Of a stretch of DNA of 64,000 nucleotides, positions 1-64,000 are shown one piece after another. The DNA is taken from NCBI GenBank assembly GCA_021325135.1, contig JAJPHT010000015.1:160001-224000 (forward strand). Reading direction: 5' to 3'. The position numbers and the translations under genes were made by a program. The notes beneath the pieces were generated by a model that was given only the letters and a program-made list of their open reading frames with translations, was not told where the DNA came from and searched no databases. The stretch's first letter is position 1, and every line of letters begins with the position of its first letter. This DNA comes from Pseudomonadota bacterium (GTDB lineage: Archaea; Thermoplasmatota; SW-10-69-26; JACQPN01; JAJPHT01).

Positions 1-189
1 GAGGGCGGAGGTCGCGCTGACGCGCGCGGCGAAGGCGAAAGGCGCGCTGACGAGGAACGCCACGACGATGGGGACGACGACCCACGCGGGGATCGACGGG
101 GCCCAGCCAAGGCCTGAGGCTGCCTCCGCGAGGAGCCACACGACGAATCCGACGGCCGACACGCGCAGGACGAGGATCTTCCAGTCCAC
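1..189 (-). CDS. Hypothetical membrane protein, N-terminal part (runs off the window)
   Basis: Own translation from GTG at 189: VDWKILVLRVSAVGFVVWLLAEAASGLGWAPSIPAWVVVPIVVAFLVSAPFAF; hydrophobic, open to the window edge. Confidence 0.55.
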   Translation of the reverse strand, partial: MDWKILVLRVSAVGFVVWLLAEAASGLGWAPSIPAWVVVPIVVAFLVSAPFAFAARVSATSAL

Positions 190-293
190 GACCTCGCCAG
201 CGGCCTGCCCCGGCGTAAATCTGGGGAGGAACCCTCCGGACCCGGGGGTCTCCCGGCCCGCAAAGGTTCATATCGGGGCGCCGGTCTCGCGGA

Positions 294-352
294 GTGCTCA
301 CTCCATCCCCCGCGCGTCCTTCCGGGCGCCCGCAACCTTGGGGTGGGAGCAC
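294..352 (+). promoter_or_regulatory. Structured 5' leader of rpl11 (candidate cis-regulatory hairpin)
   Basis: GTGCTC(294-299)/GAGCAC(347-352) and CCATCCCC/GGGGTGG can pair, with inner hairpin GCGTCC-TTCC-GGGCGC; lies downstream of BRE/TATA-like AAAGGTTCATAT at ~262-273. Confidence 0.4.
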
Positions 353-363
353 GAGTGATCAAC

Positions 364-840
364 ATGGCAAACAAGGTCGAAGTCCTCGTCGACGGTGGCA
401 AGGCCACCCCCGGCAACCCCCTCGGTCCCGCCCTCGGCCCCCTGGGCCTCAACGTCATGAACGTGGTCAAGGTCATCAACGAGAAGACCGCCGCGTTCCA
501 GGGCATGAAGGTCCCCGTCGTCATCGACGTGGACGCGAAGACGAAGAACTTCACCGTCACCGTGGGCACGCCCCCCACCTCCGCGCTCATCTTCGCCGAG
601 CTGAAGATCGAGAAGGGCAGCGGCACGCCCAAGACGGCGAAGGTCGGCAACCTCACCGTCGAGCAGGTCGTGAAGATCAGCCGCATGAAGCAGGACAGCC
701 TCAACGGCGCGACCCTCAAGGCGCGCGTCTCCGAGGTCGCCGGCACGGCGAACTCCTGCGGCGTCACCATCGAGGGCATCGCGGCCCGCGACTTCCAGGC
801 CGCCCTCAAGACCGGCCAGTACGACAGCCGCATCAAGTAG
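364..840 (+). CDS. rpl11: 50S ribosomal protein L11 (uL11), archaeal type
   Basis: GGKATPGNPLGPALGPLG, VGTPPTSAL, GTANSCGVTIEG motifs; start moved to ATG 364. Confidence 0.96.
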   Translation: MANKVEVLVDGGKATPGNPLGPALGPLGLNVMNVVKVINEKTAAFQGMKVPVVIDVDAKTKNFTVTVGTPPTSALIFAELKIEKGSGTPKTAKVGNLTVEQVVKISRMKQDSLNGATLKARVSEVAGTANSCGVTIEGIAARDFQAALKTGQYDSRIK

Positions 841-858
841 GCCCGCGTCGGGGCGGGG

Positions 859-1338
859 TCACGGCAGCATGGTCACGTAGTCCGTGCAGTGGTCGTTGCG
901 CGTGGTCCCGTCTGAGAGCTGGATCTCGGGGCGCTGGACGACGACGGAGTATTCGCACCACGAGGCGTCGCCGTTCTCGCGGTAGCGGCCCGTGAGGTTG
1001 GTCTGGTCGTCCACGCTGACCTTCGCCTGCGAGCAGCGCGCGGAGCCCGCGGGCGGGAAGCGGCACCACGAGGGCTGCCACGTGCCGGTTTCCGTCTCGC
1101 TGGTGTACGTCACGTTGTGCCGGCCCTCGGGCGTCGTGACGTTCACGTCGTAGCGGTCGAGCTTCTGCGATCCGGTGGAGCCGTAGCAGTCGCGCGTCGT
1201 CTGCTGGACGTCGACGCCGGGCGCGCTGGCCACCTGGCGGTGGCCGCTGTTCTGGCATATGTCGGGGTTGGCCGCGACGAAGGGGATCGCCACGGCGACC
1301 GCCAGGAGCAGCGCCCAGCCGCCCGTCCTCGCTCCCAT
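859..1338 (-). CDS. Secreted Cys-containing hypothetical protein
   Basis: Signal peptide (WALLLAVAVAIPFVAA) followed by a beta-rich region with 6 Cys. Confidence 0.65.
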   Translation of the reverse strand: MGARTGGWALLLAVAVAIPFVAANPDICQNSGHRQVASAPGVDVQQTTRDCYGSTGSQKLDRYDVNVTTPEGRHNVTYTSETETGTWQPSWCRFPPAGSARCSQAKVSVDDQTNLTGRYRENGDASWCEYSVVVQRPEIQLSDGTTRNDHCTDYVTMLP

Positions 1339-1574
1339 GGGAAGGGCAACGCGCAGGGAACGCACAAAGGCGTCGCGCGTCACCGCAGGAGGCGACAGGG
1401 AGGCCCCGGGCGGCCCATCGGGAGGCAACGGGTCGGGAGGTGGGAGGCTTAGCGGGCCGCCAGGGGTCGTGGGAATCCGGGAGCGGAGCGCCCCCGGCTG
1501 CGTTTCGAGCCTGGGGCCAGACCTTAAGTTTTGTGACAGCCGGGCTTTTTCTCTCGGGGCGCGGTGGGGTCTGC

Positions 1575-2297
1575 ATGGCGGAGCCGCGAGGCAAGGGCAA
1601 GCACGTCGTCGTGACCGGGGCGTCCAGCGGGATCGGCCGCGCGCTCGCCCGCGCGTGGGGCAGGGAAGGCGCCACCGTCTGGATGGGCGCGCGCTCCGCG
1701 AAGGCGCTGGACGAGGCCGCGCGGGAGGTGGAGCGCGCGGGCGGCCAGGGCCACGCGCTCCCCCTGGACGTGACCGACCGCGCCAGCGTCGCCCGCTTCG
1801 CGGCGGAGGTCGGCCGCGCGGCGCCCGGCGTCGACGTGCTGGTGAACAACGCGGGCGTGGGCCACTGGGGCCCCATGGCGGAGACCGACGTGGAGACGTG
1901 GGACCGCGTCCTCGCGACGGACCTCACGGGGCCGTTCCTCGTGACCAAGGCCCTGCTGCCGCTGATGCGCAAGCGCACGGGCGCGCGCCACCTGGTCAAC
2001 GTCGTGAGCGTCGCCGGGAAGCAGGCCCACGCGGGCGGCAGCACGTACAGCGCCAGCAAGTTCGGCCTCAAGGGGTGGACCGAGGCCGTCGCGCTGGAGC
2101 TGGCCGAGGAGGGCATCCGCGTCCTGGCGGTCTGCCCCGGCTACGTCAACACGGACCTGGTGGGCGGCGCGGCGGAGGCGGAGCGCATGATCCAGCCCGA
2201 CGACCTCGCGAGGCTCCTCGTGGACTGGACCTTCCTGCCCGCGAGCGTGCACGTGGACGAGATCACCGTGTGGCCCTGGGAGATGTACACGGAGTAG
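1575..2297 (+). CDS. SDR family NAD(P)-dependent oxidoreductase
   Basis: TGASSGIG, NNAG and YSASK motifs. Confidence 0.92.
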   Translation: MAEPRGKGKHVVVTGASSGIGRALARAWGREGATVWMGARSAKALDEAAREVERAGGQGHALPLDVTDRASVARFAAEVGRAAPGVDVLVNNAGVGHWGPMAETDVETWDRVLATDLTGPFLVTKALLPLMRKRTGARHLVNVVSVAGKQAHAGGSTYSASKFGLKGWTEAVALELAEEGIRVLAVCPGYVNTDLVGGAAEAERMIQPDDLARLLVDWTFLPASVHVDEITVWPWEMYTE

Positions 2298-2300
2298 CGC

Positions 2301-2633
2301 TCAGCGCATCCTCGCCCGCACCGTCTCCTCGATGATCTCCTCGGGGGGCGCGCCGATGAGCCGGTCCACGACCTCGCCCGCCGCGAAGACCAGCAGCATG
2401 GGCGCGCTCTTGGCGCCGAAGGCCGCGGCGACGTGGCTCGCCAGGGGCACGACGCCCGCGGGCGCGCCGGTGCGCGCGCAGACGAGGGCGAGGCGGTGGC
2501 GCACGCGCAGGGAGACCTCGTCGTCGGGCTCCAGGATGGCGAGGAGCGTCACGGGCGCGGACTCCAGGAAGTCGGGCGCGGTCGCGTCGTCCAGGTCGGC
2601 GACGCGCCCCGCGTCGCGCTCGGTGGGGCGCAT
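2301..2633 (-). CDS. Thioredoxin-fold protein lacking CxxC
   Basis: C-terminal FGAKSAPMLLVFAAGEVVDRLIGA resembles the Trx C-terminus; no CxxC; 2 nt downstream of the OCD gene. Confidence 0.6.
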   Translation of the reverse strand: MRPTERDAGRVADLDDATAPDFLESAPVTLLAILEPDDEVSLRVRHRLALVCARTGAPAGVVPLASHVAAAFGAKSAPMLLVFAAGEVVDRLIGAPPEEIIEETVRARMR

Positions 2634-2635
2634 GC

Positions 2636-3670
2636 TCAGGCCTTCCGCATCTGGGCGAGCACGTCGGGGCCGCCGCCGCTGCGCGAGGGCACGAGGCTGA
2701 CCTTGGTGCCCAGGCCTTCGCGCACGGCGCGGTCGTACACGACGCGCGCGACGGCGCAGTCCTGGATGGCGAGGCCGGTGCTGTCGAAGACGGTGATCTC
2801 GTCGTCGCGGCTGCGGCCGGGGATGGCGCCTTCGAGGACGGCGCCCAGCGTCCCGCGGATGTGCTCGCGGCGCAGGACGCCGCTCTCCAGGGGCACGTTG
2901 ACCTCGCCCGAGTGGGTGGCCTGCTCCCAGTCGTCCAGCACGACGACGGCGTCCCCCAGGATGTCGGGGTCCAGCTCCTGCTTGCCCGCGGCGTCGGCGC
3001 CCAGGGCGTTGACGTGCGCGCCGTGCTCGATCCAGTCGCGCATGACGATGGGCTTGTGGACGGGCGTGAGCGTGCAGACGACGTCGCAGCCCGCCGCGTC
3101 CGCCGGGCCGCCCACGCGCACCTCAAGGCCCGGCGCGGCCCTGGCGACGCGCTTGAGCAGCGTCTCCGCGTTCTCGGGGCGCGAGTCCGAGAGGACGACC
3201 TCCTTCAGGTCGCGCACGTGGCTGATGGCGGCGATCTGATAGCTCGCCTGCGTGCCGCACCCCACGATGCCCAGGCTGCGGGCGTCCTTGCGGGCCAGCG
3301 CGCGGGTGGCCACGGCGCTGGCGGCGCCGGTGCGGAACGCGGTGAGCACCGTCGCGTCCATGACGGAGAGGGGGAAGCCGGTGGCGGGGTCGCTGAGGAT
3401 CAGCGTGCCGATGACGGTGGGAAGGCCGTGCTTCGCGGGGTTGCCCGGGTGCGAGTTGACCCACTTCACGGAGACGCTGTTGGCCACCCGCGCCGGCATG
3501 GAGCGCACGTCGCCGCCGAAGTCGGGCAGGTCGACGTAGGACTTGGGGGGCATGACGGCCTCCTTGCGGTGGTAGCTCCGGAAGGCGCCCTCGACGGCCC
3601 GGATGGCCTCGTCGAGGTCGAGGCAGCGGGCCACCTCGTCCGCCGAGAGCAGCAGGGTGCTCGTCTCCAC
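2636..3670 (-). CDS. Ornithine cyclodeaminase/mu-crystallin family (possible archaeal alanine dehydrogenase)
   Basis: MPPKSY, RSMPA, KWVNSHPGNP, LTAFRTGAAS, GADAAGKQELD, FDSTGLAIQD. Confidence 0.9.
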   Translation of the reverse strand: METSTLLLSADEVARCLDLDEAIRAVEGAFRSYHRKEAVMPPKSYVDLPDFGGDVRSMPARVANSVSVKWVNSHPGNPAKHGLPTVIGTLILSDPATGFPLSVMDATVLTAFRTGAASAVATRALARKDARSLGIVGCGTQASYQIAAISHVRDLKEVVLSDSRPENAETLLKRVARAAPGLEVRVGGPADAAGCDVVCTLTPVHKPIVMRDWIEHGAHVNALGADAAGKQELDPDILGDAVVVLDDWEQATHSGEVNVPLESGVLRREHIRGTLGAVLEGAIPGRSRDDEITVFDSTGLAIQDCAVARVVYDRAVREGLGTKVSLVPSRSGGGPDVLAQMRKA

Positions 3671-3721
3671 GGGCCGGCCAGGCGGGGGTCCCTCCTTATG
3701 CGTTTTGGGCCTCCGTGGCCG

Positions 3722-5188
3722 CTATCCCAGGGGCCCCAGGGGGGTCCCGTCCAGCAGCGAGGGCCCCTGGGCGAGCGTCGCGACGAGCCCTTCGTTGCGG
3801 TCGTCCGCGGCGCGGGGATCGCCCGCGCAGGCCTGCGTGCAGGCGTCGATGAAGGAGGCCCACGGGCGGCCGTGCAGATCCACGACGACGTCGATGAAGT
3901 CGCCCATGCCCAGGGCTCCGCCCCCGGTGGCGCAGCGCATGTGCCCGCACGCGCCGCGCGCGAGGGGGTCCGCGGGGTCGTTGGCGCTCGTCGTGAGCAC
4001 GCGCCCGTCGGGGCCCGCGACGCCCAGGTAGGCGTTCCACGTCGCGCCGTCCCAGTCCGCGGGGTCCTTCGGGTGGTCGTCGCCGTAGGGGGACGCGCTC
4101 TTCTCGAAGGGGCGATCGTGGTAGCCGCCGGGGATGGTGGTGCCCAGGTAGGCGACGACGAAGCGGTCCTCGCCGCCGGCCGCGATGGCGGGCAGGTCCG
4201 CGGCCGTGACCTCGGGGGGCGAGACGAGGCGCGGCTCCGTCCACGTCGCGCCCAGGTCGGAGGACGACGCGACGTAGGGCAGGCCGCCCGAGAGCCACAT
4301 CGCGTGCGCGTGGCCCGCGGAGTCGATGGCGATGGCGGCCTCGTGGTCGCCGTAGTTGCCCGTGTCGGCGAGCCGGTCTTTTGATATCACGCGCGTCGTC
4401 CACGTGAGCCCGTCGTCCTGCGAGACGGCCACCAGGGGGAGCCCCGTGCAGGTGTCCACGACGGGGAGCCACACGGTGCCGTCGGGCGACGCCTGGAGGC
4501 GCCCCGTGGAGCCCTGGCCGCAGTAGGCCTTGGCGGCGTCAGTCCCGGGCGTGACGCTGGGCTGCGCCGCGAGGGGGCGCGTGGGGCCGAAGGTGAGGCC
4601 GCCGTCCAGCGAGCGCGTGCACGCGGCGTCGGCGACCCGGTTCACGCAGACGTGGAGCACGTCGGCGTAGCCCACGGTGGGCAGCAGGCGCGGCTTCGCC
4701 GCTACCAGCGACTGGTGGTCGTTGAACCCGGTGGTGGCGCTGCACGCGGCGGGGTTCACGCTCCACGAGGCGCCCTCGTCGTCGGACCACGCGAGGGACA
4801 TGCACTGATAGCTCGTGAGGTCGGAGCTGAAGACGCGCCCCGTCTGCGGGTCCACCACGAGGTAGGGGTCGCCGGTGAAGGGCGGGTCCTTGAGGCCCGC
4901 GGCGAGGACGGGCCCCACGTCCTGCCACGTCTTGCCGTGGTCCCTGGAGCGCAGGATCGCCGGGGGCGGGTCGACGCGGACGCCGTCGCCGGGCGCGAAG
5001 CCCGTGACGAAGATCGTGCCGTCCTTCTCCACGCCCAGCGTCGCCTCCGAGCCGCCGAAGCCGGTGTGGAAGGAGGCGCCCACGAGCGCGGGCCCGCTCG
5101 GGGAGGCCGCTTCGTGGAGCGTCGCCGCGCCGGGCGAGGCGCAGCCCGCGGCCGCCGCGAGGAGGAGCAGGAGCGGGAGCGCGCGCAC
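3722..5188 (-). CDS. BNR/Asp-box (sialidase-like) beta-propeller lipoprotein
   Basis: Lipobox AAGC; Asp-boxes SRDHGKTW, SDDEGASW, SLDGGLTF, SQDDGLTW, SSDLGATW. Confidence 0.82.
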   Translation of the reverse strand: MRALPLLLLLAAAAGCASPGAATLHEAASPSGPALVGASFHTGFGGSEATLGVEKDGTIFVTGFAPGDGVRVDPPPAILRSRDHGKTWQDVGPVLAAGLKDPPFTGDPYLVVDPQTGRVFSSDLTSYQCMSLAWSDDEGASWSVNPAACSATTGFNDHQSLVAAKPRLLPTVGYADVLHVCVNRVADAACTRSLDGGLTFGPTRPLAAQPSVTPGTDAAKAYCGQGSTGRLQASPDGTVWLPVVDTCTGLPLVAVSQDDGLTWTTRVISKDRLADTGNYGDHEAAIAIDSAGHAHAMWLSGGLPYVASSSDLGATWTEPRLVSPPEVTAADLPAIAAGGEDRFVVAYLGTTIPGGYHDRPFEKSASPYGDDHPKDPADWDGATWNAYLGVAGPDGRVLTTSANDPADPLARGACGHMRCATGGGALGMGDFIDVVVDLHGRPWASFIDACTQACAGDPRAADDRNEGLVATLAQGPSLLDGTPLGPLG

Positions 5189-5230
5189 GAGGGGGGAACC
5201 CCTCCGGCGTACTCATGCGTTGCGGAGGGG

Positions 5231-6184
5231 TTACTCCCACTCGATCGTTCCGGGCGGCTTGTGGCTCACGTCGTAGACGACGCGGGTGACGTGCGCGCCA
5301 AGCTCGTTGGTGATGCGCACGCTGATCCTCTCCAGGAGCGCGTGGGGGAGCGGCGAGTACTGCGCGCTCATGGCGTCCAGGCTCTCGACGGCGCGCACGA
5401 CGATGGTCTCGCCGTAGACGCGGATGTCGCCGTGGACGCCCACGCTGCGGACGGGCAGGAGGGCCGCGAAGTATTGCCAGGGGCGCTCGATCTCGCCGCG
5501 GTTGGCCGCCGCATCGATCTCCTCCTCCACGATGGCGCACGCCTCGCGGACGATCTGCGTGCGCTCCGGCGTCGCCTCGCCCAGGACGCGCACCGCAAGG
5601 CCGGGGCCCGGGAAGGGCTGGCGCTCCGCGACGGGGATGTGGAGGTGGCGCGCGAGCTTGCGCACCTCGTCCTTGTAGAGGTCCCTCAGGGGCTCGCAGA
5701 GGACGAGCTTCATGTCCTTGGGGAGGCCGCCCACGTTGTGGTGCGACTTGATGGTGTCGCGCACGCCGCCGCCGCTCTCGATCCAGTCGGGCGCGATGGT
5801 GCCCTGCACGAGCACGTCGGCGTTGATCTTCTTGCTCTCGCGCTCGAAGACGCGGATGAAGCGCTCGCCGATGACCTTGCGCTTCGCCTCGGGGTCCGTG
5901 ACGCCCTTCATGGCCGCGTAGAAGTCCGCCGAGGCGTCCACGAAGTCGAGGTTGATGTCGAGGCCCGAGAGGAGCGTCTTGATCTGCGCCGCCTCGTTCT
6001 TGCGCATGTAGCCCGTGTCCACGAAGACGGAGGTCAGGCGCTTCCCGATGGCCTTCGCGACGAGCACGGCCGCCGTGGTGCTGTCGACGCCGCCGCTGCA
6101 CGCGATGATGGCCGTCTTCCCCTCGGGGACCTGCTTCTGGATCGCCGCGACCTGCTCCTGCACGAACTTCTCGGGGTTGAACAT
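5231..6184 (-). CDS. guaAb: GMP synthase (glutamine-hydrolysing) subunit B, ATPPase
   Basis: SGGVDS PP-loop, DPEAKRKVIG, IKSHHNVGGLP, RQPFPGPGL, KPPGTIEWE; no GATase domain (split archaeal form). Confidence 0.95.
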   Translation of the reverse strand: MFNPEKFVQEQVAAIQKQVPEGKTAIIACSGGVDSTTAAVLVAKAIGKRLTSVFVDTGYMRKNEAAQIKTLLSGLDINLDFVDASADFYAAMKGVTDPEAKRKVIGERFIRVFERESKKINADVLVQGTIAPDWIESGGGVRDTIKSHHNVGGLPKDMKLVLCEPLRDLYKDEVRKLARHLHIPVAERQPFPGPGLAVRVLGEATPERTQIVREACAIVEEEIDAAANRGEIERPWQYFAALLPVRSVGVHGDIRVYGETIVVRAVESLDAMSAQYSPLPHALLERISVRITNELGAHVTRVVYDVSHKPPGTIEWE

Positions 6185-6269
6185 CGGGCGGGCCTCTTTG
6201 GCTGCGCCACGGGGGGACCCCCATTTCAAGCTTTGCCGGCCTCCAGGAGAAGCCCACCCGCCGGCTTTC

Positions 6270-6773
6270 ATGCACCGGCGCCGAGTCTCCCTGGCCGTGG
6301 ACGAGCGCGCCTGCCTCCCCGCCCTGCACGGCCTGCACGTGGCGCTCCGCTTCCGCGGCGACGCGCTCGTGGGGGCGGACATCCTGGACCGCCCCGTGGC
6401 GGGGACGCCCCTGTCGGCCGCGGCCCAGGAGTCCGTGGACCTCGTGGCGCGCTACCTGGAGGACGGCAAGACCGACCTCTCCACGATCCCGGTCGCCCTG
6501 GAGGGCGCGTCCCCCTTCGACCGCGAGGCGCTGCTGGAGCTTCGCCGCGTGCGCGCGGGGCAGACGGTCTCCTACGGCGACCTCGCGCGCCGCCTGGGCC
6601 GGCCGCCCGGCGCCTCGCGCGCGATCGGCGGCGCCATGGCGCGCAACCCCATCCCTGTCGTCATCCCGTGCCACCGCGTCGTGCAGGCCGACGGCTCGCT
6701 GGGCCACTACAGCGGCTTCGGCGGCGCGGCGACCAAGCTGAAGCTCCTTCAGCTGGAAGGCAGCCGCTGGTAG
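6270..6773 (+). CDS. ogt: Methylated-DNA--protein-cysteine methyltransferase
   Basis: SYGDLA, RAIGGAMARNP and active-site PCHRV. Confidence 0.9.
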   Translation: MHRRRVSLAVDERACLPALHGLHVALRFRGDALVGADILDRPVAGTPLSAAAQESVDLVARYLEDGKTDLSTIPVALEGASPFDREALLELRRVRAGQTVSYGDLARRLGRPPGASRAIGGAMARNPIPVVIPCHRVVQADGSLGHYSGFGGAATKLKLLQLEGSRW

Positions 6774-8821
6774 AGCGTGCTGTTGGTGCGCAGGAAGAGG
6801 GCAAGCCCCGTGCCCGCGTTGAGGTCCACCTGCTCGCTGAGGACGTGCCGCTCGATCCAGAGGCGCGCGGCGAAGGTGGGCGAGAGCCCGAAGGTGAAGT
6901 TCCACGCGGCGACGCGCGTGAAGTTGGGAAGCTCCTGGCTCGCCTGGTCGTTCATGGCGAGGAGCGCGTCCACGTTCTCCGGAGGCGGGTAGCCCGTCTC
7001 GCGCAATTTGATGTCGGAAGGCGCCACGGCGGCGGGGTAGACGATGGGGCCCGCAACGGAGAGCGTAGAGCCCGGCGGGAGGTACTTGTGGAGGTCGTGC
7101 GCGAGGGGCTCCACGGGGAAGGGCGTGTCAAAGCCGGGCGCCGTGGCGGCGAGGAGCATGAGCGCCATGGCGAGGGCGGCGGCCTTGCGCGAGACGGCGG
7201 AGAGGGCGACCACGAGCCCCATGGCGACGCAGACGTACCAGCTGCTCACCCAGTAGGCCAGCGCGGCGACGACGACGCCCACGGCGAGGATGCCAGGCCA
7301 CGCGGCGGGGCGCGCGAGGATCGCCACCGAGAGCACGACGCCGAAGGTGAGGAAGAGGACAACCACGTCGCCCGTGGCGGCGACGCCGGGCACGAGCCCG
7401 AGCCCCACCAGGGTCACGAAGGCCACGTCCGCGATGGCGACGCCCAGGATGGCGAGCCACGCGGCGCGCGGCGCGGGGCCGGGCTTCGCCTCGACGTAGC
7501 GCGTCTCGACCTCGCCCTTCGCGAGCTTCCGCGTCGCGGTGGCGTACCCGACGCGGCTCGCCACGAGGGCGATGCCCAGCGGGAAGAGGGAGAGCGTGAG
7601 CAGGAGCTGGAGGCGCGAGAGCGTGGCCTCGCCGGCGATGGGCGAGAGCAGGAGGAGCGCCAGGAGCGAGACGGCCGCGATGGCGAACCACGCCTCGTGG
7701 CGCCGCCGGTTCGCGAGGCCCGGCGCGCCCGCGGGCGCCTCGGGGTCGTCCTCCACGCGCCAGAAGGGGATCGTCAGCCAGATGGCCGGCACGATGGCCG
7801 GCGTGAGATAGCGGATGTTGTCGAAGTCCACGAGGGCGCGGCGCTCGGTCATGTAGAACGTCGTCGTGAACACGGCGCCCGCCACGAGGGGGATGAGCGT
7901 CGCGAGCCAGAGCGCGCCGGTCCGCTCGTCGCGCCACGCCCGCGCCGCGGTCCCCGCGCGGAGGGAGAACGGGAGCGTCACCGCGGCGAGGAAGCAGAGG
8001 GCGAAGGCCAGCTTGAACGGGAAGACCGCGACGTAGTAAGGCACGCGCAGGCCCAGGAGACCGATGGTGTCGGGGTGCAGCCACGCCGTCTGCAACGGCG
8101 CGATCAGGGAGAGCCCGACGCCGCCCAGCTTCTCGGGGCGCAGGATGGCGAGGGTCGCCACGGCCGCGAGCGCGAGTCCCCCCACGGCGAGGTCCAGGGG
8201 GCTCGTGAGCACCTGGCGCCAGCCCCGCTTCGCGACGCGCCACGCGCCCACCGCCACGAGCCCCGCCGCGACGAAGGGCGCGCCGAGGTTGGGCTTCCCC
8301 AGGTAGGCCAGCGCGCCGAAGACGCCCGCCACGGGCAGCCAGCGCGGGCGCTCCAGGCTCTTGAGGAACGCCCAGAGCGCGAGCATGACCGCGAGGGCCA
8401 GGATGGACTCGCTCATGCCGCGGCTGTCGCTTACGTAGAATGCGGGGTTCGCGGCGACGAGCGCCGCCGCCGCAAACGCGCGCGTCCTTCCGAAGAGGTC
8501 GCGCGTGCAGAGGAACGTGGCCAGGGTGAGAAGGGCGGTGGCCAGCGACGCGCCCACGACCGCGATGCCGTAGGAGGGCCCGAAGAGCTTCACCAGGGGC
8601 GAGAGGAAGATGGGGAAGAGCGGCGGCCAGTAGCCGTTGAACTGCGGCGGGTCGGTCCACGGCATGACGAACGTGCCCGTGGAGGCGAAGCTGCGCGCGA
8701 GGAGAAGGTACCAGCCCGAGTCCCAGATGATGTCCGGGTGGAAGACGAGGTCCACGCGCATCGCGAAGGCGAAGGCGACGACGCCGAGGCACGCCCACTC
8801 GAATCGCGTGAGGCGGGCCAT
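6749..8821 (-). CDS. GT-C/PMT-ArnT-like integral membrane glycosyltransferase
   Basis: First-loop WDSGWY, YWPPLFP, MSES; many TM segments. Confidence 0.7.
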   Translation of the reverse strand: MARLTRFEWACLGVVAFAFAMRVDLVFHPDIIWDSGWYLLLARSFASTGTFVMPWTDPPQFNGYWPPLFPIFLSPLVKLFGPSYGIAVVGASLATALLTLATFLCTRDLFGRTRAFAAAALVAANPAFYVSDSRGMSESILALAVMLALWAFLKSLERPRWLPVAGVFGALAYLGKPNLGAPFVAAGLVAVGAWRVAKRGWRQVLTSPLDLAVGGLALAAVATLAILRPEKLGGVGLSLIAPLQTAWLHPDTIGLLGLRVPYYVAVFPFKLAFALCFLAAVTLPFSLRAGTAARAWRDERTGALWLATLIPLVAGAVFTTTFYMTERRALVDFDNIRYLTPAIVPAIWLTIPFWRVEDDPEAPAGAPGLANRRRHEAWFAIAAVSLLALLLLSPIAGEATLSRLQLLLTLSLFPLGIALVASRVGYATATRKLAKGEVETRYVEAKPGPAPRAAWLAILGVAIADVAFVTLVGLGLVPGVAATGDVVVLFLTFGVVLSVAILARPAAWPGILAVGVVVAALAYWVSSWYVCVAMGLVVALSAVSRKAAALAMALMLLAATAPGFDTPFPVEPLAHDLHKYLPPGSTLSVAGPIVYPAAVAPSDIKLRETGYPPPENVDALLAMNDQASQELPNFTRVAAWNFTFGLSPTFAARLWIERHVLSEQVDLNAGTGLALFLRTNSTLYQRLPSS

Positions 8822-8918
8822 GGCTGCCTGGCCGAGGCTGCCTCGCGGTCAAAAACCCTCCTTTCCCAGCGCAAAGACGCCAGCAACCCTTAAAGCGCCC
8901 CAGCCAGTGGTTCGCCCG

Positions 8919-9596
8919 ATGGCGCGCCCCGACCAGAGCGTCTATCCCCCGGAGCGCATCCCGCCGGGCCAGTTCATCACGGAGAAGTTCCCCGTGCTGC
9001 ACGCGGGCAGCGTGCCGCGCTTCGACCCGCAGGCGTGGGACTTCCAGGTCTACGGCGCGGTGGAGAACCCCATCAAGATCGACTACGCGACGCTGCGCGG
9101 CAAGCCCCAGACCGAGGTCAACGTCGACATCCACTGCGTGACCACGTGGAGCAAGCTGGACACGACGTGGGTCGGCTGGGTGACGAAGGACCTGATCGAC
9201 GAGGTCCGGCCCAAGCCCGGCGCGAAGTACGTCATCGCGGAGTGCGAGCAGGGCTACACGGCCAACGTGCTACTGGACGACCTGATGAAGCCCAACGTCC
9301 TGGTCGCGTACAAGTACGGCGGCCGCGACCTCGCGCCCGAGCACGGCTTCCCGCTGCGCCTTCTCGTGCCGCACCGCTACTTCTGGAAGAGCGCCAAGTG
9401 GCTGCGCGCGCTGCGCTTCGAGGAGCAGGACGAGCCCGGCTTCTGGGAGGTGCGGGGCTATCACAACAACGCGGACTACTGGGGCGAGGAGCGCTACTCC
9501 TACGAGGGCGACCAAACGCTCCGGCCCGAGCCCGCGCAGGGCGAGCCCGGCTCTCCTGGACCCAAGGACGCTCTCGCTCCTCGGCGCGTCGGCTGA
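8919..9596 (+). CDS. Sulfite oxidase-like molybdopterin oxidoreductase (YuiH/MsrP-like)
   Basis: RIPPGQ, DIHCVTTWSKLD, EHGFPLRL, YFWKSAKW, GFWEVRGYHN. Confidence 0.9.
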   Translation: MARPDQSVYPPERIPPGQFITEKFPVLHAGSVPRFDPQAWDFQVYGAVENPIKIDYATLRGKPQTEVNVDIHCVTTWSKLDTTWVGWVTKDLIDEVRPKPGAKYVIAECEQGYTANVLLDDLMKPNVLVAYKYGGRDLAPEHGFPLRLLVPHRYFWKSAKWLRALRFEEQDEPGFWEVRGYHNNADYWGEERYSYEGDQTLRPEPAQGEPGSPGPKDALAPRRVG

Positions 9597-9621
9597 GCTT
9601 TGCTCTCCTGGTCACGCTCCT

Positions 9622-9691
9622 CGATGCAACCCGAACCAACGGACCACCGGACCAAAAGAAGACCTGTGGTTCGTGGGTTCGGGTTGCGTCG
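9622..9691. repeat. Intergenic inverted repeat (REP/MITE-like), family A
   Basis: Arms CGATGCAACCCGAACCAACGGACCAC (9622-9647) and GTGGTTCGTGGGTTCGGGTTGCGTCG (9666-9691); a further copy at 35838-35870. Confidence 0.75.
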
Positions 9692-9726
9692 TGAAGCTGG
9701 ACGAGGGATGATATCCAACGCGGACC

Positions 9727-11277
9727 TCAGCCCAGCTTCCCCGCGAGGAGGCCCACGGCCTGCTGGATGGCGACGTTCACGATCCACAGGGCGTAGATGG
9801 GCCCGAGGATCGCCAGCGCGACGAGGCCGCCCGCCTTGGCGAAGGAGCCCAGCGCCTTTCCCTTGCCCACGTAGCGCAGGCCGATGCCCAGCATGATGCG
9901 CACGGGGAGCGCGAAGAGGAGCGCGGCGAGGCTCCAGGGCGCCATCTCCAGGCCGAAGACGATGCCAAGCGTCTGGAGGTCGCGCGAGCCGGACTTCAGC
10001 AGCGTGAGGACGCTCGTGCCGAAGGTGTCCGCGAAGCTCGCGTCCCAGATCAGGAAGACGCCCAGGAGCACGACGAGCCAGACGCCCCATCCGATGAGGC
10101 GGAACGACCACGCGGGCTTCTCCGCCTTGGGCGGGCGCTTCACGAGGAACGCGACGATGGCCGCCAGCGCGCCCACCCACAGCACGACGCTGACGATGGG
10201 GACCACGCCCGCGATGCTGGCCGTGGGCGAGACGGCGAAGCCGGCCTTGTTGATGGCCACCGCGGGCGAGCCCTGCACGCGCATCTGGTCGCCGCTCCAC
10301 GCGATGCGCATGTCGCCGCTGCGCATCATGGAGAGAGGCCCCACGTCGAAGGGGTCCGAGCCCATGCGCGAGGCCAGCGGCGCTGCGGTGTCGTTGCCGT
10401 CGGGGTTGTTGATGACGAGGAGCGCGCCGTTGAGGAGGCCCGAGAAGGGCGCGAGGTTCTGGAGCGGGCCGCCGTCCTGGAAGGGGGAGCCCTTCTGGTT
10501 GCCCTGGTCGCCGCCGCCCATCCCCAGGGAGCTTCCCAGGTCGCTGAGCACGGAGAGCGTGTCCTGGAAGCGGTCCTCGGCCGCGCGGTGGACGCTGAGG
10601 GTGAGGTTCGCGGAGTCGCCCGCCGCGCCCGCGAGCACGGAGGCGTGCATCGTCATGGCGAAGGCGCCCTCGGTGCGGAAGAGCACGCCCGCGTTGCCCG
10701 ACTCGTCGGGGCGCGAGAGGTTGGCGTTGACCTCGCGGTGGCTCCAGCCCGCGAAGGGCTCGCCGTCCGCGCGCAGGAGGGTGACGTTGCCGTGGAGCAC
10801 GACGAGCTGCGTCTCGGCGCCGGCCCAGTCGGCGGAGGCCTCCACGTCGGGGCCCGCCAGGAGCGCGCCCGCGCCCACGGTGCCGTTGTCGCTGGGGAGC
10901 GGCGCCTGCGTGAGCGCGAGGCCGAAGCCGTAGGCCGCGCCCGCGCGCACGTTGACGGTGCGCCCATCGCCGATGCGCCAGAGCACCGCGCCCGACTCCA
11001 CGCGCAGCGTCGCGGCGTTGAGCGTCGTCTCCTTGCCCGCGGCCTCGTCGACGTGCAGCGTGGGGACGCCCTTGAGCGTCATGGGCGCCACGTCCGCGGC
11101 GAGCACGGCGTCGCGCAGGTCGCCCGCGAGGTCCAGCGCGCCGGCGCTGAGCACGACGGGCGCGTGCGTCGCGGCGTAGTCAAGCTCCACCGCGTCGTGG
11201 CGCGCGGAGAAGGCCAGCGCGCCGGGGGCGAGGAGGAGCAGGGCGAGCAGCAGGCTGGCGGCGTGCCGCGGGAGCAT
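9727..11277 (-). CDS. Hypothetical exported protein with four C-terminal TM helices
   Basis: Signal peptide, large extracellular region, hydrophobic C-terminus; coding-like codon bias. Confidence 0.75.
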   Translation of the reverse strand: MLPRHAASLLLALLLLAPGALAFSARHDAVELDYAATHAPVVLSAGALDLAGDLRDAVLAADVAPMTLKGVPTLHVDEAAGKETTLNAATLRVESGAVLWRIGDGRTVNVRAGAAYGFGLALTQAPLPSDNGTVGAGALLAGPDVEASADWAGAETQLVVLHGNVTLLRADGEPFAGWSHREVNANLSRPDESGNAGVLFRTEGAFAMTMHASVLAGAAGDSANLTLSVHRAAEDRFQDTLSVLSDLGSSLGMGGGDQGNQKGSPFQDGGPLQNLAPFSGLLNGALLVINNPDGNDTAAPLASRMGSDPFDVGPLSMMRSGDMRIAWSGDQMRVQGSPAVAINKAGFAVSPTASIAGVVPIVSVVLWVGALAAIVAFLVKRPPKAEKPAWSFRLIGWGVWLVVLLGVFLIWDASFADTFGTSVLTLLKSGSRDLQTLGIVFGLEMAPWSLAALLFALPVRIMLGIGLRYVGKGKALGSFAKAGGLVALAILGPIYALWIVNVAIQQAVGLLAGKLG

Positions 11278-11301
11278 CGAGACGGACTGGTGCCTCCCTG
11301 G

Positions 11302-11898
11302 CTAAAACCCCTGGGTTCGCGCCCGCTGGCAGCCGCGCGCGAACGCGGACTCGCGGGCCAGGTGCAGCAGGAGGGGCAACGGGGCGGGGGATCGCACGGC
11401 CTGAAGCTCCTCGATGACGCGCCGCGGCATCTGGCGCAGCCCGTGGACCGCCCACGGAGGGGGCAGGAAGCCGCGGAAGCGCTCCGCCCGCGCCGCGAGC
11501 CGGCCCCACGCCTCGCCCTCGGCGCGGGCCCACGCGACCCAGCTTCCCAGGTCCGCCGCCATGGGCGCCGCGACGGGCGCTCCCGGGAGGGCCTCGATGC
11601 GCAGCCCTCGATCGAGCGCGTCTGCAAGGAAGGGCGCTGCGTCGGCGTTGCGCGGGCCGGGCAGGGGCTCCCGCGTCGCGGCGCGGGCGGCGGGCGCGAA
11701 GAAGTTCATGGGGTGGAGGAAGCGCGCGTCCCACGCCGCGAGGTAACGCCGCGCCGCGCGCGCCAGCGCCCAGTCGCCCGCCGGGCGCAGCGGCAGGAGC
11801 GCCGCCGCCACCTCCGGGCGCGCGAGGACCGCCTCCGCCGCGGCGCGCGCGCCGGGGGCCAGCGCCTCGCCGGGAGCAAGCTGGACGTGGACCTCCAC
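11302..11898 (-). CDS. Hypothetical protein
   Basis: GTG start at 11898, divergent from the methyltransferase; fills the gap; no motif recognised. Confidence 0.45.
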   Translation of the reverse strand: MEVHVQLAPGEALAPGARAAAEAVLARPEVAAALLPLRPAGDWALARAARRYLAAWDARFLHPMNFFAPAARAATREPLPGPRNADAAPFLADALDRGLRIEALPGAPVAAPMAADLGSWVAWARAEGEAWGRLAARAERFRGFLPPPWAVHGLRQMPRRVIEELQAVRSPAPLPLLLHLARESAFARGCQRARTQGF

Positions 11899-11956
11899 GG
11901 GCGCGCGACGGCCCCCCGGGGCAAAGCCCTTTTCGTGGGCCCAGGGATGGCGCCCC

Positions 11957-12601
11957 GTGCGTCGCGGCGTCGAGCGGTATGCGCCCAGCGAAGGGTACGA
12001 CGTGGGCGCCATCGCGCGCCACAAGTATTCGGAATTGGTCGTGCGCAAGGCCGGCCTCTTCCCCGGCGACTGGTCGCTGGACGTGCAGACGGGCACGGGC
12101 ATCCTGGGCGTGCAGGTGGCGCGCGCCTTCACGCGCGTCAAGGTCGTGGCGACGGACCACAGCCGCGAGAACCTGCTCCACGCGCGCGAGAACGCCAAGG
12201 CCGAGAAGTGCGAGCACCGCATGGCGTTCGTCGAGTGCCTTCCCGACATGCTGCCGTTCAAGGACGAGCAGTTCTTCTTCACCACCATCGGGTTCCGCCT
12301 CTGCGCCGAGGAGGAGCCCCTCGCCACCCTGGACGAGATCCACCGCGTGACCGGCTTCTATGGCAAGGTGTACGCGCCCGCCCTGGACTTCAGCCGGGCG
12401 CGCGCGAAGCCCCAGGACGTGCACGACTGGGTCTTCGGCGAGGAGACGCTGCGCGAGATGCGCGACATGGGCTACGGCAAGATCCAGACCCTGGACGTGG
12501 CGACGCTGGCGGACGGCGCCCGCCTGCGCCTCGTCACCATGAAGCGCTTCGACCCCGAGGAGGGCGACGAGGCGGAGGACGGCGAGGAGGGCGAGGGATG
12601 A
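11957..12601 (+). CDS. Class I SAM-dependent methyltransferase
   Basis: LDVQTGTG motif I, VATDHS, LPFKDEQF. Confidence 0.8.
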   Translation: MRRGVERYAPSEGYDVGAIARHKYSELVVRKAGLFPGDWSLDVQTGTGILGVQVARAFTRVKVVATDHSRENLLHARENAKAEKCEHRMAFVECLPDMLPFKDEQFFFTTIGFRLCAEEEPLATLDEIHRVTGFYGKVYAPALDFSRARAKPQDVHDWVFGEETLREMRDMGYGKIQTLDVATLADGARLRLVTMKRFDPEEGDEAEDGEEGEG

Positions 12602-13002
12602 CCTGGACGTGCCCCAAGTGCGGCCGGTCGTTCTCCCGCGAAGGGCAGAGCCACTCGTGCCGCCCCGCGCTGACGCTCGGCTCGCACTTCGAGGGGCGGC
12701 CCCCCTGGATGCGCGTCGCGTTCGACCGCCTCGTGAAGGGCCTGGGCAAGGGCGTGCGCGTGGACGTCGTGGGCAACGGCGTCCACTTCGCCGCAGGCTC
12801 GACCTTCGCCGCCGCGAAGCCCATGGCCAAGGCGCTGCGCGTCGAGTTCCTCTGGGAGAAGCCCCTCGCCTCGCCCCGCGTCGTCAAGTCCGAGCGCTTC
12901 AGCGCCACGCGCTACGCGCACCACGTCGACCTCGCGTCGCCTGACGACGTGGACGACGAGCTGCGCGGCTGGCTCGCGCACGCCCACGAGCTGAGGGCGT
13001 GA
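12598..13002 (+). CDS. DUF5655-like protein with N-terminal Zn-ribbon
   Basis: MTWTCPKCGRSF..QSHSC; C-terminal DDVDDELRGWL; ATGA overlap with the upstream gene. Confidence 0.75.
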   Translation: MTWTCPKCGRSFSREGQSHSCRPALTLGSHFEGRPPWMRVAFDRLVKGLGKGVRVDVVGNGVHFAAGSTFAAAKPMAKALRVEFLWEKPLASPRVVKSERFSATRYAHHVDLASPDDVDDELRGWLAHAHELRA

Positions 13003-13138
13003 GCCTCGCGGCCACGGGGCCTTCCGCATGCATCCCCGCGCCTGGCCGTCCTCGTGGGCGCAAGGGTGCCTGGAGCCTCATGGGCCCTCCGATCCGTGGG
13101 CCAGAGCGCCTTTTCGCGAAGCGAGCCGTCGCGCGCCC

Positions 13139-13372
13139 ATGACGCCTTCGGGGCGCGGCTTCGCCGGCATGGATCCGGAACGCCAGCGCGAGATCGCCCG
13201 CCTGGGAGGCCGCGCCGCGCACGCGAGCGGGCACGCGCACGAGTTCAGCGCGGAGGAGGCTCGCCAGGCGGGGCGCAAAGGCGGGCAGCGCGTCAGCCGC
13301 GACCGCGCCCACATGGCGAAGATCGGCCGGCGCGGCGGCAAGGCGGCGCACGGGCGCGGCGGGTCGCGATGA
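13139..13372 (+). CDS. KGG-motif general stress protein
   Basis: RGFAGMDPERQREIARLGG, AHEFSAEEARQAGRKGG, HMAKIGRRGG. Confidence 0.88.
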   Translation: MTPSGRGFAGMDPERQREIARLGGRAAHASGHAHEFSAEEARQAGRKGGQRVSRDRAHMAKIGRRGGKAAHGRGGSR

Positions 13373-14643
13373 GCCTCGCGGAGCAGGTCCGGCAGGCGGC
13401 CTTGCCCCTGGAGTCGGCCGCGGACCTCGGGCCCCTTCTGCGACGCATGGGCGACGCGCGCGTCGTCATGCTGGGCGAGGCGACGCACGGCACCCGCGAG
13501 TTCTACGCCCTGCGCGCCGCGCTCACGGAGCGCCTCATCGCGGAGCACGGCTTCTCCTTCGTCGCGGTTGAAGGCGACTGGCCCGACTGCAAGCGCGTCG
13601 ACCGCCACGTCAAGGGCCAGGAGGGCGACGACGCGGCCCGCACGCTGCGCGCGTTCGCCCGGTGGCCCACGTGGATGTGGGCCAACGAGGAGGTCGCGGA
13701 GCTGGCGGCGTGGATGCGCGGATGGAACGAGGGCCACCCGCTGGAGCCGGTCGGCTTCTTCGGCCTCGACGTCTACAGCCTGTGGGACTCCATGGAGGAG
13801 GTCGTGCGCTACCTGGAGGAGCGCGACCCCGAGGCGGCGGGCGCGGCGCGCGAGGCCTACGCGTGCTTCGGGCCCTACATGCGCGACGAGCACGCCTACG
13901 CGGCATCGACGCGCTGGATCCCCGAGTCGTGCGAGTCGGAGGTCGTCGCGGTGCTCGCGCGCATCGCGGAGCGCGGCGTCGTGGACGAGCGCGACTTCGA
14001 CGCCGAGCAGAACGCCTTCGTCGCCGCGAACGCGGAGGCCTACTACCGCGCGATGGTGCGCAACGACGCCGACAGCTGGAACGTGCGCGATCGCCACATG
14101 ATGGAGACGCTCGACCGGCTCCTGCGCGCGCACGGCCCGCGCTCCAAGGCCGTCGTGTGGGCGCACAACACGCACGTGGGCGACGCGCGGGCGACGGACA
14201 TGGCCCGCGCGGGGATGGTTAACCTGGGCCAGCTCGCGCGGGAGCGCTACGGCATGGACGACACGTTCGCCGTGGGCTTCGGCACGCACCGCGGGACCGT
14301 CGTCGCGGGCCGCTCGTGGGGCGCCAGGATGGAGGAGATGCGCGTGCCGCCCGCCGTCTCGGGCTCGTGGGAGGACGTCATGCACGAGGCGACGGAGGGG
14401 CACGACGCGCTCTTCCTGCTGCGTGGCGCGCGAGAGCCGGAGTGGCGCGCCTTGCGGGGCCACCGCGCCATCGGCGTCGTCTACGACCCCGCGTGGGAGT
14501 CTCCGGGGAACTACGTCCCCACCGACCTTCCGGGGCGGTACGACGCGTTCGTCCACCTGGACGCCACGCACGCGCTGCGCCCGCTGCACGCGCCCGTGGC
14601 CGGGGGCCGGGAGCCGCCCGAGACGTTCCCCAGCGGGATGTAA
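13369..14643 (+). CDS. Erythromycin esterase family protein
   Basis: LGEATHGTREFY, AVEGDWPD, WPTWMWAN, SWNVRDRHM, VWAHNTHVGDARAT. Confidence 0.92.
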   Translation: MSLAEQVRQAALPLESAADLGPLLRRMGDARVVMLGEATHGTREFYALRAALTERLIAEHGFSFVAVEGDWPDCKRVDRHVKGQEGDDAARTLRAFARWPTWMWANEEVAELAAWMRGWNEGHPLEPVGFFGLDVYSLWDSMEEVVRYLEERDPEAAGAAREAYACFGPYMRDEHAYAASTRWIPESCESEVVAVLARIAERGVVDERDFDAEQNAFVAANAEAYYRAMVRNDADSWNVRDRHMMETLDRLLRAHGPRSKAVVWAHNTHVGDARATDMARAGMVNLGQLARERYGMDDTFAVGFGTHRGTVVAGRSWGARMEEMRVPPAVSGSWEDVMHEATEGHDALFLLRGAREPEWRALRGHRAIGVVYDPAWESPGNYVPTDLPGRYDAFVHLDATHALRPLHAPVAGGREPPETFPSGM

Positions 14644-14675
14644 GGTTCATCTCCGGGCGGCGAGGTCCGCCAAGC

Positions 14676-15794
14676 ATGGACTGGCGCGCCGAGTTCCCCG
14701 GCCTCGCGCGGACGACGTACCTCAACTCGTGCGCGCACGGCCTCCTCTCGCGCCGCGTCCGCCGCGCCGTGGACGCGCACCTCGACCGCTGGCAGGACGA
14801 CCCCGACTGGGGCGCGTGGGGCGACGCCGTGGAGGCCGCCCGCGCGCAGTTCGCGCGCCTCATCCACGCGAGCCCCAAGGACGTGGCCGTCGTGGCCAAC
14901 GCGAGCCAGGGCATCGCCGCCGTCATGGGCGCCCTCGTCCCCCGGCCGGGGCGCGACGTCCTCGTCACCTGGGAGAACGACTTCCCCACCTCGCAGGCCC
15001 TCGCCGAGCGGCAGCGCGCCCGCGGCTTCCGCCACCGGAGGATCGCGGGCGAAGGGCTCGTCCTCCGCGCGGACTCGTGGGCGCGCCGCCTGGGCGACGA
15101 CGCCGCGCTGGCCATCGTCCCCGCGGTGGCGAGCTTCAGCGGCTACCGCCTCGATCTCAAAGCGTTCGTCGCCGCGGCGCACGCGCGCGGGACGCCGGTG
15201 CTCGTCGACGCGTTCCAGGCCGCGGGGACCTATGACATCAACGTGCAGGCGCTGGACGTGGACTTCCTCGTCTCGGGCGTCTACAAGTGGCTCCTGGCCC
15301 CCGCGGGCCTCGCGTTCCTCTACGTCCACCCGGACCACGCGGCCCGCATGCAGCCCGTCGCGTCGGGCTGGCTCGCGCTGGAGGAGCCCTACGCCTTCGA
15401 TCCGCTGGGGCCCCTCGCCGCGGACGCGCGCCGTTTCCAAAGCGGCGGCGCGTCCGTCGTGGGCTGCGTCGCGGCGGCCGAGAGCCTCGCCCTCGTCCAG
15501 GAGGTCGGCGTCGGCGCCATCGAGCGGCGCAACCGCGCGCTCGTCGAGCGCGCGATGGCCCACGCCCGCGAGCGCAAGTGGGAGGTGCTCACCCCCGAGG
15601 CGCCCGAGGAGCGCGCCAGCATCGTCACGTTCCGCGTGCCCGACCCCGCGGCCGCCATGGCGACGCTCGCGCGCGAGCGCGTCGTCGTGAACCCGCGGCT
15701 GGGCGGCCTGCGCGTGAGCCCCCACTTCTACAACGACGAGGGGGACGTGGACAGGCTGTTCGAGGCGCTGGGCGAGGGCGCCTCGCCTCAGTAG
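14676..15794 (+). CDS. PLP-dependent aminotransferase class V (cysteine desulfurase/C-S lyase-like)
   Basis: YLNSCAHG, VDAFQAAG, YKWLLAP, RVSPHFYN. Confidence 0.88.
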   Translation: MDWRAEFPGLARTTYLNSCAHGLLSRRVRRAVDAHLDRWQDDPDWGAWGDAVEAARAQFARLIHASPKDVAVVANASQGIAAVMGALVPRPGRDVLVTWENDFPTSQALAERQRARGFRHRRIAGEGLVLRADSWARRLGDDAALAIVPAVASFSGYRLDLKAFVAAAHARGTPVLVDAFQAAGTYDINVQALDVDFLVSGVYKWLLAPAGLAFLYVHPDHAARMQPVASGWLALEEPYAFDPLGPLAADARRFQSGGASVVGCVAAAESLALVQEVGVGAIERRNRALVERAMAHARERKWEVLTPEAPEERASIVTFRVPDPAAAMATLARERVVVNPRLGGLRVSPHFYNDEGDVDRLFEALGEGASPQ

Positions 15795-17437
15795 CTGGAG
15801 AGCAGGTTCCCTGCGTTCACGCTGCCCAGCCCGGTCACGAGGTCGTACCCGGTCCCGGCGGCGTACCCGTTGCTGCCGCTCGTGATGTCGTGGTACACGC
15901 TCGTGCCGCAGAGCGCGTAGAGGCGGGGCCCCGGGAGGCCGAGACCGAGGCCGCCCTTCTTCTGGTTCAGCTCGGCGAAGTAGCCCGCCCACTGGGGCGC
16001 GGCGTCGCTGGTGCCGCCCACGACGTACCACGAGCCGCCGTTGCGGACGTAGTTGCCGGGGCTGGTGTCGGACTCCAGCGCCACGTCGGGCACGTCGCGC
16101 TGGCCGTCGGCGGGCACGCTGCAGCCGGTCTGCCACGAGGGCTTCGCGAAGGTGGCGCTGCGGCCGCCGCCCGAGCCGCTCCAGGCGGACTCGCTGCCGT
16201 AGCCGCCGCACGCAGGCGAGCCCGAGGTCATGCCGCTGCTGCACGACGCGTGCGTGCCGCCGACGCCCATGGCGTGGGGGGAGTTGGCGGGCGTGTCGAC
16301 GGTGACGGTGGAGTCGCCGCAGGCGTGGGAGCCGCTGTCGCCGCTGGCAATGAACCAGCTTTGGCCCTCGGCCGCGCCCGCGGCCATGAGGTTGTCCGCG
16401 GTGGTCTGGAACGCGGAGGACGTGCCCGACTCGCACGAGCCCCAGCTGCTGCTCACGGAGTGCCCGGGGTTGTCGACGACGATGCGGTTGTACATGACCT
16501 GGAAGTCGGTGAGGAGCGTCGAGGCGGCCATGTAGTTCTTGACGACGGCGGCGGGCGCGGTGCCGTGCGAGTATTGCACGTCGAGGCTCACCTCGATGGA
16601 CTGGCCCGCGTTGAACGCGCAGCCCGAGTTGACGACGCCCGCGGCGCCCGTGCAGACCTGCGCGCTGCCGGCGGGGAGCGCCGGGAGGGAGAACTGCGTG
16701 TCGAACGTCGCGAGGTCCGTGTCCAGCCACGCGTAAGCGCCCGCCAGCACGATGGTCTGGCCAGAGCCGTCGTAGCCCGCCGTGTTCGCGTAGAGCGTCT
16801 TGAGGTCGTTGGGGCTGAAGCTGCAGCAGCCGCCCACGCTGGCGCGGGGCTGCATGCGCGTGAGATCGTCGAGGCCCGTGACGCCCGTGGTGAACGACGC
16901 GACGTCGGCGGGGAAGCGCGGCTCCTCAAGGACCGCGTAGCGGCTGGCGCCGCCCAGCGTCACGAGGTGGATGGGCACCTGGAAGGCGCGCTGCGCGGCG
17001 GCGTGGTCGCCCCGCGCGATCACCAGCAGGTGGTCGGCCGTCGTCTGCACGTCGGAGAAGCCGCTCGCGCGCAGCCAGCCCGCGACGCGCGACTCCTGGT
17101 CCTGCGTGGGCGCGTACTGCGCGTTGAACGCGTCGAGGGTCAGCCACTTCTGGAAGAGGGGCGAGGCGGGGTCGGAGGCCTGCTGGAGGTACGCGTCGAG
17201 GCCCGCCTTGTCGCGAAGCTGGAGGCCGACGACGACCTGCACCGGGAAGGCGTCGGGCGCGACGCCCAGGTCCACGGCCTGCGCGGCGAGGGGCGAGAGC
17301 GAGCGCACGGGCGCCTCCACGGAGGAGAGCGACTGCGCGGCGGGCGCCGCGAAGGGGAGCACGAGCAGGACGAGGACGGCGAGGACGGAGCGGCGCAAGC
17401 GTGGGCCTCCGGCCTCGGAAGACGGGCGCGCCTGCAT
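15788..17437 (-). CDS. S53 (sedolisin/kumamolisin) peptidase with pro-domain
   Basis: EVSLDVQY, SSSWG, ASGDSG, RDVPDV, GGTSDAAP, GYDLVTGLGS. Confidence 0.92.
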   Translation of the reverse strand: MQARPSSEAGGPRLRRSVLAVLVLLVLPFAAPAAQSLSSVEAPVRSLSPLAAQAVDLGVAPDAFPVQVVVGLQLRDKAGLDAYLQQASDPASPLFQKWLTLDAFNAQYAPTQDQESRVAGWLRASGFSDVQTTADHLLVIARGDHAAAQRAFQVPIHLVTLGGASRYAVLEEPRFPADVASFTTGVTGLDDLTRMQPRASVGGCCSFSPNDLKTLYANTAGYDGSGQTIVLAGAYAWLDTDLATFDTQFSLPALPAGSAQVCTGAAGVVNSGCAFNAGQSIEVSLDVQYSHGTAPAAVVKNYMAASTLLTDFQVMYNRIVVDNPGHSVSSSWGSCESGTSSAFQTTADNLMAAGAAEGQSWFIASGDSGSHACGDSTVTVDTPANSPHAMGVGGTHASCSSGMTSGSPACGGYGSESAWSGSGGGRSATFAKPSWQTGCSVPADGQRDVPDVALESDTSPGNYVRNGGSWYVVGGTSDAAPQWAGYFAELNQKKGGLGLGLPGPRLYALCGTSVYHDITSGSNGYAAGTGYDLVTGLGSVNAGNLLSSY

Positions 17438-17491
17438 AGCTCCGCCGGAGGAGAGTTGTGAATCTCTGGGCGCAACCGGGCGGCTGCGGGC

Positions 17492-19609
17492 CTATCCCAG
17501 CGCCTTCCAGGCGCGCGTCACCCAGCGCGGCGCCCACCAGTTCCAGCGCCCCATGAGGCGCATGGTGGCGGGGACGATGAGCATGCGGACCACGGTCGCG
17601 TCCACCGCGACGGCGATGGCGAGGCCCAGGCCGATGGCCTTGATGAGCGTCACGCGCGCGAGGGCGAAGGCGGCGAAGACGAGCACCATGATGAGCGCGG
17701 CGCTGGTGATGAGCCGGCCCGTCTTGGCGAGCCCCTGCGCCACGGCCTCGGTGTTGGAGCCCGTGCGCTCGTGCTCCTCGTGCATGCGCGAGAGGAGCAG
17801 CACCTCGTAGTCCATGCTGAGGCCGAAGACGATGCAGAACATCAGCACGGGCAGCGCGGGGTCGATGGGCGCGGGCGTGAAGTCCAGCGGCAGGCTGAGG
17901 TTGCCCATCTGGAAGATCCACACCAGCGCGCCGAAGGAGGCCGCGATGGAGAGGAGGTTCATCACGAGGGCCTTCAGCGGCAGGAGGACGCTGCCCGTCT
18001 GGAGGAGGAGCAGGGCGTAGGTGGTGACGACGATGAACGCCACCGCCGCGGGCGCCTCCTGGAGGATGAGGCCGATGGTGTCGACGTCCTGCGCCGTGGC
18101 GCCGGTGACCAGCGCGCGCCCTCCCGCGGGCGGAGGCAGCGCGCGGATTGCGCGCACGAGGTCGCGCGCCGCGTCGCTGGTGGCGGCCGCGTTGGAGCGC
18201 GCCTGGAGGACGACGACGTCGCCGCCCAGGCCCGAGGGCGCGACGCTGACCACTCGCGGGAGCTTCGCGATGGACTGGCCGAACGCGGCGACGGCGGCCT
18301 GCACGTCGGCGGCGCGCGCGTCGTGGCCGGGGAACTGCATGACAATGGTGATGCTGTTCGTCCCCTGGCCGGGGAACTGCTGGCGCAGGAGGTCGGCGCC
18401 CAGGCGTGACTCGGCGTTCTCGGGGAGCGCGGTCACGCCGCCGCCCGCGAGGTGGATCTGGAGGAAGGGCGCGCCCGCCGCGAGGACGAGGAGGAGCGTG
18501 GGCAGGAGGACCAGCACGGGCCGGCGCATGACGCCGCGGGCGAGGCGCTCCCAGAAGCCCACCGAGGAGCGCCGGCGCCACGGGAGCCGCACGGGGAGGC
18601 GGTTCACGCGCGGGCCCAGGAGCGAGAGCAGCGCGGGGAGGAACGTGAGCGCGAAGAGGACCGCCAGCGCGACGACCAGAGCGCCCGCGACGCCCATGGT
18701 CTGGAAGTAGAGGCCGCGGAAGAACGTCAGGCCCAGGAGGCCGATGGCCACCGTGAGGCCCGAGAAGGTCGTCGCGCGCCCCGCGGTCGCGACCGTGACG
18801 GCCAGCGCGTCCTCCGCGCTCCTGCCGTGGGCCAGCTCCTCGCGGAAGCGGCTCACCATGAACAGGGAGTAGTCGATGGCGACGCCCAGGCCGATGAGGG
18901 AGACGATATTGATAGCGTAGACCGAGACGTCGATGACGTGCGCGAGCAGGTCCACCAGCGCCATGCCGCCCAGGACCGCCAGGAGGCCCACGCCCACGGG
19001 GAGGAGCGCGGCGACCGCCGTGCCGAAGACGAGGAGCAGGAGCAGCAGCGAGAAGGGGAGCGAGACGCCCTCGGCGGTCTTGAGGTCGTCGTTGAGGATG
19101 CGGTTGATGTCGGCGTAGATCGCCACGCGATCGGTGGCCTTGACGTCAAGCGTGGAGGAGGAGAGCTTCGCGCGCAGCGAGGGGTAGAAATCGCGCGCGG
19201 TGGTGAGGTCGGCCTTGAGCGTCGCGACGGCGAGCACGCGGTGGCCGTCGCGGGAGACCAGGGAGGGCGCGACGGTGGCGGGCGCATCGTAGGGCGTGAC
19301 GATGCCGGCCACGCGCGCGTCGGCGCGCCACGGGGCGAGGCTCGCGTTCACCGCGGCCTGGAACGCGGGGTCGTCCCAGCGCAGCTTGGCGCTGGAGAGG
19401 ATGACGGCGACGGTGGCGTCCGCGGCGCCGGGGACCTGGCGCTCCAGGAGGCGGTCCGCCTGGCCCGACTCGGTGTTGGCCGGCGTCTGGTACGCGACGA
19501 GCTGCGCGCCCTGCGAGACGACCAGGAGGGCCAGGACGAGGAAGACGCCGGAGGCCGCGAGCACGGGGACGCGGTGGCGGTGCACGAAGCGGCCCCAGCC
19601 GGCGAACAT
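17492..19609 (-). CDS. MMPL/RND family transporter
   Basis: GLGVAIDYSLFMVSRFREE, FGLSMDYEVLLLSRMHEE, TGRLITSAA, WNWWAP. Confidence 0.92.
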   Translation of the reverse strand: MFAGWGRFVHRHRVPVLAASGVFLVLALLVVSQGAQLVAYQTPANTESGQADRLLERQVPGAADATVAVILSSAKLRWDDPAFQAAVNASLAPWRADARVAGIVTPYDAPATVAPSLVSRDGHRVLAVATLKADLTTARDFYPSLRAKLSSSTLDVKATDRVAIYADINRILNDDLKTAEGVSLPFSLLLLLLVFGTAVAALLPVGVGLLAVLGGMALVDLLAHVIDVSVYAINIVSLIGLGVAIDYSLFMVSRFREELAHGRSAEDALAVTVATAGRATTFSGLTVAIGLLGLTFFRGLYFQTMGVAGALVVALAVLFALTFLPALLSLLGPRVNRLPVRLPWRRRSSVGFWERLARGVMRRPVLVLLPTLLLVLAAGAPFLQIHLAGGGVTALPENAESRLGADLLRQQFPGQGTNSITIVMQFPGHDARAADVQAAVAAFGQSIAKLPRVVSVAPSGLGGDVVVLQARSNAAATSDAARDLVRAIRALPPPAGGRALVTGATAQDVDTIGLILQEAPAAVAFIVVTTYALLLLQTGSVLLPLKALVMNLLSIAASFGALVWIFQMGNLSLPLDFTPAPIDPALPVLMFCIVFGLSMDYEVLLLSRMHEEHERTGSNTEAVAQGLAKTGRLITSAALIMVLVFAAFALARVTLIKAIGLGLAIAVAVDATVVRMLIVPATMRLMGRWNWWAPRWVTRAWKALG

Positions 19610-19671
19610 CAGCGGGGAGCCGGGCCTCCAGCATAAGGAGGCTTGCTCTTTGTCTTCGGACTCGTGCGGAC

Positions 19672-20286
19672 TCAGCGCCGGCGCGCGCCCGTGACCAGGG
19701 GCCACAGGTCGCCGCGGAAGGCGAAGCCCGCGGGCAGGCCGTCGCGGTCCTCCACGAGCACGAGGGGGTTCGCGCCCAGCTTCGCGGCGATGGCGGAGAG
19801 GTCGTCCCCGGGCCGCACGCGCACCAGGGGGTCCAGCGCCAGCGTGCCCACGGGGGCCAGGAGCGCGTTCTCCACCTCGCCCACCGCCAGCGCGTGCGCG
19901 ACCATGCTGTCCGTGACGACGCCCTCGTAGTCGTCGCCGCGGGCGTTGAGCACGGGGAGCGCGACGTGCTGGTGCGTGGCCATGATCTCGATGGCGCGCT
20001 CCAGCGGGTCCATGGGGCGAAGCTCCCGCAGCGCGACGCGGCCCGCGATGCGCTGGACGAGGAACCCGATGGGGTCCGCCGCCGTCGCGCGCAGGTTGAG
20101 GACGTGGACGTAGCGGCGGATCTTGGCGTAGGCCATCTCGCCTTTCCCCGACTCGAAGCGGGAGAGCTGCCCGGCGTCCACGCCCACCGCCCGGGCCATC
20201 TCCTTCTGGCTCATGACGGCCTGGCGCTGCCGGGCCAGCTCCTCCGGGCTGGGCAGGTCGGCGAGGGAGGTTTCCTTCCGAGGCAC
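19672..20286 (-). CDS. Xre-HTH plus tandem CBS domain transcriptional regulator (COG3620-like)
   Basis: LPSPEEL..MSQKEMARAVGVDAGQLSRFESGK, then CBS repeats; GTG start inferred. Confidence 0.8.
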   Translation of the reverse strand: MPRKETSLADLPSPEELARQRQAVMSQKEMARAVGVDAGQLSRFESGKGEMAYAKIRRYVHVLNLRATAADPIGFLVQRIAGRVALRELRPMDPLERAIEIMATHQHVALPVLNARGDDYEGVVTDSMVAHALAVGEVENALLAPVGTLALDPLVRVRPGDDLSAIAAKLGANPLVLVEDRDGLPAGFAFRGDLWPLVTGARRR

Positions 20287-20287
20287 A

Positions 20288-20304
20288 ATTGACTCATGGT
20301 CAAT
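20288..20304. promoter_or_regulatory. Palindromic operator between divergent regulator genes
   Basis: ATTGAC-TCATG-GTCAAT in an AT-rich 63-bp divergent gap. Confidence 0.6.
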
Positions 20305-20349
20305 CTTGTTGAAGAAATTGTTGATGCCTGGGAGGGCGTTCGATCCCCC

Positions 20350-20601
20350 ATGACGCTCCCCCCGTCTGCCCTGAGGGTCCTGGAAGTCCTGGAGACCCGC
20401 GGCCCCCTCACGCACAAGCAGCTCGTCGCCGCCACCCCCATCCCCGCGCGCACCGTCCGGTTCGCGCTCACCCGCCTCAAGGAGGCCGGCAAGGTGGAGG
20501 AGCGCCCCAGCTTCCGCGACTCCCGCCAATCGTACTACCGCGTGCCGGCCGCCGCCCCGGCCGCGCCCACCCTCGCGGCAGGAGGCGCCATCGCGGCCTG
20601 A
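20350..20601 (+). CDS. Small winged-HTH (MarR/ArsR-like) regulator
   Basis: LPPSALRVLEVLETRGPLTHKQL..PARTVRFALTRLKEAG..DSRQSYY. Confidence 0.85.
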   Translation: MTLPPSALRVLEVLETRGPLTHKQLVAATPIPARTVRFALTRLKEAGKVEERPSFRDSRQSYYRVPAAAPAAPTLAAGGAIAA

Positions 20602-20767
20602 TCCGTCTTCGTCTCAAGCCTCTTTTCGCCGACGCGGAGCCTTGTGACCTCCCCGCGCCGGCTTTTGCGCACCCTTCTGCCCCCAGCGAGCGCGCTGGCG
20701 CTTGCCGCCTCCCGTTGCCACGGCCAACGGTGATATCTTCCTCGCGGGCCTCACGGGGTCGACGACC

Positions 20768-21604
<837 letters not shown>

Positions 21605-21671
21605 ACGGGCGGGAAGGGCGCTTTCCGGAAAAGCCGCGCCGTCTTGCGAGCGGGCGCCCTTCTCGCCGAGC

Positions 21672-21932
21672 ATGGCCCAGGCCACATCCCCCAAGCATGC
21701 GAGCAACACCCACGAGCACCGCACGGCCAAGATCATCGAGCTGGTCGGAAGCTCGCGGATCGGCTTCGAGGACGCCATCCGGAACGCCCTGGAGGACGCC
21801 CGCGAGAGCGTCCACGGCATCGGCGGCGCGCACGTGACCAACTACAGCGTCAAGTGCGAGGACGGGCACGTCATCGAGTGGAAGGTCGACCTCAAGATCG
21901 CCTTCGGGATCGACCGGACGAGCCCGCCGTGA
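21672..21932 (+). CDS. Dodecin family protein
   Basis: KIIELVGSS..FEDAIRNAL..EWKVDLKIAF. Confidence 0.85.
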   Translation: MAQATSPKHASNTHEHRTAKIIELVGSSRIGFEDAIRNALEDARESVHGIGGAHVTNYSVKCEDGHVIEWKVDLKIAFGIDRTSPP

Positions 21933-21989
21933 ACAAGGGAGCGTCGTGGGGTTTCCTCATCGTCATCGTCCGGCGGCGCCGCTACCCGC

Positions 21990-22081
21990 GGGGGGTTCGG
22001 GGGGCGCAGCCCCCTGACGTTTCGATCGTCTGCTGGAACGGTTCCTTCACGTCAGGGGGGCGAGCCCCCCTGAAACCCCCC
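21990..22081. repeat. Inverted pair of REP-like palindromes, family B
   Basis: GGGGGTTCGGGGGGCGCAGCCCCCTGACGT ... ACGTCAGGGGGGCGAGCCCCCCTGAAACCCCC; related element at 39970-40104. Confidence 0.7.
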
Positions 22082-22168
22082 ATTTTGGCCGCGCTGCGGC
22101 GCGGCCGGACAACGACCCCCGCTTTGGGCCGCAGCCCTTTTGCCGCCCCGCCCGGATGGCCCGCCCCG

Positions 22169-23278
22169 ATGAACGTGGAGGACCGCCTGGCCCTCGTCCG
22201 CGAGGTGGGCGAGGAGATCGTCACCGAGGACGAGCTTCGCGCCCTGCTGGAGGCGAAGCCGCACCCCGTGGCCTACGACGGCTTCGAGCCCAGCGGCACG
22301 ATCCACGTCGCGCAGGGCATCCTGCGGGCCATCAACGTCAACAAGATGACGCTGGCCGGCGTCCGGTTCAAGATGTTCGTCGCGGACTGGCACGCGTGGG
22401 CCAACAACAAGATGGGCGGCGACCTGGAGAAGATCCAGGCCACGGGCCGCTACATCGTGGAGATCTGGAAGGCCACCGGCATGGACCTGGACCACGTCCA
22501 GTTCGTGTGGGCCAGCGAGTTCGTGACCGACGAGGCGTACTGGAAGAAGGTCATGAACATCGCGCGGGACTCGTCGCTGGACCGCATCCTGCGCACGACG
22601 CAGATCATGGGCCGCAGCGACAAGGACAAGCTCAGCGCCGCGCAGATCCTGTACCCGTGCATGCAGGCCGCGGACATCTTCCACCTGGGCGCTGACATCA
22701 CCCAGCTTGGCATGGACCAGAGGAAGGTCAACATGCTGGCGCGCGAGGTGGGGCCCAAGCTCGGCTACTACAAGCCCATCGTCGTGAGCCACCACATGAT
22801 GATGGGGCTCCAGGCGCCCCCCTCGGCCGAGATGGACCCCGTGGAGCGCGCCACCGCGATGAAGATGAGCAAGTCCAACCCCGACAGCGCCATCTTCATG
22901 TCCGACTCCGCGGAGCAGGTCACGAAGAAGCTCAACAAGGCCTTCTGCCCCGAGAAGGTCGTCGAGGAGAACCCCGTCCTCGAATACTTCCGCTATCTCA
23001 TCTTCCAGCGCCACTGGGCGAACCACCGCACTGGGCGCCCCGGCGAGAGCCCCGTCACCATCGAGCGCCCCGAGAAGTTCGGCGGCAACGTCACCTACGA
23101 GACGTATGCGGCGCTCGCGGCGGACTACGCCGAGGGCAAGGTCCACCCGGCGGACCTCAAGAAGACCGCCGCGCGCTACCTCAACGAGATCCTCCAGCCC
23201 GTCAGGGACCACTTCGAGAAGGACGAGAAGGCCAAGGCCCTGAAGGCGCAGGTCGAGTCGTTCAAGGTGACGCGATAG
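22169..23278 (+). CDS. tyrS: Tyrosine--tRNA ligase, archaeal/eukaryotic type
   Basis: YDGFEPSG..HVAQG, YPCMQAADIF, GMDQRKVN, KMSKS, HPADLK. Confidence 0.96.
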   Translation: MNVEDRLALVREVGEEIVTEDELRALLEAKPHPVAYDGFEPSGTIHVAQGILRAINVNKMTLAGVRFKMFVADWHAWANNKMGGDLEKIQATGRYIVEIWKATGMDLDHVQFVWASEFVTDEAYWKKVMNIARDSSLDRILRTTQIMGRSDKDKLSAAQILYPCMQAADIFHLGADITQLGMDQRKVNMLAREVGPKLGYYKPIVVSHHMMMGLQAPPSAEMDPVERATAMKMSKSNPDSAIFMSDSAEQVTKKLNKAFCPEKVVEENPVLEYFRYLIFQRHWANHRTGRPGESPVTIERPEKFGGNVTYETYAALAADYAEGKVHPADLKKTAARYLNEILQPVRDHFEKDEKAKALKAQVESFKVTR

Positions 23279-23380
23279 CTTCGCGTGCGGAGCGCGAGGG
23301 GCGCATTGCGCCGCGGGCAGAACGGTTCCGTGCGAAAGCTCGGTTCTGAGGCCAAGGATTTGCAGCTGCGCGCGAGGGGA

Positions 23381-24004
23381 CTACGGGGTCGCCGATGCCG
23401 GTCGCCATTCGACAGGGCGCGACACCGTCCAAGTCAATTCCGCTGAAGGGGTGGAATCCTCGAATCGTGCCGAAACGACATACACGCCCGGCGGGATCGT
23501 GCGGCTCACCGGGACGCAGGTTGAGCCGGTCGCCGTCGCGTTCGGCGGCGTCGAGGTGCACGCGTAATCCTGGACTGTGCCGTTCCACGTGATGTTGAAC
23601 GTGCGCAGTTCCCCCGGAGGAAGCTGGTCGGCGTCGAACGTGGGACATCCTCCGTGCATGATCGACCAGGCTGAGCTGTTCTCGAAAGCCGCGTCTGGAC
23701 TGCGTTCGGAGACGTACTCGAATCCGCCCAGGCCAACGCGAAGGTCTGGCCCGCCTCCGCATCGCCCACCCGGCGTCAGGTTGAGGGGCTGGCTGCCACA
23801 GTTGAGCAGAGAGATGGAGAAGAGGACCCTGGCGCCGATCTGCCCTTGTGACGTCGATGGGGTGAGCCCAATTTGCGCGCACGACCCAGGAACGCGCGCC
23901 TGGCCCGCGGGATCTCCAGGCTGCGCGGATGGGGCCCGTCCAGTTCCGGAGCAGCCAGCGAGAATGGCTGCGACGATGACGACGATGACCACAAGAATGC
24001 GCAT
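23381..24004 (-). CDS. Hypothetical lipoprotein with Ig-like domain
   Basis: Lipobox ILAGC; LPPGELRTFNITWNG..PPGVYVVSARF; atypical codon usage. Confidence 0.65.
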   Translation of the reverse strand: MRILVVIVVIVAAILAGCSGTGRAPSAQPGDPAGQARVPGSCAQIGLTPSTSQGQIGARVLFSISLLNCGSQPLNLTPGGRCGGGPDLRVGLGGFEYVSERSPDAAFENSSAWSIMHGGCPTFDADQLPPGELRTFNITWNGTVQDYACTSTPPNATATGSTCVPVSRTIPPGVYVVSARFEDSTPSAELTWTVSRPVEWRPASATP

Positions 24005-24188
24005 GTCTATCCTCGTGATGAGGTGGGGCCATTTTCCTCTTTCGGTGCGAGACGTGAGGCGGAACCGGGCAGCGGTCGCTCGGGTGGAGAATTATTTCGC
24101 GAAGCACCGCGTCGAAACGGTGCGCAAGCAAGATTGTTACTCGGTCACGAAGCGTTTATCCTCGCTCGGGCCAGTCGCTGCGCTTCGG

Positions 24189-25193
24189 ATGAACGTCAAA
24201 ATCGTGGTTCTCTGCGCCATAGCGCTCGCCGGGGCCCCTCTCTTCGCGCTCTCAGCGCCAGCCACAGCGTACCAACTTCCCGCCGTGAGCGATGGGCATA
24301 CGCCCGTGCCCATGCCGGATGGATCGGGACGCTTCGTGGTCCCTCCCCCGGGAACTCCCTTGCCGCTCGTGATGGCGGAGATGGTCCCCGCCAAAACGCA
24401 GCCGCATGGCATGTACGTGCCCGGCTCGAAGCCGGTGGACGCCAACATCCACTTCGTCGATCCCGAATGGGTCACCAACCCACAGGGGAGCGGCGCGCTG
24501 ACCTTGACGTGCCAGAGTTTCCACGCAGGCTGGGACCAGAACGGCGCGACCACCCAGCGCGGCACGAGCATCTTCATCAAGATCGCGGGCCTGCCCTTCA
24601 CGTTCACCTCGGACAATTGCAGCGGTGGCGACGTCTCGGCTTGGGAGGGCACGCCCCTATCTTGCTCGGGGTCCTGCTCCGCCTACATCCAGGCGGGATG
24701 GGAAGTCGATCCCGGCACGAGCACGGTTGCCCACTTCATGTGCGAGTCCCGCGCCGGCGGCGGGATCGACCACAAGATCGACACCACCAATCACGCGAAC
24801 AACGAGCGCGTGAACTTCTGGACCACCTACACGACGCCTTCCGGCAAGCCCACGGGGTGGTACGCCTTCGCGTCCAACGCTCTCCTGACCTGCTCGGGTC
24901 TTGGTGGGGTCACGAGCTCCTCGTATTCCGGGCTGTTCGAAACGGAGGAGAACTACGCGACCGCGTCCACCTCCACGGACGGGCCCTTCAACTACCAGAG
25001 CTTCACCTACGGTTGCGGCAGCCTCGACTGGTGCAGCGTCGCCCAGATCATTGCGAAGTATCAGCCGAGCCAAACCGAGGCGTGCGCAGGGAACACGAAG
25101 GCAGGGACGCCCACCAACACCGTCGGTGGAGACGTCACCATCGGCTCGGGCCAGACTTGCACGGTGGCGGGCACCACGTTCAACATTCCGTAG
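24189..25193 (+). CDS. Secreted Cys-rich protein, candidate glutamic peptidase (G1/neprosin-like)
   Basis: Signal peptide, Pro-rich pro-region, SAWEG...YIQAGWEV segment. Confidence 0.55.
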   Translation: MNVKIVVLCAIALAGAPLFALSAPATAYQLPAVSDGHTPVPMPDGSGRFVVPPPGTPLPLVMAEMVPAKTQPHGMYVPGSKPVDANIHFVDPEWVTNPQGSGALTLTCQSFHAGWDQNGATTQRGTSIFIKIAGLPFTFTSDNCSGGDVSAWEGTPLSCSGSCSAYIQAGWEVDPGTSTVAHFMCESRAGGGIDHKIDTTNHANNERVNFWTTYTTPSGKPTGWYAFASNALLTCSGLGGVTSSSYSGLFETEENYATASTSTDGPFNYQSFTYGCGSLDWCSVAQIIAKYQPSQTEACAGNTKAGTPTNTVGGDVTIGSGQTCTVAGTTFNIP

Positions 25194-25273
25194 GGCCAGC
25201 GTCAGCCGCGCCTGGTCCTGCCTCCGCCCCCGGTTGCCGAAACGGTTAATCCCGGCTGCGCGAATCGTTCGAC

Positions 25274-25705
25274 GTGCCCTCCTTCCTGCTGGTGGACGAC
25301 AGCCCCACGGTCCTCCTGACGCTGCGGCACGCCATCGTCCAGGCGCGGGGCGACGTGCGCATCCACGAGGCGACGGACGCGAGCCGCGCGCTGAAGCTCT
25401 TCGACGACGCGCGGCCCGACGTCGTGATGATGGACATGGTCATGCCCGAGGACCAGGAGGAGCCCAAGGAGGAGGACGACGAGCCCGAGAGCGCGGGGCT
25501 CAAGCTCGTCCAGGAGATGCTGGCGCGCCGGCCCGGGACGACGATCCTCCTCGTGACGGGGCTTCCGCCCAGCCACCCCGACGTGACGGCGGCGGTGAGC
25601 CTGGGCGTCGCGGGCGTCATGCGCAAGCCGGTGCGGCCCGACGACGTGAAGGCGGCGCTGGCGTCGCTCTTCCCCGACGCGGACTCGCTCTCCTACTTCG
25701 GCTGA
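25274..25705 (+). CDS. Stand-alone response regulator receiver (CheY-like)
   Basis: LLVDDS, PDVVMMDMVMP, LLVTG, RKPV. Confidence 0.9.
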   Translation: MPSFLLVDDSPTVLLTLRHAIVQARGDVRIHEATDASRALKLFDDARPDVVMMDMVMPEDQEEPKEEDDEPESAGLKLVQEMLARRPGTTILLVTGLPPSHPDVTAAVSLGVAGVMRKPVRPDDVKAALASLFPDADSLSYFG

Positions 25706-26031
25706 TCGCGCAGCCAGGCGAGGCCGCTCTCGCGCTGCTTCTGCGCCCGCGCGAGCCGGTCGCGCCACGCGTCGGGCGGCGTCGCGTCGGGCATATGCTC
25801 CACCTCGCGCATGGTGGCGGAGAGGCCGGCGAGCCCGAAGAGGGCGGCGCTGGACTTCAGCGAGTGCGCGGCGCGGCGGGCCCGCTCCCACGAGCGCGTC
25901 TCGATGCCGAGGCGAAGCTCCTCCAGGTGCTTGCCCGACTCCGCCTCGAAGATCGCGCGGATCGGCTCGTAGTCCTCGCCCATCTGCTCGCGCAGCGTCG
26001 CCAGCACGGAGGGTTCCAGCTCGGGCTCCAC
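25693..26031 (-). CDS. Stand-alone HPt (histidine phosphotransfer) protein
   Basis: LEPSVLATLREQMG..F..RRAAHSLKSSAALFG; GTG start inferred. Confidence 0.82.
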   Translation of the reverse strand: MEPELEPSVLATLREQMGEDYEPIRAIFEAESGKHLEELRLGIETRSWERARRAAHSLKSSAALFGLAGLSATMREVEHMPDATPPDAWRDRLARAQKQRESGLAWLRDQPK

Positions 26032-26094
26032 GGCCGCCGGAGGCGGTAACGGGGTTTGGGCTTTTCCGAGGGAGGGGCGTTCCCTCCTTGTCGG

Positions 26095-26197
26095 ATGAAG
26101 ACGGAAATCAGGGCCATCGGCTTCCGCCGGCCTTCGGGCCGTCGGGCCGATGGTCCTGGGAGAGCGCATGAAAAGCGAGATCAGGACCATCGGCTTC
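26095..26197 (+). repeat. Duplicated 5' end of the DUF99 gene with an internal inverted copy
   Basis: ATGAAGACGGAAATCAGGGCCATCGGCTTC (26095) vs ATGAAAAGCGAGATCAGGACCATCGGCTTC (26168); inverted GCCGATGGTCCTG at 26146-26158. Confidence 0.75.
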
Positions 26198-26713
26198 GAC
26201 GACGCCCCGTTCACGCGCCCCGACGGCCGCGTCCCCGTGGTGGGCGTCCACATGCGCGGCTCGACCCGCGTGGAGGGCATCCTGGCCACGGACGTGCTGC
26301 GCGACGGAGGCGACGCCACGGCCCGCGTCGCGCGCTGCGTCGCCGGGTCGGGCCTGCGCGGCACCAAGGCGATCCTCCTGGACGGGGCCTCCTTCGCGGG
26401 GTTCAACGTCGTGGACCTCGACGGGCTGGCGGAGGAGACGGGCGTCCCCTGCATCGCGTTCACCAAGGGCGTGCCGGACTACGCGGCCATCCGCGCCGCG
26501 CTGGCCAACGTGCCCGACCCCGAGGCCAAGTGGGCGCTCATCGAGCGGCGCCGCACCGCGACGCTCCCCACGGCGACCTCGCCCATCACCGTCTCGTGGG
26601 CAGGGGATGTGGACCAGGCGCGCGTTGCGGAGATCCTTGCTCTCACGACGGCCCACGGCCTCGTGCCCGAGCCGCTGCGCGTGGCGCACCTCGTGGCCAG
26701 CGTCATGCGCTAG
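26168..26713 (+). CDS. DUF99 family protein (endonuclease V-like fold)
   Basis: IGFDDAPF, DGGDAT, LLDGASFAGFNVVD, PEPLRVAHL. Confidence 0.88.
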   Translation: MKSEIRTIGFDDAPFTRPDGRVPVVGVHMRGSTRVEGILATDVLRDGGDATARVARCVAGSGLRGTKAILLDGASFAGFNVVDLDGLAEETGVPCIAFTKGVPDYAAIRAALANVPDPEAKWALIERRRTATLPTATSPITVSWAGDVDQARVAEILALTTAHGLVPEPLRVAHLVASVMR

Positions 26714-27296
26714 CGGGCGCCAGGGTGAGCGTGCCCTGCACCTTGAAGTCCACGCTGGAGAAGACCAGCGCGCCGCTGGGCGTCGGCGTGATGGCCAGGC
26801 TCCCGACGCTCAACGCGATGGCGCCGTCGGCGGGCAGCGCCTTCAGGTCGACGTCCAGCGTCATGGGGCTGGGCGCCGACTTGTAATCATTGCACTGGAA
26901 GCTCGCGGCGTCCCCCTTCTTGCCGGTGCAGACCGAGGCGTAGAACGTCATGCCGGGCTGCTGCGCGCCGTACTCGATCTTCACGACGACGCGCCTGGGC
27001 ACGCCCTTGGCGTCCACGACGTGGAAGCTCTCGGAGCCCGTCTGGGAGAACTGGCACTGGTCCGCGGGCGTGCCGTAGGAGCAGGCCCCCGTGGGCGACG
27101 TGCCGCTGTACGAGATGGGGACGGGCGGCGGAGCCACGGGCGCCGTCTCGTTGGGCGTCGCGTTCGCCAGGGGCGCCGCGGCGGGCGAGAGGGTGGCGGT
27201 CTCCTTCGTCGCGGGCGTGGGCGTGGAGCCCCCGAGGCAGCCGGCGCCAAGGGATGCGGAGAGAAGGATGAGCGCGAGCAGCCGGGCCTGGATCAC
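26703..27296 (-). CDS. Hypothetical lipoprotein
   Basis: GTG start, lipobox LGAGCLG, Pro/Thr linker, 4 further Cys. Confidence 0.7.
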   Translation of the reverse strand: MIQARLLALILLSASLGAGCLGGSTPTPATKETATLSPAAAPLANATPNETAPVAPPPVPISYSGTSPTGACSYGTPADQCQFSQTGSESFHVVDAKGVPRRVVVKIEYGAQQPGMTFYASVCTGKKGDAASFQCNDYKSAPSPMTLDVDLKALPADGAIALSVGSLAITPTPSGALVFSSVDFKVQGTLTLAPASA

Positions 27297-27436
27297 GGGG
27301 TTCCCCGGCGGCGCGAGGCCAGGACGGGTCTTCACGTTTGTGGATGGGTCGTGCTCCGGCGATCGTCCGGCTGGGGGCGCCCGCCTGGCCGGATGAACAA
27401 AAGCCGAAAGTGATATCACGATGGGGCCCGATCAAA

Positions 27437-27480
27437 GGGTGGCCGGGTCCACCCCCCCATCCCGTTTTTCCCGGCCTTTT
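27437..27480 (+). ncRNA. Candidate small RNA (C-rich loop hairpin plus T-tract); may be only a terminator
   Basis: Promoter-like CGAAAGTGATAT at 27405-27416; stem GGCCGGG/CCCGGCC, loop TCCACCCCCCCATCCCGTTTTT, then TTTT. Confidence 0.35.
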
Positions 27481-27487
27481 CATGCCG

Positions 27488-28564
27488 TTACTTGATGGAC
27501 GCCGCGAAGCCCGTCTCGCCCACGCGGCGCTTCAGCTCCACGATGACGTCCACGGGGGTGGGGTCCACGCTGCGCAGCGCGGCGAGGTAGACCGAGACGG
27601 CGTCCCCCGCGAGGCTGCTGGTGAGGAGGCGCTCGGGGAGCGTCTCGCCGCGGCTGTCGATCTGCACGACGCGCCCCCCCTTCTCCTGGATGAGGCGGCC
27701 GGTGAACGCGAAGCGCGCCTTGGCCTGCTCGTGCTCGCCCGCGTGGCGCAGGAAGACGGCGGTGAAGCGGTCGAGGTCCACGTCGCCGTCCCAGCCCACG
27801 AGCTCGTTGTGGTTCATCTCCGGCATGACGCCCCACCACGAGAGGACCTTGCCGTTCTCGTTGAGCTGGTTCGCGAAGCGGCGCGCGGCGGGGGCCAGGA
27901 CGCCCGACGCGTAGACGGCCGCGACGCTCTCCTGGAGCGCGAGGGCGATGCGCTTGGCCTCGTTCTTGGCCGCGGGCACGTCGGGCGCCACCTCGACGAC
28001 GGACTCGCGCAGCGTGCGCACGGTCCTCTCCAGCGCGCGGCGCGTGGGCAGGACGCCCAGGTGGTCCAGGAGCGCGGCGCAGGTGCCGAAATTCGCGGGC
28101 AGCGCGGCGCGGGGCATCATCTTCGCGCCCGAGATGCGCGCGAAGGGCGCGCCGTAGGACTTGGCGAGCTGCTCCAGGCGCGCGCCGGTGCTCACCGCGG
28201 CGAGCATGGCGCCCTGCTTGCGCGCCTGCGCGAAGGCGGCCAGCGTCTCCTCGGTGTTGCCGCTGTAGGAGACGGCCAGCACGAGCGTGTCCTTGTCGAC
28301 CCAGCGCGGAAGCTCGTAGGCCCGGGAGACGAGCACGGGCGCCTTGCCCTCCTCGTCGGCCCACGCCGCGAGGTAGTCCCCGCTGATGGCGCTGCCGCCC
28401 ATGCCCACGACGAGCACGCGCTGCGGCGCGCGGGGCAGGCTCCCCTCGAAGGTCTGCTGGAGCGCGGCGTCGAGCTGCTGGGGGTAGCTCAGCACGTGCC
28501 CCAGCATGTCCTCGCGGTCGGCCGCGCGCAGCGTCTCCTCGGGAATGTCCAGCATGTCGACCAT
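27488..28564 (-). CDS. Bifunctional phosphoglucose/phosphomannose isomerase (SIS fold)
   Basis: GMGGSAISGD, SYSGNTEET, PRAA, NENGK, PEMNHNE. Confidence 0.93.
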   Translation of the reverse strand: MVDMLDIPEETLRAADREDMLGHVLSYPQQLDAALQQTFEGSLPRAPQRVLVVGMGGSAISGDYLAAWADEEGKAPVLVSRAYELPRWVDKDTLVLAVSYSGNTEETLAAFAQARKQGAMLAAVSTGARLEQLAKSYGAPFARISGAKMMPRAALPANFGTCAALLDHLGVLPTRRALERTVRTLRESVVEVAPDVPAAKNEAKRIALALQESVAAVYASGVLAPAARRFANQLNENGKVLSWWGVMPEMNHNELVGWDGDVDLDRFTAVFLRHAGEHEQAKARFAFTGRLIQEKGGRVVQIDSRGETLPERLLTSSLAGDAVSVYLAALRSVDPTPVDVIVELKRRVGETGFAASIK

Positions 28565-28765
28565 CGGCCCCCACGCGGCGGCAAGGTCGTTAAGGTTTGG
28601 GGCTCGCGCCCCTTTCGGCGGGCCCTGCCGCGTCGCGCTATGCGCGCGCGGGCGCTGCGCAGCCCCGGCCCGCGGCGGGTCGGGAAGGCAGCACAGAGGC
28701 CCCGCCGCGGGCCGGCTCCAAAGGCTGATGCACGCCCAGTCCGTTGCGAGCGCGAGGCTGAACAC

Positions 28766-28978
28766 TTGCGCGTCCTCTTTGCTGCCCTGCTCGTGCTCGC
28801 GATCGCGACCTTCCTCGTGCCCCCGACGGCGCAGGCCACCGAGACGGTGACCGTCTGCTCCGAGTTCGAGCCCAACGGAGGCTGCGGCCTGGAGTACCTC
28901 TGCGTCAGCGCGTCGGGCGACGTGAACCTGGGCCCCCGCTGCATCCGCGACCCCTGCACGAACCCCAACGTCTGCTGA
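28766..28978 (+). CDS. Small secreted six-Cys protein (P6)
   Basis: TTG start; signal peptide ending AQA; C-x8-C-x5-C-x12-C-x4-C-x5-C. Confidence 0.7.
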   Translation: MRVLFAALLVLAIATFLVPPTAQATETVTVCSEFEPNGGCGLEYLCVSASGDVNLGPRCIRDPCTNPNVC

Positions 28979-29015
28979 GCAAGGCTCATGCCGGGGGGCC
29001 CGTCATGGGGCGGCG

Positions 29016-29663
29016 ATGCCCGGCCGCCTGACCCTCGGGCTCTACAACTCCTACGACCCGAGGCGCTTCCTGGAGGCCCACCGCCGCGCGCTGGTCCGCG
29101 CCGCGCCCCTGGCGCTGGCGTTCGACGCCAGCGTGGCGGCCTTCGGGTTCCCCTTCGCGGACCTCGCCGCGCACGGTGGGCGCACCTCGGAGAACCGCAG
29201 CCGCGGCTCCGAGGACAAGCGCGGCCAGGGGGAGCCCGTGGAGCTTCGCACGCCCGTGGAGATCGCCGAGTACGTCGCCGCGACGACCAGCGTGGCCGGC
29301 GCCAAGGGCGCGGAGGAGGGCGCCGAGCCCTTCGTCGCGCTGGCCCGCGCGGGGCGCTTCCACGTCTTCGACTTCCCCAAGAAGGGCTTCCCGCCGCAGC
29401 TTGGCGCGCTGGTCCTGGCCACCGAGCACGCGCAATGCCCCAAGGACACCAGCGCGCGGGCCATCGCGAGGGAGCTCGTGGACGGCCGCAGCCAGCTGGT
29501 CCTCTTCGGGCTCGGGCCCCACGGCACGCCTCCCGAGGTGCGCGAGGTCGCGCAGTGGGAGTTCGACGTGACCGGCGGCAACGTGGGGCTGGAGACCGCG
29601 ACGGCCATGGGCGCCGTGGCCGCCGCCATCGCCGCGCACCGCGAGATGCTCCAACCCCGCTAG
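29016..29663 (+). CDS. DUF531 family protein (predicted SPOUT methyltransferase)
   Basis: LTLGLYNSYD..EAHRRAL, GLGPHG, DVTGGNVGLETATAMG. Confidence 0.82.
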   Translation: MPGRLTLGLYNSYDPRRFLEAHRRALVRAAPLALAFDASVAAFGFPFADLAAHGGRTSENRSRGSEDKRGQGEPVELRTPVEIAEYVAATTSVAGAKGAEEGAEPFVALARAGRFHVFDFPKKGFPPQLGALVLATEHAQCPKDTSARAIARELVDGRSQLVLFGLGPHGTPPEVREVAQWEFDVTGGNVGLETATAMGAVAAAIAAHREMLQPR

Positions 29664-29725
29664 AAGAGGGCCTGCGTAGGCGCGTGGCTTATCTACCCCC
29701 GAGAGGCGTTGGGCGCCGGGAGACC

Positions 29726-32700
29726 TTGGCTGCCCCCTCGTACACGGAGGCGCTCGCCCGCGGGTCCACGGAGGCCCTCCTGAGCGTCACGCCCAGCGGC
29801 CGGGTCCTGACGTGGAGCCACGGCGCCGAGATGGCCTTCGGCTACCATCGCGACGAGGCCATCGGCCGGCTCCTCGTGGTCCTCGTGGCCTCCGCGGAGG
29901 ACGTCGAGCGCGTGCAGGCGGCGCTGCGCCAGGCCGCGACGGAGGGCTCCGCGACCTGCGACGGGCTGCGCCGCCGCAAGGACGGCTCGCGCTTCGCGTC
30001 GCCCATGCCGGTGCGCATCGTCCGCGAGGGCGACGGGCCGGGCCTCCAGCTCACCGTCTACGTGGGCCGCGAGGCCTCGGGCGACCTTCTCTCGGACCCC
30101 GAGCCGGGCGCCGCCGAGGCGCCCCTGGCGCCGCTGGAGGACCCGCTGCGCGAGCCCCTGGAGCGCGTCCGGGCCGAGCTGCGCGCCGACGCCGCCGCGG
30201 TCTACGTCTTCGCGCCCACCGGAGGGCTCGCCGTGCGCGCCACCGTGCGCGGCCCCGGCGCGCCAGCACCCCCCCTTCCCCGGCTCGAAGGCGAGGCGAC
30301 CGCGCCCAGCCCCGCCGAGGCCTACCGCTCGCAGATCGCCGTCACCGTCCGCGTGGGCGGCGCGCCCGCGGGCGTGCTCCAGGTCGCCTCGCGCGAGGCC
30401 CGCGTCTTCACGCCCGACGACGCCCGCGTCCTGGGCCTGGGCGCCGACCTCATCGGCTGGGCGCTGGAGCCGGGCCGCGGCCCCCTGGCCGGCATGGACC
30501 CCGCGATGGAGGCCGACCTTGCCGCGCTGCGAAGCGCGTGCGAGCGGGCGATGGAAGGCTCCCACGACCCCGGCGTCATGCTGGCCGCCATGGCGCGGGC
30601 TCTCGTGCCCCGCTTCGCGGACTGGTGCGCGGCCGACCTCGTGGAGCCCGCGGGCGGGCTGCGCCGCGTCGCGTTCGTCCACCGCGAGCCCTCCCGCGAG
30701 GCGACGGGCTACGAGGCCGCCTCGATCCCCGGCGCCAGCGCGCCGCTGGCCCCGCGGGACGCGGTGCGCGCGGCGCGCACCTTCGCGCGCCTCGCAGGCG
30801 AGGCCGAGCCCGAGCGCCGCCCCGAGGAGCGCCGCGCCCTGGCCGCGCTGGGCGACGCGTCGTGGATCGTCGTCCCCATCGCGGGGCGCGTGCGCGTCCT
30901 GGGCGCCCTGACCCTCGGGCAGGCCACCCCGGAGCGCGCCTTCGTGGACCGCGACGTGGCGTGGGTGCGCGACCTCGCGCGCCGCGCCGCGCTGGAGGTG
31001 GAGAACGCGCGCCTGCACGACATGGTGCAGCGCTCCCGCGAGCAGGCGGGGCGCGCCACCGTGCGCGGCAAGCTCCTCCAGGAGGTCGCGGCCTCGCTCT
31101 CCGAGGCGCTCACCCCCACCGAGGTCATCGAGACGGTGGTCGCGCGGGCGCGGGAGGGCCTGCGCGCCACGGGCGGCGCCCTCGCGGTGCTCACCGACGA
31201 CCGCGCGGCCTTCGAGATCGCGGGCACGGTGGGCGCCGCCGACGCGCTGCACAACGCGTGGCGCCGCTTCCCCGTCCACACGCGCGTCCCGCTGGCGGAC
31301 GCGGGCCGCTCCCGCGAGGTGGTGACCGTGGAGTCGGTCCCCGCCGGCATCGCGCGCTACCCCCACCTCGCGGGCGCCCACGAGAAGCTGGGCTCCCTCG
31401 TGGCCGTGCCCCTCGTCGTGGACGGCCGCACCGTGGGCGCCCTGGGCCTCGTCTTCGAGGAGAAGCGCGCCTTCGACGCGGACGACCTCTCCTTCCTGCG
31501 CACGCTGGCGCGCCAGTGCGGCGACGCCGTCGAGCGCACGCGCCTGCTCAACGCGGAGCGCAGCGCCCGCGCCGCGGCCGACAGCGAGGCGCGCCGCGCG
31601 GCGTTCCTCGCGGACGCCAGCCGCATCCTCTCCGCCTCCTTCGACTTCGAGAGCACGCTGGGCCAGACGGGCCGCATGCTCGTGCCGGTCTACGCGGACT
31701 GGTGCCTCATCCACCTGGCGGAGCCCGACGGCTCGCTGCGCGCCCTCGTCTCGGTCCACGGCGAGGGCGCGAAGCTCGCGGCCGTGGAGGAGCTTCGCTG
31801 GCTGCATCGCCTCGACCCCAACGGCGAGGCCGGCATCCCGCGCGTCGTGCGCACGGGGCGCCCCGAGATCCACTTCGAGGTGCCCGACTCGCTGGTGGAG
31901 CGCATGTGCGCGAGCCCCGAGGAGGCCGCGCTCATGCGCAAGGTGGGCGTCCGCTCGCAGATGATCGTGCCCATGGTCGCGCGCGGCCGCGTGCTGGGCG
32001 CCATCACGTTCCGCCAGTCGGGCATCCGCCGCTTCGGCATCAACGACGTGCCCCTCGCGGAGGAGCTGGCCATCCGCGCCGCCATCGCGGTGGACAACGC
32101 GCGCCTCTTCCGCGAGTCGCAGGAGGCGTTCCTGCGCCGCGAGGAGAGCCTGGCGCTCCTGGCGACGCTCCTCTCCAGCGCGCCCATCGGCATCGCGTTC
32201 TTCGACCGCGAGATGCGCGTCGCGCGCGTGAACGACGCGCTGAGGGCCGCCGGCGCGCCCGCCGACGCCGTGGGCCTCACGCTCGCCGAGGCGCTCCCCT
32301 TCCTCTCCGAGGAGACGCGGGAGCGCTTCCGCCAGGTCCTCGTCACGGGCGAGCCCGTCGTGGACCTGGAGGTGGCGGAGGCCTCCGACGGCCTCTTCCC
32401 GCGCCACTGGCTCGCGTCGTGCTATCCCGTGACGGCGCGCCCCGGCGACACGCTGGGCGTCGGCCTGCTCCTGGCGGACATCACCGCGCGCAAGCGGGCC
32501 GAGGAGGCCCTGCGGGAGAGCGAAGAACGATATCGCCTCCTCGTCGAGGGCGTCAAGGACCACGCCATCCTCAGCCTCGACCCCGAGGGGCGCATCATGA
32601 GCTGGAACGCGGCCGCGGAGAGGCTCCACGGCTACAAGGCGGAGGAGGTCGTGGGCAAGCCCTTCAGCGTCTTCCACCCCCCCGAGCTGGAGGGCGCCGC

Positions 32701-33616
32701 GGCCGTGGAGGAGCTTGCGACCGCGCTGAAGGACGGACGCTGCGAGATCGAGGGGTGGCGCGTGCGCAAGGACGGCTCGCGCTTCTACGCCAACGTGCTC
32801 CTGGCCCCGCTGCGCGACGCGGAGGGGCGCCTCGTGGGCTTCTCCAAGCTCACGCGCGACCTCACCGAGGCGCGCCGGGCGCGCGAGGACCTGGAATTGG
32901 CCCGCCAGCAGGTGGCGCGCACGGAGAAGCTCTCCACCATGGGCACCCTCGTCTCGGGCGTCGCGCACGAGATCCGCACGCCGCTCACCGCCATCGCGAA
33001 CAGCCTCTTCATGATGAAGATGCGGCTCGACCGCGGGCCCACCGCGGAGGAGCTTCGCTCGTCCACGTTCCGCCAGCACATGGACCTCGCGCTGGAAGGC
33101 ATCGACCGCATCAACCGCCTGGTGCAGGACCTCCGGCGCTTCACCAAGGTCCCCGTGGGCCAGGGGCGCGTCCGCGCAGGGCTCGACGACGTGGCCGGCG
33201 AGGCGCTGAGCCTCTTCCGCGCCGCGTACCGCGGGCGCATCGAGGTCGCCAGCGAGCTTCGGCCCACGCCCCCCTGCGAGGTGGACCGCGCGCAGATCCA
33301 GCAGCTCGTCCTCAACCTCCTCCAGAACGCCTCCGAGGCCATGCCCCACGGCGGCACGGTGCGGCTCCTCACGGGGGCCAGCGGCACGCACGCGTTCATC
33401 CGCGTCGTGGACACGGGCGTGGGCATGCCCCCCGAGGTCACGAAGCGCATGTTCGAGGAGTTCTTCACGACGAAGCCCGAGGGCACGGGGCTGGGCCTCT
33501 CCATCGTGAGGCGCATCGTGGAGGCCCACGGCGGCCGCATCGAGCACCACACGGAGGAGGGGAAGGGCACCACCTTCACCATCCACGTCCCGCTGGCCTC
33601 CGCGCCCCCTCCGTGA
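29726..33616 (+). CDS. Multi-sensor PAS/GAF histidine kinase (~1300 aa)
   Basis: PAS (RKDGSRF), several GAF domains (ADWC), H-box VAHEIRTPL, NLLQNA, DTGVG, FFTTKPEGTGLGL; TTG start inferred. Confidence 0.92.
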   Translation: MAAPSYTEALARGSTEALLSVTPSGRVLTWSHGAEMAFGYHRDEAIGRLLVVLVASAEDVERVQAALRQAATEGSATCDGLRRRKDGSRFASPMPVRIVREGDGPGLQLTVYVGREASGDLLSDPEPGAAEAPLAPLEDPLREPLERVRAELRADAAAVYVFAPTGGLAVRATVRGPGAPAPPLPRLEGEATAPSPAEAYRSQIAVTVRVGGAPAGVLQVASREARVFTPDDARVLGLGADLIGWALEPGRGPLAGMDPAMEADLAALRSACERAMEGSHDPGVMLAAMARALVPRFADWCAADLVEPAGGLRRVAFVHREPSREATGYEAASIPGASAPLAPRDAVRAARTFARLAGEAEPERRPEERRALAALGDASWIVVPIAGRVRVLGALTLGQATPERAFVDRDVAWVRDLARRAALEVENARLHDMVQRSREQAGRATVRGKLLQEVAASLSEALTPTEVIETVVARAREGLRATGGALAVLTDDRAAFEIAGTVGAADALHNAWRRFPVHTRVPLADAGRSREVVTVESVPAGIARYPHLAGAHEKLGSLVAVPLVVDGRTVGALGLVFEEKRAFDADDLSFLRTLARQCGDAVERTRLLNAERSARAAADSEARRAAFLADASRILSASFDFESTLGQTGRMLVPVYADWCLIHLAEPDGSLRALVSVHGEGAKLAAVEELRWLHRLDPNGEAGIPRVVRTGRPEIHFEVPDSLVERMCASPEEAALMRKVGVRSQMIVPMVARGRVLGAITFRQSGIRRFGINDVPLAEELAIRAAIAVDNARLFRESQEAFLRREESLALLATLLSSAPIGIAFFDREMRVARVNDALRAAGAPADAVGLTLAEALPFLSEETRERFRQVLVTGEPVVDLEVAEASDGLFPRHWLASCYPVTARPGDTLGVGLLLADITARKRAEEALRESEERYRLLVEGVKDHAILSLDPEGRIMSWNAAAERLHGYKAEEVVGKPFSVFHPPELEGAAAVEELATALKDGRCEIEGWRVRKDGSRFYANVLLAPLRDAEGRLVGFSKLTRDLTEARRAREDLELARQQVARTEKLSTMGTLVSGVAHEIRTPLTAIANSLFMMKMRLDRGPTAEELRSSTFRQHMDLALEGIDRINRLVQDLRRFTKVPVGQGRVRAGLDDVAGEALSLFRAAYRGRIEVASELRPTPPCEVDRAQIQQLVLNLLQNASEAMPHGGTVRLLTGASGTHAFIRVVDTGVGMPPEVTKRMFEEFFTTKPEGTGLGLSIVRRIVEAHGGRIEHHTEEGKGTTFTIHVPLASAPPP

Positions 33617-33728
33617 GGCGAGGGCCAGCAGGCTCCCGGGTTCGTAGCAGGAATCCTTTAGTCCCTCTCGGCCCTCGTCGAAGCGACTTCCCACCCGGGC
33701 AGCGGTGGGCGACTGGAGAGGCAGAACC

Positions 33729-34388
33729 ATGCAGAAGACCATCATCCCCCAGACGACGAGCACGGTCTACGACATCGGGGTCCGCGAGCTCCACCGCATC
33801 TCCCAGGACGAGGCCGCGCGCCGCGAGATCGACCACAACCTCAACGAGTCGCGCGGCCGGGAGGCGGCCCGCCTCCACGTCACGCTGACGGCGCTCTCGG
33901 CCATGGACCGGAAGAACATGGAGGCGCTGGAGGCCATGGCCACGGAGCTCCAGGCGCGCGTCGCGGAGCTTGCCGCCTCGGTCTCCGGCACCGAGGGCGT
34001 CGCCGAGAAGCGCTCGCAGGAGATCGTGGCGTTGACCACGCAGCTCACCTCCGCCATGAAGGACAACTTCGAGGCGACGCGCAGCCATCTCGTCAACCTC
34101 CAGAACGCCCTCTCCACGCAGGTCCACGAGGCGCGCCTCGCCCTGGCCAACCAGGCGGACGGCTCGCTCCAGAGCATCTCCTCGCAGCAGCGCGAGAACA
34201 CCGAGCGCCTCGCCGTGGACGTGCGCAAGCTGCGCGACGAGGTCGTCTCCCTCGTGGACAGCCGCATGAACCAGGCCGACGCCAGCTTCGCCGCCCTGCG
34301 CGGCGACGTCGAGGTCGTGAAGTACCTCGTCATGGACCTCATCAAGGACCGCATCGGCCGCGCCGACCCCAAGTCCAAGACCTACTGA
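33729..34388 (+). CDS. Coiled-coil hypothetical protein
   Basis: Heptad-rich helical sequence, strong codon bias, SD-like GGAGAGG upstream. Confidence 0.8.
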   Translation: MQKTIIPQTTSTVYDIGVRELHRISQDEAARREIDHNLNESRGREAARLHVTLTALSAMDRKNMEALEAMATELQARVAELAASVSGTEGVAEKRSQEIVALTTQLTSAMKDNFEATRSHLVNLQNALSTQVHEARLALANQADGSLQSISSQQRENTERLAVDVRKLRDEVVSLVDSRMNQADASFAALRGDVEVVKYLVMDLIKDRIGRADPKSKTY

Positions 34389-34400
34389 GGTGCCCGCCCC

Positions 34401-35318
34401 ATGCGGGCCCTCCTGTGCGCGCTCGTCCTCTCGGCCCTCCTGGCGCCCTCCTCCGCGCTGGCCCAGGTGCCCGCCGCCCAGCCGCAGGTGGGGCTCTCCC
34501 TGTCGGCGGCCGCCCTGCGCGTGGACGCGGGAAACGAGAGCGTCGTCCTCGCCAACGTCACCAACCAGGGCAGCCTCCCGGCCACCGTCACGCTCTCCTT
34601 CGCTCCGCTGGCAGGGTGGACCGTCACGCCCGACGTGGCGAGCCCCTTCGCCCTGGCCGCCAACGGCGCGCAGACGGTGCGCCTCACGGTGCGCGCTCCA
34701 GCCGCCGGCGCGGGCGCCGCGGAGGGCCCCCTGGGCGTCACGGCCACCCTCACCGAATCCACCACCGGGCGCCAGGCTCCTCCGGCCAAGGCGACGCTGG
34801 CCCTCTCCCGCGTCGACCCCGCCGCCGCGGCCCCGCCCTCCTTGTGGCCCCCGGAGCGCGTCGCCGCCGCGGCGCTGGGCTCCGTCGCGGTGGTCGCGGG
34901 CGTCGTCGCGCTGGAGCGGAGGCGCCGCGTCCGCGCCGAGGCCCTCTGGCGCGAGCGCGAGACGGGCCTCGCCCTGGAGCCGGACGGGCCCACGATGCCC
35001 TGGGGCGCGCGCCGCGAGATGCTCCAGCGCGTCGCGGTGCGCAACGTGGGCTCGCGCCCCCTGGTCGCCCTCGTGGGCGTGCGCGCGGCGAGCCCCGGCT
35101 GGACGGCCGCCCTCTCGCTGCCGCGCCTGCCCCTGGCCCCCGGCGAGCGCGCGGTGGTCACGCTCTACCTCAACCCCGCGCCCGACGTGCCCGGCGGCGC
35201 GCCCGGCGAGGTGACGCTCTACGCCCGCACGGCCGAGGCGCAGGAGCACGAGGAGGTGGCGCGCGTGGCCCTGGAGGCGCCCCCGGTGCGCGTCCCTGCG
35301 GCAGCGGGCGGGCGCTAG
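34401..35318 (+). CDS. Exported/membrane protein with Ig-like domains on both sides of a TM helix
   Basis: Signal peptide; NVTNQGS and AVRNVGS..GW..LAPGE repeats. Confidence 0.65.
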   Translation: MRALLCALVLSALLAPSSALAQVPAAQPQVGLSLSAAALRVDAGNESVVLANVTNQGSLPATVTLSFAPLAGWTVTPDVASPFALAANGAQTVRLTVRAPAAGAGAAEGPLGVTATLTESTTGRQAPPAKATLALSRVDPAAAAPPSLWPPERVAAAALGSVAVVAGVVALERRRRVRAEALWRERETGLALEPDGPTMPWGARREMLQRVAVRNVGSRPLVALVGVRAASPGWTAALSLPRLPLAPGERAVVTLYLNPAPDVPGGAPGEVTLYARTAEAQEHEEVARVALEAPPVRVPAAAGGR

Positions 35319-35349
35319 CCTCAAGGCTCGCAGCCCGGATCGCCCCCCG

Positions 35350-35826
35350 ATGCCCGAGGTCCGCAACGTGAACGGCTACGTCGCGCCGGCGCTCACCGCG
35401 GACGCCGTCCTCCTCAAGGGCCGCGAGGCGCTCCTCATCCGCCGCGGCCGCGACCCGTTCAAGGGCTCGTGGGCCCTGCCTGGAGGCTTCGTCGAGCCGG
35501 GCGAGCGCGTCGAGGACGCCTGCCGCCGCGAGCTCATGGAGGAGACGGGCCTCAAGGGCGACATCGTCGACCTCCTGGGCGTCTACAGCGATCCCGGCCG
35601 CGACCCGCGGGGGCCCACCGTCACCGTGGCCTACGTGCTGAAGGTCTCCGGCATCGTGCAGGTGGCTGCCGCGGACGACGCGGACGAGGCGCGCTGGTTC
35701 CCCCTCGACGCGTTGCCTCCGCTGGCGTTCGACCACGATCGCATCCTCTCCGACGCGGCGCGGTGGCTCGCGCAGCCGGGGTGCTTCGAGAAGCTGGCGG
35801 ACACCGATTTTGGGAAGTGCGCCTGA
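35350..35826 (+). CDS. NUDIX hydrolase
   Basis: PGGFVEPGERVEDACRRELMEETGL, RDPR, LAFDH. Confidence 0.93.
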   Translation: MPEVRNVNGYVAPALTADAVLLKGREALLIRRGRDPFKGSWALPGGFVEPGERVEDACRRELMEETGLKGDIVDLLGVYSDPGRDPRGPTVTVAYVLKVSGIVQVAAADDADEARWFPLDALPPLAFDHDRILSDAARWLAQPGCFEKLADTDFGKCA

Positions 35827-35837
35827 GGCTTGCCTCC

Positions 35838-35870
35838 TGGTCCGGTGGTTCGTGGGTTCGGGTTGCATCG
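35838..35870. repeat. Solo copy of family A repeat
   Basis: Reverse complement matches 9622-9654 at 31 of 33 positions. Confidence 0.75.
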
Positions 35871-35920
35871 TGGAACAGCGAGCAGAGGGATTCATCCCCC
35901 GCTCGCGCGCTCGCCGAGGC

Positions 35921-36271
35921 GTGATCCCCGAGGGCCTCCGGGAGGGCATCCGCCGCTTCAACGCGCGCGAGTGGTTCGAGGCCCACGAGGCGTGGGAGGA
36001 CCACTGGGGGTCGGGCGGAGCGGGCGAGCGCGAGGCCACGCTGGGGCTCATCAAGGCCGCCGTCGCGCTGCACCACCTCGCGGCCGGCAACGAGGCGGGC
36101 TTCCTCTGGCAGGCCAAGGAGGCGATCCCCAGGCTGCGCGCGCAGGCGGGGCTCTGGCCGGAGCTGGCGCTGGACGACCTCGCCGAGGCGCTGGACTCCC
36201 TGGCCGCGCAGGCGCGCTTCGCCGGGCGGCTGCCCACCGCCTGGGACGCGCCCCGCCTGCCGGAGCCGTGA
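35921..36271 (+). CDS. DUF309 family protein
   Basis: FNAREWFEAHEAWEDHW, GLIKAAVALHH. Confidence 0.85.
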   Translation: MIPEGLREGIRRFNAREWFEAHEAWEDHWGSGGAGEREATLGLIKAAVALHHLAAGNEAGFLWQAKEAIPRLRAQAGLWPELALDDLAEALDSLAAQARFAGRLPTAWDAPRLPEP

Positions 36272-36327
36272 ACGTCCTCACAACAAGGGATAAATGGGCC
36301 GATTCGGTCCCCACGCCCGGGGCAGGC

Positions 36328-37533
36328 ATGCGCGCGGACGTCCCCCTCGGAGCCCTTCTCCTCGTGGCCCTCCTCTCGGCGGGCTGCATCGGCACGTTCA
36401 ACCACACGCTGGACGAGCACCCCGCGACCGTGGACGACGGCCACGGAGGCGGCCCCCTCCTCCCTCCGCCCCCCAAGCCCATGCTCAAGCCCACCGTGGC
36501 GCCCGTCGTCGCCCCCGCGCCGTGGGTCCTCAACGGCACGCAGGTGGAGATGCAGGCCGTCGCCCCCGCCGACGCCAAGGCGCCCCTCTCGTGGACGTGG
36601 GGCGTCGCCCCCCTCCTGGGCACGGCGCCCCTCGCGCAGAAGGCCACTGGCCTCGACACGGGCTCCAAGAAGCCCGACGACTACCTCTCCCCCGGCCAGA
36701 GCGCGTCGCTCACCTTCTCCCTCCCCGGCGTCTACCAGATGCACTGCCACCCGCACGCGAACTTCATGCGCGGCAACGTGACCGTCATCGACGGCCTGCC
36801 CGGCGCCAAGAATTTCGACGTCTACATCGAGGACGGCGCGACGTACAAGGACTTCCGCTTCGTCCCCGAGAACCTCACCGTCCCCGCGGGCTCCGTCGTC
36901 ACCTACCACAACGTGGGCAGCCAGGCCCACAGCGCGACCCTCCTCTCCCAGGACCCTGGCCTCGTCCCGCAGCCCGTCACCGGCAGCAAGGGCACCGTCA
37001 CCCTCACGGGCAACGGCTGGACGCGCGTCATCGCCATCCTCCACGACGCGGAAGGCCGCATCGGCCAGGCCGAGTGGCCCGTCTACGTCGCGCCCTACCC
37101 CGAGGACTACCAGAAGACGTTCTACCAGAACTTCAGCGCCGGAGCCCCCGCACAGCTGGACGCCGCGCCCGTCTCCGTCGCGCCGGGCGGCACGCTCTCG
37201 TTCAAGACGGACTACAACGGCACCGCGTTCGTGAACGTCACCTTCCTCGACCCGCCCTCCCAGCAGGCGCTCCCCGCCGCCGACCCCGCCAACGCCTGCG
37301 CGGGCGAGTTCCACCTCCGCGAACAGGGCTCCCAGACGGACCTGCTCACCGGCGCGCAAGGGCCCTCCCCCGCCGCCCACGGCCGCGTCCTCACCACGAC
37401 GTACAACCTCGTCGTCGTGCCGCGCCAGGGCGCCAGCTGCGAGGCCATCGTGCAGCTCCACGTGCTCTACGACCACGAGCCGCCAGCCCCGCTGGCCTAC
37501 GTGGACCCGGAGAGCGTTCCGCATCATCACTGA
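36328..37533 (+). CDS. Lipoprotein with a circularly permuted cupredoxin (type 1 Cu) domain
   Basis: Lipobox LSAGC; YQMHCHPHANFMRG precedes FVPENLTVPAGSVVTYHNVGSQAHSAT; C-terminal HHH. Confidence 0.8.
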   Translation: MRADVPLGALLLVALLSAGCIGTFNHTLDEHPATVDDGHGGGPLLPPPPKPMLKPTVAPVVAPAPWVLNGTQVEMQAVAPADAKAPLSWTWGVAPLLGTAPLAQKATGLDTGSKKPDDYLSPGQSASLTFSLPGVYQMHCHPHANFMRGNVTVIDGLPGAKNFDVYIEDGATYKDFRFVPENLTVPAGSVVTYHNVGSQAHSATLLSQDPGLVPQPVTGSKGTVTLTGNGWTRVIAILHDAEGRIGQAEWPVYVAPYPEDYQKTFYQNFSAGAPAQLDAAPVSVAPGGTLSFKTDYNGTAFVNVTFLDPPSQQALPAADPANACAGEFHLREQGSQTDLLTGAQGPSPAAHGRVLTTTYNLVVVPRQGASCEAIVQLHVLYDHEPPAPLAYVDPESVPHHH

Positions 37534-37536
37534 TAC

Positions 37537-37740
37537 GGCCCGCTCGCTTCGCTCGCGGACCGACTCGGCTGGGGGCCCTTCGGGCCCCCGGGGAGCGCCC
37601 CTTTTTTCGCAGAAATGCCCTTAGGGGCGCTCCGGCGCCGCCTTCGGCGGCGCCTGCGGCCCCTACAAGGCATCCGGCATTTCTGCGAAAAAACGGGCGC
37701 TCGGTGATGGCCCTCTGCGGGGGGCCGCGAGTGGTGGGCT
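37537..37740. repeat. Composite nested palindrome (REP-like or structured RNA)
   Basis: 27-bp arms at 37593-37619 and 37676-37702 (1 mismatch), several TTCG-capped hairpins, CGCTCGCTTCGCTCGC motif. Confidence 0.7.
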
Positions 37741-37825
37741 CTTCGTCGCGCGCGCGGGCGCCGCGGCGGGGGCCCTCGCTTCGGGTCCGCAAGGGCTTTC
37801 AATGAAACGAGGGCTGCGGCCGATC

Positions 37826-38143
37826 ATGTTCTGTCCCAACGACAAGGCGATGCTCAAGCCTGTGAACGGGGTGCTGACGTGCCCGAAATGCGGGTACACG
37901 AAGCAGGCCGTCGCGGGGCAGAACGTCGTGCGGAGCAAGGCCGTCGAGGACGTCCACAAGTCGGTCATGGACGACTCGGCGCAGAAGGTCAGCCTCCTGC
38001 CCACGACCAACGAGTACCAGTGCGAGAAGTGCGGCAACCACCTCGCGTACTACTACATGCGCCAGACGCGCAGCGCGGATGAGGCCACGACGCGCTTCCT
38101 GGAGTGCACCAAGTGTGGCCACAAGTGGAGGGAATACCGGTGA
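37826..38143 (+). CDS. tfs: Transcription factor S (TFS/RpoM family)
   Basis: Two Zn ribbons, QTRSADE acidic hairpin, CTKCGHKWREY. Confidence 0.95.
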   Translation: MFCPNDKAMLKPVNGVLTCPKCGYTKQAVAGQNVVRSKAVEDVHKSVMDDSAQKVSLLPTTNEYQCEKCGNHLAYYYMRQTRSADEATTRFLECTKCGHKWREYR

Positions 38144-38214
38144 GCGAAGCGAACCGGTTTCCCTACACTGAAGCCGGACCGCAGTCCGGCTGGAAGTGGA
38201 GGGAATACCGATAG
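38123..38214 (+). repeat. Duplicated 3' end of tfs with an internal inverted copy
   Basis: AAGTGGAGGGAATACCG at 38123-38139 and 38194-38210; inverted copy ACCGGTTTCCCTACACT at 38153-38169. Confidence 0.8.
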
Positions 38215-38633
38215 CGTCGCCCGAGCTTCGCCTCGCGGGGTCGGTGCTCCACCTTCCGGACACCGCGGGCGTCTTCGTGATCGCGTGCCGCTTCATGGGG
38301 ACCACCGCGCATCCCTTGGGCGCCGTGCTCTACGTGGGGGTCGCGGAGGACATGCGGCGCCGCGTGCTCTCGCTCCTCTCCGGGGGCAAGTCGGGGCTCC
38401 ACGCGCCGCTGCGCGAGCTGCACGAGGCCGGCGGCCAGGTGGACGTCCTCTACGTCGAGGTCAAGGGCGCGGGGAAGATGCCCGGGCTGGAGGCCGCCCT
38501 CGTGCAGGAGCACATGCACCGCTCCGGGACGAAGCCTGCGTGGAACCGCGGGCCCGCCCGCACGAAGCCCTCCCCCGAAGCCTTGGCGACGGCGGAGCAC
38601 ATCCTGGACGCGCTGCGCATCCTGCCGCGCTGA
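38196..38633 (+). CDS. GIY-YIG-like nuclease domain protein (start uncertain)
   Basis: LPDTAGVF..LYVGVAEDMRRRV..LE..KPAWN. Confidence 0.65.
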   Translation: MEGIPIASPELRLAGSVLHLPDTAGVFVIACRFMGTTAHPLGAVLYVGVAEDMRRRVLSLLSGGKSGLHAPLRELHEAGGQVDVLYVEVKGAGKMPGLEAALVQEHMHRSGTKPAWNRGPARTKPSPEALATAEHILDALRILPR

Positions 38634-39089
38634 TCAGCAGCCGCGCAGGCCCAGGTCGAGGCGCCACCCTCCGGCGTGCGGCGCGACGTCGCCCGCCATC
38701 GCCTCCACGCGCCGCGAGAAGCGCGGGCCCTCCACGACGAGCGTCGCCGCGGCCGCGCCGGGCGCCAGCAGGTCCACGCCCATGGCGCGGGCGTCCGCCA
38801 GCAGGGGCTCGTCCACGAAGCGGCCCAGCCACTCCGCGCTCAACGGGGGGCGGCACGCGCAGACGAACGCCCGCAGCCCGCCAAGCCCCGACGCGGGGCC
38901 CGGGCGCGCCGTCGCGGGCCCCTCCGCCAGGGGCAGGCGCAGCGCGGCGGCCTGCTCCTCCAGGAGAAAACGGGGCACGGGGCCGTCCTCCTCGGGGAGG
39001 GCCAGCGCAACGTCGGCGCCCCCGGCAAGCAGCCGGTCGAGGGCCGCCGCGGCCGGGATGCCGCCGTCCCACGCCAGCGCCACGCGCAT
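38634..39089 (-). CDS. Degenerate Dph6/DUF71 (diphthine-ammonia ligase-like) protein
   Basis: VALAWDGG, QAAALRLPL, WLGRFVD, MGVD, TLVVEGPRF; PP-loop and GEFHT motifs eroded. Confidence 0.55.
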   Translation of the reverse strand: MRVALAWDGGIPAAAALDRLLAGGADVALALPEEDGPVPRFLLEEQAAALRLPLAEGPATARPGPASGLGGLRAFVCACRPPLSAEWLGRFVDEPLLADARAMGVDLLAPGAAAATLVVEGPRFSRRVEAMAGDVAPHAGGWRLDLGLRGC

Positions 39090-39209
39090 GCCCCTCCCAT
39101 GGCGCCCCGCCTCCGTGAATCCTCCAGTGGAAGCAGCGGTCGGCCCCGCCGCGCTGGGGCAGGAGTTTAAGTCGATGCGACCGATTGCCCAGGCATCCGG
39201 GGTCCTCTG

Positions 39210-39944
39210 ATGCTCCACGCCCGCTGCAAGGCCGACGTTCTCAAGACGCTCATCGACGCCACGAGCACGCTGGTCGACGAGGTGAAGGTCCACGTCGCGG
39301 CCGAAGGGCTCTCGCTCAAGGCGGTCGACCCCGCGCACGTCGCCATGGTGGAGCTGACGCTCCGCGGCGCCGCGTTCCAGGAGTACAAGGCGGACGCCAT
39401 GGAGATGGGCGTCGACCTGGAGAAGTTCAAGGAGGTCCTCAAGCTGGCCTCCGGCGACGACGAGGTGGAGATGGACTTCGACCCCGCGGGCCACCGCCTC
39501 GTCATGAAGATCGGCAACGTCACGCGCCGCATGTCGCTGGTCGACACCAGCGGCATGAACGACCCCAAGGTCCCCAAGCTCGACCTGCCCGTCCACGTCA
39601 CCATCGCGCCGGGCGAGCTGGAGCGCGGCATCCGCGCCTCCGAGGCCATCGCCGACCACGTCGCGCTCATCGCCAACAAGGACACCTTCGAGCTTCTCGC
39701 CGAGGGCGACACGGACCAGGTCCACCTCAAGCTCGACAAGAGCATGCTCGCCGAGCTGAAGGCGAGCGAGAGCGCGAAGTCGCTCTTCTCCCTGGACTAC
39801 TTCGCCAACATGGTGAAGGCCGCCAAGGGGTCCCCCGGCATCCACCTCAACCTCGGGAACGACTACCCGGTGAAGATCGAGTTCGACCTGGCGGGCGGGA
39901 ACGGGCACGTGACCTACCTGCTCGCGCCGCGCATCGAGTCGTGA
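39210..39944 (+). CDS. pcn: DNA polymerase sliding clamp PCNA
   Basis: LVDEV, AVDPAHVAMV, SLFSLDY, LGNDYP, YLLAPRIE. Confidence 0.97.
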   Translation: MLHARCKADVLKTLIDATSTLVDEVKVHVAAEGLSLKAVDPAHVAMVELTLRGAAFQEYKADAMEMGVDLEKFKEVLKLASGDDEVEMDFDPAGHRLVMKIGNVTRRMSLVDTSGMNDPKVPKLDLPVHVTIAPGELERGIRASEAIADHVALIANKDTFELLAEGDTDQVHLKLDKSMLAELKASESAKSLFSLDYFANMVKAAKGSPGIHLNLGNDYPVKIEFDLAGGNGHVTYLLAPRIES

Positions 39945-39969
39945 GCTTTTCTTCTTCTTTGCGTTTCTC

Positions 39970-40104
39970 TTGGGGGACTCCGTCCCCCAAACCCCCACAA
40001 CACCCGAATCTCCGAATCAGCGCCGCGACAAACACTCGTGGGTGGTTTTCTCCTCGGTGATTCCGAGATTCGGGTCTCGCGGGGGTCTGGGGGCGGAGCC
40101 CCCA
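39970..40104. repeat. Inverted pair of family B REP-like palindromes (REPIN-like)
   Basis: TGGGGGACTCCGTCCCCCAAACCCCC..ACCCGAATCTCCGAATCA / TGATTCCGAGATTCGGGT..GGGGGTCTGGGGGCGGAGCCCCCA. Confidence 0.7.
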
Positions 40105-40205
40105 GGCGGATCCAGAGAGGACAACACCACGCCCACGTACACCGGCGGGATCGGCCTTTGTCGCACGTTCAAGCACGGCAGGCCGCTTGGCTGCCCGGGA
40201 TTCGC

Positions 40206-41033
40206 ATGGTCACCGCCTCTGCCACCTCCCGCGCGGCCTCCACCACCGGCATGGCCCGCTGGCCCGCGCACCGCATCGCGTCGGTCGCCGCCGCGCTTGT
40301 CATGGTCCTCATGTTCCCCCTCTTCACGGGGACGGAGTTCTTCGGCTTCGGCCCCGTGCCGTACTTCCTCGCCGCGTTCCTCGTCCTGGCCATCGCGCTC
40401 TGCTTCCCGTTGCGCGCGTGGATGCAGCGCACGGATCAGGTGCTCCTGGGGCTCCTGGGCCTCTTCTTCATGGGCGCCAACGCCTCGTTCGTCTTCCCTG
40501 AGCTGGCGCACCCCGAGCACTTCCCGGACTACGGCTTCTCCACGCTGGGCGTGGCCGCGGCCCTGGTGCTCGCGGCGGCCGCCGTCGCGGCGTTCATCCC
40601 CGCCTTGGGCCACCCGGCGCGCTGGGGAAGCTGGGGCGTCGCGGCGCTCCTCGTCCTCGCGGGCGTCTCCGTGGGCGCCACCGCCGCGATGTACGAGGAG
40701 CACGCCGTCCCCGCCGCGGGCGCCGGCAGCGTGCTGCTCACCCCCGACGTCACGCTGGAGGTCACGGCGCAGAACGCGCAGTTCTCCCCCGCCTCGCTGA
40801 CCCTGCCCGCGGGCAAGATCGTGAAGATCCACGTCACCAACGCCGATTCGGGCACGCACAACTTCCGCGTGGATGCGCTGGGCCTCGCCAGCGACCTGCT
40901 CGCCGGCAAGACGACGGACCTCTGGATCAGGACAGACAAGACGGGCACGTATCAGTTCTACTGCTCCATCCACAGCACGCAGAACGCGGACGGCACGTGG
41001 ACGGGCATGACGGGCACCCTCGTCGTGACGTGA
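40206..41033 (+). CDS. Multi-TM membrane protein with C-terminal cupredoxin domain
   Basis: About 5 TM helices, then FSPASLTLPAG..THNF..YQFYCSIH..GMTGTLVV. Confidence 0.82.
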   Translation: MVTASATSRAASTTGMARWPAHRIASVAAALVMVLMFPLFTGTEFFGFGPVPYFLAAFLVLAIALCFPLRAWMQRTDQVLLGLLGLFFMGANASFVFPELAHPEHFPDYGFSTLGVAAALVLAAAAVAAFIPALGHPARWGSWGVAALLVLAGVSVGATAAMYEEHAVPAAGAGSVLLTPDVTLEVTAQNAQFSPASLTLPAGKIVKIHVTNADSGTHNFRVDALGLASDLLAGKTTDLWIRTDKTGTYQFYCSIHSTQNADGTWTGMTGTLVVT

Positions 41034-41076
41034 CCTGGGCGAGGGGTCCAAGCACTGGCAGCGCCGATCCTCGCCG

Positions 41077-41994
41077 ATGGCCTCCGGCTTCGAGTCCGCG
41101 GTGCTGGGCTTCCTCCAGCACTACGGCTACGTGGCCCTCTTCGTGGTCCTCGCCCTGGAGACGGCGATGATCCTCCACTTCGTGCCGGGGGAGCTGATCG
41201 TCTCGGCGGCGACGGCCGCGCTGGCGCGCGATCCGCTCTCGCTGGCACTGGTCATCGCGGTGAGCACGGCGGGCGCCACCGCGGGCGCGTGGCTCCTCTT
41301 CTGGGCGACGCGCCGCGGCGGGCGCAAGCTCCTCGCGCGCCACGGCCGCTGGATCCACGCGACGCCCGAGCGCGTCGAGCGGCTGGAGCGCCTCTTCGCG
41401 AAGCCCGCGGGAGAGGTGCTCGTGTTCGTGGGCCGCCTGCTGCCCATCGCCCGCGCGGTCGTGAGCATCCCCGCGGGGCTCGCGAAGATGGACACGCGCA
41501 AGTTCCTCGTCTACAGCGCGGCGGGCAGCGCCATCATGAACGCGGCCATCGCGTACACGACCTACGCCGCGACGACGAACCCGCGCGTCGTCGCGTGGAT
41601 CGACGCGCAGACGGCCCACTGGCCCCTCTGGCTCCTGGGCGCCCTCGCGGTGGTCGCCGTCTCGTGGTGGGCGTGGCGGCGGCGCCACCTTCCGCCCGAG
41701 CACGTCGTGGGCCCGGCGTGGCGGGCGACCGCCGCGGCGCTCGTGGCGCTGGGCGCGCTCATCCTCGTCGCCGGCGTCGTGGCGCCCGCGCTCACCTACG
41801 ACGCGCTCACGCGCGTCGCGGACGACGCCAGCGCGGCCGCGCAGGCGCAGGGGGTGGCGCCCCTGGCGTTCATCGTCGCCTACGCGCTGGCCCTCGCGGG
41901 CCTGGGCCTGCTGGCGCTGGCGCTCACGGACTGGGTGAAGGAAGGGGTGGCCCGCGCGCGTGACATCATCACGCGGCGCGAGCCCAGGGCCTGA
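41077..41994 (+). CDS. DedA family membrane protein
   Basis: YGYVALF..LET..PGE, GRLLPIARAVVSIPAG. Confidence 0.88.
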   Translation: MASGFESAVLGFLQHYGYVALFVVLALETAMILHFVPGELIVSAATAALARDPLSLALVIAVSTAGATAGAWLLFWATRRGGRKLLARHGRWIHATPERVERLERLFAKPAGEVLVFVGRLLPIARAVVSIPAGLAKMDTRKFLVYSAAGSAIMNAAIAYTTYAATTNPRVVAWIDAQTAHWPLWLLGALAVVAVSWWAWRRRHLPPEHVVGPAWRATAAALVALGALILVAGVVAPALTYDALTRVADDASAAAQAQGVAPLAFIVAYALALAGLGLLALALTDWVKEGVARARDIITRREPRA

Positions 41995-43533
41995 TCAGGC
42001 GCTCGTGGGGACGTCCACGCTCACCGACACGTCGTAGACGCCCGGCTCGCGGTTGACGGCGTGCGCGAGGTCGCTCGTGCTGACTTGGAGCGCAAGCTGG
42101 TGGCCCGCGGGGAGCACGTAGTCGACGCCCACGAGGTCCACGTCCGCGACGCTCGCGCTGAAGGGCGAGACCGGCATGCGGAACGCCTGCGTCTGGCCGT
42201 CGAGCACCGTGCCGTCCGTCGCGTCCACGAGGCGGAAGAACAGGAACGCCTCGGTGCCGATGCCGGTCACGCTGAGGTGGACCTTGCCGATGCCGCTGAC
42301 CTCGGTGGCGTTCCCGGACGTCGCGATGGGCACGAGCCCGCTGGCGACGCCCTGCGCGTCGGTGACCTGGGGGATGGCGCCGCTGACGCCGCCCGCGCCG
42401 ATGCTGTACGAGCCGCCGCCCACGGGGGCCGGGACGGAGACAAGCTGGAGCGAGCCCGCGGCGTGGAGCCACGCCGCGTCGTGCGGGGGCCACGAGAGCG
42501 CGCCGTGCCACGCGCCGGTGTTGTCCTCCCACTGGACCGGGGGCCACAGGAGGCCCGAGGGCTCGCCCTTGAGCCAGAGGGAGAGCCACGCGACCGTGGC
42601 GTCGTCGACGCGGCTGCCGGGGCCCGCGTAGGGGCAGCCCGCGTGGCCGCCGCAGTAGAGCATCAGCTCCGCGGGCGTGCCGTGGGCGAGAAGGCCCTGC
42701 ACGTTGGCCATCGCCTCGTTGGCGTTGAACAGCGTGTCGGGGAGGCCCTGCGTGAAGAGGGCGGGCGCGCGGATGTGGCTCATCCACGCGGCGGCGCTGC
42801 GCTCGCGCAGGCCTTCAGAGACGTCGGGGGTCAGGCCGTTGACGGCGTGGACCTCGGCGTACCAGAGGGGGAGGTTGATATCATATCCCTGGGCCTGGGG
42901 GCCCGTGGGGTTGCCGGGCTCCAGGCCGTAGGCCTCGCCGGTGGCGGCGCCGGAGCCGAAGAGCACCGCGATCCACGCCTCCTTGGGCACGCCGCCGGGG
43001 CCGAGGCTCTGGCGCAGGTCGTTCCAGGTGATGTCGGGCACGATGGCGTCGATGCGCGAATCGAACGCCGCGGTGAGGAGCTGGATGCCGCCCGCGTAGG
43101 AGCCGCCCGCCATGCCCACGAGGGGATCGCCGTCCCGCTGCGCGATGAGGGGGCTTGCCGCGAGCATGTCGACGAGCGCGCTGGCGTCGCGCACCTCGTA
43201 GGCGGGGCTGTCAAGCTCGATGAAGCCGCCCGACTGGCCGAAGCCGCGGGAGTCCCACGTCACGACCGCGAAGCCCGCGTCCAGCAGGCGCCCGACCATG
43301 CCGCCCGTGCCGGTCTGGCGCGAGCCGGCCCAGCCGTGGGTCATGAGCACCGCGGGGACCGGGTGGTCCGCGCTGGCGCCCGCGGGCAGGAAGAGCGTGT
43401 AGACGATGGGCGTGCCGTCGAAGGAGTTCAGGACGCCGGTGGTGACGCTGGCGTCGGCCTGCGCCGCCGGGGCGAGGGCGGGCGCCGCGAGGGCCGCGAC
43501 GAGGGCGAGGGCCGTGAACGGGACGATTCGCAT
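41995..43533 (-). CDS. Secreted CocE/NonD (peptidase S15-like) alpha/beta hydrolase
   Basis: SFDGTPI, HGWAGSR, WDSRGFGQSGG, nucleophile GGSYAGG. Confidence 0.88.
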   Translation of the reverse strand: MRIVPFTALALVAALAAPALAPAAQADASVTTGVLNSFDGTPIVYTLFLPAGASADHPVPAVLMTHGWAGSRQTGTGGMVGRLLDAGFAVVTWDSRGFGQSGGFIELDSPAYEVRDASALVDMLAASPLIAQRDGDPLVGMAGGSYAGGIQLLTAAFDSRIDAIVPDITWNDLRQSLGPGGVPKEAWIAVLFGSGAATGEAYGLEPGNPTGPQAQGYDINLPLWYAEVHAVNGLTPDVSEGLRERSAAAWMSHIRAPALFTQGLPDTLFNANEAMANVQGLLAHGTPAELMLYCGGHAGCPYAGPGSRVDDATVAWLSLWLKGEPSGLLWPPVQWEDNTGAWHGALSWPPHDAAWLHAAGSLQLVSVPAPVGGGSYSIGAGGVSGAIPQVTDAQGVASGLVPIATSGNATEVSGIGKVHLSVTGIGTEAFLFFRLVDATDGTVLDGQTQAFRMPVSPFSASVADVDLVGVDYVLPAGHQLALQVSTSDLAHAVNREPGVYDVSVSVDVPTSA

Positions 43534-43600
43534 GGGAGCCTCCAGGCGGGCCACGCCGTGGGGGGGCCTTGAACCTTCTCCGTAGCGCCTTGTCGGGGGC

Positions 43601-44644
43601 TCAGCCGCCCCTCCTCTTGCGCTCCACGTTGTGGGCCGCCTCGCGGTGGGCGCGCCCGAAGGAGCGCTTCGCCTCCTCCCGGAGACGCCGGGCGAGCCCC
43701 TCGTCCCGCCGCGCCGCGGCCCGCAGCGCCTCGCGCCGCAGCTTGCGCCACGCCTCCAGCCGCGCGGGCTCCACGGCGCCGCGCACCGCGCAGCCAGGCT
43801 CTGTGCCGTGCGCGCAATCCCGGAAGCGGCACCCCGTGGCCAGGGCGTCGACCTCCTCGAACGCGTCTGCGAGGCCCTCCTCGCCGACGAGCCCCACCTC
43901 GCGCAGGCCCGGCGTGTCCAGGAGCGCGCCGCCTCCCGGAAGCGGCACCATCTCGCGCCAGGTCGTCGTGTGCCGCCCCTTGCGGTCGCCCTCCCGCACC
44001 TCGCCCGTCGCCAGGAGGTCCTCGCCCAGGAGCGCGTTGGCGAGGCTCGACTTCCCCGCGCCGGAGGGCCCCACCAGGGCAAGGGTCCTCGCCGGCCGCG
44101 CCAACGCGCGAAGCCCCTCCAGGCCGAGCCCCGCCCGCGCGCTGGTCACGAGCACGGGCGCGCCCAGGGGCTCCGCCTCGCGCCGCGCCGCCTCGGGGTC
44201 CGCGCAGGCGTCCGCCTTGGTGAGCGCGACGACGGGCTGCGCGCCGCCGCCGTGCGCGAGGGCGAGCACGCGCTCCAGCCGGCGCAGGTTCAGGGGCGCG
44301 TCCAGCGCGGCCACCGCCACGAGGGCGTCCACGTGGGCCGCGACCACCTGCTCCTCGCCTTCGGCGCCGGCCGCGCGCCGCGCGATCACGCCGCGGCGCG
44401 GCAGCAAGGCGTGGATCGCCCAGCCGCCCAGGCCGTCGGGCCTCCCCGCGACCCAGTCTCCGGTGACGGGCCGCTGGCCGCGCAGGCGCCCGGCGGCGCG
44501 CGCCTCGCGCTCGCCCTCCCGGGTCGCGACGCGCCAGCGCGTGCGCTCCTGCCTCGTCACGCGGGCGGGCTCCAGCGCGGGGTCGTCCAGGTCGTCAAGG
44601 TGCTTCTGGAGGCTGGCCTTCCAGCCGAGGGGTTCGAGGGACAT
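43601..44644 (-). CDS. rsgA: Ribosome small subunit-dependent GTPase A (bacterial type)
   Basis: PVTGDWV, TKAD, GPSGAGKSS, GRHTTT, DTPG, CRFRDCAHGTEPGC (permuted G4-G1-G3 plus Zn finger). Confidence 0.93.
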   Translation of the reverse strand: MSLEPLGWKASLQKHLDDLDDPALEPARVTRQERTRWRVATREGEREARAAGRLRGQRPVTGDWVAGRPDGLGGWAIHALLPRRGVIARRAAGAEGEEQVVAAHVDALVAVAALDAPLNLRRLERVLALAHGGGAQPVVALTKADACADPEAARREAEPLGAPVLVTSARAGLGLEGLRALARPARTLALVGPSGAGKSSLANALLGEDLLATGEVREGDRKGRHTTTWREMVPLPGGGALLDTPGLREVGLVGEEGLADAFEEVDALATGCRFRDCAHGTEPGCAVRGAVEPARLEAWRKLRREALRAAARRDEGLARRLREEAKRSFGRAHREAAHNVERKRRGG

Positions 44645-44737
44645 GGTGGGGTCTCCGCTTCGGTCGACGCGAAAAAGCGGGCCCGTGGAGGCGCGTCCGC
44701 TGGGGCCACGAGGATGGGACCGGCCCGCGCCTGCGAT

Positions 44738-44791
44738 TCACGCCGCGCGAAGGGCGGGGCCGGGGATGCGCGCCACGTCAAAGCCGGACAT
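44738..44791 (-). CDS. Candidate 17-aa leader peptide upstream of rsgA (MSGFDVARIPGPALRAA)
   Basis: SD-like AGGTGGTG before ATG; followed by a GCGGGCC..GGCCCGC-TTTTT hairpin. Confidence 0.35.
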   Translation of the reverse strand: MSGFDVARIPGPALRAA

Positions 44792-44907
44792 CAAGGACCA
44801 CCACCTGTGGGGCTTCCCAGGCGATAGGCCTGGATGAGGGTTTCGAGTGGCCGATCCGCGCGCGGCTTCGCGGGAAAAGCCATGATCCCTTCGCTGGGTG
44901 CCGGCCC

Positions 44908-45990
44908 GTGCGAGCCCCCGTCCTGCTTCTTGTCGCCTGCCTCCTTCCTTTCACCCCGGTCCCCGGGGCCCGCGCTGACCCGACCCCCGGAAGCGACGCG
45001 GCCCACGCCATCGTGATCGGCCCTGGCGACACCACCGGCGTCCTGGCCGCGGACCAGCCTTCGATCTGGTACGCCGTGGACACGCCCGCCGGCGAGGGCG
45101 CGATGGGGAGCGTCGCCGCCACCGACGGCTCCAGCCCGTGCCTGCAGGTCCTGGGCGCCGGCGCCAACGACTTCGCGCAGGAGTGCGGGGCCCCCGTGGG
45201 CGCGGGCAACGGCGGACGCGTCTATTTCGTGGTGTTCACCTGGGGCGGCGCGTCCAGCTTCACCCTCACGGTCCGCCAAGGGCCGCTTCCGCTTTTCCAG
45301 GTGACGGGGTTTGACGTGGTCCCCACCGCGACCGGGCCCGTGCCCGACGCGCATCGGGAGGTGCGGCTCACGATCGAGAATCTCGGGGACGCAGACGGCG
45401 TCATGGCGGTCGAGGTCCGCGCGTGGGCGCACAGCCTCAACTTCCAGACCGGGACCGTGGTCGTCGATCGCGTTCCGGTCGCGGTGTCCGCCCACTCGGT
45501 CGTCCACGCCAGGTGGACGTGGGACGCCAGCCCCTACGTCGGGCGCGTGGACCTGAGCGAGGCCGCCCACGCCGACGTCGCGCAACGCGACCACGTCCAG
45601 GAAGAGCGAGCCGCCACCTCGGTCCTCCTCCCGGACGAGGGCCTCGGAGTCGAGCAGCCCCTCATCGTCAATCCCATGGGGGACGCGAGCGGGGGCTACG
45701 TCACCGTGAGCGGGACGGGCGATGCCCGCGGGGACAATTACGTCGTGAGCGGCACGGGAGACGCGACGGCGTGCCCTGGAGGCGGATCCTGGGGCTCGTG
45801 CTTCGCGGTGGGCGGCCACGACGCGTCGGCCTGCGAAGGGGGCGATCATTTCGAATCGGACTGCGAGGCGATCGCGCTGACGGGAGAGGCGCGCAGCTGC
45901 CAGGACGACTTCTTCGCGCCCTGCGGGAGCTTCAGCCTGGCCGATGGCGGCGGCTGCCTCGAAAGGCTATGCACGCCCACCCTCCCGTGA
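44908..45990 (+). CDS. Secreted hypothetical protein with Cys-rich C-terminus
   Basis: Signal peptide, CARDB/Ig-like middle (LTIENLG), VSGTGDA repeats, 8 Cys in the tail. Confidence 0.7.
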   Translation: MRAPVLLLVACLLPFTPVPGARADPTPGSDAAHAIVIGPGDTTGVLAADQPSIWYAVDTPAGEGAMGSVAATDGSSPCLQVLGAGANDFAQECGAPVGAGNGGRVYFVVFTWGGASSFTLTVRQGPLPLFQVTGFDVVPTATGPVPDAHREVRLTIENLGDADGVMAVEVRAWAHSLNFQTGTVVVDRVPVAVSAHSVVHARWTWDASPYVGRVDLSEAAHADVAQRDHVQEERAATSVLLPDEGLGVEQPLIVNPMGDASGGYVTVSGTGDARGDNYVVSGTGDATACPGGGSWGSCFAVGGHDASACEGGDHFESDCEAIALTGEARSCQDDFFAPCGSFSLADGGGCLERLCTPTLP

Positions 45991-46043
45991 TGGGCAAGCG
46001 CGCCCCCACAACCTTTTAGAACGCCCCGCCGGGCTCCGGGACC

Positions 46044-47753
46044 GTGCGCCCCCTCCTGCTGGCCCTCGCCGCGGCCCTCCTCACCCCGGCCCTCGCGGGC
46101 TGCCTCACGCCGGGGGGGACCACCGCGCCGTCCAACGCCTCGGCGCTCCTCTCGCCCATCCAGTTCCCGTCCATCAAGAAGGAGCAGGCGCTCGTCGCCA
46201 TGGCCGACGGCGTGAAGCTGGACAACTGGGTCTACCGCCCCGACGCGCCCGGGCAGTTCCCCGTCATCATCGAGAGCCGCCCCTACTTCGGCAACCTCGA
46301 TCCCCCGGCGCAGGAGGAGGGGCAGAAGTTCAGCAAGTGGCTCATCCACGAGTTCGTCCCCCGCGGCTACGTCGTCGTCCTGCACAGCGTCCGCGGCACG
46401 GGCGACTCGGGCGGCTGCTACGGCCAGGGCGGCATCACCGAGCAGAAGGACGAGGCCGCCACCGTGGAGGCGTTCGCCAAGATGCCCTACAGCGACGGCA
46501 AGGTGGGCATGATCGGCAAGTCCTACGGCGGGACCACGCCCTGGGAGGCCGCGGTGCAGGCGCCGCCGCACCTCGTGACCATCGTCCCCGTCTCGGGCAT
46601 CACCGAGTGGTACCTCTACGTCGCGAGCCACGGCGTGTGGTACGACTCGGGCACGCAGTTCAACGAGGAGTACCCCTTCACCATCAGCTTCCACGCCGAC
46701 CCCACCGGCGCGGACCCCAACGACCCCACCTCGTTCCTGCCGCCGCAGTCGCAGCTTTCCCACTACCCCGAGAAGGTCTGCCAGGACTTCGCGCAGGACG
46801 AGGCCGCCGGCGCCTCGGGCGCCAGCACCGGCGACGAGGACGCGTTCTGGCAGGAGCGCGACTACCAGACCGACGCGCAGATCGCCAAGATCGACAAGGC
46901 CAACGTCTCGGTCTACGTCGTCCACGGGCTCCAGGACTGGAACGTCAAGCCCGACAACGTCGTGGACGTCTACAACAAGCTCGCCGTGCCCAAGCACATG
47001 CAGCTTGGCCAGTGGGACCACCAGTATCCGCTGCGCAACGACTGGGGCACGGAGCTCCTGCGCTGGTTCGACTACTGGCTCAAGGGCGTGAAGAACGGCA
47101 TCATGGACGAGCCGCCCGTGAAGCTCATGGACAGCGCGGGCGTCTGGCACGACGAGATGGACTTCCCCGAGTCGCGCGCCGTGAACCTCACGCTGCATCC
47201 GGACGACAAGGGCGCCCTCGCCGAGTCCGCCCCCAAGGGCTCCATGACCTACGTCTCCAGCCCGGCCACCTCCGCCAACGACGCCGCGCCCGGCCAGGAC
47301 AAGCTCGTCTGGGCCGGCGCCGCGGAGGCCTCCACGCTGCGCGTCTCTGGCGCGCCGTGGCTCGCCTTCAACGCCACCATCACCGGGCCCAACGCGCAGT
47401 TCGTCGCGACGCTCTATGATATCAACGGCTCGACGTGGACCGCCATCAACTGGGCCCACCTCGACGCGCGGCACCGCGACGGCGCGGACAAGCCCTCCAC
47501 CTCGCCCCAGATGGGCGCGGGCTCGTTCCGCCTGCGCTTCTACCCCATGGACGCGGAGATCGCGCCGGGCCACAAGCTGGGCCTCACCCTCGCGGGCGCG
47601 GGCGGCTTCGCGGCGCCGGGCCAAGGCACCACGGCGCAGGTGGAGGTCGAGACGGGCACCGCCGCGCTGACGCTCCCCACGCTCCCCTCCATCGCGCCCG
47701 AGTCTCCGCAGCCCACCATGGCGAAGGCCGCGGACCTGGGCTGGACGAGCTGA
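46044..47753 (+). CDS. CocE/NonD / X-Pro dipeptidyl-peptidase (S15) lipoprotein
   Basis: Lipobox LAGC, VRGTGDSGGC, GKSYGG, HGLQDWNVKP, GQWDH. Confidence 0.9.
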   Translation: MRPLLLALAAALLTPALAGCLTPGGTTAPSNASALLSPIQFPSIKKEQALVAMADGVKLDNWVYRPDAPGQFPVIIESRPYFGNLDPPAQEEGQKFSKWLIHEFVPRGYVVVLHSVRGTGDSGGCYGQGGITEQKDEAATVEAFAKMPYSDGKVGMIGKSYGGTTPWEAAVQAPPHLVTIVPVSGITEWYLYVASHGVWYDSGTQFNEEYPFTISFHADPTGADPNDPTSFLPPQSQLSHYPEKVCQDFAQDEAAGASGASTGDEDAFWQERDYQTDAQIAKIDKANVSVYVVHGLQDWNVKPDNVVDVYNKLAVPKHMQLGQWDHQYPLRNDWGTELLRWFDYWLKGVKNGIMDEPPVKLMDSAGVWHDEMDFPESRAVNLTLHPDDKGALAESAPKGSMTYVSSPATSANDAAPGQDKLVWAGAAEASTLRVSGAPWLAFNATITGPNAQFVATLYDINGSTWTAINWAHLDARHRDGADKPSTSPQMGAGSFRLRFYPMDAEIAPGHKLGLTLAGAGGFAAPGQGTTAQVEVETGTAALTLPTLPSIAPESPQPTMAKAADLGWTS

Positions 47754-47761
47754 GGGCATGC

Positions 47762-49126
47762 ATGCGTCGCGCGCTGGCCCTCCTCCTCGTCGCGCTGACG
47801 CTGGGCTGCGCTGCGCCCGCCGCGCGCCACGAGGCGGAGGCGCCCGTCGTCGCGGCCCGCGCGCCCGATCCGACCCCGGCAAGCCCGACCCCGGAGGCGC
47901 CCACGCCTGCGCCCCAGCCCGCGGCGCCCCCCGCGCCGGAGGCGCCCGCGTTCCGCCGCCACGTCTCGCCCGCCGGCAAGGCGGACGACGCGGGCGAGCC
48001 CTCCCTCGGCGTCGACCCGCGCAACGGCGCCGTGCTCTACCAGGCGAACCTGGAGACGTTCCGCGTGGACCTGGCCAACGACTCGTGGACCTCCGTGGCG
48101 CCGCTCACGACGACGCTTCACAGCGAGGACCCCATCCTGGCGGTCGATCCGTTCACCGGGCGCGTGTACGTCTCGCAGCTCATGGCGGACTGCAGCATCC
48201 TCGCGTGGAGCGACGACGACGGCGCGACGTGGACCACGAACCCGCTGGGCTGCGGCGCGGGCACCGGCTTCGACCACCAGACCGTGGGCGGCGGCCCCTT
48301 CGCCGCGGGCGTGACGCCCCTGGGCGGCGCCAAGGACGCGCTCTACTACTGCTCCCACGACACCGTGACGACCTCCTGCGCCGCGTCGCGCGACGGCGGG
48401 CTCACCTTCCTGCCCGCGGTCCCCGTGAACACGGCCGCCACGTGCGACGTCACGGGGCCGGGCCACGTCCGGGTGGGGCGCGACGGCACGGTCTACCTCC
48501 CGGAGCGCGCGTGCCACGGCAGCCAGGACCAGGGCTTCGCCCTCTCCACCGACGGCGGCGTGACGTGGACGCAGCGCTTCCTCGCGGGCGTCGGCAGCCA
48601 GGGGGAGAGCGACGCCAGCCTCGCGCTGGACGCGACGGACAAGATCTACTTCTGCTTCGAGGGCGGAGACGGGCACGCGGGCGTCGCCACCACGGTCGAC
48701 CGCGGCAAGACGTGGTCCAAGCCCGTCGACCTGGGCGCGCCCTTCGGGCTCCAGAACACGCAGTTCGAGGTCGCCGTCGCGGGCGCCGCCGGCAAGGCCG
48801 CGTGCGCGTTCCTGGGCACGCCCACGCCGGGAGACGACCAGGCCGCCGAGTTCAACGGCACGTGGCGCCTCTACGTCGCGTTCACCTGGGACGGAGGCGC
48901 CAACTGGACCACCCTCGACGCGACGCCCGACGACGTCGTGCAGCAGGGCTGCATCTACCTCTTCGGCAACTTCGGCCCGCCCTGCCGCAACCTCTACGAC
49001 TTCATGGACGCCGCCGTGCTCCCCGACGGGCGCGTGCTGGTGGGCTACGCCGACGGCGACGTGGACGGCCGGCAGGCGACGAAGGGCGTCATCGCCGAGC
49101 AGGTCGCGGGACCCGGGCTGCGGTGA
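47762..49126 (+). CDS. BNR/Asp-box (sialidase-like) lipoprotein, paralog of 3722-5188
   Basis: Lipobox TLGC; SDDDGATW, SRDGGLTF, STDGGVTW, TWDGGANW. Confidence 0.82.
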   Translation: MRRALALLLVALTLGCAAPAARHEAEAPVVAARAPDPTPASPTPEAPTPAPQPAAPPAPEAPAFRRHVSPAGKADDAGEPSLGVDPRNGAVLYQANLETFRVDLANDSWTSVAPLTTTLHSEDPILAVDPFTGRVYVSQLMADCSILAWSDDDGATWTTNPLGCGAGTGFDHQTVGGGPFAAGVTPLGGAKDALYYCSHDTVTTSCAASRDGGLTFLPAVPVNTAATCDVTGPGHVRVGRDGTVYLPERACHGSQDQGFALSTDGGVTWTQRFLAGVGSQGESDASLALDATDKIYFCFEGGDGHAGVATTVDRGKTWSKPVDLGAPFGLQNTQFEVAVAGAAGKAACAFLGTPTPGDDQAAEFNGTWRLYVAFTWDGGANWTTLDATPDDVVQQGCIYLFGNFGPPCRNLYDFMDAAVLPDGRVLVGYADGDVDGRQATKGVIAEQVAGPGLR

Positions 49127-49257
49127 GCGCCTCCCCGTTTCCTTCTCGTCACGTCTTGACGCGACGAGAAGGACGACACGCCCGCCCCCCGTGACCCCCC
49201 GCGTCCGCCAGCCCCTTCTCCAAACCTTAAGACGGGATGGGGCGCCTCCCCGGCCTC

Positions 49258-50190
49258 ATGCACGCCGAGGCGGAGTCCCCCTGCACCGTGGGCAACTTCG
49301 GCCCCGGCTTCGACGTGCTCAGCCTCGCCCTCGCCCGGCGCGGCGACAAGGTGTGGGTCCGCACGGCGGAGGCCGACAAGGTCACGGTGCGCGGGCCCGG
49401 CCACGAGCGCGTCCCCACCGAGTGGGCGCGCAACTCCGCCTGCGCGAGCCTCGACCACCTGCGCAAGCTCACCGGCCGCGCCGAGCCGCTGGAGGTCGTC
49501 ATCGAGAAGGGCATGCCCCCCGGCAGCGGCCTCGGCAGCAGCGCGTCCTCCAACGCCAGCGCGGTGCGCGCGTTCGCCCGCCTATGGGGTGTCGCGCTCT
49601 CGCCCTTGCAGGCGCTGGAGGCCGCCGCCGCGGGCGAGGCCGTCGCCACGGGGAGCGCGCACACGGACGACGTGGCCGCCGCGCTCTTCGGCGGGCTCAC
49701 CGTGGTGGGCGGGAAGGGCCCGGACGCCGTGATCCGGCTGCGCCCTCCCCCTCTGCATCTCGTCGTCGCGCGCCCCGAGGTCGACCTCCCCACGCGGGAG
49801 ATGCGCCGCCTCATCCCGGACGCGCTGCCCAAGGCCGCCGTCGTGGGCAACCTGAGCAACGTCGCGCGCATCGTGCACGCCTGCCACCGCGGCGACGCGG
49901 CCATGCTCTGCCGCGCGCTGGAGGACGGCATCTCGCGCCCCTACCGCGCGCCCCGCGTCCCCCTCTTCGAGGAGGCGCGCCAGGCGGCCCTCGCGCAGGG
50001 CGCCGAGGCCTTTTTGCTATCTGGGTCGGGCCCCGCCATGATCGCGGCGATGCCCGCCGAGAAGGACCCCCGCGCCGTGGAGAGCGCCATGCGCGACGTC
50101 TTCGTCAAGGCCGCGCTGGACGCCGAGGTGTTCACGACGCAGCCGCTCCCGGAGGTGAAGGACCCTGCGATTCCGCTGCATCCGCTGTGA
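49258..50190 (+). CDS. thrB: Homoserine kinase
   Basis: GNFGPGFD, PPGSGLGSSAS, SGSGP; start placed ~30 nt after TATA-like CCTTAAG. Confidence 0.92.
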   Translation: MHAEAESPCTVGNFGPGFDVLSLALARRGDKVWVRTAEADKVTVRGPGHERVPTEWARNSACASLDHLRKLTGRAEPLEVVIEKGMPPGSGLGSSASSNASAVRAFARLWGVALSPLQALEAAAAGEAVATGSAHTDDVAAALFGGLTVVGGKGPDAVIRLRPPPLHLVVARPEVDLPTREMRRLIPDALPKAAVVGNLSNVARIVHACHRGDAAMLCRALEDGISRPYRAPRVPLFEEARQAALAQGAEAFLLSGSGPAMIAAMPAEKDPRAVESAMRDVFVKAALDAEVFTTQPLPEVKDPAIPLHPL

Positions 50191-51322
50191 CCGCGACTAT
50201 CCCCTCGCGCAGGTGCGCTACCGCTGCGAGTGCGGCGGCCTCCTGGAGGTCGAGGCGGACTGGCGCTGGCGCCCCACGGAGGCGCGCGGCCTGTGGCGAT
50301 ATCGTTCCCTCCTCCCCACGCTGGACGAGGCGCCGCCCGTCACGCTCCAGGAGGGGGGAACGCCCCTCGTGAGGTGCGAGCGCCTCGCGGCGTGGGCCGG
50401 CGTGCGCGAGCTGAGCGTCAAGGTCGAGGGCGCGAACCCCACGGGCTCCTTCAAGGACCGCGGCATGACGGTGGGCGTCACCCTCGCGCGCAGCCTCGGC
50501 ATGAAGGCCCTCGCGTGCGCGAGCACGGGCAACACCAGCGCGTCCCTCGCAGCGTATGGCGCGCGGGCCGGGCTCCCCGTGAGCGTCCTCGTCCCCGCGG
50601 GCAAGATCGCGGCCGGCAAGATGGCGCAGGCCCTCGCCTTCGGCGCCAAGGTGATCGAGGTGGAGGGCGGCTTCGACGAGGCCATGTCCCTGGTGGAGCA
50701 GCTTTCCGCCGACGGCCACGTCTACCTCCTGAACTCCCTCAACCCGCTGCGCCTTGAAGGGCAGAAGACGCTCCTCTTCGAGGTGCTGGAGGCGGCCTCG
50801 CCCGACCGCGTCGTCTTCCCCGTGGGCAACGGCGGCAACGTCAGCGCCGCGCACAAGGCCATCCGCGAGGCCAACGCCACGGGCCTCTCCCGCGCGACGC
50901 CCATGCTCACCGGCGTCCAGGCCGAGGGCGCGGCGCCCCTCGCCTCCGGAAGCTATCACCCTGTGGACAAGGCCGAGACGCTGGCCACCGCCATCCGCAT
51001 CGGGCGCCCGGTCAACGCCGACAAGGCCCTGCGCGCCGTGAAGGAGACGGGCGGCGCGTTCGCCAAGGTCAGCGACGCGGAGATCTTCGACGCGCAGCGC
51101 CGCCTCGCGCGGGAGGAGGGGCTCTTCGTCGAGCCCGCCAGCGCGGCGCCCCTTGCGGGCCTTCGCAGGCTCGTGGAGTCCGGCGTCGTGGACCGCTCCG
51201 AGAGCGTGGTGCTCGTCGCGACGGGGAACGGCATGAAGGACCCCGACGTGGTGTCGCGCTACGCGTCCCCTCCGTTGCGGACGAAGGCCGATCTTCCCTC
51301 TCTTCTGAAGGTGCTATCGTGA
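50165..51322 (+). CDS. thrC: Threonine synthase (probable CTG start)
   Basis: NPTGSFKDRG, ASTGNTSAS, EGQKT, PVGNGGN, VEPASA; N-terminal CIRC..CEC ribbon is reachable only from CTG 50165. Confidence 0.93.
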   Translation: MRFRCIRCDRDYPLAQVRYRCECGGLLEVEADWRWRPTEARGLWRYRSLLPTLDEAPPVTLQEGGTPLVRCERLAAWAGVRELSVKVEGANPTGSFKDRGMTVGVTLARSLGMKALACASTGNTSASLAAYGARAGLPVSVLVPAGKIAAGKMAQALAFGAKVIEVEGGFDEAMSLVEQLSADGHVYLLNSLNPLRLEGQKTLLFEVLEAASPDRVVFPVGNGGNVSAAHKAIREANATGLSRATPMLTGVQAEGAAPLASGSYHPVDKAETLATAIRIGRPVNADKALRAVKETGGAFAKVSDAEIFDAQRRLAREEGLFVEPASAAPLAGLRRLVESGVVDRSESVVLVATGNGMKDPDVVSRYASPPLRTKADLPSLLKVLS

Positions 51323-51329
51323 TCGACAA

Positions 51330-51429
51330 GGGTCCAAAGAACGCGACGAGCGCCACGAGCGCAAAGGACGCGACGACGGGAAACATCGCGACCTTGGCGC
51401 TCTTCGCGCTCGTCGCGTTCTTTGGACCC
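51330..51429. repeat. Perfect 24-bp inverted repeat element inside the thr operon
   Basis: GGGTCCAAAGAACGCGACGAGCGC (51330-51353) and its reverse complement (51406-51429); internal 9-nt periodicity. Confidence 0.8.
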
Positions 51430-51452
51430 CTGGCCAGGGAGGTGACGTTCAG

Positions 51453-51950
51453 GTGAAGCTCGACATCCTCGTGGAACTCCGGGACTCTCCAGGCCAGCTC
51501 AGCCAGGCCCTCGCCACCGTGAGCCGCTTCGGAGGCAACGTCATCAGCGTCCTCCACGAGCACGGCAAGCGTCGCGGCGACTGGGTCCCCGTGCGCATCG
51601 TGCTGGAGATCCCCAAGGAGGGGGAGGAGCCGCTGGTCAACGCGCTCAAGGCCGAAAGCCGCGTCGTCTCCGTGGGCGGCGCCAGCGCGACGATCCCCTT
51701 CGCGTTCCTCCTCCTGGGGCACGTCTTCGAGTCGCACGTGCAGGAGATCACCGACGCCGTCTTCGCCGCGGGCGCCGAGGTGCGCCGCTTCAGCGCGGAG
51801 ATCGCGAGCCGCGAGGCGCCCAGCGCGGCCCTGGTGGAGATCGCGGCGGGCAACGCCGAGACGCTCCAGGCCGCCCGCGAGCGCGTGCAGGAGATGGCGC
51901 GCGCCAAGGGGCTTCTCATGATCGAGGCCCTGGGGGGCGCTCCCGAATGA
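51453..51950 (+). CDS. ACT-domain protein (homoserine dehydrogenase-associated, COG2061-like)
   Basis: ELRDSPGQL..GGNVISVLH, LLGHV; immediately upstream of hom. Confidence 0.85.
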   Translation: MKLDILVELRDSPGQLSQALATVSRFGGNVISVLHEHGKRRGDWVPVRIVLEIPKEGEEPLVNALKAESRVVSVGGASATIPFAFLLLGHVFESHVQEITDAVFAAGAEVRRFSAEIASREAPSAALVEIAAGNAETLQAARERVQEMARAKGLLMIEALGGAPE

Positions 51951-52056
51951 GCCGCATCCTGCTCGCTTCGGCCGAAGCCTCTCCTCGCGGCCTTGCGGCC
52001 GCTCGTCGGGATCGGCCTCGCTCGGAGGATGCGTCATGAGCCGCATCCTCCTCGCT
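51947..52056 (+). repeat. Duplicated 5' end of hom with an internal inverted copy; creates a 30-codon linker ORF (51947-52039)
   Basis: ATGAGCCGCATCCTGCTCGCT (51947) vs ATGAGCCGCATCCTCCTCGCT (52036); inverted GAGGATGCG at 52025-52033. Confidence 0.8.
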
Positions 52057-53022
52057 GGGCACGGCAACGTGGGGAAGGCGTTCCATGAGCTTCTCCTGGA
52101 GGAGGCCCCGCGCCTCGCGGCCCTCCTGGGCGAGGCGCCCAAGGTGGTGGGCGTGCTGCGCCGCAGCGGCGCGTGGCTCGACGAGAACGGCGTCGGCGTG
52201 GGCGCCACGCTGCTCTCGCGGCGGCAATCGCTCTCCGTCGTGGACGCGCTGGACAAGGTGCGGCCCGACGTCTTCGTGGAGCTGACCACCAGCAACCTCC
52301 AGACGGGCGAGCCGGGCGCTTCCTACATCCGCGCGGCGCTGGAGCGCGGCATCCCCGTCGTCACGGCCAACAAGGGGCCCCTCCTGCGCCACTACGAGAG
52401 CCTCACCACGCTGGCGAAGAGGAAGGGCGTGCCGCTGCGCTTCGAAGGCACGGTGGCAGGCTCGATCCCCACGCTCAACCTCCACGAGTTCACCCTGGTC
52501 GGGAACCCGGTCACGCGCTTCGACGGCATCCTCAACGGCACGTCGAACTACATCCTCACGCGCATGGCCGAGGAGGGGCTCGCCTTCGCGGACGCGCTCA
52601 AGGAGGCGCAGGAGCTTGGCTACGCCGAGGCGGACCCCACGAGCGACGTGGGCGGCCACGACGCGGCGGCGAAGCTCGTCATCCTCGCCAACCACGTCCT
52701 GGGCGTGCCCCTGTCGTTCGAGGACGTTCAGCGCGAGGGGATCGAGCGCATCAGCGCGGCCGCCATCCGCCTCGCCGCCAAGGAGGGCTACGCCATCCGG
52801 CTCATCGCGACCGCGGACGCCGCCACGCGGCAGGCCAGCGTCGCGCCGCGCCTCGTGCCCGTGGACTCCTCCCTCAACGTGCGCGGCAGCCTCAACGTCG
52901 TGCGCTTCGCCACCGCGCACGCGGGCTCGTTCACCATCAGCGGCAAGGGCGCGGGCGGCCGGGAGACGGCCACGGCGGTCCTCAGCGACGTCATCCACGT
53001 CCTGCGGGGGCGAACGACCTAG
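52036..53022 (+). CDS. hom: Homoserine dehydrogenase
   Basis: GHGNVG, VVTANKG, GILNGTSNYIL, GYAEADPTSDVGGHDAAAK, GKGAGGRETA. Confidence 0.95.
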   Translation: MSRILLAGHGNVGKAFHELLLEEAPRLAALLGEAPKVVGVLRRSGAWLDENGVGVGATLLSRRQSLSVVDALDKVRPDVFVELTTSNLQTGEPGASYIRAALERGIPVVTANKGPLLRHYESLTTLAKRKGVPLRFEGTVAGSIPTLNLHEFTLVGNPVTRFDGILNGTSNYILTRMAEEGLAFADALKEAQELGYAEADPTSDVGGHDAAAKLVILANHVLGVPLSFEDVQREGIERISAAAIRLAAKEGYAIRLIATADAATRQASVAPRLVPVDSSLNVRGSLNVVRFATAHAGSFTISGKGAGGRETATAVLSDVIHVLRGRTT

Positions 53023-53077
53023 AACGGTGCCCGGAAGAAGGCGGTGGATTGATCCTGCAAGGCTCCTTCGATGGGGC

Positions 53078-55255
53078 ATGGGCGGAGAGGGGCAGGCCGA
53101 CGCCGACCGCCGCACCCGCCTCCTTCTGCGGGCGGGGCAGGTCTTCGCCTCCTCCCTGGACTACGACCTCACGCTCCAGAACCTCGCCGACCTCGTCGTC
53201 CCCGAGCTTGCCGACTGGTGCGGCGTCCACATGCTGGCGGAGGGCGGGCTCGTCCTCCCCCTGGCGATCCGCCACCGCCGCGCGGACGGCGACGAGATCT
53301 CGAAGGAGTGGATCACGCGCTTCCCCGCGCGCGTCGGCGACCCCGCCGGCATCGGCCGCGTCGTGCGCGAGGGCCGCACCGCCAGCGCGCTGGACGTGAC
53401 GCCCGCCATCCTGCGCGCCTTCGCCCCCTCGGAGGAGGCGGCCCGCGTCGCGGAGCGCGTGGGCGTCCGCTCCGTCATCATCGTGCCGCTGCGCGTCCGC
53501 GGCGAGACGGTGGGCGCCGTGTCCCTCGCCATGGCCGAGTCGGGGCGCCGCCACGCGCCCGAGGACGTGACGCTCGCCGAGGACCTCGCGCTGCGCGCCG
53601 CGGCCGCCATCGACAATGCGCGGCTCCTCCAGGCGGAGCGCGACCAGCGCGCCCGCGCCGAGCGCGCGCTCTCCGCCCTGGGCCGGCTGCACGCCGTCAC
53701 CTCCGCGCTGGCCGGCGCCTCCACGCTGGAGGAGGTGGGCTCCTTCCTCGTGCGCGAGGCCAGCGCCAGCGTCGAGGCCGAGTCGGGCCTCCTCGCGCTC
53801 CTCGACGAGGAGGGCCGCGCGCTGGACCTCTTCCGCATCCACGAGGTCCCCGACGACCTCGCGCGCCCCTTCGCGCGCATCCCCCTGGACGCCGACCTGC
53901 CCGCGGCGGAGGCCTTCCGCACGGGCGAGCCCGTCTTCGTCGAGACGCGCGAGGCGCTCTACGCCCGCTGGTCGGGCCTCCAAGGGCGCGCCGTCCAGAA
54001 CGAGGCGTGGGCCGTCGTCCCCCTCGTCTGGGGCGAGACGCGCCTGGGCGCCGCGTGGTTCGGCTTCCCCGCGCCGCGCGCGTTCAGCGCCGAGGACCGC
54101 GCCTTCCTCCTGGCCCTCGCCGCGCAGGGCGCGCAGGCCCTGGGCCGCACGCGCCTGGAGGCCGCCTCGCGGCTCCAGCGGCGCCTCCTGGAGTCGGAGA
54201 ACGAGGCCGCGCTGGACGGCATCTGCCTCCAGGGCGCCGACGGGCGCGTCATCTTCCACAACAGGCGCCTCCTCGCCCTCTTCCACGTGGAGGAGAAGGC
54301 GCTGCGCGAAGCCGGCCCCGACGCGCTTGTCGCGGCGTGCATGGGCCAGATGGAGGACCCCGAGGCGTTCCGTGCCCTCGCGCGCAAGCTGGGCGGCGAG
54401 AGTGACGACTCGCTGCGCTTCGACCTGCGCCTCCGCGGCGGCCGCACGCTGGACGCCTACACCGCGCCCGTGAAGGGCGAGCGCGGCGAGCGCCTGGCCC
54501 GCGCGTGGTACTTCCGCGACGTCACCGAGCGCCGCCGCCTGGAGGCCGAGCTCCTGGAGGCGCGCCGGCAGCTGGCCCACCGCGAGAAGCTCGCCGCCAT
54601 GGGCACCCTCGTCTCGGGCGTCGCGCACGAGATCCGCACGCCCCTCGCGTACATGGGCAACCACGCCTTCGTCCTCCAGCGCCTCGCCGCGCCGGGCTCG
54701 GGCGTCCCCGAGGGCGAGGCCGCCCGGCTGCGCGAGGCCGCGGACGCCATCGTCGAGGGCGTCGACCGCATCAACCACCTCGTGCGCGAGCTTCGCCGCT
54801 TCGTCCGCATGAACGAGGGCGAGCCCCGGGCGTTCGCGTGGGACGAGATGGTGGAGGCCGCCGCGCGCCTCTTCGAGGTCACGCACCGCGGCGTCCGCCT
54901 CTCCGTCTCCTTGCGCTCCGGCGCCGAGGTCCGCGCCGACCGCCTCCAGCTCCAGCAGGTGGTCCTCAACCTCCTGGAGAACGCGGCCGACGCCTCCCCT
55001 CCGGACGCCGAGGTGCGCCTCGCCACGAGCCTGGAGGCGGGGTGGGCCGTCCTGCGCGTCGAGGACGACGGCACGGGCATCCCTCCCGACGTGAAGGCGC
55101 GCATCTTCGAGCCCTTCTTCACCACGAAGGAGGGGGGCACGGGGCTGGGCCTCGCCATCGTGCGCCGCATCGTGGAGGCCCACGAGGGGCGCGTCTCCGT
55201 CGAGTCCGAGCCGGGGAAGGGGACCCTCTTCGAGGCGCGGCTCAGGGTGGCGTAG
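53078..55255 (+). CDS. GAF-GAF-PAS histidine kinase
   Basis: LADWC GAF, H-box VAHEIRTPL, NLLENA, DDGTG, FFTTKEGGTGLGL. Confidence 0.92.
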   Translation: MGGEGQADADRRTRLLLRAGQVFASSLDYDLTLQNLADLVVPELADWCGVHMLAEGGLVLPLAIRHRRADGDEISKEWITRFPARVGDPAGIGRVVREGRTASALDVTPAILRAFAPSEEAARVAERVGVRSVIIVPLRVRGETVGAVSLAMAESGRRHAPEDVTLAEDLALRAAAAIDNARLLQAERDQRARAERALSALGRLHAVTSALAGASTLEEVGSFLVREASASVEAESGLLALLDEEGRALDLFRIHEVPDDLARPFARIPLDADLPAAEAFRTGEPVFVETREALYARWSGLQGRAVQNEAWAVVPLVWGETRLGAAWFGFPAPRAFSAEDRAFLLALAAQGAQALGRTRLEAASRLQRRLLESENEAALDGICLQGADGRVIFHNRRLLALFHVEEKALREAGPDALVAACMGQMEDPEAFRALARKLGGESDDSLRFDLRLRGGRTLDAYTAPVKGERGERLARAWYFRDVTERRRLEAELLEARRQLAHREKLAAMGTLVSGVAHEIRTPLAYMGNHAFVLQRLAAPGSGVPEGEAARLREAADAIVEGVDRINHLVRELRRFVRMNEGEPRAFAWDEMVEAAARLFEVTHRGVRLSVSLRSGAEVRADRLQLQQVVLNLLENAADASPPDAEVRLATSLEAGWAVLRVEDDGTGIPPDVKARIFEPFFTTKEGGTGLGLAIVRRIVEAHEGRVSVESEPGKGTLFEARLRVA

Positions 55256-55299
55256 CCCCCCGCAAACGTTCAAGTCCAGCCCCCTTCCTCGCCCTCGCC

Positions 55300-56637
55300 G
55301 TGAACCTGGCGGCGCTCGCGCGCTACCCCTTCCTCCCCGAGGCCGGCGCCTGGGTCGCGCAGGAGGGCCCCTCCCTGGAGGACCTGCTCGCCGAGCGCGT
55401 GTACGCCGGGGCCCGGGCGCGGGGGCGCGAGCGGCTGCTGGCCGCCATCGAGCAGGGGGAGCTTCCCGCGACGGCGCTCGCCGAGGCCTCGGGCCCGCGC
55501 GAGCTTCTGGAGGAGCTTCTGGCCTACGTCTACGCGCGCATCCTGGTGTGCGCCATGGACGACCCCTACGTCGTGCGACGGCACGCGCTGGCGGAGGCGG
55601 TGCGGGCGCGCGGCTTCCTGGCAGTGGAGCGCGATCCCGCGCTCCTCGCGCGCGCGGCGGAGGCGGTGGGCCTCGCCTTCGAGCCCGAGGGCGCGGGCTT
55701 CCGCGCGCACTTCACGGAGTACCTGCGCTACGCGGTCCACCTCAAGGACGTGGAGTGGAAGCTCGTGCGGCAGCCGCTCTCCCGGGGGTTCGTCCAGATG
55801 GACGCGGCCACCGCGTCGCGCCTCGTGCAGGAGGCGTTGAGGCGGCGCATCGAGGCCGAGCTTCCCAAGCCCTTGGCGGAGGAGGTGGAGGAGGCGGTGG
55901 CGGGGGACCTCGCGCCGCTCCTGGAGGCCGCGCGCGTGCGCAAGGAGGCCATCCGCCCCGAGGCGTTCGGCGCGGTGCAGCTTGACCTCATCCCGCCCTG
56001 CATGGCGAACCTCCTCGCGGAGCTTCAGCAGGGGAAGAACGTCGCGCACAACGGGCGCTTCGCCATCACGACGTTCCTGCACAAGATCGGCCTCTCCAGC
56101 GAGGACATCATGAAGCTCTTCGCGCAGGCGCCCGACTTCCGCGAGGACCTCACGCGATATCAGGTCGAGCACATCACGGGCGTCACGTCGTCCACCGTCT
56201 ACAACGTGCCCGGCTGCGACAACCTCCAGACGTTCAGCCTCTGCTACGCGGACGATCTCTGCCGCACCAAGACCAAGGCGGGCATGCCGCGCGTGCGCTA
56301 CCCGGGCGACTACTACCGCTACATGGTGGAGGCGCAGGCCGTAAGCGGGCCCATCGCGCAGCGCGTTCCCCTGGACGACCCCAAGGTGCTCACGATGCAC
56401 CTCGCCAAGAGCTACGGCCTCCTCATGCGCGCGAAGGAGATGGCGGAGTCGCCGGCCTTCCAGCGCGTCGAGCCGGAGGCCGTGCTCGCGTGGGTCGCGG
56501 AGGCGAAGATCCCCGTGAAGGTCAAGGCCGGCGAGAAGGGCTCCTCCATCGTCATGGAGCCCGACGACCCGTGGCAGGTCCTCCGCCTGGTGGAGGGGTT
56601 CCTGGCGGCGCGCCCCGCCGCGAAGCGCGGCCCGTGA
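55300..56637 (+). CDS. priL: DNA primase large subunit PriL with C-terminal extension
   Basis: ARYPFLPEA, WKLV, PPCM, HNGRF, PDF..TRYQVEHI, Fe-S Cys cluster. Confidence 0.92.
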   Translation: MNLAALARYPFLPEAGAWVAQEGPSLEDLLAERVYAGARARGRERLLAAIEQGELPATALAEASGPRELLEELLAYVYARILVCAMDDPYVVRRHALAEAVRARGFLAVERDPALLARAAEAVGLAFEPEGAGFRAHFTEYLRYAVHLKDVEWKLVRQPLSRGFVQMDAATASRLVQEALRRRIEAELPKPLAEEVEEAVAGDLAPLLEAARVRKEAIRPEAFGAVQLDLIPPCMANLLAELQQGKNVAHNGRFAITTFLHKIGLSSEDIMKLFAQAPDFREDLTRYQVEHITGVTSSTVYNVPGCDNLQTFSLCYADDLCRTKTKAGMPRVRYPGDYYRYMVEAQAVSGPIAQRVPLDDPKVLTMHLAKSYGLLMRAKEMAESPAFQRVEPEAVLAWVAEAKIPVKVKAGEKGSSIVMEPDDPWQVLRLVEGFLAARPAAKRGP

Positions 56638-56643
56638 GCGGCC

Positions 56644-57738
56644 TCACCCGCACGCAAGGGGCACGGGCGCGAGGCCCGGCTGCGCCGCGAACGCCAGGTG
56701 CGCGAGGCCGAAGGAGTCCTCCATGCCGCGCAGCAGGCTGTAGTGGTTCACGGGCGTCGTGTCGATGCGGCCCGGCGCGATGCAGGGGCCCAGCACGACG
56801 GCGCCCACCTGGCCGCCGCCCGCGCCCTGCTCGCCGGCCATGGGCGTGTCGTAGCCGCTCTGCTCGCCGCAGCACGCGGCGTTGTCGTCCCCCTCGTCGA
56901 AGACGATGACGATGCGCCCGTCCTGCTGGTAGGCGGGGCTGGCCTCGATGCGGGGGACCCAGGCGCGGAGGAACTGCTCGATGCCGGCGTAGCCGCCGGG
57001 GCGCGTCGCGTTCTTGGAGCAGGGGCTGTCGTGGCCGTCGCTGCAGAGGTTGGGCGTGATGAACGCGAGGTTGGGCGTCGTGCCCACGCTCTGAAGGTCC
57101 GCGTTGAGGTCGTCGAGGTCCACGACGTGCTGCGAGCAGGAGGCCGCGTCGTCGATGACGCTGTGGAAGTAGACGAAGGGGACGTGCTTCGTCGCGTACT
57201 GGTCGTCCGCGCTGGTCTCGCCCTCCCACGGGTCCTGAGCGTTGAGGGGCGCGTGGCGGCAGGTGGTGGGCGCGCTCTGGGGCGAGGCGGCCATGTCCTC
57301 GCCGTACATGCGCCACGTCTTGCCCGCGGCGCTGAGCTGGTCGCCGATGGTCTTCGCGGCGGCCGGGTAGACGCAGCCCTGCCCGATGGCCTGGCCATCC
57401 AGCGGGTTGACGACGCCCACGAAGTCGGTGTAGGACGGGCAGTCGGCCTGCGTCTGGGGGTTGGGGCCCTGGCCGCTCACCATGGAGATGTAGTTGTCCA
57501 GGCTCGCGTGGCCCGTGCCGTAGTAGTTGGGCAGGAAGAGGCCCGCGTTCACGAGGTCGTGCGCGAGGTAGGGCGAGCCGCCGTTGGGGCCGAAGGTCCG
57601 GCTGAAGCCCTTGTTCTCCAGGACGATGACGAAGACGTGGCCCGGCTGGGCGGGGAGCGCGGCGCCGGCGTCGAACGTCGCCAGGAAGGGGAGCGTGAGG
57701 AGCGCGCAGAGCGCCAGGCTCGGCAGGGGGGAGCGCAT
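56644..57738 (-). CDS. Secreted phosphoesterase (phospholipase C/acid phosphatase family)
   Basis: HVFVIVLEN, HASLDNY, KHVPF, PNLCSDGHD, FDEG, NHYSLLR. Confidence 0.9.
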   Translation of the reverse strand: MRSPLPSLALCALLTLPFLATFDAGAALPAQPGHVFVIVLENKGFSRTFGPNGGSPYLAHDLVNAGLFLPNYYGTGHASLDNYISMVSGQGPNPQTQADCPSYTDFVGVVNPLDGQAIGQGCVYPAAAKTIGDQLSAAGKTWRMYGEDMAASPQSAPTTCRHAPLNAQDPWEGETSADDQYATKHVPFVYFHSVIDDAASCSQHVVDLDDLNADLQSVGTTPNLAFITPNLCSDGHDSPCSKNATRPGGYAGIEQFLRAWVPRIEASPAYQQDGRIVIVFDEGDDNAACCGEQSGYDTPMAGEQGAGGGQVGAVVLGPCIAPGRIDTTPVNHYSLLRGMEDSFGLAHLAFAAQPGLAPVPLACG

Positions 57739-57868
57739 GCGGGCCTCGAACGGGGGAGCAGGGCTTGAGCCGTGCGCCCGGAGACGCGGGAAGGGCCGAA
57801 GACCTCCGGATGTCTCCGAAGGCTCGCTTGCCGCCGGGCTCAAGCACGCGGGAGCGCCCGAGGGGCCC

Positions 57869-58390
57869 ATGGGACGCTGGACCGACGTGGGTCCTGGCGA
57901 GGCGCCGCCCGACGACCTCTACGCCCTCGTCGAGGTCGCGCAGGGGAGCCGCCTCAAGCACGAGGCCGACCTCGCCGCGGGCGTGCTGCGGCTCAGCCGC
58001 GTGCTGCCGCTGGGCCTCGCCTACCCCGTGAGCTACGGATGCCTGCCCGCCATCCCCGGCAAGGACGGCGACCCTCTCGACGTGCTCGTGCTCGCCAGCG
58101 CGCCGCTGCTGCCGGGGACGCTCGTGCGCGTGCGGCCCGTGGGGGAGCTTCGCCTGCGCGACGAAGGCGAGGACGACGCGAAGCTCCTGGGCGCCTGCCT
58201 GGGCGACCCCCTGACGAAGAGCTGGCGGCGCCTGGGCGACGTGGACGGGCGCCTGCTGGAGGGCGTCGCGGACTTCTTCCGCGTCTACAAGCGCGCCGAA
58301 GGGGAGCAGGACGAGGTGCGCGTCCTGGGCTGGCGCGACGAGGACGCCGCGCGCTCGCGGGTCGTGGAGGCGCTGGCCGCCCCCTTGTGA
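57869..58390 (+). CDS. ppa: Inorganic pyrophosphatase, family I
   Basis: YPVSYG, DGDPLDV, DEGEDDAK, FFRVYK. Confidence 0.88.
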   Translation: MGRWTDVGPGEAPPDDLYALVEVAQGSRLKHEADLAAGVLRLSRVLPLGLAYPVSYGCLPAIPGKDGDPLDVLVLASAPLLPGTLVRVRPVGELRLRDEGEDDAKLLGACLGDPLTKSWRRLGDVDGRLLEGVADFFRVYKRAEGEQDEVRVLGWRDEDAARSRVVEALAAPL

Positions 58391-58506
58391 GCCTCTCCGG
58401 GGGACCCTGAAGGCGGCTCTGCCGCGCGCCCCGGAGGGGCGAGGCTCCGGAGCCTCCAGGCTCTCCAAGGCTCCAGGCCATACCCGAGAAGCGCCTCAAG
58501 GGGGCC

Positions 58507-58818
58507 ATGATCCGGTGGGCCGCGAACGCCATCGACGCCGGCACCGCGGAGCGCCTCGTGGAGGACGAGGGCGCGCTCCTCCTGGACGTCCGCGAGGCGT
58601 ACCGCCGCGAGCGGTGGCCCGTGGGCGCGACGCTGCAACGGCCGCTGGGCCTCCTGCTCGCGGACGACAGCGGCCTGCCGCGCGACCGCGCGCTCCTCGT
58701 GGTCACGGAAGAAGGGGAGACCGCGCGCCTCGCCGCGGCCGTGCTCAAGGAGCGCGGCTACGAGGCCTACGCGGTGGAAGGGGGCGCCCTCGCCCTCGAC
58801 CCGCCAGGATCGTGGTGA
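58507..58818 (+). CDS. Single rhodanese-like domain, no catalytic Cys
   Basis: LLLDVRE, AAAVLKERGYEAYAVEGG. Confidence 0.7.
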   Translation: MIRWAANAIDAGTAERLVEDEGALLLDVREAYRRERWPVGATLQRPLGLLLADDSGLPRDRALLVVTEEGETARLAAAVLKERGYEAYAVEGGALALDPPGSW

Positions 58819-58834
58819 GGGCGCCGGGGCCCGC

Positions 58835-59074
58835 TCACTCGATGGGCGGGGGCGGCACGCAGAACTGGCAGGGGTAGTACATGCCGATCTCGCACCACTG
58901 CACATTGCCCCACTCGTTGTAGTGGGGGTGATAGCACAGCATGTAGGGGCAGGACGAGTCGTTGCCCAGGCTGTAGCTGCAGAAGCCGAGGTCGGGCCGC
59001 GCGCTGGCCGAGGGGACGAGCGCGATGGTGGCCGCCACGAGGACGAGGCCGAAGGCGAGGATCGAGACCTTCAT
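58835..59074 (-). CDS. Small secreted six-Cys protein (P2)
   Basis: Signal peptide ending ASA; C-x9-C-x4-C-x13-C-x7-C-x2-C; SD GAGGTG. Confidence 0.8.
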   Translation of the reverse strand: MKVSILAFGLVLVAATIALVPSASARPDLGFCSYSLGNDSSCPYMLCYHPHYNEWGNVQWCEIGMYYPCQFCVPPPPIE

Positions 59075-59083
59075 CCATCCACC

Positions 59084-59341
59084 TCAGGGGAGCACGGGGC
59101 CGGGGCCGCAGGTGAGGAGGTCGCAGGGCCCGTAGATGGGCGGGATGCCGTACTGGCAGTGGAAGCCCGTGCCGACGCCCCACGAGTAGCCGACGCAGAG
59201 CAGGTAGCCGCCGCAGTCGTAGGGGCCGGGGTCGTTGTGGAGCAGCGCCGAGCACCAGCCGAAGGCCGAGCCTTCGGGGGCCACGAGGGTGAGACCGGTG
59301 GCGGCGACGACGAGCGCGATGGCGATGGGGGCGATTCGCAT
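59084..59341 (-). CDS. Small secreted six-Cys protein (P1)
   Basis: Signal peptide ending GSA; C-x12-C-x5-C-x12-C-x10-C-x4-C; SD GGAGGT. Confidence 0.8.
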   Translation of the reverse strand: MRIAPIAIALVVAATGLTLVAPEGSAFGWCSALLHNDPGPYDCGGYLLCVGYSWGVGTGFHCQYGIPPIYGPCDLLTCGPGPVLP

Positions 59342-59394
59342 GGGGTTTGCAACCTCCGGTCGCGGCATGCCATTGAGGCGCATGGTCGTTTCGC
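59342..59394 (-). promoter_or_regulatory. Shared upstream motif of the six-Cys operons, copy B
   Basis: GCGAAA-N3-CCATG-N6-AATGGCAT, same offsets from ATG as copy A. Confidence 0.65.
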
Positions 59395-59421
59395 ATGCAG
59401 CCGGCGCGCTGCATCGACGGG

Positions 59422-59826
59422 TCAACGCAGGCGGCGTTCCCAGGGGCGGATGACCTCGGCCTCCCGCCGGTCGCTCACGTGGACCTGCGCCCAGCCGACG
59501 CGCCCCTGGAGGACGGCGTCGCGGATGGCCTGCTGCTCGGGCGAGAGGCGGCTGCTGGCGGCCTTGATCTCCACGAGGTAGACGGCGTCCTTCTCGAACT
59601 GCACGCCGTCCACGGGCTTGCCCAGGAAGCGGAAGCCGCCGGGGTCCTCGAAGGGCCAGCCGCGCATCCACGGCGCGAACTGCTCGGTGAGGTTGCCGTA
59701 CTTCGACGACTGGCTGCGCTTGGCCCGGCGGGCTTCGCGCAGCGCGCGCAGCGAGGCGAGCGCGACGAGCCAGCCGAGGGCAAGGAGGAGCACGAGAAGG
59801 AGAAGAAGGGCGTCGGGCACGTCCAC
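59422..59826 (-). CDS. Membrane-anchored Holliday-junction-resolvase-like endonuclease (Endonuc_Holl/PD-(D/E)xK)
   Basis: N-terminal TM; G..TEQFAP, RFLGKPVD.V.F, VEIK, LSPEQQAIRDAV..GRV. Confidence 0.82.
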   Translation of the reverse strand: MDVPDALLLLLVLLLALGWLVALASLRALREARRAKRSQSSKYGNLTEQFAPWMRGWPFEDPGGFRFLGKPVDGVQFEKDAVYLVEIKAASSRLSPEQQAIRDAVLQGRVGWAQVHVSDRREAEVIRPWERRLR

Positions 59827-59860
59827 GAGGGGGCGAGCCCGGCGCGGAGGATGAACCCGC

Positions 59861-60097
59861 CTAGATGGGGGACGGGCACGCGCCGGGGTCGCAGGGGATC
59901 AGCTGGACGCCGACCGTGCAGCCCTGGAAGTTCCCGTTGGCGTCGCGCTGGTCGCCGACGCACACGAGGTAGAAGCCGCAGTTGCCCGAGAGCGACGTGC
60001 AGGCCGCGACGCGGGCCTCCGCGGGCGCCGCGACGAGGAGCATGGCGCCCAGGAGCGCCAGGGAGACGAGGACGCGCGAGACGATCACGCGGCTCAC
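59861..60097 (-). CDS. Small secreted six-Cys protein (P5)
   Basis: GTG overlapping the P4 stop (alternative start 60088); signal peptide ending AEA; C-x6-C-x5-C-x13-C-x8-C-x4-C. Confidence 0.8.
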   Translation of the reverse strand: MSRVIVSRVLVSLALLGAMLLVAAPAEARVAACTSLSGNCGFYLVCVGDQRDANGNFQGCTVGVQLIPCDPGACPSPI

Positions 60098-60318
60098 TCC
60101 TGCGGGGGCGGGCACGGGTCGCAGGGCGAGGGCGCGGGGATGCCGTGCTCGCAGTGCGTGAGGTGGCCGTAGCTGGTCTGCGTGCCGACGCAGACGAGGT
60201 AGCCGTCGCAGTGGCCGGTGACCGCGTTGCACGTGCCCACGGCGTCGCCGCCGGGCATGGCGAGGGCGATGGCGGAGAGGGCGACGAGGGCGGAGAGGAC
60301 GAGGGTGGTGGTTCTCAT
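60094..60318 (-). CDS. Small secreted six-Cys protein (P4)
   Basis: Signal peptide ending GDA; C-x6-C-x5-C-x12-C-x9-C-x2-C. Confidence 0.8.
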   Translation of the reverse strand: MRTTTLVLSALVALSAIALAMPGGDAVGTCNAVTGHCDGYLVCVGTQTSYGHLTHCEHGIPAPSPCDPCPPPQE

Positions 60319-60341
60319 GATATCATTCCTGGGTTGCGGTC

Positions 60342-60593
60342 TCACTCGAGGGGCTTGCAGTATTGGCAGGGGTAGCCGTAGACGCCCCACTCGCAGCCGG
60401 TGACGCGGCCCTGGGAGTCGTACTGGGTGGGCTCCCAGCAGATGGTCCAGGGGCAGTGGTTGGCGTCGCCCGCGACGCCGACGCCCAGGGCGGTGCAGAA
60501 GGCGATGGGGTCGCTGGCGGAGCCGGCGGGCGCGACGAGCGTCGCCGCCGTGCCGGCGAGCAGAAGGGAGAGAACGAGGATCGTGGTGCGCAT
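60342..60593 (-). CDS. Small secreted six-Cys protein (P3)
   Basis: Signal peptide ending GSA; C-x13-C-x4-C-x14-C-x8-C-x2-C; SD GGAGG. Confidence 0.8.
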   Translation of the reverse strand: MRTTILVLSLLLAGTAATLVAPAGSASDPIAFCTALGVGVAGDANHCPWTICWEPTQYDSQGRVTGCEWGVYGYPCQYCKPLE

Positions 60594-60646
60594 GGGGGTT
60601 GTGCCTCCGCCGCGGGGAATGCCATTCCGTAACATGGCCCTTTCGC
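60594..60646 (-). promoter_or_regulatory. Shared upstream motif of the six-Cys operons, copy A
   Basis: GCGAAA-GGG-CCATG-TTACGG-AATGGCAT. Confidence 0.65.
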
Positions 60647-60700
60647 GTCACGGCAAGGGGCGAGCCGGACATGTCTGGGCGCAGCCGCCGGGGTGCGGCC

Positions 60701-61492
60701 TCACGCCAGCGCGACGGCGCGCCCCTCGGAGGTCCGGGGCGCGCCCAGGAGGTGCGCCCGCGCCTCGGGGCAGTCGCGCAGGAAGGCGCGCAGCGCGTCC
60801 TCAGCCCGCGACTCCTCCCCCTTGAAGCGCAGCGTGACGCGCCGCTCGCCGTGGTGCGGGTAGCTCCCGATCTCCACGTCGCCGAAGCGCTCCGCCACCG
60901 CGCCCAGCGCCGCAGCGAACGCCGCCTCCGCCATCTCCACCTCCGCCTCCACGAGGCCCACCTTGGCGCCGGCGGGCACGATGCGGCCCACGACGCCCTG
61001 CTCGAAGATGCCCACCAGCTCCGCCGGCACGCCGGGCATGACCACCAGCGCGGCCGCGCCCTCGCGCAGCACGTAGCCGGGCGCCGCGCCCACGGGGTTC
61101 TCCAGCACCTCGGCGCCCTCGGGCACGGTCACCATCTTGCGTGCGGCCTCGATGGCGTGCTGCGGCACGTTGCCGCGCTTGTTGTAGCGCTCCAGGAGGC
61201 GCTGCCAGGAGGGCTCATGCGCCACGAGGCGCCGCCCGAAGCGCGCCGCGATGGCCTCGGTGGTGCGGTCGTCGTGGGTGGGCCCCAGGCCGCCGCTCAC
61301 GAACACCACGTCGGCCAGCGGCAGCGCGTGGTCGATCTCCGCCGCGATGGCGTGCGCCTCGTCGGGCACCACGATGACGCGCCGGAGACGATGGCCCAAC
61401 TGGTGGAGCCGCTGCGCCAGGAAGTGCGCGTTCGCGTCGCGGGTGTGGCCTGCCAGGAGCTCGTCGCCCACCAGGATCACGGCGGCCTGCAC
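60701..61492 (-). CDS. CinA-like molybdopterin-binding (competence/damage-inducible) protein
   Basis: VGDELLAGHTRDAN, SGGLGPTHDDRT, NPVGAAPG, MPGVPAE, IGSYP. Confidence 0.9.
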   Translation of the reverse strand: MQAAVILVGDELLAGHTRDANAHFLAQRLHQLGHRLRRVIVVPDEAHAIAAEIDHALPLADVVFVSGGLGPTHDDRTTEAIAARFGRRLVAHEPSWQRLLERYNKRGNVPQHAIEAARKMVTVPEGAEVLENPVGAAPGYVLREGAAALVVMPGVPAELVGIFEQGVVGRIVPAGAKVGLVEAEVEMAEAAFAAALGAVAERFGDVEIGSYPHHGERRVTLRFKGEESRAEDALRAFLRDCPEARAHLLGAPRTSEGRAVALA

Positions 61493-61725
61493 GGAGGGGT
61501 GAACGAAGGGACACGAAAAAGGTGTTCCCCCTGTTGAAGGCGCAAATTGACGGGGCGCTCAAGGGGGCAATCCCATTCTACGTGCCTTCTTGTTTGTCGT
61601 CATAATTCGGACGCCGAGTATTTCTGTTATTTTGTCGTGAATCATCATTTTCTCAGAAAATACAATTGATGAATGTGGGGGAAAAGGATTAAACGTCGGT
61701 TTGCATTTTCTTTTGTGGGGCTGTA

Positions 61726-62037
61726 ATGTATTTCCTAAGGCCTATCTTTCTCACTTGCTTGCTCGTGATTGTGATCAGCCCCAGCCCTGCCGCCGCTACA
61801 GGGTGCTATGACCGTCCTCTGGGTGGGTCAATTTGGATTCCAGACCAGAATGGGCCTGCAGTCATCGGCACTTTCAAAGACTACTGGGGGTGCACCTATA
61901 CTGGAGAGGGTGTGAAAGATCCGAGTCTTGGATGCACGTCCTATGGTTGCGCCTACAACGGACGCTGGACTCAATCCGGATCTACGATGGACTCCGTGAT
62001 CGGAACGGTCGAGTACGTTCTGAACATGACACATTGA
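61726..62037 (+). CDS. Small secreted 4-Cys protein in a low-GC islet
   Basis: Signal peptide ending AAA, 4 mature Cys, AT-rich codon usage, TATA-like GATTAAA upstream. Confidence 0.6.
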   Translation: MYFLRPIFLTCLLVIVISPSPAAATGCYDRPLGGSIWIPDQNGPAVIGTFKDYWGCTYTGEGVKDPSLGCTSYGCAYNGRWTQSGSTMDSVIGTVEYVLNMTH

Positions 62038-62172
62038 GATTTGATCCGGACCTCGCTCTCAATGGGTATAGGATTGGACCGTGCGTCCAACACCCTATCC
62101 TCAAGCTTTATAAGCGGACTCGCCGCGTCAACCCTGCCCGAAGCGCGGAGGCAACGCCAGTTGGACAGCAGG

Positions 62173-62826
62173 ATGGTGAAGGCCGCAGCCGCAGCCGCCC
62201 TGGGGATCGTCCTTCTTCTGCCCACGTTCAACGCGCTGAACAACTCCTACGTCCAGAACGTGCCCCCGCCCCCGTGGGTCCCGACGCCCAGCACGATCCC
62301 GGACATCACGCCCCCCTCCGACTTCAAGCCCCCGCCGGACTTCAAGCCGCCCCCGGACTTCGACGCCTCGAAGTACAAGGGGCAGATCCCTCCGGGTGGC
62401 TGCCCTCCGCCCATCATCCAGGTGATCAAGGAGGCGACGTTCAACGACAGCATCACGCAGTCCAGCAACGGGCTGCTCCCCATCGGGAACCCCACCTCGT
62501 ACGACCTGGCGAGGGACTTCTCCCCGCCCAACGGCACCTACGCGATCATCGGGTTCGTCAATCTGACCCAGTGGGAGGGCACCAACTTCACGGCCACGGT
62601 GCACCAGCCCGGCGGTGGCTCGTGGAGCGGCTACGGCAACAACACCATGAGCCCGCCCCGCCAGGAAGACGAGTCCATCCTCTACAACTCCTACGAGGCC
62701 CTCGGGCACAAGCCCGCGCCCTCGGGGCAGTACACGCTCACGCTCCACGCGGACGCGCCCTTCGTGCAGGGCGACATCCGCAGCACGTTCTACTCCATCA
62801 TCCCCTGCGGAGGACTCCTCAAGTGA
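62173..62826 (+). CDS. Exported hypothetical protein with PP(S/P)DF(K/D) repeats
   Basis: N-terminal hydrophobic helix, three PPxDF repeats, beta-rich domain with 2 Cys. Confidence 0.75.
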   Translation: MVKAAAAAALGIVLLLPTFNALNNSYVQNVPPPPWVPTPSTIPDITPPSDFKPPPDFKPPPDFDASKYKGQIPPGGCPPPIIQVIKEATFNDSITQSSNGLLPIGNPTSYDLARDFSPPNGTYAIIGFVNLTQWEGTNFTATVHQPGGGSWSGYGNNTMSPPRQEDESILYNSYEALGHKPAPSGQYTLTLHADAPFVQGDIRSTFYSIIPCGGLLK

Positions 62827-63722
62827 TGCGCCTCGTCCTGAAGCCTGCCGGCGTGAAAGCCCTGTGGATCGGAGGCGGCGCCCTCGTGGGGCTCGCCGTG
62901 GGGGCGCTTATCGCGAACTTCGACGCGGCCGTGGGGCTCGCGCCGATCTGGCTGCTCCTCTGCGTGGCCTACGCGGGCGGCATCGGCTTCTTCCTGCGCG
63001 AGAAGGACGCGGCGCCCCGCGAGGCGGCCCGCGCCGCGGCGCCCGCCCCCGCGCCGGTCCGAGCCTCCGCGCGCCCCGCCCCCGCGCCGCTGCCGCGCGG
63101 CAACGGCCTCTCGGTCCTTCTCGACCTGCCCGACGTGCCCGAGGGCTTCCCCACGGTCATCGGCGAGCGCGAGACGGTGCGCGTCGTCGTCTCCGTCCAG
63201 ACCGTCTCCGGCCCCGCGACCGGCGCCGCGGTGCGCCTCGCCAGCGCGCCCCGCGACGGCGCGCGTGCCCTGGCGGGCGAGGGCGTCACGGGCGCGGACG
63301 GCACCGTCGCGTTCACGCTCCACGCTCCCGGAGTCGGCGAGCTTCTCCTCGACGCCGAGGCGAGCCTCGAAGGGCTCACGGGCTTCGCCAGCGCGACGGC
63401 CAGCGTCGTGCGCTACGAGGAGGAGATCGCGCGCCTCTTCGGCGAGTTCCGCTCCTTCGCCATCGGCCTGCTGGGCCCCGACGCCGAGGCGTGCACCGCC
63501 CGCGAATTGGCCGAGCGCCTGCGCGTGGGCTCCGACGCCGCCTCCGCGCGCGCCCTGCTGGAGCTGGCGCGCATCTACGAGCTTGTCGCCTACGGCGAGC
63601 GCGAGGCGGACCGCCGCCTCTACCTGGCGCTCATGCAGCAGCTCCTCGTGCTGGAGCGCGCCGACCTGCCGCAAGCGGGCGGCTCCCCGGGCGCCTCGCC
63701 CCCCGCGCTGACGGAGGTCTGA
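62826..63722 (+). CDS. Membrane protein with Ig-like domain and DUF4129-like C-terminus
   Basis: 2 TM helices; TARELAER..LARIYELVAYG; TGATG coupling to the upstream gene. Confidence 0.7.
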   Translation: MRLVLKPAGVKALWIGGGALVGLAVGALIANFDAAVGLAPIWLLLCVAYAGGIGFFLREKDAAPREAARAAAPAPAPVRASARPAPAPLPRGNGLSVLLDLPDVPEGFPTVIGERETVRVVVSVQTVSGPATGAAVRLASAPRDGARALAGEGVTGADGTVAFTLHAPGVGELLLDAEASLEGLTGFASATASVVRYEEEIARLFGEFRSFAIGLLGPDAEACTARELAERLRVGSDAASARALLELARIYELVAYGEREADRRLYLALMQQLLVLERADLPQAGGSPGASPPALTEV

Positions 63723-63761
63723 GCGCTGCTCGAGCCCCTGGTCCCTCCGCGTGCCGGCCGC

Positions 63762-64000
63762 ATGCTCAACCTCGCGGGCGCGGGCCTCTCCGCGTTCGCG
63801 TTCCTGCTCTCCACCACCGTGACCACGGTGAGCGGCGTCATCCCCGTCACCATCCTCGCGCCGCTCCTCGTCGTCGCCTTCGGCCTGCGCGTCGCGGGCA
63901 TCAGCCACGCCCTCTCCAACGGGCGCGCCGTCATGGCGTGGTCGCCGCGCGTCGCGTCGTGGGTCTTCTTCGGCGCCGCCGCGCTCCTCCTGGGCCTCTC
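63762..64000 (+). CDS. Membrane protein, N-terminal part (runs off the window)
   Basis: Own translation: MLNLAGAGLSAFAFLLSTTVTTVSGVIPVTILAPLLVVAFGL... Confidence 0.6.
   Translation, partial: MLNLAGAGLSAFAFLLSTTVTTVSGVIPVTILAPLLVVAFGLRVAGISHALSNGRAVMAWSPRVASWVFFGAAALLLGL

What the first reader, a model, noticed from the sequence alone, without database searches (positions are those of the whole stretch)
26095..52056. Recurrent 'copy - hairpin cap - inverted copy - copy' micro-triplications of gene termini
Seen at three unrelated loci (26095-26197, 38123-38214, 51947-52056): a 17-30 nt piece of local gene sequence occurs twice in direct orientation 71-89 nt apart, with a reverse-complement copy between them. 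The joins use recurring caps: TCGCTTCGCTC/GAGCGAAGCGA and GG(C/A)C-TTCG/TTGC/CGCA-G(G/T)CC. The same caps occur in the composite palindrome at 37537-37740. The stems are locus-specific and only the caps are shared, so this is not an ordinary MITE with a target-site duplication. Established: REP/REPIN elements are linked to HUH (RAYT) transposases, and template switching can produce inverted triplications. Inference: an enzyme-driven hairpin-capping or fold-back copying process that generates palindromes from host DNA; survivors lie at gene ends where the reading frame is kept.
Basis: partly seen in the sequence, partly recalled or inferred. Interest (0 to 1): 0.78.

Follow-up and report, generated by a model that had tools for sequence, protein, structure and literature searches.

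The report
Hairpin cassettes triplicating archaeal gene ends
At three gene boundaries of an uncultured high-GC soil archaeon, a 50-70-base hairpin-rich insert writes the end of a gene forwards, backwards and forwards again, so that both neighbouring genes stay intact. The same layout recurs across the genome and in sister species, and I found no description of such a copy-back process in prokaryotes.

Summary
All three loci carry target copy A1, a hairpin, an inverted target copy A', a loop or hairpin, and a second target copy A2. Each inverted copy is unlikely by chance (p about 6e-4, 2e-4 and 0.01).

Relatives show these are insertions.
- The ACT/hom junction is a bare ATGA overlap in four relatives.
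- The TFS-end cassette is shared with two other species of the genus, so it is not an assembly artefact.
- Its three copies changed together across species.

- The spacer at locus 3 is a 48-nt module with 7 copies in this genome, plus copies in two sister species.
- In 10 of 11 copies the layout and polarity are the same: target, module, inverted target, loop, target.
- The "composite palindrome" is a 149-nt repeat present three times.

Cap loops (GAA/TTC, CGCA/TGCG) are 3-15-fold enriched at hairpin centres. I found no HUH/RAYT, reverse transcriptase, TnpB or Cas1 gene. A Ku plus LigD-type polymerase pair is present.

Best reading, about 50%: a 3' end carrying an ultra-stable hairpin primes on itself, copies the target backwards, then rejoins upstream. 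Only hits at gene or tRNA ends survive.

This scan had already noted the same layout elsewhere in this genome and in DPANN and CPR genomes.

The parts
26095..26124 (+). Locus 1, A1: spare upstream copy of the first 30 nt of the Endo_dU (DUF99) gene
   Evidence: Matches A2 at 25/30. Absent upstream of the orthologous gene in G001, G002 and G003.
26125..26145 (+). Locus 1, X: GC hairpin, 9-bp stem with one mismatch and a TTCG loop
26146..26158 (+). Locus 1, A': inverted copy, 13/13 complementary to 26182-26194
   Evidence: p = 0.0006 against random windows.
26168..26197 (+). Locus 1, A2: the true start of the Endo_dU gene
   Evidence: Pfam PF01949, E = 1.9e-47.
38123..38143 (+). Locus 2, A1: last codons and TGA stop of the TFS gene
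   Evidence: Pfam Zn_ribbon_TFIIS.
38142..38152 (+). Locus 2, X: 11-nt cap holding the GCGAAGC mini-hairpin
   Evidence: The same 11-mer caps other local hairpins and sits behind two tRNAs.
38153..38169 (+). Locus 2, A': imperfect inverted copy of A (16 matches, 1 mismatch, 1 gap)
   Evidence: p = 0.0002. Conserved in G002 and recognisable in G004.
38170..38192 (+). Locus 2, Y: 6-bp hairpin with a CGCA loop; this slot is replaced by another hairpin in G002
   Evidence: 12/32 identity against 50/51 for A1+X+A'.
38194..38214 (+). Locus 2, A2: second copy, holding the GTG start (38196) of the downstream 145-aa ORF
   Evidence: the ORF is conserved in G002.
51947..51967 (+). Locus 3, A1: copy of the hom start; its ATGA overlaps the ACT-gene stop
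51970..52017 (+). Locus 3, module M: 48-nt stem, internal loop, stem; 7 copies in the genome
52024..52037 (+). Locus 3, A': inverted copy (10/10 plus 4 after a 2-nt deletion), abutting A2 with no loop and containing a GGAGG motif
   Evidence: p = 0.011.
52036..52056 (+). Locus 3, A2: the true start of homoserine dehydrogenase
   Evidence: Pfam PF00742, E = 3e-59.
51947..52039 (+). Relay mini-ORF of 30 codons. Its ATG overlaps the ACT stop and its TGA overlaps the hom ATG.
37537..37561 (+). Locus-specific cap hairpin (complement of the 11-nt cap) at the left edge of the composite palindrome
37555..37703 (+). 149-nt multi-hairpin repeat present three times in the genome. It is not host-derived.
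   Evidence: No Rfam match.

Best explanation
The three loci are scars of one kind of event, a micro-scale inverted triplication made by hairpin-primed copy-back.

Proposed steps (all inferred from anatomy, none observed):
1. A DNA 3' end lying at the edge of the target A comes to end in a very stable hairpin. The end could be a stalled nascent strand, or a broken end under repair. The hairpin is either a GNA-type mini-hairpin cap or the 48-nt module M.
2. The paired 3'-OH of that hairpin primes on its own strand and copies the target backwards, giving A'. The copy is of variable length and error-prone.
3. The end then returns to, or is rejoined with, the original duplex upstream of where it left. 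The target is therefore present a second time (A2).

Shown here:
- Hits survive only where the duplication leaves an intact copy on each side, that is at gene starts, stops, overlaps and tRNA 3' ends.
- Older cassettes are maintained. Their three copies change in concert, and their loops act as slots where other hairpin repeats replace each other.

Likely consequences (inferred): overlapping genes become uncoupled, stem-loops form on gene ends, and at locus 3 a relay ORF plus a GGAGG motif lie in front of hom.
For: Anatomy of the three loci.

They are insertions relative to relatives:
- The ACT/hom junction is a plain ATGA or GTGA overlap in G003, G007 and G011, and adjacent TGA-ATG in G006.
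- The locus 1 copies are absent in G001-G003.

They are not artefacts, and they are heritable:
- The locus 2 cassette is significant in G000, G002 and G004, and not in G001, G003 or G007.
- The tree places G003 basal, so the cassette predates the split of the other four species.

Concerted change: A1, A' and A2 all carry the AGGGAA version in G000 and G002; in G004 A1 and A2 carry the CGCGAG version and A' keeps only its first half (GCGC).

Conservation between G000 and G002 at locus 2: A1+X+A' 50/51, neighbouring coding sequence 84%, Y slot 12/32.

Module M has a fixed polarity. In 10 of 11 copies from three species, A1 ends 1-7 nt before M (23 nt in one copy) and the inverted copy lies between M and A2.

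Other points:
- Target repeats run from 15 to 55 nt, which does not suggest a fixed staggered cut.
- A' is less faithful than the direct pair: 44 mismatches and 16 gaps against 25 and 1.
- The A'/A2 join at locus 3 has no loop and sits on the palindrome TCATGA.
- Cap loops are enriched at inverted-repeat centres.
- GCGNAGC and CCGAAGG mini-hairpins melt at 70-76 C and resist exonucleases (PMC13037366).
- The same 17-nt hairpin lies in opposite orientation in two copies of the 149-nt repeat. Spacer inversion is a hallmark of template switching (PMC5453318).
- Ku and a LigD-type primase-polymerase are encoded side by side.
Against: - The caps and M are foreign to the ancestral sequence. A plain local template switch does not supply them, and how a 3' end acquires them is unknown.
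- In primate data, switch events whose return point lies upstream of the exit point were never seen (PMC5453318). That is the class needed here.
- The strict polarity of M and its conserved pyrimidine-rich internal loop look like recognition by a specific factor.
- No within-species empty or filled allele was obtained for these three loci.
- Loci 1 and 3 rest on a single assembly.
- The lower fidelity of A' could equally reflect later selection against long perfect palindromes.
Confidence: 0.5

Rival explanations
1. Module M and the caps are non-autonomous mobile elements of the REP or MITE type. A trans-acting enzyme not yet identified cuts the target with a stagger and joins the hairpin, and the inverted copy is a by-product of that enzyme's hairpin chemistry. 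Candidates are a nuclease carried by the genome's other palindromic repeats, or a gene missing from the assembly.
For: - M is multicopy, about 90% identical or better, has a fixed polarity and a conserved internal loop, and occurs at different loci in three species.
- The short flanks next to M are constant: YC before it and T(C/G) after it.
- Earlier notes from this scan (e1-5622060, not tested here) report a small nuclease gene inside another palindrome family of this genome.
Against: - No Y1 HUH transposase, Rep, relaxase, reverse transcriptase, TnpB or Cas1 was found.
- No split or gene-bearing copy of M exists.
- The duplication length varies 15-55 nt.
- Loci 1 and 2 have no multicopy element, only 11-23-nt caps.
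Confidence: 0.25
2. The direct repeats are attL/attR cores left by tyrosine-recombinase integration at gene or tRNA 3' ends. The elements later shrank to a few dozen bases.
For: - Copies of tRNA and gene 3' ends flanking an insert are the classic signature of integrative elements.
- Five tRNA ends carry such hairpins: three cassettes in G000 (C3, C46, C42), one in G002 (L036), and the cap alone behind two further tRNAs.
- A later check of a similar tRNA-linked case in this scan (e1-2845420) favoured a recombinase.
Against: - The targets share no common core.
- They include a gene start and ATGA overlaps between protein genes.
- The inserts are 41-110 nt with no integrase nearby.
- An inverted target copy of 12-46 nt, and the polar position of M, are not explained.
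Confidence: 0.07
3. Ordinary tandem duplications of gene ends were later shaped by point mutation and selection into RNA stem-loops, such as 3'-end stabilisers or start-site switches. No special copying process is involved.
For: - The locus 2 hairpin is conserved and co-varies.
- G004 has plain tandem duplications of the same Endo_dU gene start.
- Locus 3 shows a relay ORF and a GGAGG motif.
Against: - Exact inverted runs of 10-13 nt, and up to 46 nt elsewhere, cannot plausibly arise base by base.
- The same foreign module occurs at 7 loci.
- M is antisense to the flanking gene in 5 of 7 copies, so a strand-specific RNA role is unlikely.
Confidence: 0.1
4. The structures are assembly or amplification chimeras of a metagenome-assembled genome.
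For: Inverted chimeras are known artefacts of strand-displacement amplification (own knowledge). Loci 1 and 3 are seen in one assembly only.
Against: - The locus 2 cassette recurs in independent assemblies of two other species.
- M cassettes occur in three species.
- Reading frames, stops and starts are preserved at every locus.
Confidence: 0.03

Closest known systems
Short-range template-switch mutations (Ripley model; four-point model, PMC5453318; creation of RNA hairpins, PMC8794818)
   Same: A nearby sequence is copied in reverse complement in one event, which creates or perfects hairpins. Spacer inversion occurs, as seen here in the 149-nt repeat.
   Different: Here the return point lies upstream of the exit point, so the target is also duplicated directly. 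That class was not observed in primates. In addition, foreign hairpin modules sit at the joins.
Inverted triplications: ODIRA in yeast (PMC10766183) and DUP-TRP/INV-DUP in humans (PMC11293582)
   Same: The order is direct, inverted, direct. Short inverted repeats or hairpins sit at the junctions, and a hairpin-capped intermediate has been proposed.
   Different: Those span kilobases to megabases, use pre-existing inverted repeats, and in ODIRA require an origin inside the unit. Here the units are 15-55 nt, lie at gene ends, and carry recurring imported caps.
REP/REPIN elements with RAYT transposases (PMC2817692)
   Same: Small GC-rich multicopy extragenic hairpins that differ between species and lie at gene ends.
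   Different: No RAYT was found. REPs carry no target duplication and no inverted target copy. Most stems here are unique to their locus.
E. coli tRNA-linked repeats (PMC8144298)
   Same: A short insert behind a tRNA or rRNA gene ends in an 18-19-bp copy of that gene's 3' end. Its origin is unknown.
   Different: No inverted copy of the gene end is described for them. The units are 100-180 nt. They are not reported at protein-gene overlaps.
Mycobacterial interspersed repetitive units, MIRU (as summarised in PMC3184786)
   Same: GC-rich inserts between genes of an operon, whose small ORF overlaps the stop and start of the flanking genes. The locus 3 relay ORF does the same.
   Different: MIRUs are tandem minisatellites flanked by 4-nt direct repeats, with no inverted target copy.
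P-nucleotides and transposon excision footprints from off-centre opening of hairpin-capped ends (V(D)J, hAT elements; own knowledge)
   Same: Loop-less palindromic additions derived from the flanking DNA, as at the A'/A2 join of locus 3.
   Different: Those are usually 1-15 nt, in eukaryotes, and made by known transposase-type enzymes.

Membership tests
REP/REPIN-RAYT | A RAYT (Y1 HUH transposase) gene in the genome | tested here: not met
   PF01797 gave no match in G000 (94% complete), while the control genomes gave matches.
REP/REPIN-RAYT | Many near-identical palindromes with no target duplication | tested here: not met
   Only M (7 copies) and the 149-nt repeat (3 copies) are multicopy. 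All M copies are flanked by 15-55-nt target repeats.
MITE | Terminal inverted repeats matching an IS, plus a fixed-length target-site duplication | tested here: not met
   Repeat length varies 15-55 nt. No split or gene-bearing copy was found.
Template-switch mutation (four-point model) | A fragment copied in reverse complement from the immediate neighbourhood | tested here: met
   A' matches the local target at all three loci.
Template-switch mutation (four-point model) | All new sequence is derived from the local template | tested here: not met
   M and the caps are absent from the empty junction in G003 and recur at other loci.
Inverted triplication (ODIRA, DUP-TRP/INV-DUP) | Direct, inverted, direct order of one segment | tested here: met
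Inverted triplication (ODIRA, DUP-TRP/INV-DUP) | Pre-existing inverted repeats at the junctions, and for ODIRA a replication origin inside the unit | tested here: not met
   The ancestral ATGA junction has no inverted repeat. Units of 15-55 nt cannot hold an origin.
Integrative-element att duplication (tyrosine recombinase) | An integrase gene at or near the insert, and a shared core sequence among the sites | tested here: not met
   The inserts are 41-110 nt and lie between intact genes. The targets are unrelated to each other. I did not search the genome for integrases elsewhere.
CRISPR-type off-target spacer integration or casposon | A Cas1-family integrase | tested here: not met
   PF01867 gave no match, while the control genomes gave matches.
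Retroelement (target-primed reverse transcription) | A reverse transcriptase gene | tested here: not met
   PF00078 gave no match.
Known RNA family | An Rfam covariance-model match | tested here: not met
   No match in the whole window at gathering score, nor in 37450-38300 at E <= 1.
Mini-hairpin DNA (GCGNAGC or CCGAAGG type) | A GNA triloop closed by two G-C pairs | tested here: met
   Locus 2 cap on the + strand, locus 1 cap on the - strand, and a GCGCAGC cap in G004. The motif definition is from PMC13037366. Stability in vivo was not tested.

The most novel reading that the evidence does not exclude
The 48-nt module and the mini-hairpin caps form a protein-less, or at least transposase-less, class of mobile DNA. 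These would be 'selfish hairpins' that spread because a strand ending in them primes on itself. Each insertion builds its stem from the target and duplicates the target. The same process would operate in distant lineages, since this scan noted like cassettes in DPANN and CPR genomes. It would be a regular source of new gene-end stem-loops, uncoupled gene overlaps and relay ORFs.
Probability: 0.25. Interest if true: 0.85.

Novelty: new variant of a known kind. Interest (0 to 1): 0.62.

Why it matters
If the reading holds, prokaryotic genomes have a mutational or mobile process that no annotation tool looks for.
- It makes locus-specific hairpins in one step and separates overlapping genes without breaking them.
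- It leaves tRNA and gene ends duplicated, which mimics integrase att sites.
- It would explain where some gene-end stem-loops come from.
- It offers a possible origin for tRNA-linked repeats.
- It gives a concrete, testable role in genome change to ultra-stable DNA mini-hairpins.
- It would be a prokaryotic counterpart of the inverted triplications studied in yeast and in human disease, but a thousand times smaller and fixed in natural populations.

Tried and rejected
- The one metagenome scan, with a 21-nt junction word, returned only an unrelated chance match.
- Counting the 11-nt cap against the tool's reversed-pattern control was uninformative, because the reversed word holds the same GCGAAGC core (19 against 15).
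- RNAalifold on nine M copies was spoiled by misalignment, so I make no covariation claim from it.
- Exact 9- or 11-mer triple scans miss even the three window loci. The alternating-order excess was small: 85 clusters against 134 non-alternating, where 67 would be expected.
- I considered a bulge-helix-bulge archaeal intron and dropped it. The 3' splice site would have to lie in A2 while only A' can pair with A1.
- Cas1 off-target integration, reverse transcription, TnpB and HUH enzymes were dropped because no gene was found. Viral_Rep and Rep_1 had no positive control.
- My by-eye reading that G001, G002 and G004 keep remnants of the locus 3 triplication did not pass a shuffle test, and I withdrew it. 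The same holds for locus 2 remnants in G001.


Full report
**Context.** The window is C15:160001-224000 of a 3.77-Mb assembly in 51 contigs with 71.6% GC. Earlier notes of this scan call it a soil Thermoplasmatota archaeon. The window does encode archaeal TFS and PCNA. The genes at the three loci are:
- Locus 1: an Endo_dU/DUF99 gene, divergent from an Hpt gene.
- Locus 2: TFS, followed by a 145-aa ORF with no Pfam family.
- Locus 3: an ACT-domain gene, followed by homoserine dehydrogenase.

I call the duplicated target A1 and A2, the inverted copy A', and the two joins X and Y. Coordinates come from the rulers.
- Locus 1: A1 26095-26124, X 26125-26145 (GC hairpin with TTCG loop), A' 26146-26158, Y 26159-26167, A2 26168-26197.
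- Locus 2: A1 38123-38143 (includes the TFS stop), X 38142-38152 (11-nt cap around GCGAAGC), A' 38153-38169, Y 38170-38192 (hairpin with CGCA loop), A2 38194-38214 (includes the GTG start at 38196).
- Locus 3: A1 51947-51967, a 48-nt module 51970-52017, A' 52024-52037, A2 52036-52056.

An inverted match as good as the observed one occurs in 0.06%, 0.02% and 1.1% of random windows of equal length. Among the 15 short-range direct repeats of the window, these three have the three highest inverted-copy scores. As single strands, loci 1 and 2 fold far better than shuffles (z -3.8 to -5.6). Locus 3 does so only weakly (z -1.6 to -2.4).

**They are insertions, and at least one is old.**
- In G003, G007 and G011 the ACT stop and the hom start overlap directly as ATGA or GTGA; in G006 the TGA stop directly abuts the ATG. 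The 89 extra bases in G000 are therefore derived.
- The locus 1 copies are absent upstream of the orthologous gene in G001, G002 and G003.
- The locus 2 cassette is significant in G000, G002 (A' p = 0.001) and G004 (A' p = 0.0055, A2 p = 0.0035). It is not significant in G001, G003 or G007.
- A four-protein tree gives ((G004,G001),(G000,G002)) with G003 basal, at 0.745 support. The cassette therefore predates the split of those four species and has decayed or been overwritten in G001.
- Independent assemblies of three species rule out an artefact for this locus.

**The old cassette is maintained.** Between G000 and G002:

| Segment | Identity |
|---|---|
| TFS coding sequence | 83.7% |
| A1+X+A' | 50/51 |
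| Y | 12/32 (a different hairpin) |
| A2 | 22/23 |
| Downstream gene | 64% |

The synonymous version of the last TFS codons differs between lineages, and the copies follow it. G000 and G002 carry AGGGAA in A1 and A2 and its complement in A'. In G004, A1 and A2 carry CGCGAG, and A' retains only the first half of that version (GCGC); the rest of A' has diverged. This means either gene conversion or template switching among the copies, or selection for pairing.

**Not only the caps are shared.**
- The locus 3 spacer is a 48-nt module, M. It has an outer 6-bp stem, a conserved pyrimidine-rich internal loop, a variable but always perfectly paired inner 6-bp stem, and a variable 3-4-nt loop.
- G000 has seven copies, on C3, C15, C17, C18, C23, C33 and C42. 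G002 has at least three and G003 has one.
- Oriented on M, 10 of 11 copies show the same layout: A1 ends 1-7 nt before M in nine of the ten (23 nt in the C17 copy), and the inverted copy lies between M and A2. By eye the eleventh copy, C42, fits too.
- If M dropped at random into either loop in either orientation, one polarity class in 10 of 10 would have p of about 0.002.
- Where only one side is a gene or tRNA end, it is A2, and the gene is usually antisense to M. That argues against a strand-specific RNA role for M.
- No split or gene-bearing copy of M exists.
- The composite palindrome is also not host-derived. Positions 37555-37703 are a 149-nt repeat with three copies at about 98% identity. 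Only its left-hand cap hairpin (37537-37561) is local.
- In two of the three copies, the same 17-nt hairpin lies in opposite orientation.

**Caps.** Among perfect inverted repeats with stems of 7 or more, four loops are over-represented relative to loops of 2-3-bp stems.

| Loop | Observed | Expected |
|---|---|---|
| CGCA | 56 | 6.0 |
| TGCG | 48 | 5.9 |
| TTC | 40 | 8.6 |
| GAA | 23 | 8.0 |

For stems of 9 or more, TTC and GAA reach 11-15-fold. GCGNAGC and CCGAAGG are the "mini-hairpin DNA" motifs. [quoted passage not shown] The locus 2 cap has this motif on the + strand and the locus 1 cap on the - strand. G004 has GCGCAGC at the homologous join. The 11-nt cap also caps other local hairpins and sits 0-3 nt behind tRNA-Pro and tRNA-Arg.

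**Census.**
- A direct-repeat scan with an inverted-copy test finds an excess over flanking controls only at high scores: score 30 or more, 8 against 1; score 26 or more, 13 against 7.6.
- After inspection I accept about 15 cassettes.
- Fourteen of the 15 lie at a stop, a start, a gene overlap or a tRNA 3' end.
- Part of this bias must be survival and detectability. Copies under selection stay recognisable.
- A1 and A2 are more alike (331 matches, 25 mismatches, 1 gap) than A' is to A (328, 44, 16).
- Two cassettes with identical A1 and A2 (36/36 and 17/17) already carry A'. The inverted copy is therefore not a late addition.

**Enzymes.** No Y1 HUH transposase/RAYT, reverse transcriptase, TnpB or Cas1 was found, and controls rang in the reference genomes. 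No Viral_Rep, Rep_1 or relaxase was found either, though the first two had no positive control. The genome does encode Ku next to a stand-alone LigD-type primase-polymerase. Ku occurs in 11 of the 21 genomes sampled from this class and in none of the 20 from other classes of the phylum. This is a lead, not evidence.

**Mechanism (inferred).**
- Every A-hairpin-A' unit is what a strand ending in a hairpin would make by priming on itself.
- The variable length of A, the indel-rich A', the loop-less A'/A2 join on the palindrome TCATGA at locus 3, and the hairpin inversion in the 149-nt repeat all fit polymerase copy-back and return. They do not fit a fixed staggered cut.
- Two settings are possible. 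One is a stalled nascent strand at a fork. The other is a broken end filled in and joined by Ku and the LigD-type polymerase, with nuclease-resistant hairpin fragments captured at the join.
- The weak points are how the foreign hairpins reach the 3' end, and why M has a strict polarity. Both leave room for a dedicated factor, which is the first rival.
- In primates, switch events that return upstream of the exit point were never observed (PMC5453318). So this is not the ordinary process.

**Consequences visible in the sequence.**
- At locus 3 the insert creates a 30-codon ORF. Its ATG overlaps the ACT stop and its TGA overlaps the hom ATG. A' places GGAGG 7-12 nt before that ATG.
- At locus 2 the ancestral 20-nt overlap of TFS with the next ORF is resolved into two separate ends.
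- The same junctions hold unrelated nonamer-periodic palindromes in G001, G002 and G004. I could not show target copies there. Whether these are hot spots or old slots with turnover is open.

**Prior notes and literature.**
- This scan had already described the layout at other places in this genome (e1-5614273, e1-5622178, e1-5614202, e1-5614400). It had also described it in DPANN, CPR and other small genomes (e1-2855198, e1-2845420, e1-1060000).
- One of those cases was later judged more likely a recombinase site. I treat that as a rival. I find it weak here, because the targets are unrelated protein-gene ends and an inverted copy is present.
- My literature searches found template-switch hairpins, large inverted triplications, REP/RAYT, MIRU and tRNA-linked repeats. 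None describes micro inverted triplications with recurring hairpin modules at prokaryotic gene ends.

Noticed in passing
window 37555-37703 (also G000 C37 about 760-910 and C42 about 76570-76720): A 149-nt multi-hairpin repeat with three copies at about 98% identity. It has T-runs on both arms and no Rfam match. Its left-hand 17-nt hairpin is inverted between two of the copies. It could be a MITE or a small-RNA gene.
   Followed up: partly
G000 C27 about 95.4-97.1 kb (L040:368-2022): Ku and a stand-alone LigD-type primase-polymerase are encoded side by side, giving an NHEJ kit that is uncommon in archaea. Ku was found in 11 of 21 sampled genomes of this class and 0 of 20 elsewhere in the phylum.
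   Followed up: partly
L023:1980-2480 (G004, orthologue of the locus 1 gene): Two plain tandem duplications (116 and 236 nt) of the promoter-proximal region and 5' end of the Endo_dU gene, with no inverted copy. The same gene start is therefore duplicated independently in another species.
   Followed up: partly
L002, L003, L004 (ACT/hom junction); L021 (upstream of Endo_dU); L013 (upstream of TFS); L015 (behind TFS): In G001, G002 and G004 the same gene junctions are filled by different species-specific palindromes built from 9-nt periodic units. The junctions are either hot spots or long-lived slots with turnover.
   Followed up: partly
window 51947-52039: A 30-codon relay ORF whose start overlaps the ACT stop and whose stop overlaps the hom start, both as ATGA. 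This resembles the ORFs of mycobacterial MIRUs.
   Followed up: yes
G000 C9:17560-17570 and C15:244759-244769 (L043, L044): The 11-nt cap of locus 2 lies 0-3 nt behind the 3' ends of tRNA-Pro and tRNA-Arg.
   Followed up: partly
window 18324-18380: A perfect 15-nt direct repeat with a 42-nt period and no inverted copy.
   Followed up: no
window 26056-26886: The spare ATG of locus 1 (26095) opens a 264-codon frame that runs out of frame across the whole Endo_dU gene. If the transcript starts upstream of it, this ATG would compete with the true start.
   Followed up: no
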